DNA of 64,000 bases from Acidimicrobiales bacterium. GTDB taxonomy: Bacteria > Actinomycetota > Acidimicrobiia > Acidimicrobiales > CAIXPF01. The stretch lies in assembly GCA_041394365.1 (NCBI GenBank), contig JAWKIM010000015.1, positions 69,658 to 133,657 on the forward strand, given 5' to 3'. A model generated the notes under the pieces. The model was not told where the DNA came from. It saw only the letters and a program-made list of their open reading frames with translations, and did no database searches. A program made the position numbers and the translations under genes. This document shows, piece by piece, positions 1 to 64,000 of the stretch (within the stretch, counting starts at the first letter, position 1; each line of letters begins with the position of its first letter).

Positions 1-397
1 AGCCGTGCACCACCCACGTGTCGGCCATCGCCTGGGCCAGGTCCAGCGACGTGTCGTGGCGCCGGGTCGAGCACGACTCGAAGCGGGCGTAGCGGGCCTC
101 GGGCAGCGGGCCGGCGGCGTCGAGCAACTCGGCCAGCGGCAGGCCGCTCCACGTGGTGTCGAGCCGGGTCCAGCCGGTGACGCAATGGATGTCGGCGTGG
201 CGCCGCTTCGTGCCGGCGGCCACCACGTCGGCCAGCGGCAGGTCGAGCGGCCGCGCCACCAACCCGTCGACCACCAGCCGCCACGCCGTCTCCGGCGGCG
301 CGTGCTCGCCCGGCTCGCGCTCGCCGACCACCGGCAGCTTGCGGGTCGGCGATTGCCCGGGCGGCAGGCGGTCGTGGGTCGATCGCTGCTGCACCAT
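1..397 (-). CDS. molybdopterin-dependent oxidoreductase (sulfite-oxidase/YedY-like Mo-binding domain), N-terminal part, runs off window start
   Basis: Absent from ORF track because there is no stop in the window. My translation from the ATG at complement 397..395: MVQQRSTHDRLPPGQSPTRKLPVVGEREPGEHAPPETAWRLVVDGLVARPLDLPLADVVAAGTKRRHADIHCVTGWTRLDTTWSGLPLAELL. The W-x-L-x-V-x-G ... H-C-V-T-G-W pattern is typical of this family. Confidence 0.6.
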   Translation of the reverse strand, partial: MVQQRSTHDRLPPGQSPTRKLPVVGEREPGEHAPPETAWRLVVDGLVARPLDLPLADVVAAGTKRRHADIHCVTGWTRLDTTWSGLPLAELLDAAGPLPEARYARFESCSTRRHDTSLDLAQAMADTWVVHG

Positions 398-464
398 GGC
401 CGTGCTCCTCCCGGTGGCGCGACCCGGCGCGCGCCCACCCACCTGCAGAGTACGGTCCCCGGCC

Positions 465-1328
465 ATGACCAGCACCAAGCCGGTGGCCGTCGTGGTCGGC
501 GCCACCTCCAAGTGGCAGGCCGACGGCCGCAACACCCACCTGATCCACGGCGGGCCGGTGGACGACGCCGACCTACCGGTCGGTATCCGTTGGGGGGTGG
601 GCGGCGCACTGGCCCAGCGCTTCGCCGCCGAGGGCTGCTCGGTGGTGCTCACCACCCGCACCGCCGCCAACGCCGCACCGCTGCAGCAGGCCATCGTCGA
701 GCAGGGCGGTGCGTGCCGCACCGTGGAGCTCGACCTGGTGTCCGAGGCGTCGGTGCACAACGCCTTCGAGCAGATCCGCGACGAACTGGGCCACCCCGAG
801 CTGGTGGTCTACAACGCCGGCTACCTCGAGGGTCGGGACCTGCCCCCCGACCAGGAGCTGATGGAGCACATCCCCACCGAGCTGTTCGACACGGCGCTGC
901 ACATCGCCTGCCGCGGACCGTTCCTGGTGGCCAAGGAGGTGCTCCCGGCCATGCGGGCTGCGGGGCGGGGCTCCTACCTGCTGTCGAACAACGCCGCCTC
1001 CCTGCGGGGCCGCAAGCGCTACACCGGCCAGTCGCTCTACTACCCGCGCACGATGATGCGGGCGCTGGCCCAGGCGCTGACCGAGGAGTACGCCGAGCAC
1101 GGGGTGCACGTGGCCAACGTGGTCATCGACGGCCTCATCGACTCGCCCGGCACGCGGGGTCTGCCCCAGGCGCAGCGCAACCCCGACTCGGTGATGGACC
1201 CCACCCAGATCGCCGATGCGTTCTGGTACCTGCACACCAGCACCGCTCGGTGTGGACCCACGAGCTGCAGCTCACCCCCACGTCACCAAACCGAGCTTCT
1301 GAGCGGCGCGGTCACCGGGCACCGGTAG
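465..1328 (+). CDS. short-chain dehydrogenase/reductase (SDR); probable 1-nt frameshift near 1238 affecting the C-terminus
   Basis: Inner ATG of ORF 153..1328. MTSTKPVAVVVGATSKW is a Rossmann-type start. Also VVYNAGY and the YYPRTMMRAL region. The family-typical C-terminal HQHRSVWTHELQLTP is seen only in the neighbouring frame. Confidence 0.8.
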   Translation: MTSTKPVAVVVGATSKWQADGRNTHLIHGGPVDDADLPVGIRWGVGGALAQRFAAEGCSVVLTTRTAANAAPLQQAIVEQGGACRTVELDLVSEASVHNAFEQIRDELGHPELVVYNAGYLEGRDLPPDQELMEHIPTELFDTALHIACRGPFLVAKEVLPAMRAAGRGSYLLSNNAASLRGRKRYTGQSLYYPRTMMRALAQALTEEYAEHGVHVANVVIDGLIDSPGTRGLPQAQRNPDSVMDPTQIADAFWYLHTSTARCGPTSCSSPPRHQTELLSGAVTGHR

Positions 1329-1337
1329 GGTCGCGCC

Positions 1338-2204
1338 ATGGCGACGATGGAGATCGAACCGCTGCACGAACGGTTCGGCGCCCGGGTCCGCGGGATCGAC
1401 GTGACCGCCGGGCTCGACGACGAGACGCTGGAGGCCCTGCGGGCGGCCATCGACGAGCACTCGGTGCTCGTGCTGGTGGACCAACCCATGACCGACGAGG
1501 CCCAGCTGGCGTTCACCCGCCGCTTGGGCGAGCCCGAGGAGAACCACGTGACGTTCGGGCTGACCGGGCAACGCGTGTACCTGGGCACCATCGGCAACGT
1601 CATCGACGAGCACACCAAGCGCGACGCCGAGGACCCCAACACCCGCTTCCAGCGGGCGAACGAGCTGTGGCACTCGGACTCGTCGTTCCGCGAGGTGCCG
1701 TCGTATGTGTCGATCCTGCACGCCTACGAGGTCCCGGGCGAGGGCGGCGACACGCTGTTCGCGTCGATGCGCACCGCCTACGAGGACCTGCCGGCACCGC
1801 GCCGCGCCGAGCTCGACCCGTTGCTCGTGCTGCACGATTACGTGTTCTCCCGCTCGCAGGTGGCGCCGGTGGACCCGAACCACGCCGCCTCCCTGCCCCC
1901 GGTGGTCAACAAGCTGGTGCGCACCAACCCCCGCAACGGGCGGCGCAACTACTTCGTCGGCTCCCACGCCCGCTCGATCGTCGGCTGGTCGGGCATCGAC
2001 AGCCGCCGCCTCATCGACGAGCTCAACGCGACGGCCACGGTGGAGGGCAACGTGTACCGCCATCGCTGGACCCCCGGCGAGACCGTCATCTGGGACAACC
2101 GCACGATGTTGCACCGCGGCGGCGGGTACGACGCCGGCCGCTGGCGGCGCCACCTCCGCCAGACCCGGGTGCGCGGCGCCGGCCCCACGCGGCAGGAACC
2201 GTGA
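1338..2204 (+). CDS. TauD/TfdA-family Fe(II)/2-oxoglutarate dioxygenase
   Basis: ORF 1338..2204: FGARVRGIDV, LWHSDSSF (HxD iron ligands), GGDTLFASM, VIWDNRTMLHRG. Confidence 0.9.
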   Translation: MATMEIEPLHERFGARVRGIDVTAGLDDETLEALRAAIDEHSVLVLVDQPMTDEAQLAFTRRLGEPEENHVTFGLTGQRVYLGTIGNVIDEHTKRDAEDPNTRFQRANELWHSDSSFREVPSYVSILHAYEVPGEGGDTLFASMRTAYEDLPAPRRAELDPLLVLHDYVFSRSQVAPVDPNHAASLPPVVNKLVRTNPRNGRRNYFVGSHARSIVGWSGIDSRRLIDELNATATVEGNVYRHRWTPGETVIWDNRTMLHRGGGYDAGRWRRHLRQTRVRGAGPTRQEP

Positions 2205-2324
2205 CGCCGCCCGCGCCGCGCACCGGGCGGTACGTGCGGTGGCAACGGGGCGACCGGTGACGGCGCGGAACGAAGTTCTCCGTCCGGTAGGGTGGCGCAG
2301 CGTTCTGAGCGCTGAGGTGAAACG

Positions 2325-3287
2325 ATGGCAGGTGGCCTGATCGGCCTGTTGGACGATGTGGCGGCGCTGGCCAAGTTGGCCGCGGCGTCGATCGACGATG
2401 TGGGGGCGGCGGCCGGCAAGGCCAGCGTCAAGGCCGCGGGCGTGGTGGTGGACGACACCGCCGTCACCCCGACCTACGTCCATGGCCTGGCGGCCGAGCG
2501 CGAGCTGCCCATCATCAAGCGCATCGCCGTGGGCTCGCTGCGCAACAAGCTGGTGTTCATCCTGCCGGCGGCGCTGGTCCTGTCGGAGTTCGTGCCCATC
2601 CTGGTGGAGATCATCTTGATGGCCGGCGGCGCCTTCCTCTGCTTCGAGGGCGCGGAGAAGCTCCACCACCGCTTCGCCGGCCACCACGACGACCACGACG
2701 TGCCCGCGGTGGCCGCCGGCGAGGACCAGGAGCGCAAGACGATCTCGGGCGCCATCCGCACCGACTTCATCCTCTCCGCCGAGATCATGGTGATCGCCCT
2801 CAAGGAGGTCATCGACGAGGGCTTCGTGTCCCGGGCGATCATCCTGGCCATCGTGGCCGTGCTCATCACCGCCGTCGTGTACGGCCTCGTGGCGCTGATC
2901 GTGAAGATGGACGACATCGGCCTGCGCATGGTCGAGCGCGGAGGCCCGAACGGCCAGAAGATCGGCCGGGGCCTCGTCGCCGGCATGCCCAAGCTGCTGG
3001 CGCTGCTGGCTGCGGTCGGCACCGCGGCCATGCTCTGGGTCGGTGGGCACATCCTGCTGGTGGGCACCCACGAGCTCGGCTGGGACGGGCTCTACGACCT
3101 GGTGCACGACATCGAGGAGCCGGTGCACGACATCGCCGGCGTCGGCGGCGTGCTCGGCTGGCTGGTCAACACGTTGATCTCGGCGGCCATCGGCATCGTC
3201 GTCGGGTTCGTCATCGTCGCCATCGTGTCCCGCCTGCCCCTGGGCAAGGACGGCAAGGGCAAGGCGGCGCCGCAGGTGGCGCACTGA
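2325..3287 (+). CDS. DUF808-family inner membrane protein (YedI-like)
   Basis: ORF 2325..3287: MAGGLIGLLDDVAALAKLAAASIDDV, GAIRTDFILSAEIMVIAL, multiple TM segments. Confidence 0.85.
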   Translation: MAGGLIGLLDDVAALAKLAAASIDDVGAAAGKASVKAAGVVVDDTAVTPTYVHGLAAERELPIIKRIAVGSLRNKLVFILPAALVLSEFVPILVEIILMAGGAFLCFEGAEKLHHRFAGHHDDHDVPAVAAGEDQERKTISGAIRTDFILSAEIMVIALKEVIDEGFVSRAIILAIVAVLITAVVYGLVALIVKMDDIGLRMVERGGPNGQKIGRGLVAGMPKLLALLAAVGTAAMLWVGGHILLVGTHELGWDGLYDLVHDIEEPVHDIAGVGGVLGWLVNTLISAAIGIVVGFVIVAIVSRLPLGKDGKGKAAPQVAH

Positions 3288-3321
3288 ACCCGCCGGCTGA
3301 CGGGCGCGGCGGAGGGCGACG

Positions 3322-4614
3322 ATGAGTGCGGCACTGCCCATCGTCGTGATCCTGGTGATGGTCGCGCTCAACGCGCTCTACGTCGCCGCCGAGTTCGCCA
3401 CCGTGGGCTCACGCCGGTCGCGGGTGCAGGAGGCCGCCGAAGCCGGCAGTGCCTCGGCCGGTCGGCTCGCCGTGATCCTCAACGACCCGCACCGGCTGGA
3501 TGCCTACGTGGCCGCCTGCCAGATCGGCATCACGCTGAGCAGCCTGGTGGCCGGCGCCTACGGTCAGGCCCAGCTCACCCCGCTGCTCGAACCGGCGCTG
3601 GGCCGCATCGGGGCGCGCGGCGCGGCGGTGGTCATCGTGCTGCTGTTGATCACCACGTTGCAGGTGGTCCTCGGCGAGCTGTTGCCCAAGACGGTGGCGT
3701 TGCGCTACCCCGAGCGGCTGGCCATGGCCGTCCTGGTGCCCATGCGCATCAGCCAGGTGCTGTTCCGCCCGTTCGTGGCCGTCTTCAACGGCGCCGCCTT
3801 CCGGCTGATGCGCCTCGGTGGGCTCTCGGCGGACCACTCGCACGCCCACGTGCACTCGCCCGAGGAGCTCGCCGGGTTGTACCGGGCCAGCGCGGCGGCC
3901 GGCCTGATCGATGCGTCCGAGCGCGACATGCTGGCCGGCATCCTCAACGTCGACGAGCGCTTGGTGCGCGAGATCATGACGCCGCGGGTCCGCCTGCTGA
4001 CCGTCGACGGCGCCCGGGCGGTGGGTGACGCGCTCGACGAGCTGGCCGAGGTGCCCCACACCCGCCTGCCGGTCACCGCCCCCGGCGGCGAGATCATCGG
4101 CGTCGCCCACCTGCGCGACCTCTTCGCCCAGGCCCGCGTCGACCCGTCCACCCCGGTGCGCGAGCGCGCCCGTCCGGTGGTGGCCGTGGGCGAGGTGGTC
4201 AGCGTGCCCGACCTGTGGCGGACGCTGCGCGAGCAGGAGCAGCACTGCGCGCTGGTGGTCAACGAGTACGGCGACGTCGCCGGCTTCGTCACCCTCGAGG
4301 ACGCCATCGAGGAGATCTTCGGTGAGGTGCAGGACGAGTTCGATCTGGAGGTCGAGCCGGTGCTCGTCGCCGACGGGCGGGTCTTCGTGCGCGGCGACGT
4401 GCTGCTGACGACGCTGCACGATCGGCTCGGGGTGCGCATCGACCACGACGAGGTCGACACCGTCGGCGGGTTGGTGTGGCACCTGCTGGGCCGGGCCCCG
4501 GCGGTCGGCGACGTGGTCGCCACCGGAGCCGCCGGCCCCGAGCTGCGGGTGGAGGCGGTCAGCGGGCGCACCGTCCTGCAGGTGAGCTTCGAGGAGCCGG
4601 GGGGCGGTCGCTGA
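3322..4614 (+). CDS. CNNM/hemolysin-family protein (DUF21-CBS pair-CorC_HlyC)
   Basis: ORF 3322..4614: LNALYVAAEFATVGSRRSRV, QIGITLSSL, GELLPKT, VVNEYGDVAGFVTLEDAIEEIFGEVQDEFD. Confidence 0.9.
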   Translation: MSAALPIVVILVMVALNALYVAAEFATVGSRRSRVQEAAEAGSASAGRLAVILNDPHRLDAYVAACQIGITLSSLVAGAYGQAQLTPLLEPALGRIGARGAAVVIVLLLITTLQVVLGELLPKTVALRYPERLAMAVLVPMRISQVLFRPFVAVFNGAAFRLMRLGGLSADHSHAHVHSPEELAGLYRASAAAGLIDASERDMLAGILNVDERLVREIMTPRVRLLTVDGARAVGDALDELAEVPHTRLPVTAPGGEIIGVAHLRDLFAQARVDPSTPVRERARPVVAVGEVVSVPDLWRTLREQEQHCALVVNEYGDVAGFVTLEDAIEEIFGEVQDEFDLEVEPVLVADGRVFVRGDVLLTTLHDRLGVRIDHDEVDTVGGLVWHLLGRAPAVGDVVATGAAGPELRVEAVSGRTVLQVSFEEPGGGR

Positions 4615-5978
4615 TGGTCGGCGTGGTCGTGCCCCTGGTGCTCGTGTTCGTGCTCGTCGCCGTCAACGGTGTGTTCGTGGCCGCCGAGTTCGCGCTGGTC
4701 GGCGCCCGCCGCAGCCGCATCGAGACCCTCGCCGAGGGCGGTTCCCGCGGCGCCCGTTGGATCCTGGCGGTGTTCGACCGGCCCACCGGCAAGGACGGGT
4801 ACATCGCCGTGGCCCAGCTCGGCATCACGCTGGCCAGCATCGGGCTCGGCATGTACGGCGAACCGGCGGTGGCGTCATGGTTGTACGGGCCGTTCGAGGA
4901 CTGGGGGCTGTCGCACTCCGCCGCCCACACCGTCGGTTTCGTCATCGCCCTCAGCGCCATCACGTTCCTGCACGTGGTGCTGGGCGAGATGATCCCCAAG
5001 GCGCTGGCGCTGCAGGCCCCCGAGCGCATCTCGCTGCGGGTCAACCCGGTCATGCGGCTGTTCTCGATCGTGTTCCGGCCGTTCGTGGCCGCGCTCAACG
5101 CCGCCGCGCTCGGTCTGATGCGGCTGCTGCGGATCCCCGAGCCCGACAAGCGGTTGTCGCTGTACACGAGCGCCGAGCTGGCCATCGTGACCGACGAGGC
5201 GGCCGACAGCGGCCAGCTGGGCGCCCTTCAGCGCAGCCTCATCCACAACGTGTTCGAGCTGGGCGAGCGGCGGGCCGAGGAGCTGATGACCTCGCGCGGC
5301 CGCATCCGGGCGATCGACGTGACCGCGGCACCGGAGGAGGTGGCCGCGCTGATCGCCGGCTCCCCGCTGAGCCGCTACCCCGTCATCGACGGGGACCTCG
5401 ACCGGGTGGTGGGCGTGCTGCACATCAAGGACTTCATCCGCGCCGCCCAACGCCTGCCGATGCCCCCGCTCACCGAGCTGGTCCGGCCCATCCCGATGGT
5501 GGCGGCGTCGGCCACCGCCGAGCAGGTGCTCGAGCGGTTCCGCCGCCAGCAGACCCATGCCGCCCTGGTGGTCGACGAGTTCGGCGGCACCCTCGGGCTG
5601 GTGACCATGGACGACCTGATCGCCGAGGTGATGGACGACGCCCACGCCGGCGACAGCGCGCCGGTGCGCCACCAGGACGGTTCGGTCAGCCTCGATGGCG
5701 AGGTCACCCTCGGCGAGCTGCACGACGACTTCGGCATCACGCTCGCCAACCCCGAGGTCACCACCGTGGCCGGGCTGCTGCTGGCCGCGCACCGCACGTT
5801 GCCCGCGGTGGGCAGCAGCGCCGTCGTCGACGGCTACGAGCTGACCGTCGAGGAGCGCCGCGGCCGCAAGCTCACCCGGGTGCGCATCCGCCCGGTGGGA
5901 GCGGCCGATCCCGCGGCCGACCCCGGCGACGCCGACGCGACGGGTTCGGGCGCGACGGGTTCGGACGCGACGGCCTAG
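4614..5978 (+). CDS. CNNM/hemolysin-family protein, tandem paralog
   Basis: In-frame ATG at 4614 overlaps the upstream TGA (cTGATGg). VNGVFVAAEFALVGARRSRI, QLGITLASIGLG, GEMIPKALA, VVDEFGGTLGLVTMDDLIAEVMDD. Confidence 0.9.
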   Translation: MVGVVVPLVLVFVLVAVNGVFVAAEFALVGARRSRIETLAEGGSRGARWILAVFDRPTGKDGYIAVAQLGITLASIGLGMYGEPAVASWLYGPFEDWGLSHSAAHTVGFVIALSAITFLHVVLGEMIPKALALQAPERISLRVNPVMRLFSIVFRPFVAALNAAALGLMRLLRIPEPDKRLSLYTSAELAIVTDEAADSGQLGALQRSLIHNVFELGERRAEELMTSRGRIRAIDVTAAPEEVAALIAGSPLSRYPVIDGDLDRVVGVLHIKDFIRAAQRLPMPPLTELVRPIPMVAASATAEQVLERFRRQQTHAALVVDEFGGTLGLVTMDDLIAEVMDDAHAGDSAPVRHQDGSVSLDGEVTLGELHDDFGITLANPEVTTVAGLLLAAHRTLPAVGSSAVVDGYELTVEERRGRKLTRVRIRPVGAADPAADPGDADATGSGATGSDATA

Positions 5979-6460
5979 GCCGCGCTGTCCTCGTCGGTCA
6001 GCACCGGCGGCTCGCCGAGGCCCAGCTTGGCGCAACGCCGGCGATAGCTCGCCAGCACGCTGGCCGCATCGGTGACCGACTCGACGTTGCCGTCGTCGTC
6101 GAGGTTGAGGTTGGCGCCGTAGATCTGGAACCACACGTCGGTCGGCTCGGTGTTCGACGCCGGGACCACCAGCGTGTGGGTCGATCCGGCCGGCTCGTAG
6201 AGGAACGACCCGGCCCGGTTGACGTACTCGGACTCGAGGTAGTGCCACGCCCCGGTCGACGTGTACGCGTACACCGGGCCGGTGTGCTTGTGGGTCTGCA
6301 CCCGCACGCCGGGCTCGAAGCGGGTGCGGACGATCCACAGGCCCTCGCGGACCTTGGCCACCAGCACCTTCACGTCGGTGCCGCGGCCATCGGAGATCCA
6401 GGGCAGGTCGTCGTCGCCGCGGTGCACCGCGCTGGGGGCGTGTTCGATCGCTGCAGTCAT
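5975..6460 (-). CDS. cupin-fold protein, 2,4'-dihydroxyacetophenone dioxygenase-like family
   Basis: Inner ATG of ORF 5975..6844: MTAAIEHAPSAVHRGDDDLPWI, HKHTGPVYAYTSTGAWHYLE, AGSFLYEPAGSTHTL. Confidence 0.75.
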   Translation of the reverse strand: MTAAIEHAPSAVHRGDDDLPWISDGRGTDVKVLVAKVREGLWIVRTRFEPGVRVQTHKHTGPVYAYTSTGAWHYLESEYVNRAGSFLYEPAGSTHTLVVPASNTEPTDVWFQIYGANLNLDDDGNVESVTDAASVLASYRRRCAKLGLGEPPVLTDEDSAA

Positions 6461-6563
6461 GGCGGGAGCGTAGCTGGCCCTGCCGGGCCCGCGGTCAGCT
6501 GCGGTACAGTCGGGCCCGTCGCGCTGTGGACGGTCGCAGGCGCCGGCGGTTGGGGGACCACCG

Positions 6564-7814
6564 ATGAGCAGCATCACCACGCGGGTCGGCCGCGAGTCCG
6601 GGTCGGTTGCTCCGGCCCGCACGTTCGACGCCTTCCGCATCCCGCAGTTCGGCCGGCTGTGGACCAGCGGCGCCCTGTTCAACCTGTCGCGGTGGGGCAT
6701 CTCGTTCCTCGCCGCGTTCGTGGCCAACAGCCTGTCGCACTCGCCCCGGCTCGTGCAGCTGACCGGGGTGGCCATGTGGACCCCGATGCTGCTGGGCGGC
6801 GTGGCCGGCGGCGTGGTGTCGGACCGGCTCGATCGGCGCCGCACGCTGCTGGTGCAGTACGCCGTGATGATCCCGATGGTGGTGGCGCTGGCCGTGCTGC
6901 AGGGTACCGGCCACCTGCGTCTGTGGATGATCTACCCGTTCCTGGTGGTGGCCGGGCTCGGGTTCGTGGTGGACATGACCACCCGCCGGGTCATCCTCTA
7001 CGACATCGTCGGCCCGGCCCGCCTGGACAACGCCATGGCCATCGAGTCGCTCAGCATGGCCGGCGGCCTGGCCTTCGGTGCGCTGGCCGGCGGTGCGGTG
7101 GTGGACGCGGTGGGCGTGGCCCAGGCGCTGTGGCTGGTGGCGGTGCTGCTGACGCTGTCGCTGCTGCTGTTCGCCACCATCAAGGTACCGCCCCGTACGG
7201 CGCCGCCCACCGGCTCGGCGGGCGGCGCGTTCCGCGAGGGCTTCGGCATGCTCCGCACCCACAAGGCGTTGGTCAGCATCCTCGGGGTCACGTCGTGCGT
7301 GAACTTCTTCTACTTCACCTACACCCCGCTGGTGCAGGTGATCGGGACCGACCTCGGCGTGCGCCCGGCGTTGGTGGGCCTGCTGGCCTCGATGACCGGT
7401 TTCGGCATGATGATCGCGTCGCTGACCACCGCCCGGCTGCGGCCCCGTCGACGGGGCGCGGTGTACACCGGCGGCGCGCTGGTGGCGCTGGTGCTGCTGC
7501 TGCCCTTCGCCGCCGCCAACACCTACCCGCTGGCGGTGCTGTGCCTGTTGGGCGCGGCGGTGGGCGGCGGGTTCTTCGGTGCGCTGCAGGGCGTGCTGGT
7601 GATGACGGTGGTGCCCGCCGAGCTGCGCGGCCGGGCGCTGGGCCTGCTCAGCATGGCCATCGGCGTCCTACCGCTCGGTATGTTGCTCCTGGGGGAGGTG
7701 GCCGAGCTGGTCGGCACCCGCAGCGCCCTGGCGCTGTCGGCCGGCACCGGGGCGCTCACCCTGCTGCTGTGGCTGTGGCGGCGGCCCCAGGTGGCCTCCA
7801 TCACCAGCGGCTGA
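6564..7814 (+). CDS. MFS transporter
   Basis: ORF 6564..7814: about 12 hydrophobic segments, FRIPQFGRLWTSG start typical of the enterobactin-exporter-like MFS group, DRLDRRR loop. Confidence 0.85.
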   Translation: MSSITTRVGRESGSVAPARTFDAFRIPQFGRLWTSGALFNLSRWGISFLAAFVANSLSHSPRLVQLTGVAMWTPMLLGGVAGGVVSDRLDRRRTLLVQYAVMIPMVVALAVLQGTGHLRLWMIYPFLVVAGLGFVVDMTTRRVILYDIVGPARLDNAMAIESLSMAGGLAFGALAGGAVVDAVGVAQALWLVAVLLTLSLLLFATIKVPPRTAPPTGSAGGAFREGFGMLRTHKALVSILGVTSCVNFFYFTYTPLVQVIGTDLGVRPALVGLLASMTGFGMMIASLTTARLRPRRRGAVYTGGALVALVLLLPFAAANTYPLAVLCLLGAAVGGGFFGALQGVLVMTVVPAELRGRALGLLSMAIGVLPLGMLLLGEVAELVGTRSALALSAGTGALTLLLWLWRRPQVASITSG

Positions 7815-9614
7815 CGGCGCGACGCCCGGGGCCGGGGTGCGAGCCGGGGCGCCCGGGCTGGCCCAGCGGGCGCGCACCTCGGCCGGTACCGCGGGGCGGC
7901 GCGACGGCACCGCCTCGAGCCGGCGGTACGGTTCGTCCTGCGCCGGACGGGGGTCGGCCTCGCCGTTGTTGGGCCACAGGCTCATGGCCCGCTCGGCCAG
8001 GGCGGTGATGCTGAGCGACGGGTTGACACCGAGGTTGGCCGACAGCGCCGAGCCGTCGAGCACGTGCATCGTGGGGTAGTGCCATACCCGCTGGTACGGA
8101 TCGAGCACACCCTGCTCGGCCGAGGCGGCGATCGTGCAGCCGCCGATGAAGTGGGCGGTCATCGGGATGTCGAGCAGGTCGGTGACGGGCGCGCCGGTCA
8201 TGGTGGCCAGCCCGGTGCGCCGTTGCACGAGGCGGGCCAGCACCCGCATGGCCTGGTGGCCGGCGGGGATCCAGCGCGGGCTCGGCGTGGTCTCGTCAGG
8301 GGCGGAGGTGAGCCGCCAGCCCCGGCCCAGCCGCCGCCGCACGGCGGACACGGTGATGGAGTTGTCCGCCGCCTGCATGACCAGCCCGATGATCGACCGC
8401 TGCGAGAACCGCCAGGCGAACGGTGGCACCAGGAAGCGCAGCAGGGTGGGCCGGCGGCGCAGCTCCTCCAGCAGGCCGCGCCAGCGCAGCGACCGCCGCC
8501 CGGCGGGCGCCTCACCGCCGGGCGCACCGTCGGCCATGAACATGACCAGCGCGCCCATGGCGTTGGAGCCGCGCCCGTAGCGGCAGTTCTCGATGTGGGT
8601 GCGCTCGTCGGCGTGGAACGACGTGGTGATGGCCAGGCCCCGGGTGAGGTCCTCGGCGGGCACCGTGCGGGTCATGGTGCCGAGGATGGCCTCGCTGTTG
8701 GTGCGGGTCCGCGCCCCCAGCCGGTCCGACAGGGCCGGCAGCGCACCGGAGGCCCGCAGGCCGTGCAACAGCGATTGGGTGCCCCAGGTGCCGGCGGCCA
8801 CCACGACGTGGGCGCAGGTGGTGGTGCGGCGGTCGCGTCGCACCCAGGCCCCGGTGCGCTCGCTCGTCACCCGCCACCCCGCCTCCGGACGATCGGGGTG
8901 CAGCGGGCGGACGTCGACGACGGTGCGCAGCGGCTCGATGCGCACGCCCAGGCGCTCGGCGAGCGCCAGGTAGTTCTTGACCAGCGTGTTCTTGGCGCCC
9001 ACCCGGCAGCCCACCATGCAGTTGCCGCACTGGGTGCAGCCGGTGCGCTCCGGGCCGGCACCGCCGAAGTAGGGGTCGGGCACGGTCACCGCCGGCTGCG
9101 GTTGGCCATCGGGACCGAAGAACACGCCGACGGGCGCCTTGCGGAACGTGTGGCCGCGGCCGAGCGCCACCGCCGTCTCCCGCATGAGCTCCTCCGCCGG
9201 GCCCCACACCGGGTGGTCCTCGTCCACGCCGAGCATGCGCCGCGCGGTGGCGTAGTGCGGTCGGAGCTCGGCCTCCCAGTCGGTGATGGCGGCCCATTGG
9301 GGGTCGCGGTAGAAGGCGTCCGGCGGCTCGTACAGCGTGTTGGCGTAGACCAGCGAGCCGCCGCCCACCCCGGCGCCGGCGAGCACCAGCACGTCGCGCA
9401 GCAGGTGGATGCGCTGCAGCCCGAAGCAACCCAGCTTGGGCGCCCACAGGTAGCGGCGCAGGTCCCACGACGTCGTGGGGAGGTCCTCGTCGGCGAAGCG
9501 CCGGCCGGCCTCCAGCACGACCACGTCGTAGCCCTTCTCGGCCAGGCGCAGGGCGCTGACGCTGCCCCCGAAACCGGAGCCGATGACGACGACGTCGCAG
9601 TCCAACCCGGGCAC
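7668..9614 (-). CDS. GMC-family FAD oxidoreductase (cholesterol-oxidase-like); C-terminal ~50 aa doubtful
   Basis: ORF 7668..9614: DVVVIGSGFGGSVSALRLAEKGYDVVVLEAG (FAD GxGxxG), GCTQCGNCMVGC, AHFIGGC, NPSLSITALAERA. The tail overlaps the convergent MFS gene by 147 nt. Confidence 0.85.
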   Translation of the reverse strand: MPGLDCDVVVIGSGFGGSVSALRLAEKGYDVVVLEAGRRFADEDLPTTSWDLRRYLWAPKLGCFGLQRIHLLRDVLVLAGAGVGGGSLVYANTLYEPPDAFYRDPQWAAITDWEAELRPHYATARRMLGVDEDHPVWGPAEELMRETAVALGRGHTFRKAPVGVFFGPDGQPQPAVTVPDPYFGGAGPERTGCTQCGNCMVGCRVGAKNTLVKNYLALAERLGVRIEPLRTVVDVRPLHPDRPEAGWRVTSERTGAWVRRDRRTTTCAHVVVAAGTWGTQSLLHGLRASGALPALSDRLGARTRTNSEAILGTMTRTVPAEDLTRGLAITTSFHADERTHIENCRYGRGSNAMGALVMFMADGAPGGEAPAGRRSLRWRGLLEELRRRPTLLRFLVPPFAWRFSQRSIIGLVMQAADNSITVSAVRRRLGRGWRLTSAPDETTPSPRWIPAGHQAMRVLARLVQRRTGLATMTGAPVTDLLDIPMTAHFIGGCTIAASAEQGVLDPYQRVWHYPTMHVLDGSALSANLGVNPSLSITALAERAMSLWPNNGEADPRPAQDEPYRRLEAVPSRRPAVPAEVRARWASPGAPARTPAPGVAPSAAGDGGHLGPPPQPQQQGERPGAGRQRQGAAGADQLGHLPQEQHTER

Positions 9615-9652
9615 GGCGGCAGGCTAGCCAGCGGCGGACCGGTGCCCGGCGA

Positions 9653-10612
9653 TCAGGCCGGCTCGGGGGTGGGCTCCTCCTCGAGCACGCCCAGCCGGCC
9701 GACGACCAGCACCACGACCAGCCCCACGACGGCCAGGACCAAGGGCAGCACGACCGGGCCCTCGGGGGCGCCGAGCTCGGAGCTCGAGACGCCGCCGGGC
9801 CACGGCCACAGCAGCCGGACCGAGCCCAACATCAGGCCCACCATGGCCGCGACCACCAGGTCGTGGTGGTGGTGGATCAGCCAGGACAGCACCCGGGAGA
9901 ACACGGCCAGACCGGCCACGCAGCCGAGGGCGAACAGCAGCAGCGCCGGCAGGTCCCTGGCGCTGACCGCGCCGAGCACGTCGTCGTACATGCCCATGGT
10001 GACCAGCAGGAACGAGCCGGAGATGCCGGGCAGGATCATGGCGCAGATGGCGATGGTGGCCGCCGCCGGGTAGGCCCACAGCGGGGCGGTCGGGTCGCCG
10101 GCCTCGGCGGTGGTGGACTCCTGCAGGCCGAGCAGGACGAACGTGGCCACCGCGCTGGCCGCGCCGATGAGGTAGACGCGGGCGTCGGGGCGGCCCTTCA
10201 ACATGCCCCACGACGTGACGACCGAGCCCACCACGAAGCCCATGAACAGCCCGGCCATCGACTCCGGGTGGTCTTCGAGCAGGTGCTCGATGACCGAGGC
10301 CAGCAGCACGACGGCGCTGAGGATGCCGGCCAGCAGCGGGACGATGAGGCGCAGGTCGAGGCGCCCGAGGGCGGTTCGGGCTGCGGTCCAGTCGCCCTTG
10401 AGGGCGCTCGACAGCACCTTCGAGCCGCCGCCCACCGCGTCGATCAACCGCTCGTAGATCCCGCACACGAACGCCACCGTGCCGCCGGACACGCCGGGCA
10501 CCGTGTCGGCACAGCCCATGAGGAAGCCAAACACCGCATGGCGGACCAGCTCGGTGGGGCCGCCGGGGGCGCGGTGCACGGTCGGGCGTTCGGGTTGGTC
10601 GACGGCGTCCAT
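9653..10612 (-). CDS. DUF368-family membrane protein
   Basis: ORF 9653..10612: GFLMGCADTVPGVSGGTVAF and ILPGISGSFLLVTMGMY duplicated motifs. Confidence 0.85.
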   Translation of the reverse strand: MDAVDQPERPTVHRAPGGPTELVRHAVFGFLMGCADTVPGVSGGTVAFVCGIYERLIDAVGGGSKVLSSALKGDWTAARTALGRLDLRLIVPLLAGILSAVVLLASVIEHLLEDHPESMAGLFMGFVVGSVVTSWGMLKGRPDARVYLIGAASAVATFVLLGLQESTTAEAGDPTAPLWAYPAAATIAICAMILPGISGSFLLVTMGMYDDVLGAVSARDLPALLLFALGCVAGLAVFSRVLSWLIHHHHDLVVAAMVGLMLGSVRLLWPWPGGVSSSELGAPEGPVVLPLVLAVVGLVVVLVVGRLGVLEEEPTPEPA

Positions 10613-10627
10613 CCCCCCAGTCTTCCG

Positions 10628-11128
10628 TCAACGGGAGCGTTCGACACCACCCGCCTGCCGTCGGGCCGATCGCACGATGTGCACGGCCACGCCGGCCAGG
10701 GCCAGGTCGATGGTGCCGGTGAGCACGAGCACGGTGGTGACGTGGTCGTTGCGGGCGATGTCGGAGCGTGACGGGTCCGACGGGTCGTAGCGGATCAGGA
10801 TCGTCGCCCCGGCCGCCGTTGCGTCGTGGGTGGCTCGATCCACCGGTCGGGTGGCGAGCCACTCCCGCTCGGCGAGGCCGGGCGCGGCGGGAACGTGGAA
10901 CCGGTAGGTGACCGAGTACCCCTCGCTGCGCGGGGCGCCGGCCGCGGTCCGCTCGACCACCTCGGCGTTCGCGGCCCGGCCGGTGGCGGCCAGGGCGCGA
11001 GACCGGCTCCACGCCCGCGCCGCCATGACGTGCAGGCCGACGAGCAGGACGATGGGCACCGCCAGCGCGACCACGGCGACCGCCCGCTCCGTGTGCGTCG
11101 GCGGGCCCGGCTCGAGCGGCGAGGTCAC
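10628..11128 (-). CDS. small membrane protein, DUF3592-like
   Basis: ORF 10628..11128: N-terminal and C-terminal TM helices flanking a soluble beta-type domain (YSVTYRF ... ILIRYDPSDP). Confidence 0.5.
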   Translation of the reverse strand: MTSPLEPGPPTHTERAVAVVALAVPIVLLVGLHVMAARAWSRSRALAATGRAANAEVVERTAAGAPRSEGYSVTYRFHVPAAPGLAEREWLATRPVDRATHDATAAGATILIRYDPSDPSRSDIARNDHVTTVLVLTGTIDLALAGVAVHIVRSARRQAGGVERSR

Positions 11129-11180
11129 CGCTCCAGGCTACGGCCGGGCCGAGCCGGCCCCTCCGGGTACAGTGGGGGGT

Positions 11181-11789
11181 ATGTCGAGCGCCTGGGCATC
11201 GTTGCGGACGTGGCCGGCGCGCCGCTGGCGCAGCGCGGTGCTGGCGGCGCTGGTGTCCGCCGTGGTCATCGCCCTGCCCACCGATCTGATCCCCAACCCC
11301 GTCTTCGGGCGTGACGTGCCGCCCACCGCTTGGTCCTGGCCGGTGCTGGCGGTGTCCTCGGTGCTGTCGGGCCTGCTGTTCGCCACCTACGTGCGCCGGG
11401 ATGACGCCGAGCTCGACGCCACCGGGCGCACCGGCCTGCTGGGCGGTTTCCTCACCTACCTGGCGGTGGGCTGCCCGGTGTGCAACAAGCTGGCGTTGCT
11501 GGCGCTGGGCTACTCGGGTGCGCTGCGCTGGTTCGCCCCGGTCCAGCCGTGGCTGGCGGGGCTGGCCATGGTGCTGCTCGCCTGGGCGCTCGTGCGTCGC
11601 CTGGCCAACGATGGTGCGTGCGCCGTGCGGCCGGCCCCCAGCCGACCGCCCGCTGAACCGTCGCCGGCGGATCAGAACTCCTCGACCCGGATGCGATCAG
11701 GGTCGAGCTCGCCGGTCTGTTCGAGGAGATCGGTGAGCGCCGCCCGCATCCACTCGGCGGCCTCGTCGGCGTCCAGTTCACTGCCGTAG
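11181..11789 (+). CDS. integral membrane protein with CPVC motif (hypothetical)
   Basis: Inner ATG of ORF 10908..11789: MSSAWASLRTWPARRW, four hydrophobic segments, LAVGCPVCNKLALLALG. The 3' end overlaps the convergent gene by 118 nt, so the true stop is uncertain. Confidence 0.5.
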   Translation: MSSAWASLRTWPARRWRSAVLAALVSAVVIALPTDLIPNPVFGRDVPPTAWSWPVLAVSSVLSGLLFATYVRRDDAELDATGRTGLLGGFLTYLAVGCPVCNKLALLALGYSGALRWFAPVQPWLAGLAMVLLAWALVRRLANDGACAVRPAPSRPPAEPSPADQNSSTRMRSGSSSPVCSRRSVSAARIHSAASSASSSLP

Positions 11790-12559
11790 AGGCTGAGCTG
11801 GACCTGACCGTCGCTCCAGTCGGCGCCGCAGGAGCGGTAGTCGTCGGTCTCCACGCAGAACCAGTAGAGCGTACCGCCCCGTACGGCGGCCTCGCCCTCG
11901 ACGGTGATCGTGCCGAAGTCGGCCACGGTGCGCTGGAGGTACTGCCGGTGCCCTCCGTCGGGCGCATGGCCGAACGTGAAGCCGACGAAGCGCTCGAAGC
12001 CCTCGCTGCAGCCGTAGACCACCGGGTCCACCAGGTTGCCCTGGACCACCGCGTACTGGCTGAGCTCCGCTTCGTCGGTGTCGCCGTCAGCGCCCGCCGG
12101 CAGGAGGTCCAGCACCCCGTCGAGGTCGATCAGCTGGCAGCGATCACCCAGGTAGGCGTAGCGGGTGTCGTCGAGCTCGATGTCCCGGTCGAGCTGGTCG
12201 AGCACGGCGAGCGTGGCCGACGGATCCACGTCGTCGCCCCCGCCGAGCAGCCGCCAGGCCACGAGTGCACCGCCGGCCAGCAGCACCAGGCCGAGGACGG
12301 AGACGGCGGCGACGACGAGCCCGGTGCGCCCCTTCGGCGCCGGTGGCTGGGACCAGCCGCCGGGGGGCGGCGGTGGCGCACCGGGAACGGGCCCGGTGGG
12401 AGGCCAGCCCGGGGGTGGGCCGCCCACCGGTGGGCCGCCAGGCGGTGGGGCCGGCGGCCAGCCGCCGGGTCCGTTGGGCGGGGGCGGGAACGGGCCGGTC
12501 ACCGGTACGACGTTAGTGGGGCGCGAAGCGAGACGGTGGGCGCGCCCCGCCGGGCGCAC
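11672..12559 (-). CDS. proline-rich, single-pass membrane-anchored hypothetical protein
   Basis: ORF 11672..12559: PPPPNGPGGWPPAPPPGGPP low-complexity N-terminus, TM LVVAAVSVLGLVLLAGGALVAW, acidic extracytoplasmic domain with paired Cys residues. Start codon uncertain. Confidence 0.5.
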   Translation of the reverse strand: MRPAGRAHRLASRPTNVVPVTGPFPPPPNGPGGWPPAPPPGGPPVGGPPPGWPPTGPVPGAPPPPPGGWSQPPAPKGRTGLVVAAVSVLGLVLLAGGALVAWRLLGGGDDVDPSATLAVLDQLDRDIELDDTRYAYLGDRCQLIDLDGVLDLLPAGADGDTDEAELSQYAVVQGNLVDPVVYGCSEGFERFVGFTFGHAPDGGHRQYLQRTVADFGTITVEGEAAVRGGTLYWFCVETDDYRSCGADWSDGQVQLSLYGSELDADEAAEWMRAALTDLLEQTGELDPDRIRVEEF

Positions 12560-12595
12560 TTCGCCGTGTCACCGTCCCCGGCGTAGCGTGCCGTC

Positions 12596-13408
12596 ATGGA
12601 CCGTCCGACCGAGGACCACCTCGCCGACATCGAGCGCGACGGCTACACGATCGTGCACAACGCCTTCCCGCCGGAGCTGGCCGATGCGCTGGTGGCGGAG
12701 CTCGAACGGCTCGAGCGCGAGCTGGCCGTCGTGCCGGCCGGCAACTCCTTCGAGGGGTCGGCCACGTGGCGGATCTACAACCTGCTCGCCCGTGGGGAGC
12801 GGTTCCGGGAGGTCCCGCTGCACCCCGGTGTGCTGCCCATCGTCGAGGGCGTGCTCGATGCCGGCTGCCTCGTGTCGAGCCTCTCGTCGATCGCCATCGG
12901 GCCCGGCGAGGTGGCCCAACCCATCCACGCCGACGACGCGCTGCACCCCATCGCCCGGCCCCACGCCGCCACCGTGTGCAACAGCATGTGGGCGCTGACC
13001 GACTTCACCGAGGACAACGGGGCCACGCGGCTGGTGCCCGGCAGCCATCTCGCCGACCACACCCCGCCGTATGGCGAGCGACCGGCGTCGGTGCCGGCCG
13101 AGATGGCGAAGGGGTCCATCCTCGTCTGGCACGGTTCGCTGTGGCACGGCGGCGGTGCCAACCGCACCGACCGGCGGCGCTACGGCTTGGCCATGAACTA
13201 CTGCGCCGGGTGGATCCGCCAGCAGGAGAACCAGCAGCTGGGCATCCCCCTCGACGCGCTGGCCACCTTTCCGCCCCGGCTGCTGGAGCTGTGCGGCCTG
13301 GGCATCTACAAAGGCCTCGTGGGCCACGTCGAGCGGCGGACCCCGGCCGAGCACGTGCTGGGCGAGGACCGCATCGCTCGTCCCATGCTGTGGGACAAGG
13401 TGGGCTGA
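12596..13408 (+). CDS. phytanoyl-CoA dioxygenase (PhyH) family Fe(II)/2OG oxygenase
   Basis: ORF 12596..13408: IERDGYTIVHNAF, QPIHADD, TEDNGATRLVPGSH, WHGSLWHGGGAN. Confidence 0.9.
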   Translation: MDRPTEDHLADIERDGYTIVHNAFPPELADALVAELERLERELAVVPAGNSFEGSATWRIYNLLARGERFREVPLHPGVLPIVEGVLDAGCLVSSLSSIAIGPGEVAQPIHADDALHPIARPHAATVCNSMWALTDFTEDNGATRLVPGSHLADHTPPYGERPASVPAEMAKGSILVWHGSLWHGGGANRTDRRRYGLAMNYCAGWIRQQENQQLGIPLDALATFPPRLLELCGLGIYKGLVGHVERRTPAEHVLGEDRIARPMLWDKVG

Positions 13409-13476
13409 CACCGTCCGGCCGCGTGACCGGCCGCCTGCGCGAGCGCCTGATCGGGTTGCGGCCGGGGTTCGTGTGC

Positions 13477-13496
13477 GGGATACCGGTGGGTATCCC
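13477..13496. promoter_or_regulatory. 20-bp perfect palindrome GGGATACC-GGTG-GGTATCCC (operator-like)
   Basis: Read directly from sequence. 8-bp arms, 4-nt spacer, intergenic. Strongest member of the TACC-N4-GGTA family. Confidence 0.5.
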
Positions 13497-13662
13497 GGGA
13501 ACCCGTCGCGCTCGATTCGACGTCGATTCGGAATTGGTCGTGAGACACGAATTCCGGTCGCTTTTGGTGAGGTGTCGGGTCCCTGGCGTTGCCGGTGGAC
13601 ACCAGCGGTGGGCACCCGGAGCCCGTGGGTCGAAAGCGCCGAATCGAACTCGAATCGGCGCC
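13477..13662 (+). repeat. dispersed structured repeat, copy 1
   Basis: A 52-nt block (13499-13550) is 46/52 identical to the reverse complement of 18996-19047. Block 13637-13662 matches the reverse complement of 18888-18910. The two blocks are mutually complementary (CGATTCG..CGATTCGG / CCGAATCG..CGAATCG). Confidence 0.7.
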
Positions 13663-13717
13663 GATGGATGACCGATGGATGACCGATGGATGACCGGTGG
13701 GGTGGGGTGGGGTGGGG
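13661..13717 (+). repeat. tandem 11-mer (CCGATGGATGA)x3 followed by G-quadruplex motif GGGGTGGGGTGGGGTGGGG
   Basis: Read directly: 13661-13693 is three exact 11-nt units. 13699-13717 is four G4 runs separated by single T. Confidence 0.8.
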
Positions 13718-13813
13718 TTGCCCGGCGGCGGGCCGGCGGTGGCTGCGGGTGGCGACAGCGCCACGTCAGCGAGGCCACGGGCCGGCGACAGCGGCATCGC
13801 GCACGATGCGGCC

Positions 13814-14515
13814 ATGGCAACGACGACCGTCCCCCACCTCTGCGAGCTCGCCTCGTCCCCGGCCACCGGTCCGGCACCGGGACGGGCCCCTGCCCTCGGG
13901 CCGCTCCGCAACGAGCGGGCGGCGACCCGGCACCGCTGGCGCGTGCTGGTCGAGGACATCGCCTCGGCCACACCCCGTCGCGGCGCGGTGCGGTCGCTGC
14001 ACCGCCGGGTCGACCGTGCGCTGACGGAGCTGACCGCCCGGCTGCGGTGGGAGGACACGACGTTGCACCCCGCCCTCGCCGAGCGGCAGCTCGCCGCCCG
14101 GCCGTACGTGGCCCGCTGGACCGACGAGCACGACCACCTCCGGCGGCTCGTCCTGCCGTTGCAGGACGCCATGACGGTGTGGTCGGCCGCGCCGCACGCC
14201 GAGGCGGCGCAGGACGCAGCCCGGGCGGCCGCCGATGCGCTGCTCAGCGCCATCGCCGATCACGACCGTCGCGAGGAGGCGCGCACCCTGCTCTGGCTGC
14301 ACCGGCACTTCACCGCGGCCGACTGGTCCACCCTCCGGCCGTCCACACGTCCCCGGCGTCGGTGGCTGCTATCGTTCGCGCCGGCGGATCGCCACGCCGA
14401 ACCTCCATCCGACACCCACGCCGTCGGCTCGGGAGGCAAAGGGGACCTCGGGTGCCCGGCGGTGCGAAGCGACCGATCGAGGCCACCCGCCCGGGTGCCT
14501 GCACGCGTGGGGTGA
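13814..14515 (+). CDS. hemerythrin-like (HHE cation-binding) domain protein, putative
   Basis: Inner ATG of ORF 13697..14515: WTDEHDHLRRL and IADHDRREEARTLLWLHRHF resemble H/E metal-ligand helices. The C-terminal third is low quality. Confidence 0.4.
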   Translation: MATTTVPHLCELASSPATGPAPGRAPALGPLRNERAATRHRWRVLVEDIASATPRRGAVRSLHRRVDRALTELTARLRWEDTTLHPALAERQLAARPYVARWTDEHDHLRRLVLPLQDAMTVWSAAPHAEAAQDAARAAADALLSAIADHDRREEARTLLWLHRHFTAADWSTLRPSTRPRRRWLLSFAPADRHAEPPSDTHAVGSGGKGDLGCPAVRSDRSRPPARVPARVG

Positions 14516-14545
14516 GGTGCGGGCGCGGGCAGGAGTCCGATCGAG

Positions 14546-15217
14546 ATGACCACGCAGGAATCGTTCAAGAAGCGGGTCCGCGCCCGCATGGTGCACACCG
14601 GTGAGCGCTACGCCGCCGCCCGCCGTGTGCTGCTGGAACAAGCCCAGGCCCGCCGCGGCACCCCCCGGACCCGGGAGCGGGTGAGCGAACCGGAGCTCGA
14701 CGACGCCACGGTGCGGGCCGCCACCGGCCGGGACTGGGACGAGTGGTGCGACCTGCTCGACCGCTGGCCGGGGCGCGACACCGGCCACGCCGCCATCGCC
14801 GCCCACCTGCTGGCTGAGCACGGCATCGACAGCTGGTGGGCGCAGAGCGTCACCGTCGGCTACGAGCGCATCACCGGACGCCGGCTGCCCTACCAGCGAT
14901 CGGACGGCACGTTCACCGCCACCCGGTCGCGGACGGTGCCGGTGCCGCCCGAGCAGCTGCGCGCGCTCCTGCTCGATGCCGGGGCCCGCACCGACCTGCT
15001 CGGCGGGCTGCCCAGCGAGTTGCGCTCGCGGCCCACCTCGAAGGCGATCCGACTCGCCGTCGAGCAGGGGACGGTGCTCATCTCGCTCGACGTCACGGCC
15101 GACGGCCGCACGAAGGTGTCGGTGGCGCACGAACGCCTGCCGCAGCCCGATGACCTCGAGCGTTGGCGGTACTTCTGGGGCGAGTGGCTGGACGCCCTCG
15201 ACAGGTCCGCCGGCTGA
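14546..15217 (+). CDS. DUF4287 plus SRPBCC-like domain protein
   Basis: ORF 14546..15217: TGRDWDEWCDLLDRW..HAAIAAHLLAEHGIDSWWAQSVTVGYERITG is DUF4287-like. The C-terminal half is START/AHSA1-like and ends ERWRYFWGEWLDAL. Confidence 0.7.
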   Translation: MTTQESFKKRVRARMVHTGERYAAARRVLLEQAQARRGTPRTRERVSEPELDDATVRAATGRDWDEWCDLLDRWPGRDTGHAAIAAHLLAEHGIDSWWAQSVTVGYERITGRRLPYQRSDGTFTATRSRTVPVPPEQLRALLLDAGARTDLLGGLPSELRSRPTSKAIRLAVEQGTVLISLDVTADGRTKVSVAHERLPQPDDLERWRYFWGEWLDALDRSAG

Positions 15218-15226
15218 GGCCGGGCC

Positions 15227-17116
15227 TCAGACCGGTGCGGCGGGTCGGCTCGACCCGTCGGGCCGGTCGTCGAACTGGGTGCGGTACAGCTGCGCGTAGC
15301 GCCCGCCGCGGGCCAGCAGCTCCTCGTGGGAACCGAGCTCCACCACCGAGCCGGCCTCGAGCACGGCGATGGCATCGGCGCGCCGCACCGTGGACAACCG
15401 GTGGGCGATGACCAACGAGGTGCGACCGGCCAGGGCGGCGGTGAGCTCGCCGCACCGCCGCCTCCGACGACGAGTCGAGGTGGGCGGTGGCCTCGTCGAG
15501 GATCACCACCCGGGGTCGGGCCAGCAACAGCCGGGCGATGGTCAACCGCTGGCGTTCGCCGCCCGAGAGTCGGTAGCCGCGCTCGCCCACCACGGTGTCG
15601 AGCCCGTCGGGCAGGGCGGCCACCAGCCCGTCGAGGCTGGCGCTGCGCAGCGCCGCCCACAGCTCGTCCTCGGTGGCATCGGGCCGGGCGTAGCGGAGGT
15701 TGGCACCGATCGTGTCGTGGAAGAGGTGGCCGTCCTGGGTGACCACGCCGACGGTGGCGCGCAGGTCCTCGAAGGACACGTCGCGCACGTCGACCCCGCC
15801 GATGCGCACCGCGCCGGCGTCCACGTCGTACAGGCGCGGCACCAACGACGCCAGCGTCGACTTGCCAGCGCCGGAAGAACCGACCAGCGCCACCATCGTG
15901 CCGGCCTCGATGCGCAGCGACACGCCGTGCAGCACCTGCTCGGGGACGCGCTCGTCGAGCCGGGCCACCTCCTCCAGCGACGCCAGCGACACCTTGTCGG
16001 CGGCGGGGTAGGTGAAGCGCACCTCGTCCAGCTCCACCGCCACCGGACCGTCCGGTATGGCGGTCGGTCGGGCCGTCTCGGCCACCAGCGGTTCGAGGTC
16101 GAGCACCTCGAAGACCCGCTCGAAGCTCACCAGCGCAGCGACCACGTCCAAACGGGCGGAGGCCAGCGCGGTGAGCGGGCCGTACAGCCGGTTCAGCAGC
16201 AACGCCAGCGTGACCACGGTGCCGGCATCGAGCCGGCCGGTGAGGGCGAGGTAGCCGCCGAGCCCGTAGATGAGCGCCTGGGCCAAGCCCGACACGAGCG
16301 TCAGGGCCCGGAAGAACACCTCCATGGCCATCGCCGAGCGCACCCCGATGTCGCGGACGCGTCGAGCTCGCCCGACGAACTCGCCCAGCTCCTGGGCCGG
16401 GCGGCCGAACAGCTTGACCAGCGTCGCCCCGGGGCGGAGAAGCGCTCGGTCATCTGCGAGGTCATCGCCGCGTTGTGCTCGGTGGCCTCGCGCTCGAGCG
16501 CGCCGAAGGTCCGGCCGACCCGCCGGGCGGGGATCACGAACAACGGCAGCAGCACCAGCGCCACGGCGGTGATCAACCACGACAGCCGGGCCATGACGGC
16601 CACGGTGAGGGCCAGGGCGATCCCGTTGGTGACCACCCCCGACAGCGCCGAGGTGAACGCCCGCTGGGCGCCGATCACGTCGTTGTTCAGCCGCGAGACG
16701 AGCGCGCCGGTGTGGGTGCGGGTGAAGAACGCGACGGGCATGCGCTGCACGTGGCCGTACACGGCCCGGCGCAGGTCGAGGATCAGGTCCTCGCCCAGGC
16801 GGGACGATTGGAGCCGTTCGAGCAGGCCGATGCCGGTGTCGAGCACGGCGACGGCAGCGAACAGCGCGGCGATGCCGATGACGACCGAGGTCGCCCGGCC
16901 GGCGACGATGGCATCCACGGCACGCCCGGCCAGCACCGGTCCGGCCACACCGAGCACGGCCGAGGTGGTGGACAGCGCCAGGAAGGCGGCGATGGTGCGG
17001 CGGTGGGGCCGGGCGAAATCCCGGATGCGCCGGAGGGTGTCCGGCCGCCTCGGCCGCCGGGGCCCATCGGGCTGCATGGCGCTCTCCAACGCCGACCACA
17101 GGTCGAGCTCGCTCAT
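15227..17116 (-). pseudogene. ABC exporter, fused permease/ATPase (MsbA/MdlB-like), two frameshifts (near 16435 and 15450)
   Basis: N-terminal TMD in ORF 16301..17116. The middle (ATLVKLFGRPAQE ... GSSGAGKSTL Walker A, LSGGERQR signature, [10 protein letters not shown] Walker B) is in the frame of ORF 15093..17099. The C-terminus [13 protein letters not shown] is in ORF 15227..15415. Confidence 0.8.
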
Positions 17117-17200
17117 GACGCCGACCGTAGAACCTCGAGCGGCCTTGAGGTCAACCCGTTTGTGTGGTGGGGCGGGTTGGGCGCGGGCCGGGGCGGGCGG

Positions 17201-18177
17201 TCAGGCGCGGGCGATGACCAGTTGGCGGCTGGCCCGGATGACCGCGCCCGGATGGCTGAGCGTGGCGTGCTCGACGTGCTCACCGTGCTCGACGTGCTCA
17301 CCGTCGAGCAGGGCGGCCAGGCGGCGAGGTCGCCGGCATCGGCGTAGCCGTCCAACTGGCGCACGGTGCGCCGGACCTGTCCGGCGGCGTAGCGGCGGGC
17401 GTCGTCGTCGAGCGGGCCGGGCAACTCCTCGTGCACGACCTCGTCCACCACCACCTCGAACCCGGCCGCCCTCACCGCCGCGCCATACCCAGTGGTATCT
17501 GCGGCGCCGGCGCGGGCCACCACGCCGGGCACGGTGGCCCGCAGGTCGACGAACCAGCGCTCCCAGGCGGCGTCCAACCGGGCCCACAGCCCGGGACGGC
17601 CGAGCTCGACCGATTCGGGCAGCACCCGCACCGGGGTGGCCCGTTCCACGATGGCCAGCAGCCCGCCCGGGCTGAGCAGCGCGCGCATGCGGCGCAGCGC
17701 ATCGACCTCGTCGCCGACGTGGTGCACCACCAGCGACGCCCACAGCAGGTCCGCCCGGCCGAGGCCGTCGATCCCGTCGGGCAGTTCCACCAGCCGGCGC
17801 TCGACCCGACCGGTGAGGCCCAACTCATCGGCCCGTGCGACGGCCCGGTCCAGCATGGCGTTCGAGCCGTCGGCGGCCACCACGGTGGCGTTGCCGAAGC
17901 GGGTGGCCAGCAGGCAGGTCCCCACCCCCGGGCCGCAGCCCACGTCGAGCAGGCGGCGGACCGTGAGGTGGTGGCGATCGCACTCGCCGGCCACCCGGTC
18001 GACCAGGCGGGCCACCAGCCCGCTGAGCATCGTCGCCTCCTGCTCGGCGAAGCGGACCATCTCGGGGGTGTCGAAGTGGACATGGTGGTGCTGCCGGCGG
18101 CGGGCGTCGTGCTGGTGCTGGTGCTGATCGTGCTGGTGCTGGTGCTGGTGCTGGTGCTGGTGCTGGTGGTCGGCCAT
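17201..18177 (-). CDS. class I SAM-dependent methyltransferase with His/Gln-rich N-terminal tail; probable 1-nt frameshift near 17320
   Basis: ORF 17113..18177: MADHQHQHQHQHQHQHDQHQHQHD, LLDVGCGPGVGT (motif I), LLSPGGLLAIVE. The likely C-terminus LLDGEHVEHGEHVEHATLSHPGAVIRASRQLVIARA lies in the neighbouring frame and ends at 17201. Confidence 0.75.
18109..18168. repeat. hexanucleotide microsatellite (GTGCTG)n = (CAGCAC)n on the coding strand, encoding the HQ repeat
   Basis: Read directly: gtgctggtgctggtgctgatcgtgctggtgctggtgctggtgctggtgctggtgctggtg. Confidence 0.9.
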
Positions 18178-18197
18178 GCCGGCAGCCTACGGAGGGC

Positions 18198-18791
18198 ATG
18201 CCGTCGGCGAATAGGCTCTTGCCGATGACGCAAGACCCGGCCATCGAGCAGACCGCCCGGACCCGTTTGCGCAGCCTGCGGGTGGCGCGCGGTTGGTCGA
18301 TCGACGAACTGTCGAAGCGCTCGCACCTGAGCGCGTCGACGATCAGCCGCATCGAGACCGGCCATCGGCGGCTGGCCCTCGATCACCTGGTGACGCTGTC
18401 CCGGGCGCTCGACACCACGGTCGACGAGCTCCTCGTGGACGATGCCGACGTCGACGTGGTGATCCGGCCCACCCGCGACCGGGCCAACGGCCTCACCTAC
18501 TGGCTGCTCACCCGGGCCGACGATGCCTCCGGCCGCGTGGTGGCCAAGCTGGAGCTGCCGGTGCGCAAGCGGCCGCCGGAGCCGCGCCTGCACCCGGGCC
18601 GGGACTGGTTCTACGTGCTCGACGGTACGGTGCAGCTGCACCTCGGCGGTCGGGAGCACCTGGTGCAGCGGGGCCAGGCAGCCGAGTTCGACACGATGAC
18701 CCCGCACTGGATGGCGGGCTTCGGTGGGACGGCCCAGGTGCTCACCATCTTCGACCGCCACGGGGAGCGGGCTCACCTGCGGCCGCATTGA
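18198..18791 (+). CDS. XRE-family HTH transcriptional regulator with C-terminal cupin domain
   Basis: ORF 18198..18791: LRSLRVARGWSIDELSKRSHLSASTISRIETGHR (HTH_3), cupin part HPGRDWFYVLDGTVQLHLGG. Divergent from the methyltransferase. The true start may be the inner ATG (MTQDP). Confidence 0.85.
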   Translation: MPSANRLLPMTQDPAIEQTARTRLRSLRVARGWSIDELSKRSHLSASTISRIETGHRRLALDHLVTLSRALDTTVDELLVDDADVDVVIRPTRDRANGLTYWLLTRADDASGRVVAKLELPVRKRPPEPRLHPGRDWFYVLDGTVQLHLGGREHLVQRGQAAEFDTMTPHWMAGFGGTAQVLTIFDRHGERAHLRPH

Positions 18792-18887
18792 GCACGCCGT
18801 CCACCCACGCCGGGCTCCTGTTCAGCTGAACCGCTTCGTTCCGTGATGCGGATCGGCGCGTGCGCCTACCGGCCCGGCTCCTTCACC

Positions 18888-19069
18888 GGCGATTCGACGG
18901 CGATTCGGCGATCGCCGGCTCAGCGGGAGGGCCGCCACGAGGGGCGTACAGAGATGACCGTCCGACCTGCCTGCCGTACGCTCGGCGGCCAAACATCGTG
19001 TCTGATGACCGGTTCCGAATCGACGGCGAATCGAGCGCGACGGGTTCGGAGGACCCACCGTCGGCCACC
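18888..19069 (-). repeat. dispersed structured repeat, copy 2 (inverted relative to copy 1)
   Basis: Reverse complement aligns with 13477-13662, with conserved terminal blocks and a divergent ~85-nt centre. The leading palindrome is degenerate here (GCCGACGGTGGGTCC). Confidence 0.7.
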
Positions 19070-19111
19070 CGACGCCCCCGACAGCACAAGCCGCGAACCG
19101 GGGGCGGCGGC

Positions 19112-19765
19112 TCAGGCCCCGAGCGGGCGGGCGGGCACCCCGACGACGGTCGTGCCGTCGGGGACGTCGCGGTGCACCAGCGATCCTGCGCCCACCACCA
19201 CGTCGGCGCCGATCGTCACCCCGGGCAGCACCGTGGCCCCGGCGAACACCGTGGAGCGCGCCCCCACCGTCACGCCCCCGCACAGCGTGGCCGACGGGCT
19301 GAGGGTCACGTAGTCGCCCAGCACGTCGTCGTGGCTGACCACGGCGCCGGTGTGCACCTGGCAGTGCTCGCCCAGCGTGATGTTGCCGGTCAGCCGGGCC
19401 CCGGGCGAGACGATGCAGCCGACACCGATGCGCACCCACGGACCGACGGTGGCGTCGGCGTGCACCAGCGTGGCGGGGACCAGGCCCCGGGCGAGGCCCT
19501 CCTCGACCCAGGCCCGGTGGGCGCCATGGTCCCCGGCGGTCACGGCCAGGTGGGCCCCCGCCGGCGCCTGCACCGCGTCGAGCGTCTCGCACAGTGGCAC
19601 CTCGAGCCGGTCGGCCAACTCGGCGAGCAGCGCGCCGGTGCCCACCAGGGCCACGACCTCATAGGCAACGGCGCCGGGCCGGGGTGACCACACCGTGCCG
19701 ATCACCTCGGACGCGGCTCCGGAGGTGGCGGCGATCACGAGCGGGGTGCGGGCGGCAGACGTCAT
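19112..19765 (-). CDS. NeuD/PglB-type sugar O-acyltransferase (left-handed beta-helix, hexapeptide repeats)
   Basis: Last 217 codons of the giant ORF 19112..23530, from MTSAARTPLVIAATSGAA. Hexapeptide region IGVGCIVSPGARLTGNITLGEHCQVHTGAVVSHDDVLGDYVTLSPSATLCGGVTVGARSTVFAGATVLPGVTIGADVVVGAGS. Confidence 0.8.
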   Translation of the reverse strand: MTSAARTPLVIAATSGAASEVIGTVWSPRPGAVAYEVVALVGTGALLAELADRLEVPLCETLDAVQAPAGAHLAVTAGDHGAHRAWVEEGLARGLVPATLVHADATVGPWVRIGVGCIVSPGARLTGNITLGEHCQVHTGAVVSHDDVLGDYVTLSPSATLCGGVTVGARSTVFAGATVLPGVTIGADVVVGAGSLVHRDVPDGTTVVGVPARPLGA

Positions 19766-19866
19766 CGGGCGAGGGCTTTCGGATCGAAGGGCGGCGGGCG
19801 CCGGCAGGCTACCGCCGTGTTCCGTCGCGGCCAGCCCGCAGCCGGGCCCGTTCGGCGAACGCGGCC

Positions 19867-21150
19867 TCAGGCCCCGGCCGGGGAGGGTTCGGCGTCGACC
19901 GGCCGGGCGCCGGGCGGCGGCGCACCGAGCTCGTCGCGCTCGGTCCGGCGGGCGCCGAGCCAGCCGAGCGCCAGCAACGTGGTGACCGCCGCGGCGGCCA
20001 ACCCGACGGCCAGCAGCGTGGTGCGCACCCCGAAGGCGTCGGCCAGCGCGCCCCACACCGGCGCCAGCAGCGCCTGGGAGCCGAAGCCCATCATGGCCAG
20101 CGACATCACCCGACCGTGGAACGCCGGCTCGGCGTTGGACAGCAGCAGCGCGTTGTCCACGAGCATGAACGCGCTGCGCCCGATGCCGAGCGGCACCCCG
20201 GCGGCGATGGCGGCGAGGTAGGTGGGTGCCCCGGCCAGCAGCAGGAACCCGGCCGACATGGTGAACCCGGCCACCACCAGCACGGGCCACGCGTAGCGGG
20301 TGCGCACCACCCCGGCCAGCGGCACGGTGGTCACCAGCCCGGCCACGGCCAGGGCGAGGAACACCATGCCGATCTCGGTGGGGTCGCGGCCGAGCTCCTC
20401 GGAGAGCAGGCCGGGCAGCAGCGTCTGGAAGGCGAAGCCGCACACCACGATGCCGATGAACCCGAGCCACAGGATGCGCAACCGACCCTGCCGCCACACG
20501 TAGCCGAGCCCGGCGGCGAGCTCCGAACGCACCGAGCGGACCTGTCCGGAGGGGCGCTTGGTGTTGGGCAGCCAGGCGGTGATGGGCAGCACGATGGCGA
20601 ACAGCGAGGCCATGAACAGGTAGGCGCCGCCCACCGGCAGGACCGTGCCCACCAGCAGGGCGATGAGCGCCGGCGCCGCCACCTGGGACACGTTCTGGGC
20701 GATCTGCTGGAGGGCGACGGCGTTGGGGAACAGCTCGCGCTCCACCAGTTCGCCGACCCAGGCGGTGCGGGCCGGGCCCATGAAGGCGAAGCCGAGGCCC
20801 ATGATCAGCGTGGCGATGGTCAGCATGGGCACGGTGATCACATCGGTGAGCACGAGGATGCCGGTGGTGAGGATCACCGCCGCCGGGATGGCCTGACCGG
20901 CGAACACCAGCGGCTTCTTGCGCATGCGATCGGCGATGACGCCGCCGATGGGGGACACGAACAACATCCCGATGCCCGACCCCATCTGTGCCAACCCGGC
21001 GGCGGCGTTGGAGCCGGTGATCTCGAACGCCACGCTGGGCACGAGCATGAACGACATCATGAACGCGGTCGTCGCCAGCGTGGAGCCGATCCAGAAGAGC
21101 CGGTAGTTGCGCTGCCCCAGCGCGGCGAACGAGCCCGTCATCAGTGACAT
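19867..21150 (-). CDS. MFS transporter
   Basis: ORF 19867..21150: QRNYRLFWIGSTL, GVIADRMRKK loop, 12 predicted TM segments. Confidence 0.85.
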   Translation of the reverse strand: MSLMTGSFAALGQRNYRLFWIGSTLATTAFMMSFMLVPSVAFEITGSNAAAGLAQMGSGIGMLFVSPIGGVIADRMRKKPLVFAGQAIPAAVILTTGILVLTDVITVPMLTIATLIMGLGFAFMGPARTAWVGELVERELFPNAVALQQIAQNVSQVAAPALIALLVGTVLPVGGAYLFMASLFAIVLPITAWLPNTKRPSGQVRSVRSELAAGLGYVWRQGRLRILWLGFIGIVVCGFAFQTLLPGLLSEELGRDPTEIGMVFLALAVAGLVTTVPLAGVVRTRYAWPVLVVAGFTMSAGFLLLAGAPTYLAAIAAGVPLGIGRSAFMLVDNALLLSNAEPAFHGRVMSLAMMGFGSQALLAPVWGALADAFGVRTTLLAVGLAAAAVTTLLALGWLGARRTERDELGAPPPGARPVDAEPSPAGA

Positions 21151-21213
21151 GGCGGGAGCCTACGGTGTTCGGTCCGGGCGCGCCGCCGCTTCCGGCGCGC
21201 CGGGGGTGGCCGA

Positions 21214-21615
21214 TCAGGCCCGGGGCAGCAGCTGGGTGAGCTCGATCAAGCGGGAGTCGGCCAGCGCCGCCGCCCGCATCGGGGCGATGGCCCGGTAGTC
21301 CGGGTCGGCGAACATGGCCAGGAACTGCCGGCGGGTCGGGTAGCGCACCAGGATGGCCACGTCCCAGCTCTCTTCCCCGATGACGGTGTGCCGAGCCCGT
21401 CCCATCCAGATCGGGGTACCGCCGAAGCGCGGCTCGAGCTCGGCGAACGCCTGGCCATAGCGGTTGTACGCCTCCCGCCCGCTGAGGCCGTCCACGCCGT
21501 GGCCCGCTTCGGCCTCCTCGCGGTAGCGGAGCAGGTTCAGCATGACCACCGGCTCGTCCGGATCGCCTTCGGCCATCGCCGCCAGAGCGGCCTCGTTGCT
21601 GTGCACCGATCCCAT
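21214..21615 (-). CDS. DUF1330 domain protein
   Basis: ORF 21214..21615: PVVMLNLLRY, WDVAILVRYPTRRQFLAMFADPDY. Confidence 0.85.
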   Translation of the reverse strand: MGSVHSNEAALAAMAEGDPDEPVVMLNLLRYREEAEAGHGVDGLSGREAYNRYGQAFAELEPRFGGTPIWMGRARHTVIGEESWDVAILVRYPTRRQFLAMFADPDYRAIAPMRAAALADSRLIELTQLLPRA

Positions 21616-21757
21616 CGCACCGGTCTAGCCGACCGGCCGGCGCGGCCCCACCCGCGGGCACGGGGTGCCCGTTCCCGACGGCCCTACGGTACGGTACGGC
21701 CAGCCCGGCACTTCGGCGCTGGAACGATGACCCGAACACCACCGGGGAGGTCCCACC

Positions 21758-22324
21758 ATGTCCGCAACGGCGCTCCGCCTCGAGGTCGCCCACAGCGTCC
21801 TCTACGTCCACGACGTGGACCGCATGATCGAGTTCTACTCGGCGGTCCTGGGCTTCGAGGTCACCGACCGCGGGCCCCTCGGCGCCGGCGACCAGGAGAT
21901 CATCTTCCTGTCGCAGATCCACAACCACCACCACCAGCTGGCGTTCGTCACCGGCCGGGACGAGCCGTCGCCGTCGAACAACACCCACCACACGGCCTAC
22001 CGCTCGTCGGGCACCCTCGATGACCTCAAGGCGCTGCTCGGCCGGCTCCAGTCCGATCCCGAGGTCACCGCCATCCGGCCGTTGACCCACGGCAACGCCT
22101 GGTCGATCTACTTCCAGGACCCCGAGCGCAACGGCGTGGAGATCTTCATCGACACCCCGTGGCACGTGAAGCAACCGCAGGGCAAGCCGCTCGATCTGAG
22201 CAAGTCCAACGACGAGATCGTGGCAGCCACCCGTGAGGCGTTCGCCGACGAGCCCGAGTTCGGTCCGATCGACGCGTTCTACCAGGCCCGCGCTGAGCAC
22301 CTGACCGAGCGCGCCGAGGGCTGA
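21758..22324 (+). CDS. VOC (glyoxalase/bleomycin-resistance/dioxygenase) family protein
   Basis: ORF 21758..22324: HSVLYVHDVDRMIEFYSAVLGFEV, HHTAYR, SIYFQDPERNGVEIF. Confidence 0.85.
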   Translation: MSATALRLEVAHSVLYVHDVDRMIEFYSAVLGFEVTDRGPLGAGDQEIIFLSQIHNHHHQLAFVTGRDEPSPSNNTHHTAYRSSGTLDDLKALLGRLQSDPEVTAIRPLTHGNAWSIYFQDPERNGVEIFIDTPWHVKQPQGKPLDLSKSNDEIVAATREAFADEPEFGPIDAFYQARAEHLTERAEG

Positions 22325-22349
22325 GCGCCCGCCGCCCCGCCGAAGTGGG

Positions 22350-22379
22350 TTGACCGCGGGATACCCCTGCCGGTATAAA
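22350..22379 (+). promoter_or_regulatory. sigma70-like promoter TTGACC-18 nt-TATAAA overlapped by ATACC-N6-GGTAT inverted repeat, upstream of sqr
   Basis: Read directly: ttgaccgcgggatacccctgccggtataaa, in the only clearly AT-enriched patch of this region, 48 nt before the sqr ATG. Confidence 0.55.
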
Positions 22380-22426
22380 AGGTCCGGACAAATACAGCAT
22401 CGACTTCGCGTCGAGGGGGTACGTCC

Positions 22427-23710
22427 ATGGGGTCCACCGGCAACCGTCGTCACCGTCGGATCGTCATCATCGGCGGGGGCACCGCCGGCGTGGCGGTCGC
22501 CGCCCGACTGACCAACGAGGGGGAGACGGGCATCGCCATCGTCGAGCCCTCCTCGAAGCACTACTACCAGCCGTTGTGGACCCTGGTCGGCGGGGGCGCC
22601 GCCAAGGCCAAGACGTCGGAGCGCAAGCAGGTGGGCCTCATCCCCGCGGGGGTGGAGTGGATCCAGCAGGCGGCGGTCGACATCGATCCCGACGACAAGA
22701 CCGTCACGCTGGCCAACGGCGACGTGCTCGCCTACGACGTGCTCGTCGTCGCGCCGGGCATCCAGGTGGACTGGGACCAGTTGCCGGGGCTCACCGAGAC
22801 CCTCGGCCGCAACGGCGTGTCGTCGAACTACCGCTACGACCTCGCCCCCAAGACCTGGGACATGATCCGCAACATGCGCTCCGGTACGGCCGTGTTCACC
22901 ATGCCGACCGGTCCGATCAAGTGCGCCGGCGCCCCGCAGAAGATCGCCTACCTCGCCGCCGACCACTGGCGTCGCCAGGGTGTGCTGGACAAGATCAACG
23001 TGGTGATGGCCCTGCCGACGCCGGGCATGTTCGGCGTCCCGGAGTTCGCCCGCGTCCTCGAGCAGGTGGTGGAGCGCTACGGCATCGACGTGCGGTTCCA
23101 GACCGTGGCGTCCGAGATCGACCCCGACGCCAAGGAGGTGGTGCTGCACGACCTCGCCGGGGACACCAAGTCCCGTCTGGCCTACGACTTCGTGCACGCG
23201 GTGCCGCCGCAGAGCGCGCCCGATTGGTTGAAGGCCACCAAGCTGGCGGTGCCGGGTGAGGCCAAGGGCTGGGTGGACATCGACAAGAACACGATGCAGC
23301 ACGTGCGCTACCCCGATGTGTTCGCCCTCGGCGACGCCGGCAGCAGCCCCAACTCGAAGACCGGGGCCGCCATCCGCAAGCAGGCCCCGGTGGTGGTGCA
23401 GAACGTCATCGACCACCTGCGCGGCAACGAGATCAACCGTCACTACGACGGCTACGCCTCGTGCCCGATCGTCACCGCTCGCAACAAGATGTTGTTGGCC
23501 GAGTTCGACTACACGTTGCGCGTCCGGCAATACATCGGTCCCGCGCTGATCGACACCTCCAGAAGGAGCGGTTCGACATGTACCTGCTCGCTGGGGCCGC
23601 CGTTCATGTACTGGAACGTGCTGATGAAGGGCAAGGGCGGCCGACCACGCCCGGGCGCTCGCCAGCTGAACTGGCCGGTCGAGGTCTGCTCCCGGCCCGC
23701 CGGCGGGTAG
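22427..23710 (+). CDS. sqr: sulfide:quinone oxidoreductase (type II SQR-like FAD flavoprotein); short compensated frameshift about 23545-23595
   Basis: ORF 22427..23710: IVIIGGGTAGVAVAARL, HYYQPLWTLVGGG, GPIKCAGAPQKIAY, FALGDAGSSPNSKTGAAIRKQ. The expected KERFDMYLL segment appears only in the neighbouring frame, flanked by in-frame LIDTS and PFMYWNVLMKGK. Confidence 0.85.
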   Translation: MGSTGNRRHRRIVIIGGGTAGVAVAARLTNEGETGIAIVEPSSKHYYQPLWTLVGGGAAKAKTSERKQVGLIPAGVEWIQQAAVDIDPDDKTVTLANGDVLAYDVLVVAPGIQVDWDQLPGLTETLGRNGVSSNYRYDLAPKTWDMIRNMRSGTAVFTMPTGPIKCAGAPQKIAYLAADHWRRQGVLDKINVVMALPTPGMFGVPEFARVLEQVVERYGIDVRFQTVASEIDPDAKEVVLHDLAGDTKSRLAYDFVHAVPPQSAPDWLKATKLAVPGEAKGWVDIDKNTMQHVRYPDVFALGDAGSSPNSKTGAAIRKQAPVVVQNVIDHLRGNEINRHYDGYASCPIVTARNKMLLAEFDYTLRVRQYIGPALIDTSRRSGSTCTCSLGPPFMYWNVLMKGKGGRPRPGARQLNWPVEVCSRPAGG

Positions 23711-23760
23711 GCGCTCGGGTGTCCGCTGCCCGGCCGGGTGCCCGACCAGGAGGAGCGCTC

Positions 23761-24059
23761 ATGCAGCTCACTACACGCGCCAAGTGGGAACGGGTGCAGG
23801 CCATCAGGGACCAGGAGTCCATCCCCGGCGACGCGCCGCTGCGCATCGCCCGCAGCGGGGACGACGACGGCGGGCTCAGCATCGGCTTCGTGGCCCAACC
23901 CGATGCCCGCGACGAGGTGGCCGAGGCCCACGGGCTGCGCTACTGCGTGAGCAGGGATCGCTCCGCACTCGGTTCGGCGGTGTTGACGTGGGCGACGGCG
24001 GTGAGCCGCCGTTCGTGCTCCGCCGCAACGGCAACGAGGCCGACGGCACGCCGGGCTGA
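23761..24059 (+). CDS. small HesB/IscA-like (Cys-less) protein, one frameshift near 23960
   Basis: AGGAGG 8 nt upstream of the ATG at 23761. MQLTTRAKWERVQAIRDQESIPGDAPLRIARSGDDDGGLSIGFVAQPDARDEVAEAHGLRYCVS, then continues in the frame of ORF 23784..24059 (VDVGDGGEPPFVLRRNG). Confidence 0.45.
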
Positions 24060-24165
24060 CCGCCACGGCACGCCGACCGCCACGGCCTCGTACTCGACGC
24101 CGGCCTCCATCGGGCCGCCGGCGCGCCATCTCTGGCGGAGCCGCGGATCGCTCGTCTCGGACCGA

Positions 24166-25288
24166 TCACGGTCCTCCGTGGGTCCGGATCCGTCCCCTTG
24201 CGCTCAAGCTGTCGCAGCCGTTGGTGCGCAGCTCGTCGATCGTGTTGGCCGCCACCGCCAGCACCGGGCACCGCAACACCGTGCCCACCAGCCCGGAACA
24301 GCGCGCCGCCGCGGCGATGCCGAGCAACACGGCGAGGTGCAGCTGCAGGGCCCGCCTGTAGGATCACCACCGGTGCCAGCAGGTCGTTGTCGAGTTGCTG
24401 CACCGCCAGCGCCACCGCTGCCACGATCACCGCAGGCGGGGAACCCGCCGTCGCCAGGGTGACCAGCACGGCGATGATCCCGGCGGTGATGGCCCCGATG
24501 ATACGGCAGGAAGGCGAGCACGAACGTGAGCACCGCCACCGGCGCCGCCAACGATGCGCCCATTCAGCACCATGGTCACGCCCACGATCGCCCCTCCACC
24601 ACGCCGAGCAGGGCCGCTTCCTGCAGGTAGCCGCCCAGCGCCTGCCAGGCCCGCCGCCGCCGAGCGCTGGTCCGATCGGCGTGGCGGCCGGTCAGCCGGC
24701 GCGCCAGCGCGCTGAGGCGCGGGCCGTCCTTCAACAGGAAGAACACCACGATGAGCAGCAGCAGGATGCCGATCAGCACCTCGCCGGCGAACACGGCCTG
24801 ATCGGTCAGGCGGGCCTGGTCGGAGGTGATGAACCGCTCGAGCGAGTCCCGGGCGTCGGCCCGCCAGCCCTGCACGTCGGACCGGGTGACGTCGAAGGGG
24901 CTGTCCTCCACCAGCCAGGTCTCGACGTCGTCGACCGCCGTGCCCAGCGTGGTGTCGAGCTGGTCGGTCTGGTTGACGATGGTGGCGGTGGCGATGCCGA
25001 TCACGCCCGCCATCAGCGCCAGGAAGCCCACCAGGGTGACGGCAGGCGCCAGGGCCGACGGCACCCGCCAGGCGGTGAGCCGTCGTTGGACCGGCATGAG
25101 CGCGTCACGAGCACGGCGATGGCCACCGGCACGGCCACCACCAACAACCGGCCCAGCAGCCACAGCGCCGCCCACACGGCGAGGCCGATGATCAGCAGCC
25201 GCCAGGCGTACGCCGCCGACCGGGCGACGAGCGGATGGACCTCGACGTCGGGCCGCGGGCCGGCGGGTGGGCCGCGTGCGCCGCTCAT
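24166..25288 (-). pseudogene. AI-2E (PerM/YhhT) family transporter, at least 4 frameshifts
   Basis: Pieces in three minus frames: MSGARG..AYAWRLLIIGLAVWAALWLLGRLLVVAVPVAIAVL; LMPVQRRLT..IVVFFLLKDGPRL..ALGGYLQ; APVAVLTFVLAFLPY; VTLATAGSPPAVIVAAVALAVQQLDNDLLAPVVI; LHLAVLLGIAAAA. Confidence 0.7.
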
Positions 25289-27620
25289 CGGTCGCCCGCC
25301 ACGTAGCGCGACGCGGCGCCTGGCCGCGGGCTGGCGCACCGGCCGGGGCCTCGAGCCCGGGGATGTCCAGCACTTGCGGGGGAACGGGTCACCGTGATGG
25401 GCCGACCGTGGGGCGTAGTCGAGCGCGCTGCCGGCCAGCAACCGGTAGCTGGCCCGACCGGGGTCGACGGTCACCTGCAAGCGCCGCCGCGCCGGTTGAG
25501 GAAGCGGAGGCGGGACAACCCCGGGGAGGCGGGGAGAACGTCAGCCGCCGCCGTGGTCCCGCATGCCGCCGAACCTGGCCACCGCCACCGACCAGGCGCC
25601 GCCAGCGTTATGATGTGCAGGCCGTCGGCGGTGTTGTCGTGGATGTCGGCGAGGTCGGTGAAGGCGGTCTCGGCCCAGTAGTCGAGGGCGAGCTGCAGGT
25701 GGCCCACCTCGGCGGCGATGATGGCCTGGGCGTACCGACAACGACGAGTCGCGCACCGTGCGGGCCTCGTAGTAGGCGAAGTTCGGGCCTTGGCGGCCGC
25801 GCCGGAAGGCGTCGCCGCAGAGGTACATGGCCAGCACGAGATCGGCCTGCTTGACCACCTGCTTGCGGTAGATCTCGAAGTACGGCGTGCAGCAACAGCG
25901 GGTAGTGCTCGGCCGGGGTGCTCGAAGTCCCATTCGGCGTGCTGGGTGAACCCATCGGACTGCGGCGCACGCTCGAGTTGCTCGTCGTAGGGGATCGCCA
26001 TCGACGTCGCTGCCACGCACCACTGGTCGATCTCGGTCTTCCCACCCCCAGGCGCCGGGCCGCCTCGGGAAGTGGCGGCAGGCGGCGGCCGCCTTCCAGC
26101 AGGTTCCGGCGGGCCATCAGGTTCGTGTACACGGCTTGTCGCCGACCACCGCGGTGTACCTCGCCGGCCGGTCACGCCGTCGATGCGGAACGTCTCGCCG
26201 TCGAAGTGCCCGGCGAGGCCCACAACCGGGCGGTCTCGGTCAGCATTGGTGCGCGCAGCTGGCGGCGAAGTCGTCGTCGCCGGTGACCGCCACGTAGCGG
26301 CTCACCGCCGGCGATGTCGGCGCCCACGTGAACGACGCCGTGCCCGCCGGCCAGTAGCCCGAGCACTCCCGGCCGTCGATCGTGCGCCACGGGAACGCCG
26401 CGCCGCGCTGGCCTGCTTCGGTGGCCCGGCGCGGGCCTGGTCGATCGCCAGCGCCAGCGCAGCGCGCCGCGGGCCGCTTCGGGCGCCGTGTAGGTCAGCA
26501 CCGGCAGCACATACGTCTCGGTATCCCAGAAGGCGGCTCGTCGTAACCCGGCCGGTCAGCTCTTGGCGGGGATGGGCCGCTGCTCGTTGCGGGCCCCGGC
26601 CTGCAGCACGTGGAACAGTCCGAAGCGCACGGCCTGCTGCAGGTGCACGTCGCCGCCGACCTCCACGTCGGTGCCCTCCCAGAACCGCTCGAGGAACTCC
26701 CGCTGCTCCGCGGCGAGAGCTCCCCAGCCGGCCAGGGCGGCGGTGGCCAGCGCCCCTCCACCCGGTCGCGCAGCGCCGGGGCCGAACGCTGGCTCGACCA
26801 GCCGTAGGCCAGGAACTTCACCAACCGCAGGCCACGGCCGGCGGGCAGGCGGCGGCTACCGTGTGTAGCGGGCGAGATCGCCCTCCGGCCTCGATCGAGT
26901 GGCGGCGTCGGGCACGAACAGGTCGTGGTCCATGCCCGCCGCCACCCGCAGTCCGCTGGCCGCGGTGCGGTGCACCAGCACGGCCCGGTCGTCGTGGTGC
27001 ACGGCCAGCTTCGCTGCAGCACCGTGCTCAGCGCGGCGGCCGCTCGCGGGTCCCTTCGTTGGGCCTCGACACGACCGGCTCGTTGGCCAGCAGGTCGGAC
27101 TGCACGGCCACGTACACCGGGCGATCGAGCGGGGTGAGCTCGTAGCTGATGGCGGCGATGGTGCGACGGGTGAGCGACACGAACCGTTGCGAGCGGTTTC
27201 CTCGACCGTGGCCAAAGCCGGGGTGCGCCACACCGTCTGCCGCTGCAGACAACCATGGCGCAGATCGAGCAGCCGCTCGTGCTCGAGCACCGTGCCGTAG
27301 CGCAGGTCGAGGGGCGTCGCCCACGATGGCCCGATGAGCTTGCCGTCGGTGACGTTGACCACCGTCTGGCCGGATTCGGGGTAGCCGTAGGCCAACTCGG
27401 CGTGCGGCAGGGGGCGCTCCTCGTAGAACCCGTTGAGGTACGTGCGCCGGGATCGTGGCGGGGCTCGCCCTCATCGAGCGTGCCCCGCAGGCCGATGTAA
27501 AGGCCGTTGCCCAACGCCAGGATCGCCTCGGTGGCGCCCAGCCGGTCGAGCTCCCGCCCGTCGGTGCGGATGGCCCAGGATCGTCACCCCACCAGCGGTC
27601 GTCGCCGGCTGCCCGCTGCC
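25285..27620 (-). pseudogene. glycoside hydrolase family 65 (maltose/trehalose/kojibiose-phosphorylase-like), many frameshifts
   Basis: GH65-like fragments are scattered over all three minus frames: LGNGLYIGLRG, GYPESGQTVVNVTDGKLI, LRLVKFLAYGWS, FWDTETYVLPVLTYT, MYTNLMARRNL, YFEIYRKQVVKQADLVLAMY, FAYYEARTVRDSSLS, HDNTADGLHI. The reconstructed stop overlaps the AI-2E ATG (ATGA at 25285-25288). Confidence 0.75.
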
Positions 27621-27639
27621 CGGTTCACGCCGGCCCCAA

Positions 27640-28405
27640 CGCTTCGGCGAGATCGCGCACCACCGTCGGCACCGGCAGCGTCGAAGCTCGGCGGCGTGGC
27701 CATCGGCATCGAGGTCGGCGGGGGCGTCGGTGTCCGTGGGGCGTCGGCGTCGACGGGGGGTGTCTGCGTGGGTTGCCCACTTCGGTCGACGCCCACCACC
27801 TACCGAACCCGCCGGTCCGCCGCCCGTACGCCCGCCCGGGCGTTCGAACACGGCGGCGTCCGCCGGCACCACGTCGAGCAGGCGGGCGGCGTTCAGGAAC
27901 GTGTCCGGATGGGCTTGCCGGCCAGGCGCTCCTCGGCGGCCACCACGCCGTCGACCCGCACCGGCTGTGCTGCTCGTCGAGCCCGGCGGCGCAGCACCTG
28001 ACCGGCGCTGGCCGACGCGGTCACCACCGCCGCGCAGACCGGCGTCCCGCCGCCCGCACATACCGCACGGAACCCTCGTACACGGCGACACCGTCGCTGA
28101 GCGCCTCGAGGAAGCTGCTGCTTGTCGACCCAGGCCGTGCACGCTGAGGACGTCGGGCCCGTCGGCGTCGCCACCCTCGGGCAGCCTGGATGCCCTGGCT
28201 GGCCAGGAACCTGCGCACGCCGTCCAGCCGGGCCCGCCCGTCGACGTAGCGCCGGTAGTCGTCGTCGCTGAAGGGCCGGCCTGCTCCGGCGGCTGCGTCG
28301 TGGCGGTCACGGGAGGTACTCGTCGAAGGTCTCTCGCCACGCCGAGGTGGACCTCGGCGGTTCGGGTCAGCACCTCCCGTCGAGATCGAACAGGCAGGCG
28401 CGCGC
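27640..28405 (-). pseudogene. HAD-superfamily beta-phosphoglucomutase-like hydrolase, frameshifted (possibly once fused to the GH65 gene)
   Basis: Fragments LFDLDGVLTRTAEVH-like (VLTRTAEVHLGVARD), FSDDDYRRYVDGRARLDGVRRFLASQGI, DGVAVYEGSVRYVRAA, FLNAARLLDVVPADAAVFE, VVGVDRSGQ. Confidence 0.6.
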
Positions 28406-28539
28406 ATGGTCCGGGAGTCCGAGCATCCTGCCCACCTACCCGGCAATTCGCCGTTCCTACCCGCCGCCCGCCTGGTGCAGGGACGGCCAGCTCGGTCGCC
28501 GGTGCCCCGCCGAAACGTGCACCGGGCGACAGGTTCAGC

Positions 28540-29500
28540 CGGCGACGCCCACCGGCTGGTGCAGCTCCCCAGCCCGGCGCGGCGATCTCGGCCTGGATGG
28601 GCACGCTCGACAGCATGACGTTGACCGCAGTGATCGAGGTGTGGATCTGGCCGCAGGCAGGGTGCCGCACCGCCACGCCGGCGGCCTCCAGCGCGGCGGC
28701 GTAGGCGTCGCCCTCGTCGCGCAGCGGGTCGAACTGGGCGGTGACCACCACGGCCGGCGCAGCCGGACAGGTCCTCGGCCCGCAGCGGGGACACCCGGGG
28801 TCGGTGCGGTCGGCCTCGTCCACGTAGCGGTCCCAGAACCAGCGCATCAACGGCGGTGAGGAAGAACCCTCCGCGCTCGCGGTAGGACGGCCGGGTGAGG
28901 TCGCTGTCGGTCACGTGGGGTGATGAGCAACTGGGCGGCCACGGCCGGCCCGCCGGCGTCGCGGGCCGCGGCTGACCACCGCGGCCAGGCTGCCGCCCGG
29001 CGCCTCCAGCCGGCCACGGCCAGACGGTCCGGTATGGCACCGAGCTCGGAGGCGACCTGCCGCCTCCAGACCAGTGCGGCGAAGGCGTCGTCCACCGCGG
29101 CGGGGAAGCGGGCCTTCGGGCGCGTGGCGGTATCCACCGACAGCACCACCGCGCCGCTCTGCAGGCAACTCCGGCAGTAGGCATCGTCGGAGGTGGCGCT
29201 GCCCAGCACTCCACCCACCGCCGTGGTAGTAGACCACCAGCGGGCGCGGCTCGCCGTGGGCGCCGGTACAGGCGTAGGTCGAGCGGGCTGCCGTCGGCGC
29301 CGGGCGCAGCGTACCGTCCGCCACCTCGCTGACCCGGCCCCGGGGGCGACTGGGCGCCGCTCTGCTCGACGAACGCCCGGCATCGGCCACCGGCAGCGAC
29401 TCGATGGCGGGCAGGTCCATCGACGCCATCATGTCGAGCATCATCTTCACGTCGGGCTGCAGCCGGCGCACGAGGCCGTCGTTGGTCTGCGCCTCGCCGG
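28540..29500 (-). pseudogene. alpha/beta-hydrolase fold-3 esterase/lipase (HSL family), frameshifted
   Basis: Fragments PRPLVVYYHGGGW, SDDAYCR..SGAVVLSVD, FPAAVDDAFAALVW, DRLAVAGW, QLLITP, TDSDLTRPSYRE, VVTAQFDPLRDEGDAYAAALEAAGV. Boundaries approximate. Confidence 0.6.
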
Positions 29501-29514
29501 CCCGCGACGTTCGT

Positions 29515-31108
<1,594 letters not shown>

Positions 31109-31373
31109 CGTTCGGCTCCTTCGGTCACGGGCCTCCCACCCCGGGAGGTCACTGCCGTGATTCTCGCGCGCCGGCCGTCGCTATGACGGATGGCACACGG
31201 CGTGCCGGCTCGCCGGCGGGGTCCTGTGCGCGCCGTTCGCCCACCGCGGCGGCCTGAAGTGGTCCCAACGCACGCGGCGTGGCGCGCCACGCGGAGCGAC
31301 CGGGGCCCTGACCAGGTCGAAGGTCGCGCCGTACCGGTGGGTATGGCAGGTCCGGTGAGCCGTTCTAGACCCT

Positions 31374-31650
31374 TCAGACCAGGATCGGACATGCCGCCGG
31401 TTGGCAGACGCCGGGGCGGCGGCGAGCACCAGCGTGATGCCCTGACCCAACAACGCCGCAGGCGATGCCACCGGCGAACGCGAGGAGGAAGTTGGCCCCA
31501 CCGCTGACGAGGAGCACCAGCACGGGGATCTCCAGGCTGAACCACAGCACGAGCAGCAGCGCGGCCAGCGGTTTCCAGCCCGGGTCGCGCTTCGTCGCAC
31601 AGCTTGACCACCTTGTTCATCACGAAGGCCAGCACGGCGATCTCGATCAT
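31374..31650 (-). CDS. small hydrophobic protein (about 90 aa), needs at least 1 frameshift
   Basis: MIEIAVLAFVMNKVVKLCDEA then, in the next frame, WKPLAALLLVLWFSLEIPVLVLLVSGGANFLLAFAGGIACGVVG. Supported only by hydrophobicity. End uncertain. Confidence 0.3.
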
Positions 31651-31925
31651 GGGTCGCTCCTCGGTCGTGACCGCGAGGATGCGGTCGATCGTTGAGACGA
31701 CGCAGCAGGCCGATCGGTTCGCGAGCCGAAGGCCGAAAGCGGAAGGCACGCGGCCTGCGCCGGTGACCTGACGGCATGTCAGCTTCGGTGCCGGAGCCGG
31801 AAACACGGACTTCACCGAGGCGTCGGTGATGGGGATTGTCCGGTGGCAAACCGCAGCGGTAGCCATGGCCCTACCCCCTCTTCGGCCCTCTCGACCAAGC
31901 CCCTCCGGGCGTCACGGAGCTGACC

Positions 31926-34187
<2,262 letters not shown>

Positions 34188-34260
34188 GCCCCGCTCGGAC
34201 CGGGTCCCGCGGCCCGGCGCCGGTCGAACCCACATCGACGACAACAAGGAGCGTGCACCG

Positions 34261-35283
34261 TTGGACTTCGGTGTCGTGTTGCAGTGCAACCCACCCGCCT
34301 GGCGGGTGATCGACCAGGCCAAACGGGCCGAGGTGCTGGGGTTCAGCCACGTCTGGCTGTTCGATTCCCACGTGTTGTGGGAGGAGCCGTACGTGCTGCT
34401 CGCCCAGGTGCTGGCCGAGACCCGCCGGGTGATGGTCGGCCCGTTCGTCACCAACCCCGCCACCCGCGACGCCACCGTGCTGGCCTCGCTGTTCGCCACC
34501 CTCAACGACCTCTACGGCAACCGCACGATCTGCGGCATCGGCCGGGGGGACTCGGCGGTGCGGGTGCAGAACAGCCGGCCCACGACGCTGCGGGCCATGC
34601 GCGAGTGCATCGAGGTCGTCCGCGAGCTGGCCAACGGCCGCTCGGTGGACTACCAGGGTGTGACCCTGCAGTTCCCGTGGGCCGGCCAGAGCCTGCTCGA
34701 CGTGTGGGTGGCGGCCTACGGCCCCAAGGCGCTGCAGCTCACCGGTGAGGTGGGCGACGGGTTCATCCTGCAGCTGGCCGATCCCGACATCGCCGCCTGG
34801 ACCATCGGCGCGGTGCGCCGCGCCGCCGAGGAAGCCGGTCGCGATCCCGACGCCATCACGTTCTGTGTGGCCGCGCCCGCCTACGTCAGCGACGACCTCG
34901 ACCACGCCCGCGACCAGGTGCGCTGGTTCGGCGGCATGGTGGGCAACCACGTGGCCGACATCGTCGCCCGCTACGGCGGCGACGGCAACGCCGGCGTGCC
35001 CCAGGCGTTGACCGACTACATCCGCGGCCGGCAGGGCTACGACTACAACGAGCACGGCCGGGTGGGCAACCCCCACGCCGACTTCGTGCCCGACGAGATC
35101 GTGGACCGCTTCTGCCTCATCGGCCCGCCCGAGGCCCACATCGAGAAGCTGCAGGCGTTGCAGGCCATCGGGGTGGACCACTTCGCGTCGTACTTCCAGC
35201 ACGACGACATCGAGGGATCGATGAAGGCGTACGCGGATCTGGTCATCCCCGGGGTGGCCCCCAAGGTCATCGGGCGCCGCTGA
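34261..35283 (+). CDS. LLM-class (luciferase-like) F420/flavin-dependent oxidoreductase
   Basis: TTG start 9 nt after AAGGAG. LDFGVVLQCNPP, GFSHVWLFDSHVLW, GIGRGDS, LQLTGEVGDGFILQLADP in ORF 33901..35283. Confidence 0.8.
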   Translation: MDFGVVLQCNPPAWRVIDQAKRAEVLGFSHVWLFDSHVLWEEPYVLLAQVLAETRRVMVGPFVTNPATRDATVLASLFATLNDLYGNRTICGIGRGDSAVRVQNSRPTTLRAMRECIEVVRELANGRSVDYQGVTLQFPWAGQSLLDVWVAAYGPKALQLTGEVGDGFILQLADPDIAAWTIGAVRRAAEEAGRDPDAITFCVAAPAYVSDDLDHARDQVRWFGGMVGNHVADIVARYGGDGNAGVPQALTDYIRGRQGYDYNEHGRVGNPHADFVPDEIVDRFCLIGPPEAHIEKLQALQAIGVDHFASYFQHDDIEGSMKAYADLVIPGVAPKVIGRR

Positions 35284-35305
35284 CCGCCAGCGCCCGCCCT
35301 GGTCG

Positions 35306-36736
35306 TCAGCGCTGGCCCTGGGCGCCCCGGCTGCGGCAGTGCGGCCGGGGTCGCTCCGGCCCGCTGCGGCCGGCGGCGGCCGCGAGCAGGGCGGCCACAC
35401 CCTCCACGTCGTGGAGCGGACGGCTGCAGGTCACCCGCAGGTGGTCCGGTCCGGCGGTCAGGGCGAACGGCCGGCCGGGGCGCACCCCGATCCCGTGCTG
35501 GGCGAGGTGCGCGCGCGCCGCGTCCTCGTCCTCCACCGGCACCCAGAGGTTGAACCCGTCGCTGCCGCCGACGGTGACGCCGTGGCGGGCGAGCGCCTCC
35601 ACCAGCCGGCGGCGGCGCTCCTGGTACACGGCGCGGGCGTGCTCCACCCGGCGGTTGGTGGCCGGGTCGAGCAGCAGGTCGAGCAGCACCGACTGCAGCA
35701 GGCGGCTGGACCACGCCGGCCCCAGACGGCGCCGTATGGACAGCGCGGTGATGAACGGCAGCGGCCCGGCCACCGCGGCCAGCCGGAGGTCGGGCCCGTG
35801 GGACTTCGAGAACGCCGACACGTGCAGGGTCCTGGTGGGCAGCCAGGCCGACAGCGTGACCGGCGGGGCCGAGGCCACCGCACCGGTGTGGTCGTCCTCC
35901 ACCACGATGGCCGAGCTGTCGCGCAGCAGGCGGGCCAGGTCGGCCGCCCGCTCGGGGCTCATCGACACACCGGTGGGGTTCTGTGCCCGAGGCTGCAGGA
36001 TGACGAGCACCGGATCGCTGCGCAACGCCCGGGCGAGCTCATCGGGCCGCACGCCCTCCTCGTCGAGGCCCACCCCCAAAGCGATGCCACCGTTGGACTC
36101 GACCACATCGAAGATCGTCGGCAAGGCCGGGTCCTCCACGACCACGCGATCGCCGTAGCGCACCAGCTCCCGGCAGATCCGGTCGAGCCCGTCGAGGGCC
36201 CCGTCGACGATGACCACCGCCTCCGGATCGAACAGGTCGGCCCAGTTGGCCCGCAACAGCCGATCGAGCGTGGGCAGCGTGGCCGGCTCCAGGTAGTTCG
36301 ACACCGTGGCGGTGTTGGCCAGACGGGCCAGCGCGGGGCCGAGGTCGGGCAGCAGCTCGCTGTCGGGCGTCCCGGTGCCGAGGTCGATGGCATAGGCGCC
36401 GACCTCCCGGCTGGCCTGCCAGAACCTCGGTGAGGCCGGCTCCAGGCGCTCGACGCCCACGAACGTGCCGCGGCGCCCCTCGGTGCGCACCACGCCGGCG
36501 CGGGCCAGCAACGTCCACGCCTCGCCCACCTGCGTCGGGCTCATCTGCAGGCCGGAGGCGACCTCCCGGATGGTGGGCAGCTTGGCCCCGGCCGGGATGG
36601 TGCCGGCGTGGATGAGCCGGCTGAGCGCGCTGGCCACCGACTGGGGCGTCCGGGTTCGCAGCTCGAGGCGGAGCAACTCGACGACGTTCACCGGAACCTG
36701 ACGATGTTCAACACGGCCTGACGCAATCCACGGCAA
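35306..36736 (-). CDS. MocR/GabR-type regulator (GntR wHTH fused to fold-type-I aminotransferase-like domain)
   Basis: ORF 35306..36736: LPTIREVASGLQMSPTQVGEAWTLLARAGVVRTEGRRGTFV, ILQPRAQNPTG, SAFSKSHGPDLRLA (PLP lysine context). The start may be the inner GTG. Confidence 0.9.
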   Translation of the reverse strand: MPWIASGRVEHRQVPVNVVELLRLELRTRTPQSVASALSRLIHAGTIPAGAKLPTIREVASGLQMSPTQVGEAWTLLARAGVVRTEGRRGTFVGVERLEPASPRFWQASREVGAYAIDLGTGTPDSELLPDLGPALARLANTATVSNYLEPATLPTLDRLLRANWADLFDPEAVVIVDGALDGLDRICRELVRYGDRVVVEDPALPTIFDVVESNGGIALGVGLDEEGVRPDELARALRSDPVLVILQPRAQNPTGVSMSPERAADLARLLRDSSAIVVEDDHTGAVASAPPVTLSAWLPTRTLHVSAFSKSHGPDLRLAAVAGPLPFITALSIRRRLGPAWSSRLLQSVLLDLLLDPATNRRVEHARAVYQERRRRLVEALARHGVTVGGSDGFNLWVPVEDEDAARAHLAQHGIGVRPGRPFALTAGPDHLRVTCSRPLHDVEGVAALLAAAAGRSGPERPRPHCRSRGAQGQR

Positions 36737-36754
36737 CTCCCGACGCGCACGTTA

Positions 36755-36809
36755 GAACGGCCGACTTGAACGGCGCCGGTCGGGCCGCCCGGGAACGGCC
36801 CCGCCGTTC
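36755..36809. promoter_or_regulatory. GAACGGC repeat cluster (3 direct plus 1 inverted) in the MocR/LLM-operon divergent region
   Basis: GAACGGC at 36755, 36768 and 36793, with GCCGTTC at 36803 forming GAACGGC-ccc-GCCGTTC. Confidence 0.4.
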
Positions 36810-36937
36810 AGCATCCCGTCAGCCTGGTCGGTTTGTCCGGTGCCGCATCGTCAAGGTGGCCGTCGCGCGGCCGTCACAGTGCGGTCCACGGCGGGAAACA
36901 CGGTGCTGCGAGCATCGGGACCCAACAGGAGGTTCCG

Positions 36938-37995
36938 GTGGTCGATTTCGGCGTGATGATCAGTTCCGGCTCTCGAAGCGTGCGCGACGGTGTGACCGCC
37001 ACGCACGCCTTCTCCCATGTGGTGTCACAGGCCCAGTGGGCGGAGGAGCACGGTTTCACCGGTGTGTGGGTGGGTGAGGGCCGTCTGGCCACCAGCGCGA
37101 TCATCCCCATGTCGTTGATCGCGGCCAACACCAGCCGGGTGAAGATCGGCAGCGGCATCCTGCCGTACCGCACCCGCAACGCCGCCCTGCTGGCGGTCAC
37201 GTTCAAGACGCTCGACGACCTCGCCCCCGGCCGCATGCGGCTGGGCCTGGGTCCGTGGTGGGAGCCGCTCGCCACCCGCACCGGCCTGGTCAACCGCAAG
37301 CCGCTCAAGGCGATGCGGAGGTGATCACCGTGTGCCGTGAGCTGCTGGCCGGCCGGACGGTGACCTACCACGGTGAGTTCGTCGACGTCAGTGACATCCG
37401 CTTCGACGGGCCCGACGACGACGACGGCAAGGCCTACCCGGTGCCCATCTACATCGGCGCCGTACGGATGGGTATGGTGCAGCTGTCGGGCGAGATCGCC
37501 GATGGGGTGCTGCTCGATTTCCTCGTCCCGCCGTCCTACAACGTGGAGGCGATGGAGGCGGTGCGCAAGGGAGCGGCCCTCTCCGGGCGTTCGCTGGACG
37601 GCTTCGAGGTGCCCCAGCTGATCGCCGCGTCGATCGACGACGCCGATCCCGCCACCGCGGTGGACGACTGCCGGGCCTTCCTCACCCAGTACATCGCCCA
37701 ACAACCGCACATCACCGAGACCTGCGGTGCCGACCCGGAGCTGATCGACGCCATCAAGGCCGAGCTGGCCTGGCCGGCCACCAAGGCCGAGGTCCGCCAC
37801 ACCATGCGCCTGGTGCCCGATTCGTTGGTGCACTCGGTGTGCGCCTGCGGCACCGCCACCCAGGCGCTGGACAAGATCATGGAATGGGTCGACGCCGGTT
37901 GCACCGAGCCGGCGATCACGCCGCTGAGCGCCGACCCGCTGCAGACGCTCGAGGCGCTGGCCAAGGCGGCCAACCTCGCCGGCGTGGCTCGATGA
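36938..37995 (+). CDS. LLM-class flavin/F420-dependent oxidoreductase, one frameshift near 37318
   Basis: GTG 4 nt after AGGAGG. VDFGVMISSG, GFTGVWVGEG, LGLGPWW in ORF 36833..37324. Continues VITVCRELLAG..YIGAVRMGMVQLSGEIADGVLLDF in ORF 37255..37995. Confidence 0.8.
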
Positions 37996-38903
37996 CCGCA
38001 GGATCGGCCGCCACGGTCTCGCCGGTGGCCACCATCGAGAGCCCGGCGGCGCCCGCGGCGTCGCCGGGTGCCGCCGAGCGGGGACGCCCGTCGCGCTGGC
38101 GAGGTCGGGCCGGGCGAGCCGCCGGCAGCGCAGCGGTCGGCGTGGGGCTGGTCGGCGGCACCGCCGTGCTGTGGGAGGTGGCCAAGGCCGCGTTCGATCT
38201 CGACGACCGGACGCTGCCGCACCTCTGGGACGTGGTCGCCTACCTCGGCTCGGAGACGTCGAAGGGTGAGAACTACGGCATGTTCTTGCTCAACAACCTG
38301 CTGGTGACCGCCCGCAGCGCGGCCCTCGGCCTGCTGTGCGGCGCCCTGCTCGGCGTCGTCACCGGCGTGGTCATCGCCCGCAGCCGGCTGCTGGGCGCAG
38401 GGGTGCTCCCGTTGGTGGTGGCGGCCCAGACCGTGCCCATCGTCGCCGTCTCGCCGGCCATGGTGCTGTGGTTGGGCACCAACTGGACCACGAAGATCGC
38501 CATCGCCACCTACCTGACCTACTTCCCGGTGGCGGTGGCCACCGCCAAGGGGATCCAGTCGGTGCCGGGCGATGCGCTCGATCTGCTGCACACCTACTCG
38601 GCGTCGCGTCGCACCGTGCTGTTCCACGTTGAGCTGCCGGCGGCGGCCCCGCTGATCGCCGTGGGCCTGGAGACGGCCGCCGCCTTCGCCGTGGTCGGCA
38701 CGATCGTGGGCGAGCTGCCGTTCGGCTCCAAGACCGGGCTCGGCGTGGTGATCCTGACGTCGTGGCAGTTCTACACGATCGAGCCGTCCGCCCTGTACTG
38801 CGTGGCCCTGGCCGCCTGCCTGCTCGGTGGCGCACTGGTGCTGGCCATCCGGCTGCTGGGCTCGATCCTCATCGGCTATGCACCGGAAGGCGGTTCGCTG
38901 TGA
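37992..38903 (+). CDS. ABC transporter permease (NitT/TauT-type)
   Basis: The ATG overlaps the upstream stop (ATGA). Six TM segments and a permease EAA-like loop (TYSASRRTVLFHVELPAAAPLI). Confidence 0.85.
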   Translation: MTAGSAATVSPVATIESPAAPAASPGAAERGRPSRWRGRAGRAAGSAAVGVGLVGGTAVLWEVAKAAFDLDDRTLPHLWDVVAYLGSETSKGENYGMFLLNNLLVTARSAALGLLCGALLGVVTGVVIARSRLLGAGVLPLVVAAQTVPIVAVSPAMVLWLGTNWTTKIAIATYLTYFPVAVATAKGIQSVPGDALDLLHTYSASRRTVLFHVELPAAAPLIAVGLETAAAFAVVGTIVGELPFGSKTGLGVVILTSWQFYTIEPSALYCVALAACLLGGALVLAIRLLGSILIGYAPEGGSL

Positions 38904-39745
38904 GCACGTCCGACGCCGTCACCGACACCGTGCGAGCGCAATCGGAGGCGTCCTCGCCGATGGTCAAGCCGATCCCGGGTCTCGAAGCCCACCAGCTGAC
39001 CAAGCGCTTCGACAGCCGTGGCGAACAGACGGTGGCGTTGCAGGACGTCGATCTGACGATCGCCCAGGGTGCGTTCGTGTCGATCATCGGCCCGTCCGGC
39101 TGCGGCAAGTCCACGATGTTGCGCATCTTCGCCGACCTGATGGCGCCGACCGACGGCGTGGCCATGGTCAAGGGGCGCACGCCGCACCAGGCCCGGCGCG
39201 ACCGTGAGTTCGCCATGGTGTTCCAGTCACCCAACCTGCTGCCGTGGAAGAGCGTGCTGCGCAACGTCACGCTGCCGCTGCAGATCATGAAGCTGCCCAA
39301 GGAGGAGCGCGAGGCGCGGGCCCGCGAGATGCTGGCCCTCGTCGGGCTCGATGGCTTCGAGAGCCGCCTGCCCCACCAGCTCTCCGGTGGCATGCAGCAG
39401 CGCGTCGCCATCGCCCGGGCGTTGTCCATGCACCCGGGTGTGCTGTTCATGGATGAACCGTTCGGGGCGCTCGACGAGATCACCCGGGACCGGCTCAACC
39501 TCGAGCTGATGGACATCTGGCAGCGCCTGTCGCCCACCGTGCTGTTCATCACCCACAGCATCGGCGAAGCCGTGTACCTGTCGACCCAGGTGGTGGTGAT
39601 GTCACCCCGACCGGGCCGCATCACCGCCACCATCGACATCGATCTGCCGTACCCCCGCACCGCCTCGGTGCGCGACCAGCCCCGCTTCTACGAGTTGGTG
39701 GGCGAGGTGCGCGCGGCGCTCAACGACGGCCAGGGCCGAGCGTGA
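38900..39745 (+). CDS. ABC transporter ATP-binding protein (NitT/TauT-type)
   Basis: GTGA overlap start. GPSGCGKST (Walker A), LSGGMQQRVAIARAL, LFMDEPFGALD. Confidence 0.9.
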   Translation: MSTSDAVTDTVRAQSEASSPMVKPIPGLEAHQLTKRFDSRGEQTVALQDVDLTIAQGAFVSIIGPSGCGKSTMLRIFADLMAPTDGVAMVKGRTPHQARRDREFAMVFQSPNLLPWKSVLRNVTLPLQIMKLPKEEREARAREMLALVGLDGFESRLPHQLSGGMQQRVAIARALSMHPGVLFMDEPFGALDEITRDRLNLELMDIWQRLSPTVLFITHSIGEAVYLSTQVVVMSPRPGRITATIDIDLPYPRTASVRDQPRFYELVGEVRAALNDGQGRA

Positions 39746-40560
39746 CCGCCGTCGAACCCGCCGCCGAACCCGGCGTCGGGCGCCGCGCCAGGTTGGGTGG
39801 CGCCTCCCTCGACCCGGTGCGGGTGCTGGCGCCCATCGCGCTGTTCGTGCTGTTCATCGGCGCCTGGGAGGCGTGGCTGGTCATCGGTAACGTGCCCGAG
39901 CTCCTGCTGCCCGCCCCCCACCAGATCCTCTCGCAGTTCATCGAGGACCGCTCGAAGTTGTCCACCTTCGCAGGGAACACGTTGGCCCAAGCCCTCAAGG
40001 GGGTGGCCGTGGGCTCGGTGTTCTCGCTGACCCTCGCCGGCCTGGTGTTCCGGGTGCCGGTGCTGGCCAAGGCGCTGCAGACCTACGCGTCCACCATCAA
40101 GGCGCTGCCGGTGGTGGCGCTGTACCCGATCTGCACCGTGTTCTTCGGCATCACCGACCGGGCCGTGGTGGCGATCGTGGCCGTGGGCATCACCCCGATC
40201 GTGTTCGCCTACGCCCTGACCGGCTTCTCCACCCGCAGCGAGCAGGACGAGCTGTTCCGGTCGCTGTCGGCCGGGTTCTGGGTGCGCTTCCGCTTGTTGG
40301 TGCTGCCCCGCAGCGCGCCGTACCTGATGGCCGCGCTCAAGACCGTGGTACCCACCTCGATCATCATCGCCGTGATCGCGCAGTACTTCGGCGGCAGCGT
40401 GACCAGCCTCGGTGCCTACATCCGCCGGGAGTCGGCCAACCTGCACGTGCTGGAGATGTGGTCGGCCATCGTGGCGTCGTGCCTGCTCGGTCTGTCGTGC
40501 TTCGCCGTGGTGGCGCTGGCAGACCGCTTGGTACGGCGATGGTTGCCCACCGCCCGATGA
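39742..40560 (+). CDS. ABC transporter permease (second subunit)
   Basis: GTGA overlap start. ORF 39742..40560, six hydrophobic segments, FRLLVLPRSAPYLMAALK loop. Confidence 0.85.
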   Translation: MTAVEPAAEPGVGRRARLGGASLDPVRVLAPIALFVLFIGAWEAWLVIGNVPELLLPAPHQILSQFIEDRSKLSTFAGNTLAQALKGVAVGSVFSLTLAGLVFRVPVLAKALQTYASTIKALPVVALYPICTVFFGITDRAVVAIVAVGITPIVFAYALTGFSTRSEQDELFRSLSAGFWVRFRLLVLPRSAPYLMAALKTVVPTSIIIAVIAQYFGGSVTSLGAYIRRESANLHVLEMWSAIVASCLLGLSCFAVVALADRLVRRWLPTAR

Positions 40561-40746
40561 CCTGAACCGCCAACGCCCGAACGCCCCGATCGCGGGGCCC
40601 CATGCGGTGGACGTGAGATGCGACCGGGCGTCCGCGCCCATCCGACGACACGCCGCCCAACCCTGCCGTTCCCGTTCCTGCTCGTCGTTCCCGTGTCTCC
40701 CGTCCCTCCAACGCTCACCCATCGACCGATCCCAGAGGTGCCATCC

Positions 40747-41874
40747 ATGAAGAAACTGCATCTGCTCGCCTTCGCCGCCGTGCTCGCCTCGGCGTCGCTC
40801 GCCGCCTGCGGAGGTGACGACGGCGACCCGGCCGCCACCGGCGCCACCGGGGCCGCCACCGACGACTCGGCCGCCGCCTCCGGCGGTGCGGCCACCGGTG
40901 AGATGACCGAGATCAACCTGACCCTGCAGTGGGTCACCCAGGCCCAGTTCGCCGGGTACTACGCCGCCCTCGAGCAGGGCTACTACGAAGAGGAGGGCAT
41001 CGATCTCACCATCCAGCCCGGCGGGCCCGACATCAACCCCATCCAGCTGCTGGTCTCCGGTGACACCGACATCGCCATCCAGCAGTTCGGCGCCGTGCTC
41101 GCCGCCCGGGAGACCGGCGCCGACCTCAAGAGCATCGGCCAGGTCTTCGAACGCGGTGCATACCGACTGGTATCGTTCGCCGACAGGGACATCACCTCGG
41201 GGGACCAGATCAAGGGCAAGACGGTCGGTCTGTGGAACGGCTTCCAGCCGGCGTTCTCGGCCACGGCCGGCAAGTACAGCCTCGATCTCGACACCGACGT
41301 GGAGATCTTCAACCAGGGCTTCGACATGGTCGCCTTCCTCGACGGTCAGATCGACATGGCCTCGGCCATGACCTACAACGAGTACGCCCAGGCGCTCGCC
41401 GGCGCCGAGGGCCGCGAGATCTCGGTGTTCGACTTCAACGAAGAGGGCACCGCCACCCTCGAAGACACCATCACCACCACCGGGGCGTGGCTCGATGCCA
41501 ACCCCGATGCTGCGGTCGGGTTCCTCAAGGCCACCGCCAAGGGCTGGATCTACTGCCGGGACAACCCCGAAGAGTGCGTCCAGATCGTGCTGGAGAACGG
41601 CACCGCGCTGCCGGAGAACTTCCAGACCTGGCAGATGAACGAGGTCAACAAGCTGCTGTGGCCGTCCACCAACGGCGTGCTCAACCTGACCGACGACATG
41701 TTCAGCCAGACCGCCGACATCCTCCTCAAGTACGAGGTCATCAAAGAGGCCGCCAGCGAGGAAGCCTACGACATGTCCTTCCGTGACAAGGCGGTGGCCG
41801 AGCTGTCCGAAGAGGACGTGATGGGCGCCTCGTTCAAGCCGCTCGAGCTCGACCCGGCCGAGCTGTTCGGGTGA
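40747..41874 (+). CDS. ABC substrate-binding lipoprotein (NMT1/THI5-like)
   Basis: MKKLHLLAFAAVLASASLAAC lipobox, LQWVTQAQFAGYYAALEQGYYEEEGIDLT. Confidence 0.85.
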   Translation: MKKLHLLAFAAVLASASLAACGGDDGDPAATGATGAATDDSAAASGGAATGEMTEINLTLQWVTQAQFAGYYAALEQGYYEEEGIDLTIQPGGPDINPIQLLVSGDTDIAIQQFGAVLAARETGADLKSIGQVFERGAYRLVSFADRDITSGDQIKGKTVGLWNGFQPAFSATAGKYSLDLDTDVEIFNQGFDMVAFLDGQIDMASAMTYNEYAQALAGAEGREISVFDFNEEGTATLEDTITTTGAWLDANPDAAVGFLKATAKGWIYCRDNPEECVQIVLENGTALPENFQTWQMNEVNKLLWPSTNGVLNLTDDMFSQTADILLKYEVIKEAASEEAYDMSFRDKAVAELSEEDVMGASFKPLELDPAELFG

Positions 41875-42710
41875 TGGCGATGACCAACGTCGTTCGCTGC
41901 GCGCTCATCCAGACCACCGGCATCACGCCCCGCGAGGCGATGGTCGACCACCAGGCCGGGCTCGTCCGCCGGGCGGCGGAGGCCGGCGCCCAGATCATCT
42001 GCCTGCAGGAGATGGCGACCAGCCCCTACTTCTGCCAGGTGGAGACCAGGGAGTGGTTCGACTACGCCGAGCCGGTGCCGGACGGTCCCACCGTCAAGTC
42101 CATGTCGGCCCTCGCCGCCGAGTTGGGGGTCGTGCTGGTGGTGCCCCTGTTCGAAGACGACGAGGGCAGCTACTACAACACCGCCGCGGTCATCGACGCC
42201 GACGGCGCCTACCTGGGCAAGTACCGCAAGACCCACATCCCCCACGGCAACAACTTCTACGAGAAGTACTACTTCAAGCCGGGGAACCTCGGCTTTCCGG
42301 TGTTCCAGACCCGCTTCGCCAAGATCGGCGTGTACATCTGCTACGACCGCCGGTTCCCCGAGGGCGCCCGGGCGCTCGGCATCGCCGGGGCGGAGATCGT
42401 GTTCATCCCCTCGGCCACCGCCGGCCGTTCCTACAAGACGTGGCATGTGGAGCAACGCGCCCACGCCATCGCCAACCGCTACTTCGTCGGCACCAACAAC
42501 CGCGTCGGTGTGGAGGAGTTCGGGCCCAACGAGTTCTACGGGCACAGCTACTTCTGCGATCCCGACGGCGGCATCCTGGCCGAGGGCGGCACCACCGAGG
42601 AGGTGGTCATCGCCGATCTCGACCTCGCCGAGGTGCGCGCCGCCAAGTTGGACCTGCCGGTCTGGCGCGATCGCCGGCCCGAGACGTACGCCCCGCTGGC
42701 CATCCCATGA
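41871..42710 (+). CDS. nitrilase-superfamily N-carbamoyl amidohydrolase (beta-ureidopropionase-like), copy 2
   Basis: [34 protein letters not shown]. The start overlaps the SBP stop (GTGATG). Confidence 0.9.
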   Translation: MMAMTNVVRCALIQTTGITPREAMVDHQAGLVRRAAEAGAQIICLQEMATSPYFCQVETREWFDYAEPVPDGPTVKSMSALAAELGVVLVVPLFEDDEGSYYNTAAVIDADGAYLGKYRKTHIPHGNNFYEKYYFKPGNLGFPVFQTRFAKIGVYICYDRRFPEGARALGIAGAEIVFIPSATAGRSYKTWHVEQRAHAIANRYFVGTNNRVGVEEFGPNEFYGHSYFCDPDGGILAEGGTTEEVVIADLDLAEVRAAKLDLPVWRDRRPETYAPLAIP

Positions 42711-44149
42711 GCGGCGTCGTCGCCGGGGCGCCCGGCATCACCGGCACCCTGTCGGATGTCCGGCCCGATGCCGCCGCGGTGGTGGAGGCCGCCCGGCGGT
42801 ACACCGTGTTCGAGTGGGGGACCCAGCAGGTGGCCCCTCTCGCCATCGAGCGGGGCTCGGGAATCTACCTCTATGGCCTGGACGGGGTCCGCTACACCGA
42901 CTTCAACTCCATCGCCATGTGCGTCAACATCGGCCACGGCGACCCGCGCGTCGCCGAGGCGGTGGCGGCGCAGATGGCCGAGGTCAGCTTCGTCTCGCCG
43001 TTCATGGTCACCCGCATCCGGGCCGAGGTGGGTGAGCTGCTGGCCCAGCGCACGCCGCCGGGCATGACCAAGGCGTTCTTCACGCTGGCCGGGGCGGATG
43101 CCAACGAGGCCGCCATCCGTACCGCGCGGTTGGTCACCGGGCGGCGCAAGATCCTCACCCGCTACCGCTCCTACCACGGCGGTTCCCACGGCGTGCTCGC
43201 CGCCAGCGGTGACCCGCGGCGCGAGCCGGTGGAGGCCGGCATGGGCGACATCGTGCGCATCCCCGACCCGTACCACTACCGGTTCCCGTGGATCGAGGAT
43301 CCGGCCGCGTTCGCCGCGTTCAACCTGGCCCAGATCGAGCAGATCATCCAGCTCGAGGGTGCGCACACCATCGCCGCGGTCATGGTGGAACCGGTCACCG
43401 GCTCCAACGGGCTCATCGTGCCGCCCACCGGCTGGCTGCGGGGCTTGCGGGCGCTGTGTGACCGCTACGGCATCCTGCTCATCTGCGACGAGGTGATGAG
43501 CGGCTTCGGGCGCACGGGACGGTGGTTCGCCTCCGACCACGAGGACGTCGTGCCCGACCTCATGACCATCGCCAAGGGCATCACCAGCGGTTACGTGCCG
43601 TTGGGGGCCTGTGTGCTGGCCGACCACATCGCCGACGCCATCGAGGACCGACCGTTCGGTTCGGGGCTCACCTACCAGAGCCATGCCGTGGGCCTGGCCG
43701 CGGCCAAGGCGGTGTTGGGCATCTACGAGAGCGACGGGCTGATCGACAACGCCGCCGCCATGGGCGCCCACCTCCTGGCCGGGCTGCGCCGGTTGCAGGA
43801 GGGCCACCCCTCGGTGGGCGACGTCCGCGGCATCGGCCTGTTCTCCTGCCTCGAGCTCGTCTACGACCGCGGGTCCCGCCTGGAGCTGTTCCCGTTGGTG
43901 GGCCAGGCCGGGCCCGCGGCGGCCGAGATCAAGGCGTTCCTCACCGGCCGGGGGCTGCTGGCCAACCTGCGCGGCAGCTTCCTGTTCGCCAACCCGCCAC
44001 TCGTCATCGACGCCGCCCAGATCGACGAGAGCCTCGCCATCCTCGACGAGGCCCTCGACATCGCCGACGCCGCCACCGCCGAGCGTGGGGCCCCGCCGCC
44101 GGCGCACGCCGCCAACCTCATCCCGTTCACGCCGTGGAGCAACCGATGA
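42707..44149 (+). CDS. class-III (omega/beta-alanine-type) PLP aminotransferase
   Basis: ATGA overlap start. SGADANEAAIRTAR-like, VMVEPVTGSNGLIVPP, LICDEVMSGFGRTGRWFA, TIAKGITSGYVPLG (PLP Lys). Confidence 0.9.
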   Translation: MSGVVAGAPGITGTLSDVRPDAAAVVEAARRYTVFEWGTQQVAPLAIERGSGIYLYGLDGVRYTDFNSIAMCVNIGHGDPRVAEAVAAQMAEVSFVSPFMVTRIRAEVGELLAQRTPPGMTKAFFTLAGADANEAAIRTARLVTGRRKILTRYRSYHGGSHGVLAASGDPRREPVEAGMGDIVRIPDPYHYRFPWIEDPAAFAAFNLAQIEQIIQLEGAHTIAAVMVEPVTGSNGLIVPPTGWLRGLRALCDRYGILLICDEVMSGFGRTGRWFASDHEDVVPDLMTIAKGITSGYVPLGACVLADHIADAIEDRPFGSGLTYQSHAVGLAAAKAVLGIYESDGLIDNAAAMGAHLLAGLRRLQEGHPSVGDVRGIGLFSCLELVYDRGSRLELFPLVGQAGPAAAEIKAFLTGRGLLANLRGSFLFANPPLVIDAAQIDESLAILDEALDIADAATAERGAPPPAHAANLIPFTPWSNR

Positions 44150-44622
44150 CCACCGCCACCGAGACCGGCGCAGGCCCGGTCACCTTCGATTCGGCCGCCT
44201 ACCGGCGCGGCGTGGACGTGCTCGAGGCGGTGGGCGCCTCCGGTGCCGGGCTGCAGCGCTGGCAGCGGGTCGACCCGGTGGTCGGCCCGGTGCTCGACCG
44301 CATGCTCGGCGAGTTCTGCTTCGGCGATGTGTGGGCGCGTGACGGCCTCGACCTGCGCACCCGGCGGGTGGTCACGCTGACCACCATCGCCGCCCTCGGC
44401 CGGCCCACGCTGCTGAAGGTGCACATCAAGGGCGCACTCGACCAGGGCATGAGCCGGCGCGACGTGCTCGAGGTGTTCGTGCACATGATCGCCTACGCCG
44501 GGTTCCCGGTGGCCCTGTCGAGCATCGAGGTGGCCGAGGCCGTCTTCGCCGAGCTCGATGCGGCCGCCGCGGGGCCGCACGCAGCCGACGGGTCGGACGT
44601 GGCCGAGGAGGTGGGGCCATGA
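44146..44622 (+). CDS. carboxymuconolactone decarboxylase (CMD/AhpD-like) family protein
   Basis: ATGA overlap start. FGDVWARDGLDLRTRRVVTLTTIAALG, EVFVHMIAYAGFP. Confidence 0.85.
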   Translation: MTTATETGAGPVTFDSAAYRRGVDVLEAVGASGAGLQRWQRVDPVVGPVLDRMLGEFCFGDVWARDGLDLRTRRVVTLTTIAALGRPTLLKVHIKGALDQGMSRRDVLEVFVHMIAYAGFPVALSSIEVAEAVFAELDAAAAGPHAADGSDVAEEVGP

Positions 44623-46016
44623 AGACGGTCGTGCGGGGCGGCACCGTGGTCAGCGCGGTGGACACCGTGGCGGCGGACGTGTTGGTGGACGGCGAGCGCA
44701 TCGTGGCGCTGGCCGCCCCGACAGCGACCTGGCCGCATCCTTCTCCACCGACGCCGAGGTGATCGACGCCACGGGTTGCTACGTGGTGCCCGGTGGCATC
44801 GACGCCCACCCACTTCGAGTCGGGTGGCCAGATCGCGCCGGTGCTCGACACGTTCGAGACCGGCACCCGGGCGTCGGCGTTCGGCGGGACCACCACCATC
44901 ATCGACTTCGTCGTGCCCGAGGCCGGCACCCGCATGATGGAGGGCTTCGACCGCTACGGGATGATGGCGGGCGGCAACTGCTCGGTCGACTACGCGTTCC
45001 ACATGATGACGTTCAACATCGACGAGCTGTCGCCCAAGGAGATGGACCAACTCGTCGACGAGGGGGTCACCAGCTTCAAGATGTTCATGGCCTACCCCGG
45101 CCGGCTGTACTCCGACGACGGCCAGATCCTGCGGATGATGCAGCAGAGCGGGCGCAACGGCGCGCTGGTGATGATGCACGCCGAGAACGGCATCGCCATC
45201 GATGTGCTGCGCGACCAGGCCATCGAGGCGGGCGAGGTGGCGCCGGTGCACCACTCGCTGACCCGACCGGCGCTGCTCGAGGCCGAGGCGGTGCACCGAG
45301 CCGCGGCGCTGGCCCGGGTGGCCGGCGTAGGGGTGTACATCGTGCACCTGTCCTCGGCCGACGCACTGGCCGAGGTGGTGGCGGCGCGGGACAAGGGCTG
45401 GAACGTGTTCGCCGAGACCTGCCCGCAATACCTGTTCCTGGAGCTGGAGGACCTGGCCCGTCCCGATTTCGAGGGTTCGAAGTTCGTGTGCTCGCCGCCG
45501 TTGCGGCCGCGGGACCACCAGCAGCACCTGTGGCGGGGCCTGGCCACCGACGACCTGCAGGTGGTGGCCACCGACCACTGCCCGTTCTGCTGGACCCAGA
45601 AGGAGCTCGGCCGCGGGGACTTCCGCAACATACCGAACGGTGTGCCCGGCGTGGAGCACCGCATGGAGCTGATGTACCAGGGCGTCGTGAACCGGGCCGG
45701 CCTCTCGCTCAACCGCTGGGTTGAGATCTGCAGCACCAACCCCGCCCGCATGTTCGGCCTGCACCCCCGCAAGGGCACGATCGCCCCCGGTGCCGATGCC
45801 GACCTGGTCATCTTCGACCCGCAGCGCCGGCACACCATCAGCGCCGCCACCCACCACATGAACGTCGACTACTCCGTCTACGAAGGTATGGAGCTGACGG
45901 GCAAGGTCGCCAAGGTCCTGCTGCGGGGCAAGCTCATCATCGACGGCGAACTGCACCTGGGCCGGCCGGGCGACGGTTCGTTCCTGCGCCGGGGGACCTG
46001 CAGCATGCTGCGCTGA
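44619..46016 (+). CDS. dihydropyrimidinase/D-hydantoinase, copy 2; compensated frameshift pair about 44720 and 44808
   Basis: ATGA overlap start. GGIDAH(T)HFE, TTTIIDF, SFKMFMAYPGRLYSDD, MMHAENG, YIVHLS, ATDHCPFC, NIPNGVPGVEHR, GADADLVIFDP. Confidence 0.85.
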
Positions 46017-46041
46017 GCCGGCCTCGCCATGACGACGACGA

Positions 46042-46078
46042 ACGGGCGCCGTCCCCGGACAAGGGGAGCGGCGCCCGT
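46042..46078 (+). terminator. GC-rich stem-loop directly after the operon's last gene (intrinsic-terminator-like, no U tract)
   Basis: ACGGGCGCCGTCCCC-ggacaa-GGGGAGCGGCGCCCGT, 26 nt after the stop at 46016. Confidence 0.5.
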
Positions 46079-46151
46079 CGCCGTGGGTCCGCTGATCGGG
46101 CTGGAAGTTGGAGGCCCCTGTGCCCGGGCGGGTGGCTGTGTCGGGATGGGT

Positions 46152-46205
46152 GACCCCTGCAGCGGCCAGCGAAGCCGGCGAGCGAGCTTGCACGCTGCAG
46201 GGGTC
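46152..46205. repeat. 13-bp perfect inverted repeat GACCCCTGCAGCG / CGCTGCAGGGGTC with 28-nt loop
   Basis: Read directly. Lies in the convergent intergenic gap 46017-46296. Confidence 0.6.
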
Positions 46206-46296
46206 GCCTCCCCCGATGACTAGTACATCGGCGTCAGGCCGGAGGTCCTGAAGTTGCGTTGTGGTGACGCATGGTTCGGCATCCGAACCCGGCTGG

Positions 46297-48616
46297 TCAG
46301 CGGCTTTCGGGGCTGACCCGCCAGATGCGCCCACCGACGTCGTCGGACAGGTAGAGCGCCCCGTCGGGCCCCTCGGCCACGTCCACGGCGCGGTGCTCCG
46401 CCTCGGCGGGCAGGTCGGTGCTGTCGCCGGCGAAACCGTCGGCGAACACCTCCCACTCGCCGGTGGCCATGCCGTCCTCGAACGGGACGAACGCCACGAC
46501 GTAGCCCGGCCCCTCGGGCTGGTTGGCCGGATCGAAGCGGGAGCCGTGGAAGGCGATGAACGCACCGTCTCGGTAGCGCTCGCCGAGGGCGTCGACGGTG
46601 GGGAACGTCATGCCCAGCGGGGCCCAGTGGGCCGGGAAGGTGACCGCCGGTTCCGGCACGTCGTCGCACCGGCCGGCCTCGCGGCCGTCGCCGCCGTACT
46701 CGGGGGCGAGCACATGGCGCCCCTGCTGGGGATCGAAGTAGCAGTACGGCCAGCCGTAGTCACCGCCCTCGACGATGGCGTGGACCTCCTCGGCGGGCTT
46801 GGTGAGATCGTCGGCCTCGTCGTAGCGGTCGGGCCAGTTCTCGAACAGCTGGTCGCGACCGTTGATGGCGGCGTACAGGCGGCCCGTGTCCGGGTCGATG
46901 GCCAGCGTTGGCGTTGCGCACACCCGTGGCGTAGCGGGTGCCGTCGGCCTGGGTCTGGCCCTGCTCGTCGGCGTCGAAGCGCCAGATGCCGGCTCGGTCC
47001 TCGAGCTCGGGGCAGGGGTCGATCCCGGGTGAGAACGGCTCGCGGTTGTCCACCTGGCAGGCGTTCGACGGTGAGCCGATGTTGACGAACATCCGGCCCT
47101 CGTCGTCGATGACCGCGGTCTTGGCGAAGTGGTCGGGGGAGTCGGGCAGGCCGCTGACGATCGTCTCCGGATCGCCGTCGGGTGTGAGGCCGACACTGTC
47201 CCCGGCGGGCAGGCGGTAGCGCACGACGCTGTCGTTGCGGGCGAGGTAGAGCCAGCCGTCGTGGACGGTCACCCCGTTGCCGCCGCGTTCCCCGAAGCGT
47301 TCGATGTGCTCGGCGTGGCCGTCGCCATCGTCGTCGCGCAGGGCCACGACACCGCCGTCGGGATCGCCGCCGGGGGCGTCGGCGATGGCGACGTACACGG
47401 TGCCGTCGGGCGCAACGCTGAGGTGGCGGGCACCGACCAGCCCGTCGGCGAACACGCTGGCGCACAGGCCGTCGGGCAGGGTGATGCCGGCGTTGGCGGC
47501 GTTGGCGGCATCGCAGGTGCCGGTGGCGGTGGCGTCGCCGTCGAACGCGGTCAGCGGGGTGGCGGTCACGTCGAAGGGGGTGATCGGGTCGCCGTCTCGC
47601 TGGTCGAGCTGGCCGTTCACCACCAACAGCCGATCGCCGTCGAGCGCGGCGGTGGTGGGGAAGCGGAGCTCGTCGCTGCGCACCGTGCCGGTGACCTCGG
47701 CCCACCGGCCGGCCGGGTCGAGATCGAGCCGGGTGATGGTCGAGGCGGCGTTCTGCACCACGTACAGGGTGGGCCGGGCGTCGTGCGGTTCGCTCGGCGC
47801 CGGGTTGACCAGCGCGAGGCCGTCGCCACCCTGGAAGGAGACGCCGTCGGTGTCGATGCGCTCGACGGTGCCGTCATCGGTGGTGATGCGCCACAGGGCG
47901 CCGGTGTTGGACTGGACGGCCACCAGGAAGCTGCCGCTCTCGCTCACCACGATGCCGTTCAGGTTGAACCCGTCCTCGTAGGTGAGCGGGGTGTCGGTCA
48001 GATCGAGCCAGGCTTCGAGGCGACCGTCTTCGGCCCGCTCGCCGCTGCGTGGCGTTGCCTCGTCGACGTTGAACCGGTAGATCGCCGGGCGCCGCGAATC
48101 GGTCACGTACCCCCAGCCGTCGTCCGAGACGGCAACGTCGTTGAGGAAGCCCTCGGACGGCTCGCCGGGGGCGCGCAGCGTCCGCAGGGCGGTGCCGTCG
48201 GAGTCGAGCACGCTGAGGACACCGGTGGCGCCGCCGGCGGCGTAGACCCGGCCCTCGCCGTCGACGGCCAGGCCGACTGCGGTGGTGCGCCCGGCCTCGC
48301 CGCCGGGGGCGAACGGCTCGGTGGTGCCGTCGGGCCGCAGGCGGGTGAGCGAACCGTCGGTGGTGCTGCCCACCACGAACGTACCGTCCGGTAGGGCGGC
48401 GATGCCTTCGGGGAAGGAGACGGCGTCGGGCAGCGCGTAGCGGGCGGCCACCACGGCGGGTTCGGGGCGCTGGGCGGTGTCGGTGGTGGGTGCGGTGTCG
48501 GTTGCGCGCCCCGGGTCGTCGGCGAGCGGAGCTGCGCCGGCGGTGGGTGCGGTGGCCGCGGCCAGGGTGAGCATCGACATCGCCGCGAGGGGCGGCAGGA
48601 ATCGACTTCGGCGCAT
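46297..48616 (-). CDS. secreted fusion protein: N-terminal SMP-30/lactonase-like beta-propeller plus C-terminal PQQ-type glucose/sorbosone dehydrogenase-like propeller; one frameshift near 46915
   Basis: Signal peptide MRRSRFLPPLAAMSMLTLAAATAPTAGAAP. FPEGIAALPDGTFVVGS, GLAVDGEGRVYAA, FLNDVAVSDDGWGYVTDS. Then HLSVAPDGTVYVA, GIWRF, INGRDQL, GGDYGWPYCY, AVDVAEGPDGALYLSDD (ORFs 46760..48679 and 46297..47196). Confidence 0.7.
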
Positions 48617-48706
48617 GGGGTCTCCCGGGGGTTCGGAACGAGGGTCGACCGTCCGTACCCGCGATGCGTGTGCGCGCAACCAAACGCGGCCGTGTTCGGC
48701 CCGGGA

Positions 48707-49288
48707 TCAGGGTTCGGGTGTGGGAAGGGGCCCGATCCGCGGGCCGCCGCGCCAGAGGTGGGTGGGCTTGGTGACGCCCGGCGGGAAGCGGTACGTGCCG
48801 CGGCGCAGGCGCTCGACGTTGCCGGCGTCGTGGTCGTAGCCGAGTGCGTCGGCGAGCGCTTTGACCGGCGTGCGGCTGGCGACGCCGTAGCCGAGGCGGT
48901 GCAGCATGGCGTGCAGCTCGACGAGCGTGGCCGTACCGAGGCGGGAGAGGATGGCGCGACAGGTCGATCGGAGGCGGCGGCCCCACAGGAACCGGACGTC
49001 GTCGGGGAGGGCGGGGAGTTGGACGGCGCCGTCGGCGGCGGGGGCACGGCCGCGATCGACCAGCCTGCGGTAGAGGCGGCGAGGGTTGGCTTCGAGTTGG
49101 TCGGCCAGGTCGCGGCGGCGTTGGGTGATCTCGACGAGTTGGTGGTCGAGCTCGTCGAGTTGTCGGGCGAGGGCGTCGCACTCCTGCTGGAGTGCGGCGC
49201 GCTTGCGACCGAAGATGGGGCGGCGCCCGACGATGGGGTCGGCGCGGCGGGTGCCGTCGTCGTCGCCTGGGGCGGTGGTGCTCGGCAT
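48707..49288 (-). CDS. hypothetical protein (coiled-coil N-terminal half, winged-helix-like C-terminal half)
   Basis: ORF 48707..49288: heptad-like LQQECDALARQLDELDHQLVEITQRRRDLADQLE, then TLVELHAMLHRLGYGVASRTPVKALADALGYD. No family recognised. Confidence 0.45.
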   Translation of the reverse strand: MPSTTAPGDDDGTRRADPIVGRRPIFGRKRAALQQECDALARQLDELDHQLVEITQRRRDLADQLEANPRRLYRRLVDRGRAPAADGAVQLPALPDDVRFLWGRRLRSTCRAILSRLGTATLVELHAMLHRLGYGVASRTPVKALADALGYDHDAGNVERLRRGTYRFPPGVTKPTHLWRGGPRIGPLPTPEP

Positions 49289-49501
49289 GGCTGGCCTCTG
49301 GGAGTGAGCTGGACCATGGGTGGGGGCCGACAGGTGAGGTGGCGGGGCCCCGAGCGCCGTTGATCATCATCCCCGCGGGGTGTGACAGCGAAGGGGCGGG
49401 GCCGCGGAGGCATGGCGGTCTTCCGGCTGGGTCCGTTGCGCATAGCGCCGCCCCGCCCACCCGGTGCGACTTCGACCCCACCCTCCCGCAGGTCCCGCCA
49501 C

Positions 49502-49539
49502 CCAGTCATGGCGAATCCCGTGCGATTCGCCATGACTGG
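49502..49539. repeat. perfect hairpin palindrome, 16-bp arms, 6-nt loop
   Basis: CCAGTCATGGCGAATC-ccgtgc-GATTCGCCATGACTGG, inside the 535-nt non-coding gap 49289-49823. Confidence 0.85.
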
Positions 49540-50225
49540 TTGATGACCCGGTGGGGTGGGGAGGAGAACGCTTCGGGTGGTGGGGTGGGTCGGGTGGGGA
49601 TGAGCTCCAGGCCGGGCGGGGCAGGTGGGGGCGAGTGGCAGGTGAGGGCGGGGGCGGCCCGACTCGCAGCCGGGCAACAGGACGAGGGCCGCTGCGTACG
49701 ACCGTCACGGCTCGCTACCGCGAGCGTGCGGGTCCCGCTGGCCTGACCACGGTCGATCCCGGCCTGCGGGACAGGCGATGACACCCCGGGAATGGCCGTC
49801 CTCCGGGCGCGGTTGCACCGCCCGTGCCGCTCGACCACACCACCGTCGATGCCACGGCGAGCACCGACTCCGGCAACGACGCCGGGGTCGCGCTCGCCAC
49901 CCGATGCACCGCTGACGGTGCCGTCGCCCCCACCGGTTCACGTCGCGGTTGTCGGCCTTGCAGCACCGACATCGACCGTCGCCTCGCCCGCACCCGGGCG
50001 CGCCGCCGCGCCAGCCTCAACTCGATCCGAGCCGCGCTCGTGCGCCTCGAGGTGGCCCAGGGCGGCCCCGCCGACGCCTGGCGGGGAGCCCTCGAGGCGG
50101 AGCTGGCCCGCTTCGAACCGGGTGGTGCGAGCAGGCGCGATCGCTCCGCCTCCCTGGTCGAGCTCTACCTCCGCATCGAAGCGGCGACCAACGGCGACGC
50201 AGTTCCTTGCGGCTGTTGAACCCGC

Positions 50226-50671
50226 TCAGCGGCCGGCAGCGGCCAACAGGTGGTCGTCCACCCACGGCCCCACGCCGGCGATCCGTTCGACGCTGACCCG
50301 AACCACCACCGCGGTGGGGAGTCGCGCAGCGCCAGCGGATGCCGCTCCAAGCCGAGGTACTTGCGGGCCAGCCGGTCCATCAACGCCGGATCGGCGCCGG
50401 GCGTCACCGTGGCCCGCCCGTGGACGATCAGGTGTCGCTGGAACCCGCGGGCGTTGCGCTCGCTGTCCTCCACCGACAGCACCACCCGGCTGCTGGCGGC
50501 GATGTTGCGGACCTTGCGGCTGGCGGCGTCGGCGCCGAAGAGGATCTCGTCGTCCTGGACGATCACCCACACGACGGACACCTGTGGCGAACCGTCCGGG
50601 TTCGACGTCCAGACATGGGCGACGGCGTCGGAGCCCAGCAGGGCCTGCGCCGGAGCGGGGAGCACGGACAT
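50226..50671 (-). CDS. PPOX-class (pyridoxamine-5'-phosphate-oxidase-like) probable F420-dependent enzyme; frameshift at the G4 run 50316-50319
   Basis: ORF 50165..50671: AHVWTSNPDGSPQVSVVWV, RKVRNIAASSRVVLSV. The C-terminus TAVVVRVSVERIAGVGPW lies in the adjacent frame (ORF 50226..50570). Confidence 0.75.
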
Positions 50672-50823
50672 GGCACCTCCGATCCTGGCGGTCGCCGGCG
50701 GCTCACCGCCGGGCGATCGTCATGACAGATTCATGATTCGCTCGGAACGATCGTCCTCGCTCGGCGGCCGTGCTCGCAGGACGCGAGGTGCGGCCCCGGG
50801 GAAGCGGCTGACGAGCGAGCCGC

Positions 50824-51426
50824 TCAGCCGACCTGCGCCTCGAGCTCCTCGTAGAGCGCGTCCAGCCGCTTCCGTCGACGGCGGTTCTCCTCATGGGTGG
50901 CCTCGGCGGCGACGTGCTCCAGCAGCTGCCCGAGCTCCTCGTCGCCGCCCTCCACCAAGACGGCATCGCCGAGGGGCCGGGCCCGGTACACGAGCCGCTC
51001 GGCCCGCACGTCGAGCTCCTCCATCGTGCGCAGCGCCGCCGCCGCATCCACCGAGAGCACCACCTGCCGGCTCCCACCGGGCTGCTCGGGCGCTCCGCCC
51101 TCCGGCGTGGTCACCCGCTCCGTTCCCGGCACCGGCCGCAGGTCGAACGGGCCCTGCTCCCAGCCGCGCAGCAACCCTTCGTCGTGACACGCCGTGCACC
51201 GCCAGTGCACCGAGGCGGGCACATCGATGCGGGCGATGGCGATCGTCCCCGGGCACGGCTTGCGACCGGGGCGGCGCCGACAGGGCAGGGCGCTCACCCA
51301 CGCCGGCCCGCGATCCCCGGCGCTCGCCGCCCGGGCCACGGCCATCAGGTGGTTGGCCAGCCGCAGGGCGGGTCCGGATTCGAGCAGTGGTGCGCCCTGG
51401 AAATGGCGCAGATCCGAAACCAGCAC
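50824..51426 (-). CDS. hypothetical protein with CxxxxxxxC...CxxC zinc-ribbon-like cluster
   Basis: Inner GTG of ORF 50824..51777: VLVSDLRHF..LPCRRRPGRKPCPG..HWRCTACHDEG, acidic helical C-terminus. Start uncertain. Confidence 0.5.
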   Translation of the reverse strand: MLVSDLRHFQGAPLLESGPALRLANHLMAVARAASAGDRGPAWVSALPCRRRPGRKPCPGTIAIARIDVPASVHWRCTACHDEGLLRGWEQGPFDLRPVPGTERVTTPEGGAPEQPGGSRQVVLSVDAAAALRTMEELDVRAERLVYRARPLGDAVLVEGGDEELGQLLEHVAAEATHEENRRRRKRLDALYEELEAQVG

Positions 51427-51511
51427 GGTGCCGAAGGTAGCGGGCGTTCCCGCGGCGGACGGCGTCGGCGAGCAGGGTTCCACCACCGAGCCGCGCCGCG
51501 AGCGGCGGCGT

Positions 51512-52387
51512 TCAGCGCCCGGCGCCCTCGACGTGCACGTGGCGGGGCAGGTAGCCGGCCGCCGGCAACTGCTCGGCCAGCACGGCCTCGGCATCGGGCC
51601 AACCCTCGACCGTCGGCAGCGGGCGACCATGCTGCTGCAGCCGGCTGAGCAGGCTCCCCGACCCGGACGGCAGGGACCGGGTGGGCGCGAACAGCACGCG
51701 GTCGCGCGCATCGCAACCGAACGCCACCGGGCCGAACCGCCGGGTGGACAGCACCACCCACGCCGCCCGGCCGGCACGGCGGCTCACCCAACAACCGCCG
51801 TCGAGAAAGGCGATGGCGCCGTGCCACCCGTAGATGGCGGTGGCGAGCAGGCACGGGTTCGAGGCGCCCGCACCCACCTCGTAGGCATCGGGCGCAGGCC
51901 AGAACACGGTGAACGCGTGGACCTCGACCCGTGCGCTGCGGGCGTGGGGCGCGACCAGCCAGTCGCCGGTGATGAGCTGCGGGGAGGTGGCGTGGCGCTC
52001 GAGGACGGCCGCGAGCAGGGCGTCGACGGTGCCGGCGTCCACCACCCCGATCACGACCTGGTGCCCGTCGTTGCGGGTTCGGCAGCCGTGCCGCCGGGCG
52101 ATCGCCTCGATCTCGCCCACCCGCACGTGCTCGGCGAGCCGGTCGACGTGCACGATCAGCCGGGGGCAGCGGTCGTCGGCCACCGCCACCAGCGCCGGCA
52201 GCCCATCGCTGCGATCGGTGCCGGCCAGGTGGAGCTGCAACAGGTCGGCCTCCCGCACGCCGACCGTCTGCCCGAGCTGTTCCCACCGATCGGCGACGCC
52301 GTCGAGCATCGTCGTGGCCGCCGGCCGTTGCCCGGCCACTCGTTGCTCGGCCACCTGTTGCCCTGCCGCTCGTTGCCCTGCTGCCAT
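51512..52387 (-). CDS. hypothetical protein with A/G/Q-repeat N-terminus
   Basis: ORF 51512..52387. Non-random composition after residue 30 (DRWEQLGQTVGVREADLLQLHLAG ... AIYGWHGAIAFLDGGCWV). No family recognised. Confidence 0.45.
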   Translation of the reverse strand: MAAGQRAAGQQVAEQRVAGQRPAATTMLDGVADRWEQLGQTVGVREADLLQLHLAGTDRSDGLPALVAVADDRCPRLIVHVDRLAEHVRVGEIEAIARRHGCRTRNDGHQVVIGVVDAGTVDALLAAVLERHATSPQLITGDWLVAPHARSARVEVHAFTVFWPAPDAYEVGAGASNPCLLATAIYGWHGAIAFLDGGCWVSRRAGRAAWVVLSTRRFGPVAFGCDARDRVLFAPTRSLPSGSGSLLSRLQQHGRPLPTVEGWPDAEAVLAEQLPAAGYLPRHVHVEGAGR

Positions 52388-52504
52388 GTGCGCTCCTCCT
52401 CGAACGAGGCAACAGACGCACGGGCGTCAGGAAAAGTCGCGGCCGTCTCCGAGTTGTTCGCGAGGCGCGGCGTGCACCCCCGCCGGCGCGGTCCTGGCCG
52501 ACGA

Positions 52505-54004
52505 TCAGTGATCGGTTGCGGGCGCAGCGCGGTGTGAGGAGGAGCCGGCCGGGAACGTGAACAGGATCAGCACCGCGCTGAGGCCCATCATGGCGGTGAC
52601 CCACAGCCAGCCGTTCCGGTAGCCGGTGAACCCCTCGGCGGCCGCGAGCAAGGTGATGGCCACCGAGATGCCCACGCCGTAGAACACCTGCATGATCGTG
52701 CGCAGCGTGGCGTTGGCCACCCCGAAACGGGCCTGGTCCACGTCGCTGACCGACGCACTGAACCACGACGCGATCGACATGCCGGTGCCGAGGCCGGCGA
52801 TCATGCTGATCGGTACGAAGCGGGTCCACACCTGTGGGGTCTCGCTCAACAGCAGCAGGTACAGCAGCGGGCTGAGGGCGAGGAGCGCCGAACCGATGCC
52901 GATCAGCCAACGGTGCCCGTACCGGTCGGCCGTGCGCCCGGTGACCACCGACGTGACCGTGGCCAGCAGCGGTCCCGGGGTCAGCGCGGCGCCGGTCCGC
53001 AGGATCGACTGGTCCCACAGGTTCTGCAACAGCAACGAGTTGAGCAGGAACTGCGAGGTGAAGCCCATGGAGTAGAAGGCCACCGCCAGGTTGGTGGACG
53101 AGAACGAGCGGTGGCGGTAGAGCGACAGGTCGAGCAGCGGCTCCGGATGGCGTTTGGAGCGGGCGATGAGCAGCGCGATCAACCCCACTGCGGCGACGGC
53201 GGGGGCCAGCACCCGCACGTTGGCCAAGCCCCACTGCTCCGACTGCACGATGGCGAACATCCCCATCGCCACCCCGGCCGTACCGATTGGTATGCCAAGG
53301 AGGTCCATGCGCCCGCTGGCGTCGGGGTTGCGGGACTCCCGGAAGATGCGCCGACCGAGCACCAGCACCAGCAGGCACAGCGGCACGTTGATGAGGAACA
53401 CGAAGCGCCACGACCCCAACCGGATCAGCACCGACCCCAACGACGGGCCGAACGCCGCGCCCAGCGAGCCGGTGGCGCCCCAGAACCCGACCGCCGTCGA
53501 ACGACGCGACAGCGGGAACTCCGGCAGGACCAGGGCCAACGAGGCGGGCATGAGCACGGCGCCGCCGATGGCCTGCACCACCCGCGCCGCGATGAGGAAG
53601 CCGGTGTTCGGCGCCATACCGCACAGCAGGGAGCCCACCATGAAGGCGGCCACGCCGGGCAGGAACACCTTCTTGCGGCCCAGGCTGTCGGCCAGGCGGC
53701 CGCCGAGCAACAGGAAGGCGGCGACGCCGATGTTGTAGCCCGACACGATCCAGCTGAGCGACGTCTCCGACGCGCCCAGATCGGTGCGGATGGTGGGGAA
53801 CGCGACGTTGACCACCGACACGTCGACCACCACGAGGAACGAGACCATGGTGGCCACCCCGAGCGCCAACCACGCCTGGCGGGGGACCGCCTCCGCCCCG
53901 GGCGGGCCCGCCGCCGTCGGCGCCCCTGACCGGTCCCCGTTCGCATGGCTGCGGACCCTATCCCAGCGGCGCGGCGCTCCGCCCGCACCAGACTGCAGCA
54001 CCAT
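52505..54004 (-). CDS. MFS transporter, DHA2/EmrB-like (14 TM)
   Basis: ORF 52505..54034: VVDVSVVNVAFPTI, SWIVSGYNIGVAAFLLLGGRLADSLGRKK, 14 hydrophobic segments. Start chosen at MVLQ; could be further in. Confidence 0.85.
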   Translation of the reverse strand: MVLQSGAGGAPRRWDRVRSHANGDRSGAPTAAGPPGAEAVPRQAWLALGVATMVSFLVVVDVSVVNVAFPTIRTDLGASETSLSWIVSGYNIGVAAFLLLGGRLADSLGRKKVFLPGVAAFMVGSLLCGMAPNTGFLIAARVVQAIGGAVLMPASLALVLPEFPLSRRSTAVGFWGATGSLGAAFGPSLGSVLIRLGSWRFVFLINVPLCLLVLVLGRRIFRESRNPDASGRMDLLGIPIGTAGVAMGMFAIVQSEQWGLANVRVLAPAVAAVGLIALLIARSKRHPEPLLDLSLYRHRSFSSTNLAVAFYSMGFTSQFLLNSLLLQNLWDQSILRTGAALTPGPLLATVTSVVTGRTADRYGHRWLIGIGSALLALSPLLYLLLLSETPQVWTRFVPISMIAGLGTGMSIASWFSASVSDVDQARFGVANATLRTIMQVFYGVGISVAITLLAAAEGFTGYRNGWLWVTAMMGLSAVLILFTFPAGSSSHRAAPATDH

Positions 54005-54848
54005 GGACGCCCGACCCACCGGTTCCGACCCCACCCGCTACCGCACCGACGGCGCCCGCTTCCTCGGGGTGCGGCCGTCGGTGCAGGACGACCCCGACCG
54101 CTGGACGCTGCCGTTGCACCGCGGCCTCACCGGCGGTAAGGGCGGCCTGTTCGGCGGCTGTGCGGTGGGCGCCGCCATCACCGGGCTCGAGGCCCGCACC
54201 GGCCGGCCGCTGCGCTGGATCACGACGCAGTTCCTCGCTGCGGTGGCGCCACCGGACGTGCTGCACTTCGAGGTGGTCGAGGCGGTGGACGGCCGCAACG
54301 TCGCCCAGGCCGGCGTCCGCGTCGCCACCGAGCCGAGCGGCGGGCGCAGCGCGCTGCTGGTGTCGGCCGCGCTGGGCGGCCGGCCCGGCGGCGACGAGCG
54401 TCGCTACCACCGCCCGCCCACCGTCCCGCCGCCGCAGGATTGCCCGTCGATGACGCAGCTCGGCGCCGGGGGCGGTCTGCGCGAGCGCTTCGACATCCGG
54501 GCCGTGCCGGTCCCGGCCGAGCAGGCTGCGCCGCAGACCGGTCGCAGCGCGTGGTGGGTGGGCGCCGGCGGGGTGGACGTGGCCTCACCGGAGTTGCTGG
54601 CGGTGGCGGTGGACTTCGTGCCGTTCTCCCTGACCGCCGCCCTCGACCGCCCCGTGTTCGGCGCCAGCCTGGACAACACGGTGCGGCTCGTCGATCGTGC
54701 GTGCGCCGAGTGGGTGCTCGTGGACACCGCCGTCGAGGCGCTGGTGGCCGGCATCGGGCAGGTGAGCGCCCGGGTGTGGTCCCCCGAAGGCCACCTGCTG
54801 GCGCTGGCCACCCAGACCTGCGTCGTGTCCGAACGCCCACCGGCGTGA
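54003..54848 (+). CDS. acyl-CoA thioesterase II-like (double hotdog) protein
   Basis: Inner ATG of ORF 53784..54848: GGLFGGCAVGAAI, RWITTQFL, GRNVAQAGV, ASLDNTVRL, ARVWSPEGHLLALATQ. Confidence 0.6.
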   Translation: MDARPTGSDPTRYRTDGARFLGVRPSVQDDPDRWTLPLHRGLTGGKGGLFGGCAVGAAITGLEARTGRPLRWITTQFLAAVAPPDVLHFEVVEAVDGRNVAQAGVRVATEPSGGRSALLVSAALGGRPGGDERRYHRPPTVPPPQDCPSMTQLGAGGGLRERFDIRAVPVPAEQAAPQTGRSAWWVGAGGVDVASPELLAVAVDFVPFSLTAALDRPVFGASLDNTVRLVDRACAEWVLVDTAVEALVAGIGQVSARVWSPEGHLLALATQTCVVSERPPA

Positions 54849-54864
54849 CCCGACCGGCCGGCCG

Positions 54865-55823
54865 TCAACCGATGAGGTGGGCGGCGGATCAGCCGGGGGT
54901 CGAGCACCTGGCGGCGACCGTCCATCTCGGCGTAGGGCACCCGCACGATGGCGCCATCGCGGCGGCCCACGAAGCAGCTGCGGTCCCCGGCGAGCAGGGC
55001 GTCGACCGCCTCCACTGCGAACAGGGCGCCGAGGATGCGGTCGGCGGCGCTGGGTGAACCGCCGCGCTGCACATGGCCCAGCACGGTCAGGCGGAACTCG
55101 AGGTCCAGCAGCCCCGCCACCGAGGCGGCCGCCTGCTCGGCGCTGCCGGCCGGGCGCCCTCGGACAGCACGACGATGACCGACCGCTTGCCGGCCCGCAG
55201 CTCCTCGGAGATGCGGGCGGCGAGCGTGCGGTCGTCGAGCTCGGCCTCGGGCACCAGCACCGCCTCGGCCCCGCCGGCCACGGCGGCGTGCAGGGCGATG
55301 GCCCCGCAGTGGCGGCCCATCACCTCGACGAAGTGCAGCAGCTCGTGGGAGCTGGCGGTGTCGCGGATGCGGTCGATCGCCTCCACTGCGGTGTTCACCG
55401 CGGTGTCGAAGCCCAAGGTGACATCGGTGCCGGCCACGTCGTTGTCGATCGTGCCGGGGATGCCGACCGTCGCCGGCCCGCCGGCCGCTTCCAGGGCGGC
55501 GCCGCCTGGAACGTGCCGTCGCCGCCGATGAGCACGAGGGCATCGATGCCGTGGCGGGCGAGGATGGCAACCGCCTCGGCGAGGCCCTGCTCGGTGCGCA
55601 TGCGGGGCGACCGCGACGTGCCCAGCACCGTGCCGCCCCGCTGCACGATGTTGACGATCGACGGACGGGTCAGCGGCTCGATGGCCTCGTCGTAGATCCC
55701 GGCGTAGCCCCGGCGGATGCCCACCACGTCGACCCCGCGCTCCAGTCCGGTGCGCACCACCGACCGGATGCAGGCGTTCATCCCCGGCGCGTCGCCCCCG
55801 CTGGTCAGCACTCCCATGCGCAT
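54865..55823 (-). pseudogene. pfkA: 6-phosphofructokinase, at least 3 frameshifts (near 55510, 55150, 54885)
   Basis: MRMGVLTSGGDAPGMNACIRSVV, LVLIGGDGT, GIPGTIDNDV, EVMGRHCG, LGHVQRGGSPSA read across three minus frames. Reconstructed end ..LIRAAHLIG. Confidence 0.8.
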
Positions 55824-55898
55824 CGCGTCACCTCCGACCCGGATGCTAGGGACCGACCCGTCCGCAACGGGAATGTCGCGGCGGACAGGGGCCGGGGC

Positions 55899-57473
55899 TC
55901 ACCAGGGATCGATCGGGTGCTTGCGGGCGGTTCGGGCCGACGGTGTGGGCAGCGCCGCCAACGTACGGGACAGTATGGTCCGGGTGTCGGCGGGGTCGAT
56001 GATGTCGTCGAGGGCGAAGCCCCGGGCGTAGGCCAGGCCGGTGTTGCGCTCCTTGAGCTCCTCGGTCAGCCGGGCCCGCAGCTCCTTGCGGGTGGGTTCG
56101 TCGGCCGCGGCGGCCAGTTCGTCGCGGTGGATGATGTTGACCGCCCCCTCGAGGCCCATGCCCCCGAACTCGGCGGTGGGCCAGCCCGCGATCAGCACCG
56201 GCTCGAAGCAGTCGCAGCCCATCACGTAGTACCCGAGCCCGTAGGCCTTGCGCAGGATGATGGTGAGGAACGGGACGTCGGCGTTGCCCAGCGCCATGAG
56301 GGTGCGGGCGCTGTGGCGCACCAGCGCGGTCTCCTCCGCGCCGCGGCCGATCATGAACCCGGGCGTGTCGCACAGGAACAGCAACGGCAGGTCGTAGGCG
56401 TTGCAGAGCTCGACGAAACGGGAGAACTTGTCGGCGCCGTCCCGGTCGATCGCCCCGGCGCCGAACATGGGGTTGTTGGCGATCACGCCGAGGGGACGGC
56501 CCTCGATGCGGATGAGCGAGGTCGACAGGCACCGGCCCCAGGTGGGCCGCAGCTCCAGCACGGAACCGGCGTCGGCCACCGCGGTGACGATCTTGCGCAC
56601 GTCATAGGCCCGGCGCGGGTTCTCCGGGACGATGCGGCGCAGCGCGTCGGCATCGCCCGGCGCGTCGATGGCCGCCGCCCGGGTGTGCTCGGGCCCGCTG
56701 AAGTAGCCGAGGTAGCGGCGGGCGGTGGCCAGCAGCTCGGTCTCGTCGGCCACCAGCAGGTCGACGGTGCCGATGCGCTCGTGGAGGTCCATCGGGCCGA
56801 TGTCTTCGGGGGTGACGTTGGCACCGGTGGCCGAGAGCACCAACGGCGGGCCCGACAGCCCCAGCGTGGAGGTGCGGGTGGCGATGACCACGTCGGCGCA
56901 GCCGGCGATGTTGGCCTGCCCGGCGAAGGCCGGGCCCGACAGCAGGCACACCATGGGCACCAAGCCGCTCATGCGGGCGAACTGCACGAACGTGGTGACC
57001 ATCCCGCCGTCGTAGTCCAGTTCGTTGGCCCGGGCGCCACCGCCCTCCGACCAGCACACCACCGGCCAACGGTTGCGTTCGGCCAGGGCCAGCATGCGGT
57101 CCATCTTGCGGTGGTTGCGCGGGCTCTGGCTGCCGCCGAAGACGGTGTAGTCGTAGGTGAAGGCGCACACCGGGCGACCGTCGACCAGGCCGACCCCCAT
57201 GATCAGACCGTCGGCGGGGCCGTCGCCCAGCGCCCGGGTCTTGGGCTGGGCCAGCTGCCCGTACTCGACGAACGTGTCGGGGTCGAACAGTGCGGCGATG
57301 CGTTCCCGGGCCGTCCACCGCCCCCGGTCGTGTTGGCGTCGGACGGCGGCGGTGCGGTTGGCGTCGAGCGTGGCCGCTCGTGCGTCGTAGAGCTGCTGCA
57401 AGCGCATCGGCACCGCCGCGTCGCCGCTCGCGCCCGCCTCCCCGGTCTGCTCGGTCTGCTCGGTCTGGACCAT
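55899..57473 (-). CDS. acyl-CoA carboxylase carboxyltransferase (beta) subunit (PccB/AccD-like)
   Basis: ORF 55899..57473, intact: RERIAALFDPDTFVEYG, FGGSQS, VIANNPMFGAGAIDRDGADK, LLFLCDTPGFMIG, WPTAEFGGMGLEGAV. Confidence 0.9.
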   Translation of the reverse strand: MVQTEQTEQTGEAGASGDAAVPMRLQQLYDARAATLDANRTAAVRRQHDRGRWTARERIAALFDPDTFVEYGQLAQPKTRALGDGPADGLIMGVGLVDGRPVCAFTYDYTVFGGSQSPRNHRKMDRMLALAERNRWPVVCWSEGGGARANELDYDGGMVTTFVQFARMSGLVPMVCLLSGPAFAGQANIAGCADVVIATRTSTLGLSGPPLVLSATGANVTPEDIGPMDLHERIGTVDLLVADETELLATARRYLGYFSGPEHTRAAAIDAPGDADALRRIVPENPRRAYDVRKIVTAVADAGSVLELRPTWGRCLSTSLIRIEGRPLGVIANNPMFGAGAIDRDGADKFSRFVELCNAYDLPLLFLCDTPGFMIGRGAEETALVRHSARTLMALGNADVPFLTIILRKAYGLGYYVMGCDCFEPVLIAGWPTAEFGGMGLEGAVNIIHRDELAAAADEPTRKELRARLTEELKERNTGLAYARGFALDDIIDPADTRTILSRTLAALPTPSARTARKHPIDPW

Positions 57474-57517
57474 GGCCGGAACCTAGCCGTCCGGGCACCG
57501 GTGCCGACCTCCGTCGG

Positions 57518-58582
57518 TCACGGACGCCGATGGTCCGCCGGCGCCGAGCCCACGCTGTCGGCCACCTCCGCCCCGCGCGCACCGAGCGGGCGAGGCGCGC
57601 CGGTCGTGCTGTCCCGAGCGGTCTGGTGCTCGATCTCGGCGTTGAGCTGGGCGCCGGCGAGGATGACGAAGGAGGTGAGGTACAACCAGAACAGCAGGAT
57701 CACCACCGCGGCCAGCGAACCGTAGGTCTCGTTGTAGGAACCGAAGTTGGTGACGTAGATCTGGAAGCCGACGGAGGCGATCGCCCACACCACCACGGCG
57801 ATGACCGACCCCCACGACACCCAACGCCAGCGGGCGTGCTCGCGGTCGGGGCCGTGCCGGTACAGCACCGCCAGTGCGGCGACGAAGCCGGCCATCACCA
57901 GCGGCACCCACAGCAGCCGCACCGCCCAGCCGGCGACGCCACCGAGATCGGCCTGGGCCGCCGCCCATGACAGCAGGCCGATGCCGACGCCCACGGCCAC
58001 CACACCGAGCACGGCGCCGATGGTGAACAGCAGCGCCTGGCCCTTGCGGGCGAACCAGCTGCGCTCCTCGTCCTCGTCGTAGGCGACGTTGATCGCCTCG
58101 ATCAGGTGGCCCATGGCGCTCGACGCCGACCACAACGACAACGCCACGCCGATGATGGCGCCGCCGGTCAGCGCCCCGCTGTTCTGCTCCACCACGTTGG
58201 CGAGCTGGTCCTGCAGCAGTGACTGCGCCTCTTGGGGCAGCGCGCCGAACAACGACTCGACCCGCTGCTCGACCTCGGCGGGGTCGGTGAACAGGCCGTA
58301 GATCGAGACCACGGTGGCCAGGGCCGGGACGGAGGCCAGGAAGCCGAAGAAGGCCACGCCGGCCGCCGCCAGGGACACGTGGTCATCGCCGATCTCGCGC
58401 TTCACCCGGCGGGCGATGTCGAGCCAACCCCGCGCCGGGATGTCGGTCGGGCGCTTGGCGTCCCGACCGCGGTCCTCGCCCGATCCCGGGGAGCCGTCGC
58501 GGATCCGGGTCCCGTCGGGCTCGCGACCCGACGTTGGCTCGGGAGGGGTGGTCCGGGCGTGGCGGGCGACTCGTTCTGCCAT
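57518..58582 (-). CDS. YihY/BrkB (virulence factor BrkB / RNase BN-like) family membrane protein
   Basis: ORF 57518..58582: LAAAGVAFFGFLASVPAL, SYNETYGSLAAVVILLFWLYLTSFVILAGAQLNAE. Confidence 0.85.
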   Translation of the reverse strand: MAERVARHARTTPPEPTSGREPDGTRIRDGSPGSGEDRGRDAKRPTDIPARGWLDIARRVKREIGDDHVSLAAAGVAFFGFLASVPALATVVSIYGLFTDPAEVEQRVESLFGALPQEAQSLLQDQLANVVEQNSGALTGGAIIGVALSLWSASSAMGHLIEAINVAYDEDEERSWFARKGQALLFTIGAVLGVVAVGVGIGLLSWAAAQADLGGVAGWAVRLLWVPLVMAGFVAALAVLYRHGPDREHARWRWVSWGSVIAVVVWAIASVGFQIYVTNFGSYNETYGSLAAVVILLFWLYLTSFVILAGAQLNAEIEHQTARDSTTGAPRPLGARGAEVADSVGSAPADHRRP

Positions 58583-58857
58583 GGTAGGGCGCTACCCGTT
58601 GCCGGCCTCATCGATGCCCGCCGGGCGGTCCGGGCCCGCTGCTCGGTGCCGACCATGCCGAATGGTATGGAGAGTGCTGATCGGTATGGCGAGGGTCCGA
58701 CCGATCTGCATCCGAGGCGCCAGGGTCGAAAGCCCCGTTGCTGTGGGCACGGTTGTGTCAAAGCGGTGTCCGGTCGACCTGGCGTGCCCTGGCCGACACC
58801 GTTCGCCGTAGGCTGCAATGCGTGCTCGGATCGTCACGTTCAGCGTCGGAATCGGAG

Positions 58858-60230
58858 ATGTTCTCGCAGCTGGCGGTGGGTGGCGACCGCTCGAAATCGG
58901 CTCCGGCCGACGATGCTGGGCGGCTGACCCGCTTGACCCGGTTGGCGGCGTTGGCGGCCGCCGCCTTCGGGGCGCCGATGGCCGCCATCAGCCTGTGCGA
59001 AGGCGGCCGTCGGTGGTCGGTGGCCAGCAGCGGCGTGAGCGCCGCCCGGGTGCGGCAGGATCCGGTGCTGTGCCTCCTCGTCGTGGGCGAACCACAAGAG
59101 GACCCGTTGTTGGTGGCCGACGTGCGCGCCGACGCCCGCTTCGAGCGCAGCACGCTCGTCCGGGGCGAGGAGGCGATCCGCTCGTTCGCCGGCGTGCCCG
59201 TCCGCGACCCCGGCGGTCGGGTGATCGGAGCGGTCTGCGTGTTCGATCCCCGTGTGGGCTGCGCCGCCGAGGGCCCCGTCGGCTGCTTGCGTGACGTCGC
59301 CGCCCTGGTGGAGCAGGAGTTGGCCGACCGGGCGCTCACCAGCGCGTTTCGGGCGGCGCTCGACCGCTACCGGGCGCTGCTCGAACACGCCACCGACCTG
59401 CACCTGGTGCTCGACGAGGCCAGGCGCGTGGTGCTCGTCTCGCCATCGGTGGAGCGCATGCTCGATGTCGCAGCGGATGTCGAGGATCTCGGCGGGCAGC
59501 TGCTGGCCCACGTGCACCCCCAGGATCGGCCGGAGGTGCTCGGGTTCCTCGATCGGGTGGAGGGGGGCCTCACCGCCCAGACCGCCACCGCCCGACTGCT
59601 CGATGTGCACGGCCGCTGGCGTCGCTACGAGTTCGTCGGGCGCAACCACCTGCACGACCACGGCATCGCCGCCCTGATCATCACCGGGCGCGATGTGACC
59701 GACCGCGATGCGGTCATCCAGCAGCTCACGCACCTGGCTACCCACGACCACCTCACCGGGCTGGCGAACCGGGCCAACCTGCGCGCCGCGTTGAAGACCA
59801 CGCTCGCCCGCGTCGCCCGCGATGGTCACATCGCCGCCGTCTGCTGCATCGATCTGGATCGGTTCAAGGCCGTGAACGACACCTGGGGCCATGCGGCCGG
59901 CGACGTGGTGCTGCGGGCCGCGGGCCAGCGCATCGCAGCCATCGTGCGGGAGGGGGACACCGCCGCCCGAGTGGGTGGTGACGAGTTCGTGGTGCTGCTC
60001 GATCCCGTCGCTTCCGAGCTCGACGCTGAGCACGTGGCGGCGCGTCTGCGCGACGCGGTGGAAGCGATCGACCTCACCGCCCCCCTGGTGACGATCGGCG
60101 CCAGCATCGGTGTGGCCATCTGCGAGCCGACCGACACCATCGACTCGGTCCTGGCGCGCGCCGATCAGGCCCTCTACCGGGACAAGCGGCGGCGGACGTC
60201 CCCGGTCGACGAGCCCCGGCCGTACCTAAC
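58858..60230 (+). CDS. GAF-PAS-GGDEF diguanylate cyclase; 3' end uncertain
   Basis: ATG at 58858 within ORF 58738..61311. GAF-like LVADVRADARF..FAGVPV, PAS-like HPQDRPEV, HDHLTGLANR, RVGGDEFVVLL, ADQALYRDKRRR. The ORF then reads on for 1.1 kb with no domain-like sequence; a TAA at 60227-60229 in a neighbouring frame would end it. Confidence 0.8.
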
Positions 60231-60495
60231 GGTACGCCCGGCTGACCCGGCTGGCGGGCAGCCGGCGCCGGCGCCCGTCGTCCAAGCGCAGCACGACCTC
60301 GTTGCGGGTGCGCAGCGTGTCCACCACGATGCCGGTGGCTCCCCGGTAGGAGCGGTGACGCCACCCGGTGCGGGTCACCCGGACGAGATCGCCCGGCTGC
60401 AGGGCCCCGGAGGCGGGACCGGGCCGGGCCGTGCGGTGGTCGGTGGCAGTGGACGGGAGCGGTTGTGCGCCGGCGGAGAGGTGCCAAGGGAACAT
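60226..60495 (-). CDS. small hypothetical protein (SH3/KOW-like beta-rich C-terminus)
   Basis: Tail of ORF 60226..60981 from MFPWH: LQPGDLVRVTRTGWRHRSYRGATGIVVDTLRTRNEVVLRLDDG. Weak support. Confidence 0.3.
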   Translation of the reverse strand: MFPWHLSAGAQPLPSTATDHRTARPGPASGALQPGDLVRVTRTGWRHRSYRGATGIVVDTLRTRNEVVLRLDDGRRRRLPASRVSRAYR

Positions 60496-60656
60496 GGCGA
60501 TGACGTACCCAGCGGGCTGCGTGGTTGCACGGGTCGGGTGCGGCGATCCTCCGTGCGACGGCCGTCGATGCTGGCTCGGCTGTCGATGCTGGCTCGGACG
60601 CGCTCCACAGCGCCGTCGCATGGAGCTCGGGCGCAGACTCGCCATACCGAGCGGTA

Positions 60657-61342
60657 TCACCGGCGGACGGCTCGGCCGTGCAGCCACAGGCCGGTTGCGA
60701 GCAACAGGGCGCCCAGGACCAGGAAGCCGACGTCCCACACCCAGACGTTGTCCACGTCGCTGGCCATGCGCACGTGGTGCAGCTGCAAGATGTGGTGGTC
60801 GACCACTCCCTCCACCAGGTTGAAGGTGCCCCGCCGGCCAGCACCGCACCGAGCAACGACGCCCACGAGAAGGGGCCGGATCGGCGCAGCACCGCCGGAC
60901 CCTCCGGCGATGCGTCGGTGCGTGTACCACGGCGGCGAGCGCATGCGGGCCCGTCTCAACAGGGGGCGGCGGCCTCCTCACCCACCCGGGCGGGCAGTGC
61001 CGGGCCGGCCGGGCGCAGCGTGTTCGACTGCGTGGATCGTGTGGCGTCGCGCAGCGCCCACAACGTGCGGGGCAACGCCACCGTGTCGCGGGCCCAACGC
61101 ACGAGGAACGGGTCGTGGAGCACGTCAGGTGGGTGGCGGTGGCGGTGCACGACGGCGACGTACCACAGCGCCACCGGTATGCCGAGGCCCACGGTCATCC
61201 CGATGGCCAGCACGACCACCACCAGCGTCGGCTGCTTGCCCGCCCGTTCGTACATCTCCCTCGGTGCCCGGCGGGCGGCGGCCAGGGCGAGGGACCCCGG
61301 CACCAGCGTGAACACCAGCGCGGCGAGCAGGCCGCCGATCAT
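60657..61342 (-). pseudogene. membrane protein with DUF2243-like C-terminal half, frameshifted
   Basis: MIGGLLAALVFTLVPGSLALAAA..PTLVVVVLAIGMTVGLGIPVALWYVAVV (tail of ORF 60956..62473), then PFSWASLLGAVLAG / GTFNLVEGVVDHHILQLHHV..WDVGFLVLGALLLATGLWL (ORFs 60074..60892 and 60657..60959). Confidence 0.4.
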
Positions 61343-61447
61343 CGCGAGCTCCCGGTTCTCATGACCATGCAGTCGCCCGGGCGCTACGTTTGGTTCCCGC
61401 CCGGGCCCCGACCGGGCACGGCCAACGGACGGGAGCAGCGCACGGCC

Positions 61448-62557
61448 ATGAGCACCGACGGCACGCTGATCGACGATGACCTGCACGTGGGCTGGTTCAT
61501 CCCCACCTCGGGCGACACCACCGCCTACGGCGACCACGACGCCACCGTGCCGCCCAGCATGGAGCTGTTCGATCGGGTGGCGCACGCCGCCGAGGCCGCC
61601 GGGTTCGAGTACGCCCTGGTGCCGGTGCAGACGGCGTGCTGGGAGGCGTGGATCACCTGCGCGATGCTGGCGGCCCGCACCGAGCGCCTGACCATGCTGG
61701 TGGCGGCCCGCCCCGGCCTGATCGCGCCCACGGTGATGGCCAAGATGATCGCCACGTTCGATCAGCTCAGCGGGGGCCGGGTGGCCATCAACCTCATCGC
61801 CGGGGGCGGTCACGCCGAGTTGGCCCAGGACGGCCTCTACGCCGACCACGACGAGCGCTACGCGGTCATGGACGAGACGGTGGCGCTGATGAAGCGAGTG
61901 TGGACCGAGCGCGCCCCGGTCAGCCATGAGGGTGAGCACTTCAAGGTGGAGGGCGCCATCGTGCGCCCCCGCCCCTTGCAGCACCCACACCCGCCGTTCT
62001 TCCTGGGCGGCATCTCCGCCGCCGCCCAGGAGGTCTGCGCCCGCCACGCCGACGTCTACCTGTACTGGGGCGACACGCCGGAGAACATCGCCGTGCGCAT
62101 GGCCGACGCCCGCCGCCGCGCCGCCCACCACGGCCGCGCCGACGCCCTGCGCTTCGGCATGCGGCTCCAGGTGATCGTCGGCGACAGCGAGGCGGAGGCG
62201 TGGGAGGCGGCCGACGCGCTCATCGCCAACGCCGGCGAGTCGCAGCGACGCTCGATCGCCACCATGTGGGAGCAGTCGGAGGCCAACACCCGCATGAAGG
62301 AGCTCACCCGGGCCGAGGGGTATCGCATCGCCCCCCACCTGTGGAGCGGGATCTCGACGGTGCGCCCGGGCGCGGGGGTGTGCGTGGTGGGCGATCCCGA
62401 TCAGGTGGCCGACACGCTGCTGCAGTTCGTGGACATCGGCTGCACCCACTTCTGCCTGTCGGGCTACCCGCACGACGAGGCCGCCACCCGCTTCGGCCGC
62501 GACGTGCTGCCGAAGCTGCGCGCCGGCTTCGACGCCCGCCGCCGCGCCGTGGCCTGA
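61448..62557 (+). CDS. LLM-class flavin-dependent monooxygenase (alkanesulfonate-monooxygenase/SsuD-like)
   Basis: Inner ATG of ORF 61115..62557: VGWFIPTSGD, GFEYALVPV, GGRVAINLIAGG, PHPPFFLGG, GYPHDEAATRFGRDVLP. Confidence 0.85.
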   Translation: MSTDGTLIDDDLHVGWFIPTSGDTTAYGDHDATVPPSMELFDRVAHAAEAAGFEYALVPVQTACWEAWITCAMLAARTERLTMLVAARPGLIAPTVMAKMIATFDQLSGGRVAINLIAGGGHAELAQDGLYADHDERYAVMDETVALMKRVWTERAPVSHEGEHFKVEGAIVRPRPLQHPHPPFFLGGISAAAQEVCARHADVYLYWGDTPENIAVRMADARRRAAHHGRADALRFGMRLQVIVGDSEAEAWEAADALIANAGESQRRSIATMWEQSEANTRMKELTRAEGYRIAPHLWSGISTVRPGAGVCVVGDPDQVADTLLQFVDIGCTHFCLSGYPHDEAATRFGRDVLPKLRAGFDARRRAVA

Positions 62558-62581
62558 ACCGCGCCGCGGTCGGGCGGCGGG

Positions 62582-63068
62582 TCAGATGCCCTGGCTGCGG
62601 TCGAGGAAGGCGAACGCCGTGGCACACGCCGTCTGCGGGCGGTCGATGCCGACCTTCGGACGGCTGGTCACGCAGACCTTCGCCTTCACCGCCGGCGGTT
62701 CGTTGAGCCGGCTCATGTGCAGCTGATCGAGCCCGATGACGTCGGTGACCGAGGCGCAGCCGAGCTCGCGCTCCATCACGGTGGCGGGTGTCGAGCTGTT
62801 GCCCCCGTCGAACCACGAGATCGCGATCGAGGCGCACGAGTTCGGGGCCAGGTGGATGGCGGTGGGCACGTGGAAGCCCTGATCCCGGGCTTGCCCCAGG
62901 TACACCACCTTGCTCCAGGTGAGCTCGGAGTTGAACTCCAGGCGGGACGTGCCGAGCGCGATCCCGTCCACGTCGACGGGCGGCGTGGCTGCGCCGGTCG
63001 GGCCGGCGTCGAGCAGCGGCGCTGCACAGGGCGGCGGCGACGGTGGTGGTGGCGAGCAGACGGCGCAT
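62582..63068 (-). CDS. secreted hypothetical protein (Cys-containing), one frameshift near 63010
   Basis: Signal peptide MRRLLATTTVAAALCSAA (ORF 62304..63068) joins PLLDAGPTGAATPPVDVDGIALGTSRLEF..ISWFDGGNSS (ORF 62582..63100). Confidence 0.45.
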
Positions 63069-63149
63069 GGCGGGAACCTCCTGGCAGCGGCACCGCCCAT
63101 CGGTGCCGTCGAGGGGCTGTACGCCGTCGCCGCCGGATCGGTTCCGGGG

Positions 63150-64000
63150 TTATCGCAACGAATCGAGCGCGCCGCGCAGATCGGCCACCAGATCGTCGGC
63201 CGACTCGATGCCGATCGACAGCCGCACCAGACCGGGCGGTACCTCCAGCGCCGAACCGGCGGCCGAGGCGTGGGTCATGCGGGCGGGGTGCTCGATCAGC
63301 GACTCGACCGCACCGAGCGACTCGGCCAGCGTGAACAGCTCGGTGCGGGCCACCACCGCCAGCGCCTCCTCCTCGGTGGCCAGCTCGAAGCTGACCATGC
63401 CGCCGAAGTCCCGCATCTGCTTGGCGGCGGCCGCATGGCCGGGGTGGTCGGGCAGCTGTGGGTAGCGCACCCGCTGCACCGCCGGATGGCCGACGAGCAG
63501 GTCCACCACCGCCCGGGCGTTGCTGCAGTGGCGGTCCATGCGCAGGCCGAGCGTCTTGACGCCGCGCAGCAGCAGGTACAGATCGAACGGTGAGGGCACC
63601 GCCCCGGTGGCGTTCTGCAGGAAGCGCAATGGCTCGGCCAACTCGGCGTTGGAGGTGGCCACGAACCCGCCGACCACGTCGCTGTGCCCGCCGAGGTACT
63701 TGGTGGCCGAGTGGACCACGGCGTCCGCCCCCACCGCCAGGGGTCTGCAGGTAGGGCGTGGCGAACGTGTTGTCCACCACCACCAGCGCGCCGTGGCGGT
63801 GGGCAACCTCGGCGATGGCCTCGATGTCGATGCAGGTGAGCAACGGGTTGGTGGGCGTCTCCAGCCACACCAGCGCAGCGCCGTCGGGGAAGTCGGCGTC
63901 GAGGGCGGCGGGGTCGGTCAGATCGGCCGCCCACCACGGGTGGCCCGCCGGCCGGAACACCTTGTCGATCAGGCGGTAGGTGCCGCCGTAGGCGTCGTTG
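63150..64000 (-). CDS. Cys/Met-metabolism PLP enzyme (cystathionine gamma-synthase/beta-lyase family), C-terminal part, runs off window end; one frameshift near 63740
   Basis: ETPTNPLL, VVVDNTFATPYLQ, HSATKYLGGHSDVVGG (PLP Lys), FTLAESLGAVESLIEHPARMTHAS, RLSIGIE. Confidence 0.85.

What the first reader, a model, noticed from the sequence alone, without database searches (positions are those of the whole stretch)
573..60657. Strongly over-represented interrupted palindrome TACC-N4-GGTA, written into genes with rare codons
By eye I found 12 copies of TACC-NNNN-GGTA. Positions: 573-586 (cTACC GGTC GGTAT), 7668-7681 (cTACC GCTC GGTAT), 8084-8097 (ATACC CGCT GGTAc), 13480-13493 (ATACC GGTG GGTAT), 17485-17498 (ATACC CAGT GGTAT), 31331-31344 (gTACC GGTG GGTAT), 33806-33819 (ATACC GAAC GGTAT), 41160-41173 (ATACC GACT GGTAT), 48381-48394 (gTACC GTCC GGTAg), 53280-53293 (gTACC GATT GGTAT), 60222-60235 (gTACC TAAC GGTAc), 60644-60657 (ATACC GAGC GGTAT). 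Five are perfect 5+4+5 palindromes. A rough base-composition estimate (A and T about 0.15 each) predicts about 0.5 core sites and about 0.01 perfect sites in 64 kb. Inside genes the motif is made from codons that are unusual for a ~70% GC genome: CTA-CCG-x-GGT (L-P-x-G three times), ATA-CCx-x-GGT (I-P-x-G), GTA, CGA, TAT, ACT, ATT, CCA. It occurs in several codon registers (for example A-Y-R-L-V at 41160, D-T-T-G-Y at 17485, Y-Q-R-V-W at 8084), so it is a DNA-level signal rather than a peptide motif. Other Ile-Pro pairs in the window use ATC-CCC. At least 4 of the 12 sites lie in the ~10% of the window that is non-coding. Near-misses with one arm mutated also exist (16036, 26510, 37464, 45625). 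Candidate explanations are a binding site for an abundant DNA-binding protein (operator of a large regulon, or a nucleoid-organising site in the manner of SlmA or MatP sites), a methylation-linked iterated palindrome analogous in concept to cyanobacterial HIP1, or a systematic basecalling artefact at a modified motif.
Basis: partly seen in the sequence, partly recalled or inferred. Interest (0 to 1): 0.75.

Follow-up and report, generated by a model that had tools for sequence, protein, structure and literature searches.

The report
Clade-specific iterated palindrome written into genes
An uncultured group of high-GC Acidimicrobiia carries a 16-bp palindrome (core TACC-N4-GGTA) about once every 5 kb, written into roughly a third of all gene positions where silent codon changes allow it; it looks like a binding site for a two-part DNA-binding protein, but its function is unknown.

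Summary
TACC-N4-GGTA occurs 12 times in 64 kb. Expected counts are 0.03 (dinucleotide shuffles), 0.21 (half-site frequencies) and 0.18 within genes (codon shuffles). Only the 4-bp spacing is enriched.

It is not an assembly artefact. The window is an indel-prone, long-read-type assembly, yet independent assemblies of the same species keep all four testable sites.

It is a genome-wide trait of a narrow clade:
- Another contig of the same species has 3 sites in 21 kb.
- A non-syntenic relative has 4 in 17 kb.
- A third relative keeps the orthologous site.
- Sister lineages at similar distance have 0-1 site per 43 kb.

The full motif is about CRTACCGATCGGTAYG. About 10 of the 12 sites are intragenic, in all three codon phases, and use codons that make up 0.3-1.3% of their families. 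About one third of positions where synonymous changes could encode the motif carry it; in sister lineages the figure is 0 of 25. In one conserved gene, two silent C-to-A/T changes created a site.

The sequence matches the operators of some TetR-family regulators (AibR: CCTACCGATCGGTAGG). My best guess (about 0.4) is a chromosome-wide binding-site array for a dimeric helix-turn-helix protein, similar to SlmA sites. A methylation/repair-driven palindrome like cyanobacterial HIP1 and an uptake or self-recognition signal remain open. No binding protein or methyltransferase gene was found.

The parts
574..585 (.). Site TACCGGTCGGTA, inside an SDR-like gene (+ strand), read as CTA CCG GTC GGT ATC. 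The 12-mer equals the inferred native core of the M. xanthus AibR operator.
7669..7680 (.). Site TACCGCTCGGTA. It lies in the 3' part of an MFS gene (6564-7814 +; CTA CCG CTC GGT ATG) and overlaps the TAG stop of the convergent GMC-oxidoreductase ORF.
8085..8096 (.). Site inside the GMC-oxidoreductase gene (- strand), read as TAC CAG CGG GTA (Y-Q-R-V). Homologues mostly use GTC or GTG for this Val.
13481..13492 (.). Intergenic site ATACCGGTGGGTAT, 73 nt after the PhyH stop codon. It forms the tip of a perfect 9-bp hairpin, CGGGATACC-GGTG-GGTATCCCG.
17486..17497 (.). Site ATACCCAGTGGTAT inside a class-I SAM methyltransferase gene (- strand); codon phase 2.
31332..31343 (.). Site TACCGGTGGGTA in the 25-32 kb stretch, where coding signal jumps between frames (frameshifted gene remnants). 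Its coding status is uncertain.
33807..33818 (.). Site ATACCGAACGGTAT, probably inside an amidohydrolase gene that is broken by frameshifts in this assembly.
41161..41172 (.). Site ATACCGACTGGTAT inside an NMT1/SsuA-like substrate-binding protein gene (+), read as TAC CGA CTG GTA.
48382..48393 (.). Site inside a 779-aa gene of unknown function (- strand), read as CTA CCG GAC GGT ACG. It is conserved in L161.
53281..53292 (.). Site inside an MFS transporter gene (- strand), read as ATA CCA ATC GGT ACx. It is conserved in L161/L162. It is also conserved in the relative SJ307 (L001, about 84% nt identity), with one silent change in the spacer.
60223..60234 (.). Site TACCTAACGGTA in the overlap of two convergent gene ends: the 3' end of a GAF-PAS-GGDEF gene and the stop codon of a small ORF. 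It is conserved in L161-L164.
60645..60656 (.). Intergenic site ATACCGAGCGGTAT, directly after the stop codon of a DUF2243 gene (- strand). It is conserved in L163.
7186..7197 (.). Variant TACC-N4-CGTA. This position-4 variant class is enriched (5 against 0.43-0.76 expected).
11872..11883 (.). Variant TACC-N4-CGTA.
21685..21696 (.). Variant TACG-N4-GGTA.
26512..26523 (.). Variant TACG-N4-GGTA.
37463..37474 (.). Variant TACG-N4-GGTA.

Best explanation
The sites are high-affinity binding sites for a homodimeric helix-turn-helix DNA-binding protein. A TetR-family protein is the most likely kind.

This protein is used chromosome-wide in a narrow Acidimicrobiia clade, not at promoters. The use resembles how E. 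coli SlmA or B. subtilis RefZ and Noc use dispersed, mostly intragenic palindromes to read chromosome position.

The array was built by point mutation, not by insertion. Wherever a protein sequence allows it, silent third-position changes to rare A/T-ending codons create CRTACC-N4-GGTAYG. Weak selection holds these copies against the strong GC3 bias.

Shown here:
- the enrichment
- the strict spacing
- the 16-bp extended consensus
- the clade restriction
- the genome-wide density
- creation by synonymous changes
- about one-third occupancy of encodable positions

Inferred, not shown:
- that a protein binds the sites
- that it is TetR-like
- that its role is at chromosome level
For: Geometry and extended consensus:
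- The spacing is strictly 4, and the half-site centres lie about one helical turn apart.
- The consensus extends beyond the 8 fixed bases, and these preferences are absent around isolated TACC half-sites. C at -2 is 68% against 38%. A at -1 is 47% against 10% (p = 9e-8). A/T at the two central spacer positions is 39% against 8% (p = 2e-6). This gives a 16-bp footprint typical of a dimeric HTH protein.

Match to known operators:
- The TetR-family regulator AibR was crystallised on CCTACCGATCGGTAGG (PMC5389471).
- The TetR-family TTHB023 binds CTGACCGATCGGTCAG (PMC7022988).

Precedent for a non-promoter TetR-fold protein: SlmA binds a 12-bp palindrome at 52 chromosomal sites, none of them in promoters (PMC3020112).

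Distribution:
- The sites show no promoter preference.
- Density is about 0.19 per kb in three separate regions or lineages.
- Sister lineages keep an operator-like copy about 28 nt upstream of a carboxylesterase gene: RH has a perfect copy and TH a one-mismatch copy at the corresponding position. This suggests that a protein recognising this sequence pre-dates the expansion.

How the sites were made:
- Occupancy of synonymously encodable positions is 7/20 and 7/21 in motif-positive sequence, against 0/25 in sister lineages.
- The acyl-CoA dehydrogenase site arose from GTC...GGC to GTA...GGT.
Against: - No TetR-family or other candidate binder gene lies in the roughly 100 kb of clade sequence examined.
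- An implied several hundred sites per genome is about ten times more than for SlmA or Noc.
- Chromosome-organising proteins are usually conserved more widely than this patchy distribution. Lineages about 86% identical in housekeeping proteins lack the array, and no alternative palindrome was found in them.
- The position of sites relative to the origin and terminus could not be examined.
- The operator resemblance is a sequence match found by literature search, not a binding test.
Confidence: 0.4

Rival explanations
1. A HIP1-like iterated palindrome. A clade-specific DNA methyltransferase recognises the motif, possibly as TAC-N6-GTA. A linked repair or gene-conversion bias, or selection for methylated sites, creates and maintains copies across the genome.
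For: - It is a genome-wide, over-represented palindrome in coding and non-coding DNA, restricted to a narrow and patchy set of lineages. Methyltransferase genes typically vary on that scale.
- In cyanobacteria, alternative HIPs co-occur with methyltransferases of matching specificity. A repair-based model has been proposed for how they are created (PMC4390886).
- High occupancy of encodable positions, without any rise in the number of encodable positions, fits a drive weaker than protein-level selection.
- TAC-N6-GTA as a whole is enriched, 18 against 1.6.
Against: - No DNA methyltransferase gene was seen in the sequence available. The one methyltransferase in the window is a small-molecule type.
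- Preferences extend over 16 bp, including the central A/T. That is longer than usual methyltransferase specificities.
- A T:G-to-C:G repair drive cannot make A/T-containing arms in a 72% GC genome. The observed gains are C-to-A and C-to-T.
- The long-read-type window shows no miscalls at the four sites that could be compared with other assemblies. This is weak evidence.
Confidence: 0.25
2. A self-recognition signal for DNA uptake or recombination, comparable to the DUS/USS of Neisseria and Pasteurellaceae or to Chi. It would spread by preferential uptake or repair of motif-bearing DNA.
For: - The distribution is clade-specific, like a dialect. Density is about 1 per 5 kb, and copies are written into genes.
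- Some intergenic copies sit at the tips of terminator-like hairpins after genes: L167 at -44.8 kcal/mol (z = -5.7) and window 13481.
- By background knowledge, DUS often form terminator inverted repeats and Chi occurs about once per 4.5 kb in E. coli.
- HIP1 itself was recently linked to transformation efficiency (bioRxiv 10.1101/2024.09.10.611283; abstract seen).
Against: - Known uptake sequences and Chi are asymmetric, not interrupted palindromes.
- Neither competence nor a receptor is known in Acidimicrobiia.
- Nothing in the data tests uptake or recombination.
Confidence: 0.12
3. An ordinary operator of a large transcriptional regulon, for example an acyl-CoA- or sulfonate-responsive TetR regulon.
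For: - The sequence matches TetR operators.
- The window is rich in catabolic genes (TauD, luciferase-like monooxygenases, an SsuA-like binding protein, acyl-CoA enzymes).
- Some copies lie in intergenic or promoter regions: L165 4589 in a divergent promoter region and L173 14873 just upstream of a gene.
Against: - Only about 4 of 20 clade sites are intergenic, against about 12% non-coding DNA. That is no significant enrichment.
- Several intergenic copies lie after stop codons rather than before starts.
- A density of 1 per 5 kb in unrelated gene contexts is far beyond any regulon.
Confidence: 0.08
4. An RNA-level hairpin signal, for example a terminator, a processing site or a stability element.
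For: Three to four copies form the tip of longer stems.
Against: - Most copies have only a 4-6 bp stem.
- There is no Rfam match.
- Sequence, not pairing, is conserved. The variants that persist (TACG...GGTA, GACC...GGTA) break pairing.
- Copies lie in genes on either strand.
Confidence: 0.03
5. Chance, or an assembly or basecalling artefact.
For: The window has long-read-type homopolymer deletions.
Against: - Three null models expect 0.2 sites or fewer, against 12 observed.
- The sites are identical in independent assemblies and in other projects' relatives.
- The amino acids encoded at the sites are the conserved ones.
Confidence: 0.01

Closest known systems
HIP1 (GCGATCGC) and alternative highly iterated palindromes of cyanobacteria
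   Same: - A short palindrome far above expectation across the genome.
- Present in coding and non-coding DNA.
- Lineage-specific, with function unresolved.
- Sits inside genes without disturbing the proteins.
   Different: - HIP1 is a contiguous, GC-rich 8-mer at about 1 per kb. It is tied to known orphan methyltransferases (PMC4390886).
- Here the motif is bipartite (4+N4+4, extended to 16 bp) and contains A/T in a 72% GC genome. It occurs about once per 5 kb and is in Actinomycetota.
- No methyltransferase has been identified here.
SlmA-binding sites (E. coli), Noc-binding sites and RefZ-binding motifs (B. subtilis)
   Same: - Dispersed palindromic sites of 12-20 bp for a dimeric protein; SlmA and RefZ have a TetR fold.
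- The sites lie mostly outside promoters and are used for chromosome-position functions (PMC3020112, PMC6657595).
   Different: - Those systems have 5 to about 70 sites per genome and show no strong statistical over-representation in coding DNA.
- They are conserved across families or genera.
- Here several hundred sites are implied, the clade is much narrower, the binder is unknown and the distribution relative to the terminus is untested.
Operators of TetR-family regulators AibR (M. xanthus) and TTHB023/PfmR (T. thermophilus)
   Same: - Nearly the same sequence and geometry: AibR CCTACCGATCGGTAGG and TTHB023 CTGACCGATCGGTCAG, against CRTACCGATCGGTAYG here.
- Window site 574, TACCGGTCGGTA, equals the inferred native AibR core (PMC5389471, PMC7022988).
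   Different: - Those operators occur 1-10 times per genome, in promoters next to the regulator or its targets.
- Here most copies are intragenic, and no TetR gene lies nearby.
DNA uptake sequences (DUS/USS) and Chi sites
   Same: Clade-specific short motifs, over-represented and embedded in genes at about 1 per 1-5 kb.
   Different: - They are asymmetric and, for Chi, strand-oriented.
- They depend on known machinery (ComP, RecBCD/AddAB). No counterpart of that machinery has been shown here.
REP/BIME and MITE-type dispersed repeats
   Same: Hundreds of palindromic copies per genome, lineage-specific.
   Different: - REPs and MITEs are inserted units of 20 bp or more with conserved flanks, in intergenic DNA.
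- Here the flanks are unrelated. Copies replace codons in place with no insertion and are mostly intragenic.

Membership tests
TetR-family operator (AibR/PfmR type) | A 15-18 bp palindrome with xACC-N4-GGTx geometry. | tested here: met
   Consensus from 38 half-sites, compared with published operators.
TetR-family operator (AibR/PfmR type) | Located in the promoter of the regulator gene or of its target operon. | tested here: not met
   About 16 of 20 clade sites are intragenic, and several intergenic ones follow stop codons.
TetR-family operator (AibR/PfmR type) | A cognate TetR_N-domain gene nearby. | tested here: not met
   No TetR_N hit in the window proteins scanned. None in the precomputed or scanned gene annotations of L161, L165, L167 and L183.
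TetR-family operator (AibR/PfmR type) | Specific binding by the protein. | not testable with these tools
   Needs EMSA, DAP-seq or ChIP.
Highly iterated palindrome (HIP1-like) | A palindrome many-fold over-represented genome-wide, in both coding and non-coding DNA. | tested here: met
   - 12 sites against 0.2 or fewer expected.
- The same density in L165 and L167.
- One-third occupancy of encodable positions.
Highly iterated palindrome (HIP1-like) | Co-occurrence with a methyltransferase of matching specificity. | not testable with these tools
No DNA methyltransferase lies in the roughly 100 kb seen.
Highly iterated palindrome (HIP1-like) | A contiguous, GC-rich 8-mer. | tested here: not met
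   The motif is an interrupted palindrome with A/T-containing arms.
Nucleoid-occlusion / chromosome-position sites (SlmA, Noc, RefZ, MatP) | Dispersed palindromic sites that are not in promoters. | tested here: met
   compared with PMC3020112.
Nucleoid-occlusion / chromosome-position sites (SlmA, Noc, RefZ, MatP) | A non-uniform chromosomal distribution, for example absence from the terminus region. | not testable with these tools
   Only about 100 kb of the clade's genomes could be reached.
DNA uptake sequence / Chi | An asymmetric motif with strand or orientation bias. | tested here: not met
   The motif is a palindrome.
REP / MITE dispersed repeat | A conserved unit of 20 bp or more, inserted in intergenic DNA. 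| tested here: not met
   The flanks are unrelated. Copies align codon-for-codon with motif-free orthologues.
Restriction-modification target | Avoidance (under-representation) of the site in the host genome. | tested here: not met
   The site is at least about 60-fold over-represented.

The most novel reading that the evidence does not exclude
An uncultured, Ilumatobacteraceae-like Acidimicrobiia clade has recently built a chromosome-wide array of several hundred copies of a 16-bp TetR-type operator. It did so by silently recoding about one third of all permissive gene positions. This would be a previously undescribed chromosome 'address' system in Actinomycetota. Candidate roles are nucleoid occlusion or organisation, self-marking, or a protein-based counterpart of HIP1. 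Its origin from an ordinary local operator may still be visible in sister lineages.
Probability: 0.3. Interest if true: 0.85.

Novelty: new variant of a known kind. Interest (0 to 1): 0.7.

Why it matters
Genome-wide iterated palindromes are well documented mainly in cyanobacteria (HIP1), and after decades their function is still unsettled.

This case is an independent, evolutionarily young example. Motif-positive and motif-negative lineages are only about 14% apart in housekeeping proteins. A comparison of their gene content could therefore point directly to the responsible protein, whether a DNA binder or a methyltransferase.

The case also measures the strength of the force involved. It overrides a GC3 bias of about 95% at one third of permissive positions, yet it does not change protein sequences.

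If the binder is a TetR-like protein acting chromosome-wide, it could be a candidate nucleoid-occlusion or chromosome-organisation system in Actinomycetota. To my knowledge (not checked in the literature here), no SlmA or Noc counterpart has been described in that phylum.

There is also a practical point. Such motifs distort codon-usage and motif statistics in MAG analyses.

Tried and rejected
- An exact-protein look-up of a window protein found nothing on record.
- A metagenome scan with the GMC oxidoreductase found only homologues of 65% identity or less, so the five sites in the left part of the window got no orthologue test. It did show that the Val codon at site 8085 is normally GTC or GTG.
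- AGGT-N4-ACCT looked enriched in L002-L004. The copies turned out to be the same orthologous coding positions, so they are not an alternative motif.
- No other 4-Nk-4 palindrome is enriched in sister lineages.
- The two site pairs 416 and 422 bp apart share no sequence similarity, so they are not ends of a mobile element.
- Rfam and tRNA scans found nothing.
- Literature searches for the motif strings found no description of an over-represented TACC-N4-GGTA. They found only the TetR operators.
- An IMG/VR scan for ATACCGATCGGTAT returned 90 contigs, none both high-GC and motif-dense. It gave no phage link.
- The CoA-transferase comparison between L165 and L184 was not orthologous enough to give an ancestral state.
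- Methylation-induced miscalls were looked for by comparing the window with L161 at the sites. None were seen, which is uninformative.

Full report

Yes. TACC-N4-GGTA occurs 12 times at the stated coordinates. Three null models agree that this is far above chance:
- 100 dinucleotide-preserving shuffles give a mean of 0.03 and a maximum of 1.
- The product of half-site counts (TACC 107, GGTA 124) gives 0.21.
- Shuffling synonymous codons within 52 confident genes gives 0.18, against 8 observed in those genes. The maximum in 2000 shuffles was 2.

Only the 4-bp spacing is enriched. Spacings 0-24 and the reversed arrangement are at background. TACC is the only one of 256 tetramers that behaves this way.

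**2. Source and quality of the window**

The window is 72% GC. Its genes place it in the Acidimicrobiia:
- The closest carboxyltransferase homologues are Acidimicrobiales/Acidimicrobiia MAGs.
- Acyl-CoA dehydrogenase homologues at about 85% identity are labelled Ilumatobacteraceae.

Many genes are split by frameshifts. Examples are the ABC transporter near 16.3 kb, a luciferase-like gene at 37.3 kb, PFK at 54.9-55.8 kb, and most of the 25-32 kb stretch.

I aligned the window to a 98% identical MAG contig (L161). The differences include many 1-bp deletions in G/C homopolymer runs in the window. Substitutions fall mainly at third codon positions, 145 of 202 genic ones. So the window is an indel-prone, long-read-type assembly of a real strain variant.

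**3. Not an artefact**

- Independent assemblies of the same species keep all four sites that could be compared (48382, 53281, 60223, 60645), spacers included. These assemblies are NCBI GCA_050246965.1 and GCA_050176135.1, plus Logan re-assemblies of SRR27751815 and SRR27751816.
- A MAG from another project (SJ307, L001, about 84% nucleotide identity) has the motif at the position orthologous to 53281. It reads ATA CCG ATC GGT ACA, against ATA CCA ATC GGT ACx in the window. The only change is a silent one in the spacer (reading frame taken from the L161 gene call).
- At 8085 the motif encodes the Y and V of a conserved Y-x-R-V-W peptide. Homologues mostly use GTC or GTG for that Val: 55 GTC/GTG against 7 GTA among the 62 Val codons.

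**4. A genome-wide trait of a narrow clade**

Motif-positive sequence:
- A different contig of the same species, outside the window (L167), has 3 sites in 21 kb. Its near-identical counterpart L183 adds a fourth.
- A non-syntenic contig from a JGI metagenome (L165) has 4 sites in 17 kb against 0.06 expected. Its carboxyltransferase is 86-87% identical to the window's.
- Together this gives 19 independent sites in 102 kb, or about 0.19 per kb.

Motif-negative sequence:
- The RH lake lineage has 1 site in 43 kb.
- The TH lake lineage has 0 in 43 kb.
- The Erken lineage has 0 in 16 kb.
- GCA_022842355.1 has 0 in 27 kb.
- More distant Acidimicrobiia have 0 in about 200 kb.

Identity matrices show an unresolved split at about 86% amino-acid identity among [window species + SJ307], L165, GCA_022842355.1 and the lake clade. 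The trait is therefore young or patchy. No alternative 4-Nk-4 palindrome is enriched in the negative lineages.

**5. Anatomy of the motif**

From 38 half-sites, the motif extends beyond the eight fixed bases:
- C at -2: 68%, against 38% around isolated TACC (p = 4e-4).
- Purine at -1: 84%. A alone is 47% against 10% (p = 9e-8).
- G at the first spacer position: 58%.
- A/T at the two central spacer positions: 39% against 8% (p = 2e-6).

The consensus is about CRTACCGATCGGTAYG. Position 4 tolerates G: TACG-N4-GGTA and TACC-N4-CGTA together occur 5 times against 0.43-0.76 expected. Other one-mismatch classes are near expectation. The flanks are otherwise unrelated, so these are not copies of an inserted element.

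**6. Where the sites lie**

I used my own frame analysis and the gene calls of the clean relatives. About 10 of the 12 window sites are inside genes. Only 13481 and 60645 are clearly intergenic. Across the clade, 4 of 20 sites are intergenic, against about 12% non-coding DNA. That is not a significant excess.

All three codon phases occur, and phase 1 (xTA CCx xxx GGT Axx) is the most common. The codons used are very rare: GTA is 1.3% of Val codons, CTA 0.3% of Leu, and ATA 0.8% of Ile.

A few intergenic copies form the tip of longer hairpins after genes:
- Window 13481 has a 9-bp perfect stem.
- L167 3189 folds at -44.8 kcal/mol (z = -5.7).

There are no Rfam or tRNA hits in the window.

**7. 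How the sites were made**

In the conserved acyl-CoA dehydrogenase gene, the window species reads GTA CCG GTG GGT ACC. Three relatives at about 90% identity read GTC CCG xTG GGC ACx, with the same amino acids. Two silent third-position changes, C-to-A and C-to-T, created the site against the compositional bias.

I then counted every gene position where the protein sequence would allow the motif by synonymous codon choice:

| Sequence set | Permissive positions | Carrying the motif | Expected from codon usage |
|---|---|---|---|
| Window genes | 20 | 7 | 0.055 |
| Clean gene calls of L161 + L167 + L165 | 21 | 7 | 0.16 |
| Motif-negative relatives | 25 | 0 | 0.23 |

The density of permissive positions is the same in positive and negative lineages. 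So the force acts through silent changes and does not detectably alter proteins. It is stronger than codon bias and weaker than protein-level selection.

**8. What it most likely is**

The strict one-turn geometry and the 16-bp extended consensus with a central A/T preference point to a homodimeric helix-turn-helix protein.

A literature search for the consensus string found two TetR-family regulators with almost this operator:
- AibR of Myxococcus xanthus was crystallised on CCTACCGATCGGTAGG. Its inferred native core, TACCGGTCGGTA, equals window site 574 (PMC5389471).
- TTHB023 of Thermus thermophilus binds CTGACCGATCGGTCAG (PMC7022988).

So xACC-N4-GGTx is an established TetR-type operator architecture.

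However, the sites are not in promoters. No TetR gene lies in the roughly 100 kb available (and the earlier Pfam scans). The density is far beyond any regulon.

The nearest functional precedents are TetR-fold proteins that read dispersed, non-promoter chromosomal palindromes:
- SlmA: a 12-bp palindrome, 52 ChIP peaks, none in promoters (PMC3020112).
- RefZ (PMC6657595, listed).

The motif-poor RH lineage keeps one copy about 28 nt upstream of a carboxylesterase gene, and the TH lineage has a one-mismatch copy at the corresponding position. This fits an ordinary local operator that existed before the expansion.

I therefore rank 'chromosome-wide binding-site array for a TetR-like dimer' first, at about 0.4.

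**9. Rivals**

- **HIP1-like, methyltransferase-linked process (about 0.25).** It fits the patchy distribution and the written-into-genes pattern (PMC4390886). But no methyltransferase was seen, the specificity spans 16 bp, and a T:G-to-C:G repair drive cannot produce the observed C-to-A/T gains.
- **Uptake or recombination self-signal (about 0.12).** It fits the dialect-like distribution and the hairpin-tip copies. But known signals of this kind are asymmetric.
- **Classical regulon (0.08), RNA hairpin signal (0.03), artefact or chance (0.01).** The data above argue against each of these.

**10. Novelty**

Sequence-string and topic searches found no description of this motif as an over-represented element.

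I class it as a new variant of a known kind, the genome-wide iterated palindrome. Three features stand out:
- a bipartite, operator-like form
- A/T-containing arms in a 72% GC genome
- a very recent origin, with closely related motif-free lineages available for comparison

That last feature makes the responsible gene findable by simple comparative genomics. I could not do this because only loci around chosen proteins were accessible.

Noticed in passing
window 16300-16430, 25000-31900, 32780-34250, 37320, 54880-55830; indel list vs L161 at 60217, 55507, 55150, 53984, 53923, 50319, 49599, 49496, 46145: Many genes are frameshifted: the ABC transporter, GH65 and Abhydrolase_3 fragments, an amidohydrolase, a luciferase-like monooxygenase and PFK. 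Compared with 98% identical MAG contigs, the window has 1-bp deletions in G/C homopolymer runs. It therefore looks like an unpolished long-read assembly, not a set of pseudogenes.
   Followed up: yes
window 13409-13942: An unusually long (about 530 bp) non-coding stretch lies between the PhyH and hemerythrin-like genes. It contains tandem repeats (GATGGATGACC x3, GGGGT x4) and several inverted repeats (for example GCGCCGAATCGA...TCGAATCGGCGCC), in addition to the motif hairpin at 13481.
   Followed up: no
L090 6272-6283, L120 4337-4348, L131 1127, L132 3937, L112 1471, L138 8280, L146 1373, L149 59: In distant homologous loci (other high-GC bacteria), a TTACC-N4-GGTAA-type copy sits at a conserved position just upstream of the operon. 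In several loci it abuts the ATG of an aldehyde dehydrogenase (or ADH)-GMC oxidoreductase operon. This looks like an ordinary operator of the same sequence class. No TetR gene was found in the few adjacent ORFs checked.
   Followed up: partly
L173 14820-14890; L179 16000-16015: Upstream of a carboxylesterase gene, the RH lake lineage has three GGTAC half-sites at a 10-bp period, followed by a full CTACCGGGCGGTAC. The TH lineage has ATACCGAGACGTAT at the corresponding place. This could be the ancestral local operator.
   Followed up: partly
L167 3165-3225 (- strand): A very stable hairpin (-44.8 kcal/mol, z = -5.7) lies 34 nt after the acyl-CoA dehydrogenase stop codon, with the motif at its tip. 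It looks like a terminator without a U-tract.
   Followed up: partly
window 7669/8085 and 60223/60645: Two pairs of sites are spaced 416 and 422 bp apart. The intervening sequences share no similarity, so this is probably coincidence.
   Followed up: yes
L195 7883-9273 and L221 6249-7453 (IMG/VR contigs, 47% GC): One viral contig carries three exact ATACCGATCGGTAT copies within 1.4 kb. A related contig carries two with the same 1191-bp spacing. These may be phage operator sets. They are unrelated to the high-GC clade.
   Followed up: no
window 7668-7880: The last 70 or so codons of the GMC-oxidoreductase ORF are not matched by any homologue. They overlap the 3' end of the convergent MFS gene, whose frame carries the coding signal there. 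The ORF end is probably displaced by an assembly frameshift.
   Followed up: partly
window 1338-2204, 34261-35283, 36938-37995, 38142-41874, 61361-62557, 63150-63734: The window is rich in genes typical of organosulfonate or sulfur-starvation metabolism: TauD, several luciferase-like monooxygenases, an SsuA-like NMT1 binding protein with ABC components, and a Cys/Met PLP enzyme.
   Followed up: no

Follow-up and report, generated by a model that had tools for sequence, protein, structure and literature searches.

The window analysed here, a stretch of 64,000 nucleotides, carries two inverted copies of a dispersed repeat on either side of five genes. Copy 1 lies between a PhyH gene (+, stop 13408) and a hemerythrin-like gene (+), and copy 2 between two convergent genes, coding for an XRE-cupin protein (+, stop 18791) and a hexapeptide acetyltransferase (-, stop 19112). 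The PhyH and acetyltransferase stop codons fall where they had been placed (TGA at 13406-13408 and 19114-19112, respectively), and the gene content proposed for the interval also holds: Pfam confirms DUF4287, the ABC exporter, the methyltransferase and XRE-cupin, and the hemerythrin was confirmed at the orthologous locus of a metagenome-assembled genome (MAG). The features of the two copies are the following:

13477-13681, + strand: copy 1, full HMM envelope (nhmmer with the 14-copy family profile, E = 1.9e-49)
13499-13550, + strand: copy 1 left block, 47/52 identical to the left block of copy 2
13513-13519, + strand: copy 1 box 1, CGATTCG
13520-13523, + strand: N4 spacer between boxes 1 and 2
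13524-13530, + strand: copy 1 box 2, followed 3' in the left block by GGAA and then a small conserved palindrome, TTGGTC-N4-GACACGA
13551-13633, + strand: copy 1 centre, diverged yet homologous, fixed in length and not self-complementary, with two conserved CACC-N3-GGTG palindromes
13634-13662, + strand: copy 1 right block
13640-13646, + strand: copy 1 box 3, CGAATCG
13647-13650, + strand: N4 spacer between boxes 3 and 4
13651-13657, + strand: copy 1 box 4
13661-13718, + strand: tandem repeats abutting copy 1, CCGATGGATGA x3.6 and then GGTGG/GGGGT x4.6 (Tandem Repeats Finder)
18863-19069, - strand: copy 2, full HMM envelope (nhmmer with the 14-copy family profile, E = 1.2e-36)
18996-19047, - strand: copy 2 left block, with box 1 at 19033-19027 and box 2 at 19022-19016
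18885-18913, - strand: copy 2 right block, with box 3 at 18907-18901 and box 4 at 18896-18890

Both copies had been located correctly in the original prediction, with extents that the family profile now replaces by the envelopes given above. The 52-nt block described as common to them is present where predicted, with one identity more than the 46/52 reported, and their likeness reaches 63 nt at 84%; the shared distal block is found as well (13634-13662 against 18913-18885, 21/29 identical). A 35-nt core pattern has only two sites in the 64 kb window, both in these copies, and none in 100 dinucleotide shuffles. Complementarity between the two blocks of a copy does exist, the left block matching the reverse complement of the right at 22/29 positions in copy 1, but it is partly trivial, since the heptamer CGAWTCG, its middle base aside, reads the same on both strands; a repeat search of the window places all four boxes in one direct-repeat family. 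The GGTGG/GGGGT x4.6 run beside copy 1 is of the G-quadruplex type, and different G/T-rich tandem repeats occur on one flank of other family copies.

The same architecture is found at 13 loci besides the window pair. Among 185,579 species-representative genomes scanned for the exact pattern, one true extra copy came up (L037), and a scan of JGI/GenBank metagenome contigs returned 13 more, all on contigs of 72-75% GC, while plasmids, phages and the literature gave no match to the element. Copy number was estimated in four metagenomes from k-mer depth summed over the left block as compared with unique flanks: ~5800 vs 10 (X1), 32,800 vs 135, 1970 vs 12, 1500-1640 vs 5.7 and 56,500 vs 130, which translates into ~150-450 copies per genome. 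The contigs flanking the copies match the depth of the window's organism, so that the copies belong to one genome, and assemblies break inside the left block. The repeat is a previously undescribed, lineage-restricted, non-coding family of an uncultured wastewater Acidimicrobiia bacterium. The pair is thus not the sole occurrence, k-mer depth giving hundreds per genome, and the proposal of a REP/BIME-like or MITE-like dispersed element is supported in kind by the 13 further loci and the few hundred copies.

The element measures ~170-200 bp and ends in inverted blocks of ~27 nt, each holding two quasi-palindromic heptamers, i.e., CGATTCG-N4-CGATTCG ... CGAWTCG-N4-CGAATCG, 11 bp apart within each pair. 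Spacing is very strict: among 15 complete copies, boxes 1 and 3 are exactly 127 bp apart in 14 (126 in copy 2 alone), and the gap between boxes 2 and 3 is 109 nt in the same proportion (108 in copy 2). This 15-copy sample was fetched by the exact left-block pattern, hence the invariance of columns 48-61 and 65-75 (left block) in the alignment of 14 copies arises partly by construction. The right boxes, which played no part in retrieval, show 3 changes in 196 positions: box 4 is invariant (14/14 copies), and box 3 reads CGAATCG in 11/14 and CGATTCG in 3/14. Mean pairwise identity is 0.90 in the left block, 0.82 in the right block and 0.58 in the centre, which is asymmetric and diverged, without indels. 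Described as unrelated between the two window copies, the centre is indeed only 0.39 identical in this pair, but it proves homologous across the family, with an in-register identity between subfamilies of 0.50 vs 0.30 for shifted controls. Seven copies form a subfamily with 76-89% identical centres, and that centre is represented by ~20-40 copies as judged from depth. Two structural variants were seen: a right half duplicated in tandem (91 nt) in the related MAGs, and a short form at one locus, with 19 nt in place of the centre.

Nothing in the element suggests a coding function: there is no 3-periodicity (substitutions by codon phase 53/51/56), and a profile of the one always-open frame had no match in 5.8 billion proteins. 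Roles at the RNA level have been shown for REP, ERIC and Correia elements, and boxes 1+2 could pair with 4+3 into a ~25-bp outer stem acting in 3' UTRs as terminator, mRNA stabiliser or RNase III site. Such a stem can form in all copies (97.6% of cells paired), as originally proposed, its one-sided changes are mostly G-U on the element + strand (15 G-U vs 2 A-C cells, stemming from ~6 vs 2 independent events), folding z-scores lie between -1.6 and -5.7 in most copies, and the element is found in metatranscriptome contigs. However, not one of the 21 outer-stem pairs has undergone a compensatory change on both sides, which weakens the RNA reading by the refuting condition set in the original prediction, and the N4 spacers vary without compensation or covariation. 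The CGATTCG form of box 3 breaks the pair in 3/14 copies, the centre shows neither a conserved fold nor self-complementarity (mirror complementarity 0.39-0.46, equal to the cross-copy control), the two strands fold equally well, and the minimum free energy fold of copy 2 with its flanks skips the stem (z = -0.35). Searches for a U-tract terminator and a promoter consensus found neither in the element, and Rfam 15 gave no match at gathering score in the window, with only chance-level ones (E > 0.3) in 13300-19300. The RNA contigs could moreover be carry-over of multi-copy DNA, because the neighbouring genes are at zero depth.

Gene context bears on the same question. The copies are flanked by unrelated housekeeping genes, and 15/21 of the gene ends facing an element are 3' ends, as opposed to 6/21 5' ends, a bias that would suit a transcript-borne element. 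The label of 3'-UTR element captures this tendency but goes too far, since the element has no fixed orientation to transcription: in four copies (including L050, L052 and L066) it is a gene start that the left block faces, and the L071 copy lies antisense between co-directional genes. Altogether, we regard a function carried by the RNA as improbable.

Placed 5.2 kb apart in inverted orientation around a functionally mixed gene set, the two copies could also be taken to delimit a mobile cassette of five genes and to serve as its functional ends, be it as recombination sites or as the arms of a composite transposon. Several results speak against such boundaries. Hundreds of copies occur elsewhere, solo and beside unrelated genes, so that this pair does not stand alone in the genome. 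The five genes and both copies are found in unchanged order in two related MAGs and are also kept in ~98.5% identical strains from landfill metagenomes, and an allele lacking the genes was not seen in any of these. The GC content of the five genes equals that of the flanks, and, as predicted, no transposase or integrase is present among the ~30 window ORFs scanned. A seeming joint (13555->19016) turned out to be another copy that aligns to both elements. Boundaries of the integron cassette/attC type were rejected, there being no integrase, motifs unlike RYYYAAC/GTTRRRY, inverted copies, and solo copies at unrelated loci. A mobile cassette is therefore very improbable. Given one copy per 10-30 kb, two copies within 5.4 kb of each other are nothing unusual, and the five genes are probably ordinary chromosomal genes caught by chance between two independent insertions.

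The explanation that we favour, and consider likely although well short of certain, is that both repeats are independent members of the dispersed, lineage-restricted, non-coding family, and that this family is a non-autonomous element of the MITE, REPIN or Correia kind. We infer that it is, or was, mobile in trans, its amplification being due to an enzyme that would recognise the end blocks, either as duplex sites or as small CGATTCG-N4-CGATTCG hairpins in single-stranded DNA. With intervals of 11 and 127 bp and a centre of fixed length, all four boxes would point to the same side of the helix, and this phasing may be what has kept the length constant. Copying would continue only in lineages retaining the boxes and the end-to-end spacing, a restriction that would account for the invariant boxes, the free N4 spacers, the indel-free yet diverged centre and the subfamilies, and copies would pile up mainly in intergenic regions at gene 3' ends, where they do least harm.

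Searches for direct traces of movement found none. No direct repeat indicative of a target-site duplication occurs at consistent offsets in 13 copies, a weak negative as the outer boundary is uncertain, and no empty-site allele was found at the four loci examined across metagenomes. Every strain seen has the window copies and those at L066, L067 and L070; these strains are at least 98.4% identical, the copies being far older. One low-depth contig skips 13461-13716, but it has only 26 nt on one side and does not lend itself to interpretation. Neither a transposase nor a longer element with the same end blocks was found in the window or beside the other copies, nor was an autonomous partner insertion sequence with these ends in the window or beside 13 copies. 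The centres differ by 10-50% between copies, which indicates a family of considerable age that is perhaps no longer active.

That boxes and length are so strongly conserved in resident copies could just as well reflect a function for the host. The four phased CGAWTCG boxes would then be an exapted array bound by a sequence-specific host protein (nucleoid-associated, looping or wrapping), and selection would keep every resident copy for chromosome organisation or local regulation, transposition being ancient or irrelevant. The invariant boxes with their free, uncompensated 4-nt spacers are consistent with this, as are the 11 bp and 127 bp (~12 helical turns) spacings, the same in 14/15 copies despite a ~50% diverged, indel-free centre, the further conserved palindromes of the centre (CACC-N3-GGTG twice, one with a CG-to-GC double change), and the unsuccessful search for signs of recent mobility. 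Nevertheless, subfamilies and a several-hundred-fold amplification require a copying process in any case, the elements lie mostly between convergent genes, which leaves little for regulation to act on, the candidate binding protein has no known example, and palindromes with free spacers are equally expected from hairpins. We hold an exapted array to be rather unlikely as the main explanation, and it is compatible with a mobile element, not exclusive of it.

Among known systems, REPINs are REP doublets that form hairpins and are mobilised by RAYT transposases, as in Pseudomonas fluorescens SBW25 (Bertels & Rainey 2011, PMC3116915), with spacings of 71 and 110 bp (PMC3116915). The family described here resembles them in its hundreds of extragenic copies devoid of coding capacity and in that each unit can either fold alone (the 'clover' form) or pair with its partner at the other end (PMC3116915); it likewise sets two short, imperfect palindromes in opposite orientations on either side of a spacer whose length is conserved (109-nt gap, 14/15). 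It differs in that REPIN spacers form a hairpin with frequent compensation, whereas here the spacer is not self-complementary and no compensatory changes occur, mirror complementarity of the centre equalling the control and the outer stem having 0 two-sided changes, so that a hairpin of the whole doublet is not indicated. The unit is moreover a pair of CGAWTCG heptamers lacking a GTAG-type 5' motif, the host belongs to an actinomycete class and not to the Proteobacteria, and the window holds no RAYT (Y1 HUH transposase) gene. With MITEs derived from insertion sequences (IS), the family shares terminal inverted repeats, here with boxes conserved in every copy, a size below 300 bp (~170-250 bp), the absence of coding capacity, subfamilies and a high-copy intergenic distribution; unlike them, it has ends made of internally repeated heptamers and an unusually strict length, and no target-site duplication at consistent offsets, no parent IS with the same ends in the window or beside 13 copies and no insertion polymorphism among the strains of at least 98.4% identity were seen.

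Correia elements (CREE/NEMIS) of Neisseria are ~100-160 bp long with ~26-bp terminal inverted repeats, reach hundreds of copies (1-2% of the genome), are intergenic and often co-transcribed, and exist in a longer and a shorter internal form; the TA that they target is duplicated, and they contain an IHF site as well as ends that resemble promoters. To our knowledge, their cognate transposase has not been identified. Size, terminal inverted repeats, copy number, intergenic sites, internal variants and the lack of an identified transposase are alike in the two families, but there is no sequence relation, and no TA duplication, IHF site or promoter-like ends were found in the present element. The BIME/REP and ERIC sequences of enterobacteria, to which host proteins bind or which influence the stability of mRNA, are similarly dispersed and palindromic, and occur at the 3' ends of genes as well as between convergent ones; a REP unit, however, is one hairpin of 35-40 nt within a mosaic cluster, and in ERIC it is a central inverted repeat that is conserved, whereas the present family conserves its ends and leaves its centre free. 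We know of no description, for REP/REPIN, Correia or IS-derived MITEs, of a geometry of four phased boxes around a fixed-length, non-palindromic spacer. A tentative further reading, which we put forward as a minority possibility, is a REPIN-like system in Actinomycetota: a persistent, vertically inherited population of ~170-bp elements kept by a single cognate protein that would read two CGAWTCG pairs, as hairpins or as sites, exactly 127 bp apart. That protein might conceivably be a domesticated HUH or other transposase, or else a host architectural factor.

Dispersed repeats of the REP, REPIN and Correia types are well studied in Proteobacteria and hardly in Actinomycetota. Four invariant boxes, a fixed spacing and a free centre amount to a clean natural experiment on the features that are read by a copying or binding protein, and a partner protein, if found, would show whether a long-term association of the REPIN type exists outside Gram-negatives. 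In practical terms, the repeats interrupt short-read assemblies of this Acidimicrobiia lineage, abundant in wastewater and landfill, and can cause chimeric joins and mis-binning; knowledge of the family should aid assembly and binning and prevent pairs of copies from passing for cassette or island boundaries. One copy-bearing high-GC contig has been placed in a 'Vicinamibacterales' MAG.

The inverted repeat pair reported in this window of 72% GC is real: the shared left block, originally predicted at 46 of 52 identical positions, is identical at 47 of 52 between copy 1 (13499-13550, plus strand) and copy 2 (19047-18996, minus strand), with similarity reaching 63 nt at 84%, and a 35-nt core occurs at only these two sites in 64 kb and not once in 100 dinucleotide shuffles. 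The predicted distal block was likewise located in both copies by sequence comparison:

13634-13662, plus strand: distal block of copy 1, CGCCGAATCG-N4-CGAATCG
18913-18885, minus strand: distal block of copy 2, CGCCGAATCG-N4-CGAATCG

A scan of the window found no third copy, complete or degenerate. The genes around and between the copies are also those expected (PhyH, DUF4287, ABC exporter, methyltransferase, XRE-cupin and hexapeptide acetyltransferase), the hemerythrin gene being identified in the orthologous MAG locus.

The search for further copies proposed with the original prediction was productive. When a single representative genome from each of 185,579 species was scanned with the exact pattern, 38 matches appeared: 37 were scattered chance matches and one was a true third copy (locus L037), which shares the architecture of the window copies and lies on a 4.5 kb high-GC contig in a Vicinamibacterales MAG. 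A scan of this type on metagenome contigs recovered 13 more true copies, on contigs of 72-75% GC (L044-L071). The L037 copy adjoins an aromatic-ring hydroxylase gene on JBFWNR010000025.1; the accession prefix JBFW, shared with the Acidimicrobiia MAGs, suggests a common project, and the contig is probably mis-binned in this Acidobacteriota MAG.

The anatomy of the element was drawn from an alignment of 14 family copies (A2). The left block reads (C/T)TCGCGCT-CGATTCG-N4-CGATTCG-GAA, then TTGGTC-N4-GACACGA, and holds boxes 1 and 2 of four CGAWTCG heptamers; the centre (~80 nt) contains two conserved CACC-N3-GGTG palindromes and a GTCGA island; and the right block consists of CGAWTCG-N4-CGAATCG (boxes 3 and 4) and a (C/G)-rich tail with a GAAGG end. 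The gap between boxes 2 and 3 is 109 nt (127 from box 1 to box 3) in all complete copies except window copy 2 (108 and 126, respectively). Mean pairwise identity is 0.90 in the left block—whose invariance is partly by construction, this block being the search pattern—0.58 in the centre and 0.82 in the right block, and the right boxes, which lie outside the search selection, show 3 changes in 196 positions. In a seven-copy subfamily, similarity reaches ~60 nt more leftward and ~40 nt more rightward. The centre, which had been described as unrelated between the two window copies, shows 0.50 identity in register between subfamilies against 0.30 in shifted controls, and the family centres are therefore homologous, though indel-free. 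Each element carries five short palindromes with a hypervariable middle of 3-4 nt, a pattern that fits hairpins formed locally or sites bound by protein dimers, and one CACC/GGTG palindrome has a true CG-to-GC double change.

Short tandem repeats, variable and rich in G/T, commonly adjoin family copies. An 18-nt unit repeated four times precedes the copy at L045, GGTTGGTG-type runs precede those at L037, L052 and L070, and (CTGA)n precedes that at L067. Directly 3' of copy 1, at 13661-13718, lie 3.6 copies of the 11-nt unit CCGATGGATGA, followed by four GGGGT units, a run of canonical G-quadruplex type.

Copy number was estimated in public metagenome runs (X-numbers) by placing metagenome contigs on five copy-bearing loci and comparing summed k-mer depth of the block and of unique flanks.

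Summed k-mer depth of the left block and of unique flanks
X1: left block ~5800; unique flanks ~10
X1, another measurement: left block 1970; unique flanks 12
X3: left block 1500-1640; unique flanks 5.7
X7: left block 32,800; unique flanks 135
X7, another measurement: left block 56,500; unique flanks 130

K-mer depth gives ~150-450 family copies per genome equivalent, a figure that varies with the identity threshold, and ~20-40 copies for the L070-type subfamily centre. Contigs flanking the copies match the window organism in depth, and the copies therefore reside in that genome; assembly breaks ~30 nt inside the left block. In landfill runs X7 and X8 the depth of this species is as high as ~130x. 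The element-bearing runs are metagenomes of activated sludge, wastewater, landfill, digester and manure. No match to the element turned up among plasmids, phages or viral contigs; Rfam gave no family at the gathering or a permissive threshold, and the searchable literature nothing relevant on the box motif or on Acidimicrobiia repeats.

The most economical reading is that the element is a non-autonomous dispersed repeat of the MITE, REPIN or Correia kind, and the REP/MITE-like nature originally proposed is supported in kind by the further loci of like architecture and by the copy number. On this reading the conserved end blocks would be recognised in trans and the centre would be free to diverge; the family has subfamilies and several hundred copies, mostly at harmless positions. 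The strict spacings of 11 bp and 127 bp (~12 turns) set the four boxes on one helical face, which suggests that one protein assembly touches both ends simultaneously. End synapsis in so short an element would depend on phase and length, and such dependence would keep the length constant in every lineage still copying. It is also possible that the element is an architectural site of the host, a role compatible with a dispersed repeat of this kind.

The element may be, or may once have been, mobile. No target-site duplication was found at family copies and no partner gene in the window or beside the other copies, and the search for an empty site among metagenome contigs on the five loci yielded, one contig aside, only artefactual joints produced by other copies. 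The family copies are old, with centres 10-50% diverged, and strain comparisons at 98-99% identity cannot show insertions for this reason. In landfill run X6, one low-depth contig joins 13460 to 13717 and omits the whole extended copy 1; this contig, which skips 13461-13716 (26 nt on the shorter side), could stem from a rare allele, empty or deleted, or be an artefact of alignment.

The alternative that the inverted copies are the boundaries of a mobile five-gene cassette is rejected. The window PhyH protein is 99% identical to that of two 'Acidimicrobiia bacterium' MAGs, whose contigs align collinearly with the window (98.4-99.4% identity) and retain the five genes and both copies; landfill-metagenome strains (~98.5% identical) also retain the module and both copies, and no allele lacking the module was seen. 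The next-closest PhyH homologues, at 83% and 79%, occur in other, non-syntenic gene neighbourhoods that lack the element. The GC content of the module is that of its flanks, no recombinase was found among the ~30 ORFs scanned across the window—in agreement with the predicted lack of a transposase or integrase—and an apparent joint of 13555 to 19016 is a different genomic copy aligning to both elements. At one copy per 10-30 kb, we estimate from the depth-derived copy number that about one third of cases would have another copy within 5.4 kb.

A hairpin-forming RNA, proposed as a 3'-UTR structure, is possible, and this reading is weakened. The complementarity between the blocks of each copy is present, and is partly automatic because the CGAWTCG heptamer is its own reverse complement save for the middle base. 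Among the 21 pairs of the outer stem, 14 are invariant, five have one-sided changes and none a two-sided change; variation in the N4 spacers is uncompensated, and 3 of 14 copies have CGATTCG as box 3. G-U exceeds A-C among the outer-stem cells (15 versus 2), from ~6 versus 2 events, which is not significant. Internal folds are unlike among copies, both strands fold equally well, and the minimum-energy fold of copy 2 with its flanks lacks the outer stem. A full-length palindrome or long hairpin was rejected, the self-complementarity of the centre equalling a cross-copy control.

A small reverse-strand ORF in the left block (GTG-Ser-His-Asp-Gln-Phe-Arg-Ile-Asp-Val-Glu-Ser-Ser-Ala) was also rejected: the frame is open in most copies, and the occurrence of all four Ser codons at one position resembled wobble variation, but substitutions are equal by codon phase (53/51/56), with no 3-periodicity, and a profile search with this frame found no match among predicted proteins. 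A likeness of the blocks to SARP/OmpR-type 11-bp direct repeats or to the actinobacterial LexA box was discarded for poor half-site matches and the absence of a suitably spaced -10 element.

Next to 13 copies, the Pfam-annotated genes have unrelated metabolic and regulatory roles and include no transposase. Fifteen 3' gene ends and six 5' ends face the element. Both neighbours could be assigned for seven copies. Five of these sit between convergent genes—a count including downstream ORFs of L054, L059 and L063 that were called by GC3 and lack Pfam support—and two are sense between co-directional genes; the L071 copy is antisense between co-directional genes, and the left block is directed at a gene start at L050, L052 and L066. 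The element thus prefers terminator-side intergenic DNA, but its orientation relative to transcription is not fixed. Scans of the element for promoter and terminator consensus sequences found neither. Metatranscriptome contigs contain the element, and may reflect carry-over of multi-copy DNA since adjoining genes have zero depth there. A PhyH-region metatranscriptome contig stops at 13460, which may be the true transcript end, upstream of the element. The interval from the PhyH stop to the element holds two G+C-rich hairpins, CCGGCCGC...GCGGCCGG (13427-13465) and GGGATACC-GGTG-GGTATCCC (13477-13496).

Correia elements are nearest in size, terminal-repeat length, copy number and absence of a known transposase. 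These Neisseria elements have TA duplications and IHF sites, neither of which was found here. The closest described organisation is that of REPINs, in which two inverted REPs flank a spacer conserved in length above sequence; their extragenic copies number in the hundreds and can fold either as a 'long hairpin' or as a 'clover' (PMC3116915). Compensatory changes are frequent in REPIN spacers, which are self-complementary (PMC3116915), whereas the spacer tested here is neither self-complementary nor compensated. We therefore file the element as a family of its own within a familiar general type, assigned to no named family. It is undescribed and unusually regular, and its host belongs to an uncultured lineage of actinomycetes that has been little studied.

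Structural variants of the element occur. In the two MAG contigs (L072 and L073, 11081-11177, ~13592-13682 in the window), the right half of copy 1 and the flanking 11-nt repeat are duplicated in tandem, adding 91 nt that the window lacks; this is a structural polymorphism between strains. An apparent 227-nt 'insertion' in the L072 hemerythrin gene was dismissed as a scaffold gap, 100 N (11664-11763) with 127-nt duplicated ends. At L067:824-925, a short form with the ~102-nt centre swapped for 19 nt (CGGATATGCCCCACGGGGT) is present at one locus of the genome, with single-copy depth in both X7 and X1. L059 (reverse, 1128-1595) and L068 (699-1167) share the same copy and right flank at 98.5% identity and are unrelated beginning 64 nt left of box 1, either because copies recombined or because the assembly is chimeric at the edge of the repeat. 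The 131 nt directly left of the L066 left block (L066:1167-1297) are absent from the strain in X7 and X5, which puts the element within ~40 nt of an alpha/beta-hydrolase start codon. Finally, the N-terminus of the methyltransferase (17113-18177, minus strand) is coded by a (CAC CAG)n-type hexanucleotide repeat (18086-18168) yielding a His/Gln-rich tract, where metagenome depth is huge and spurious because of low complexity, and which shows a 12-nt length polymorphism among strains.
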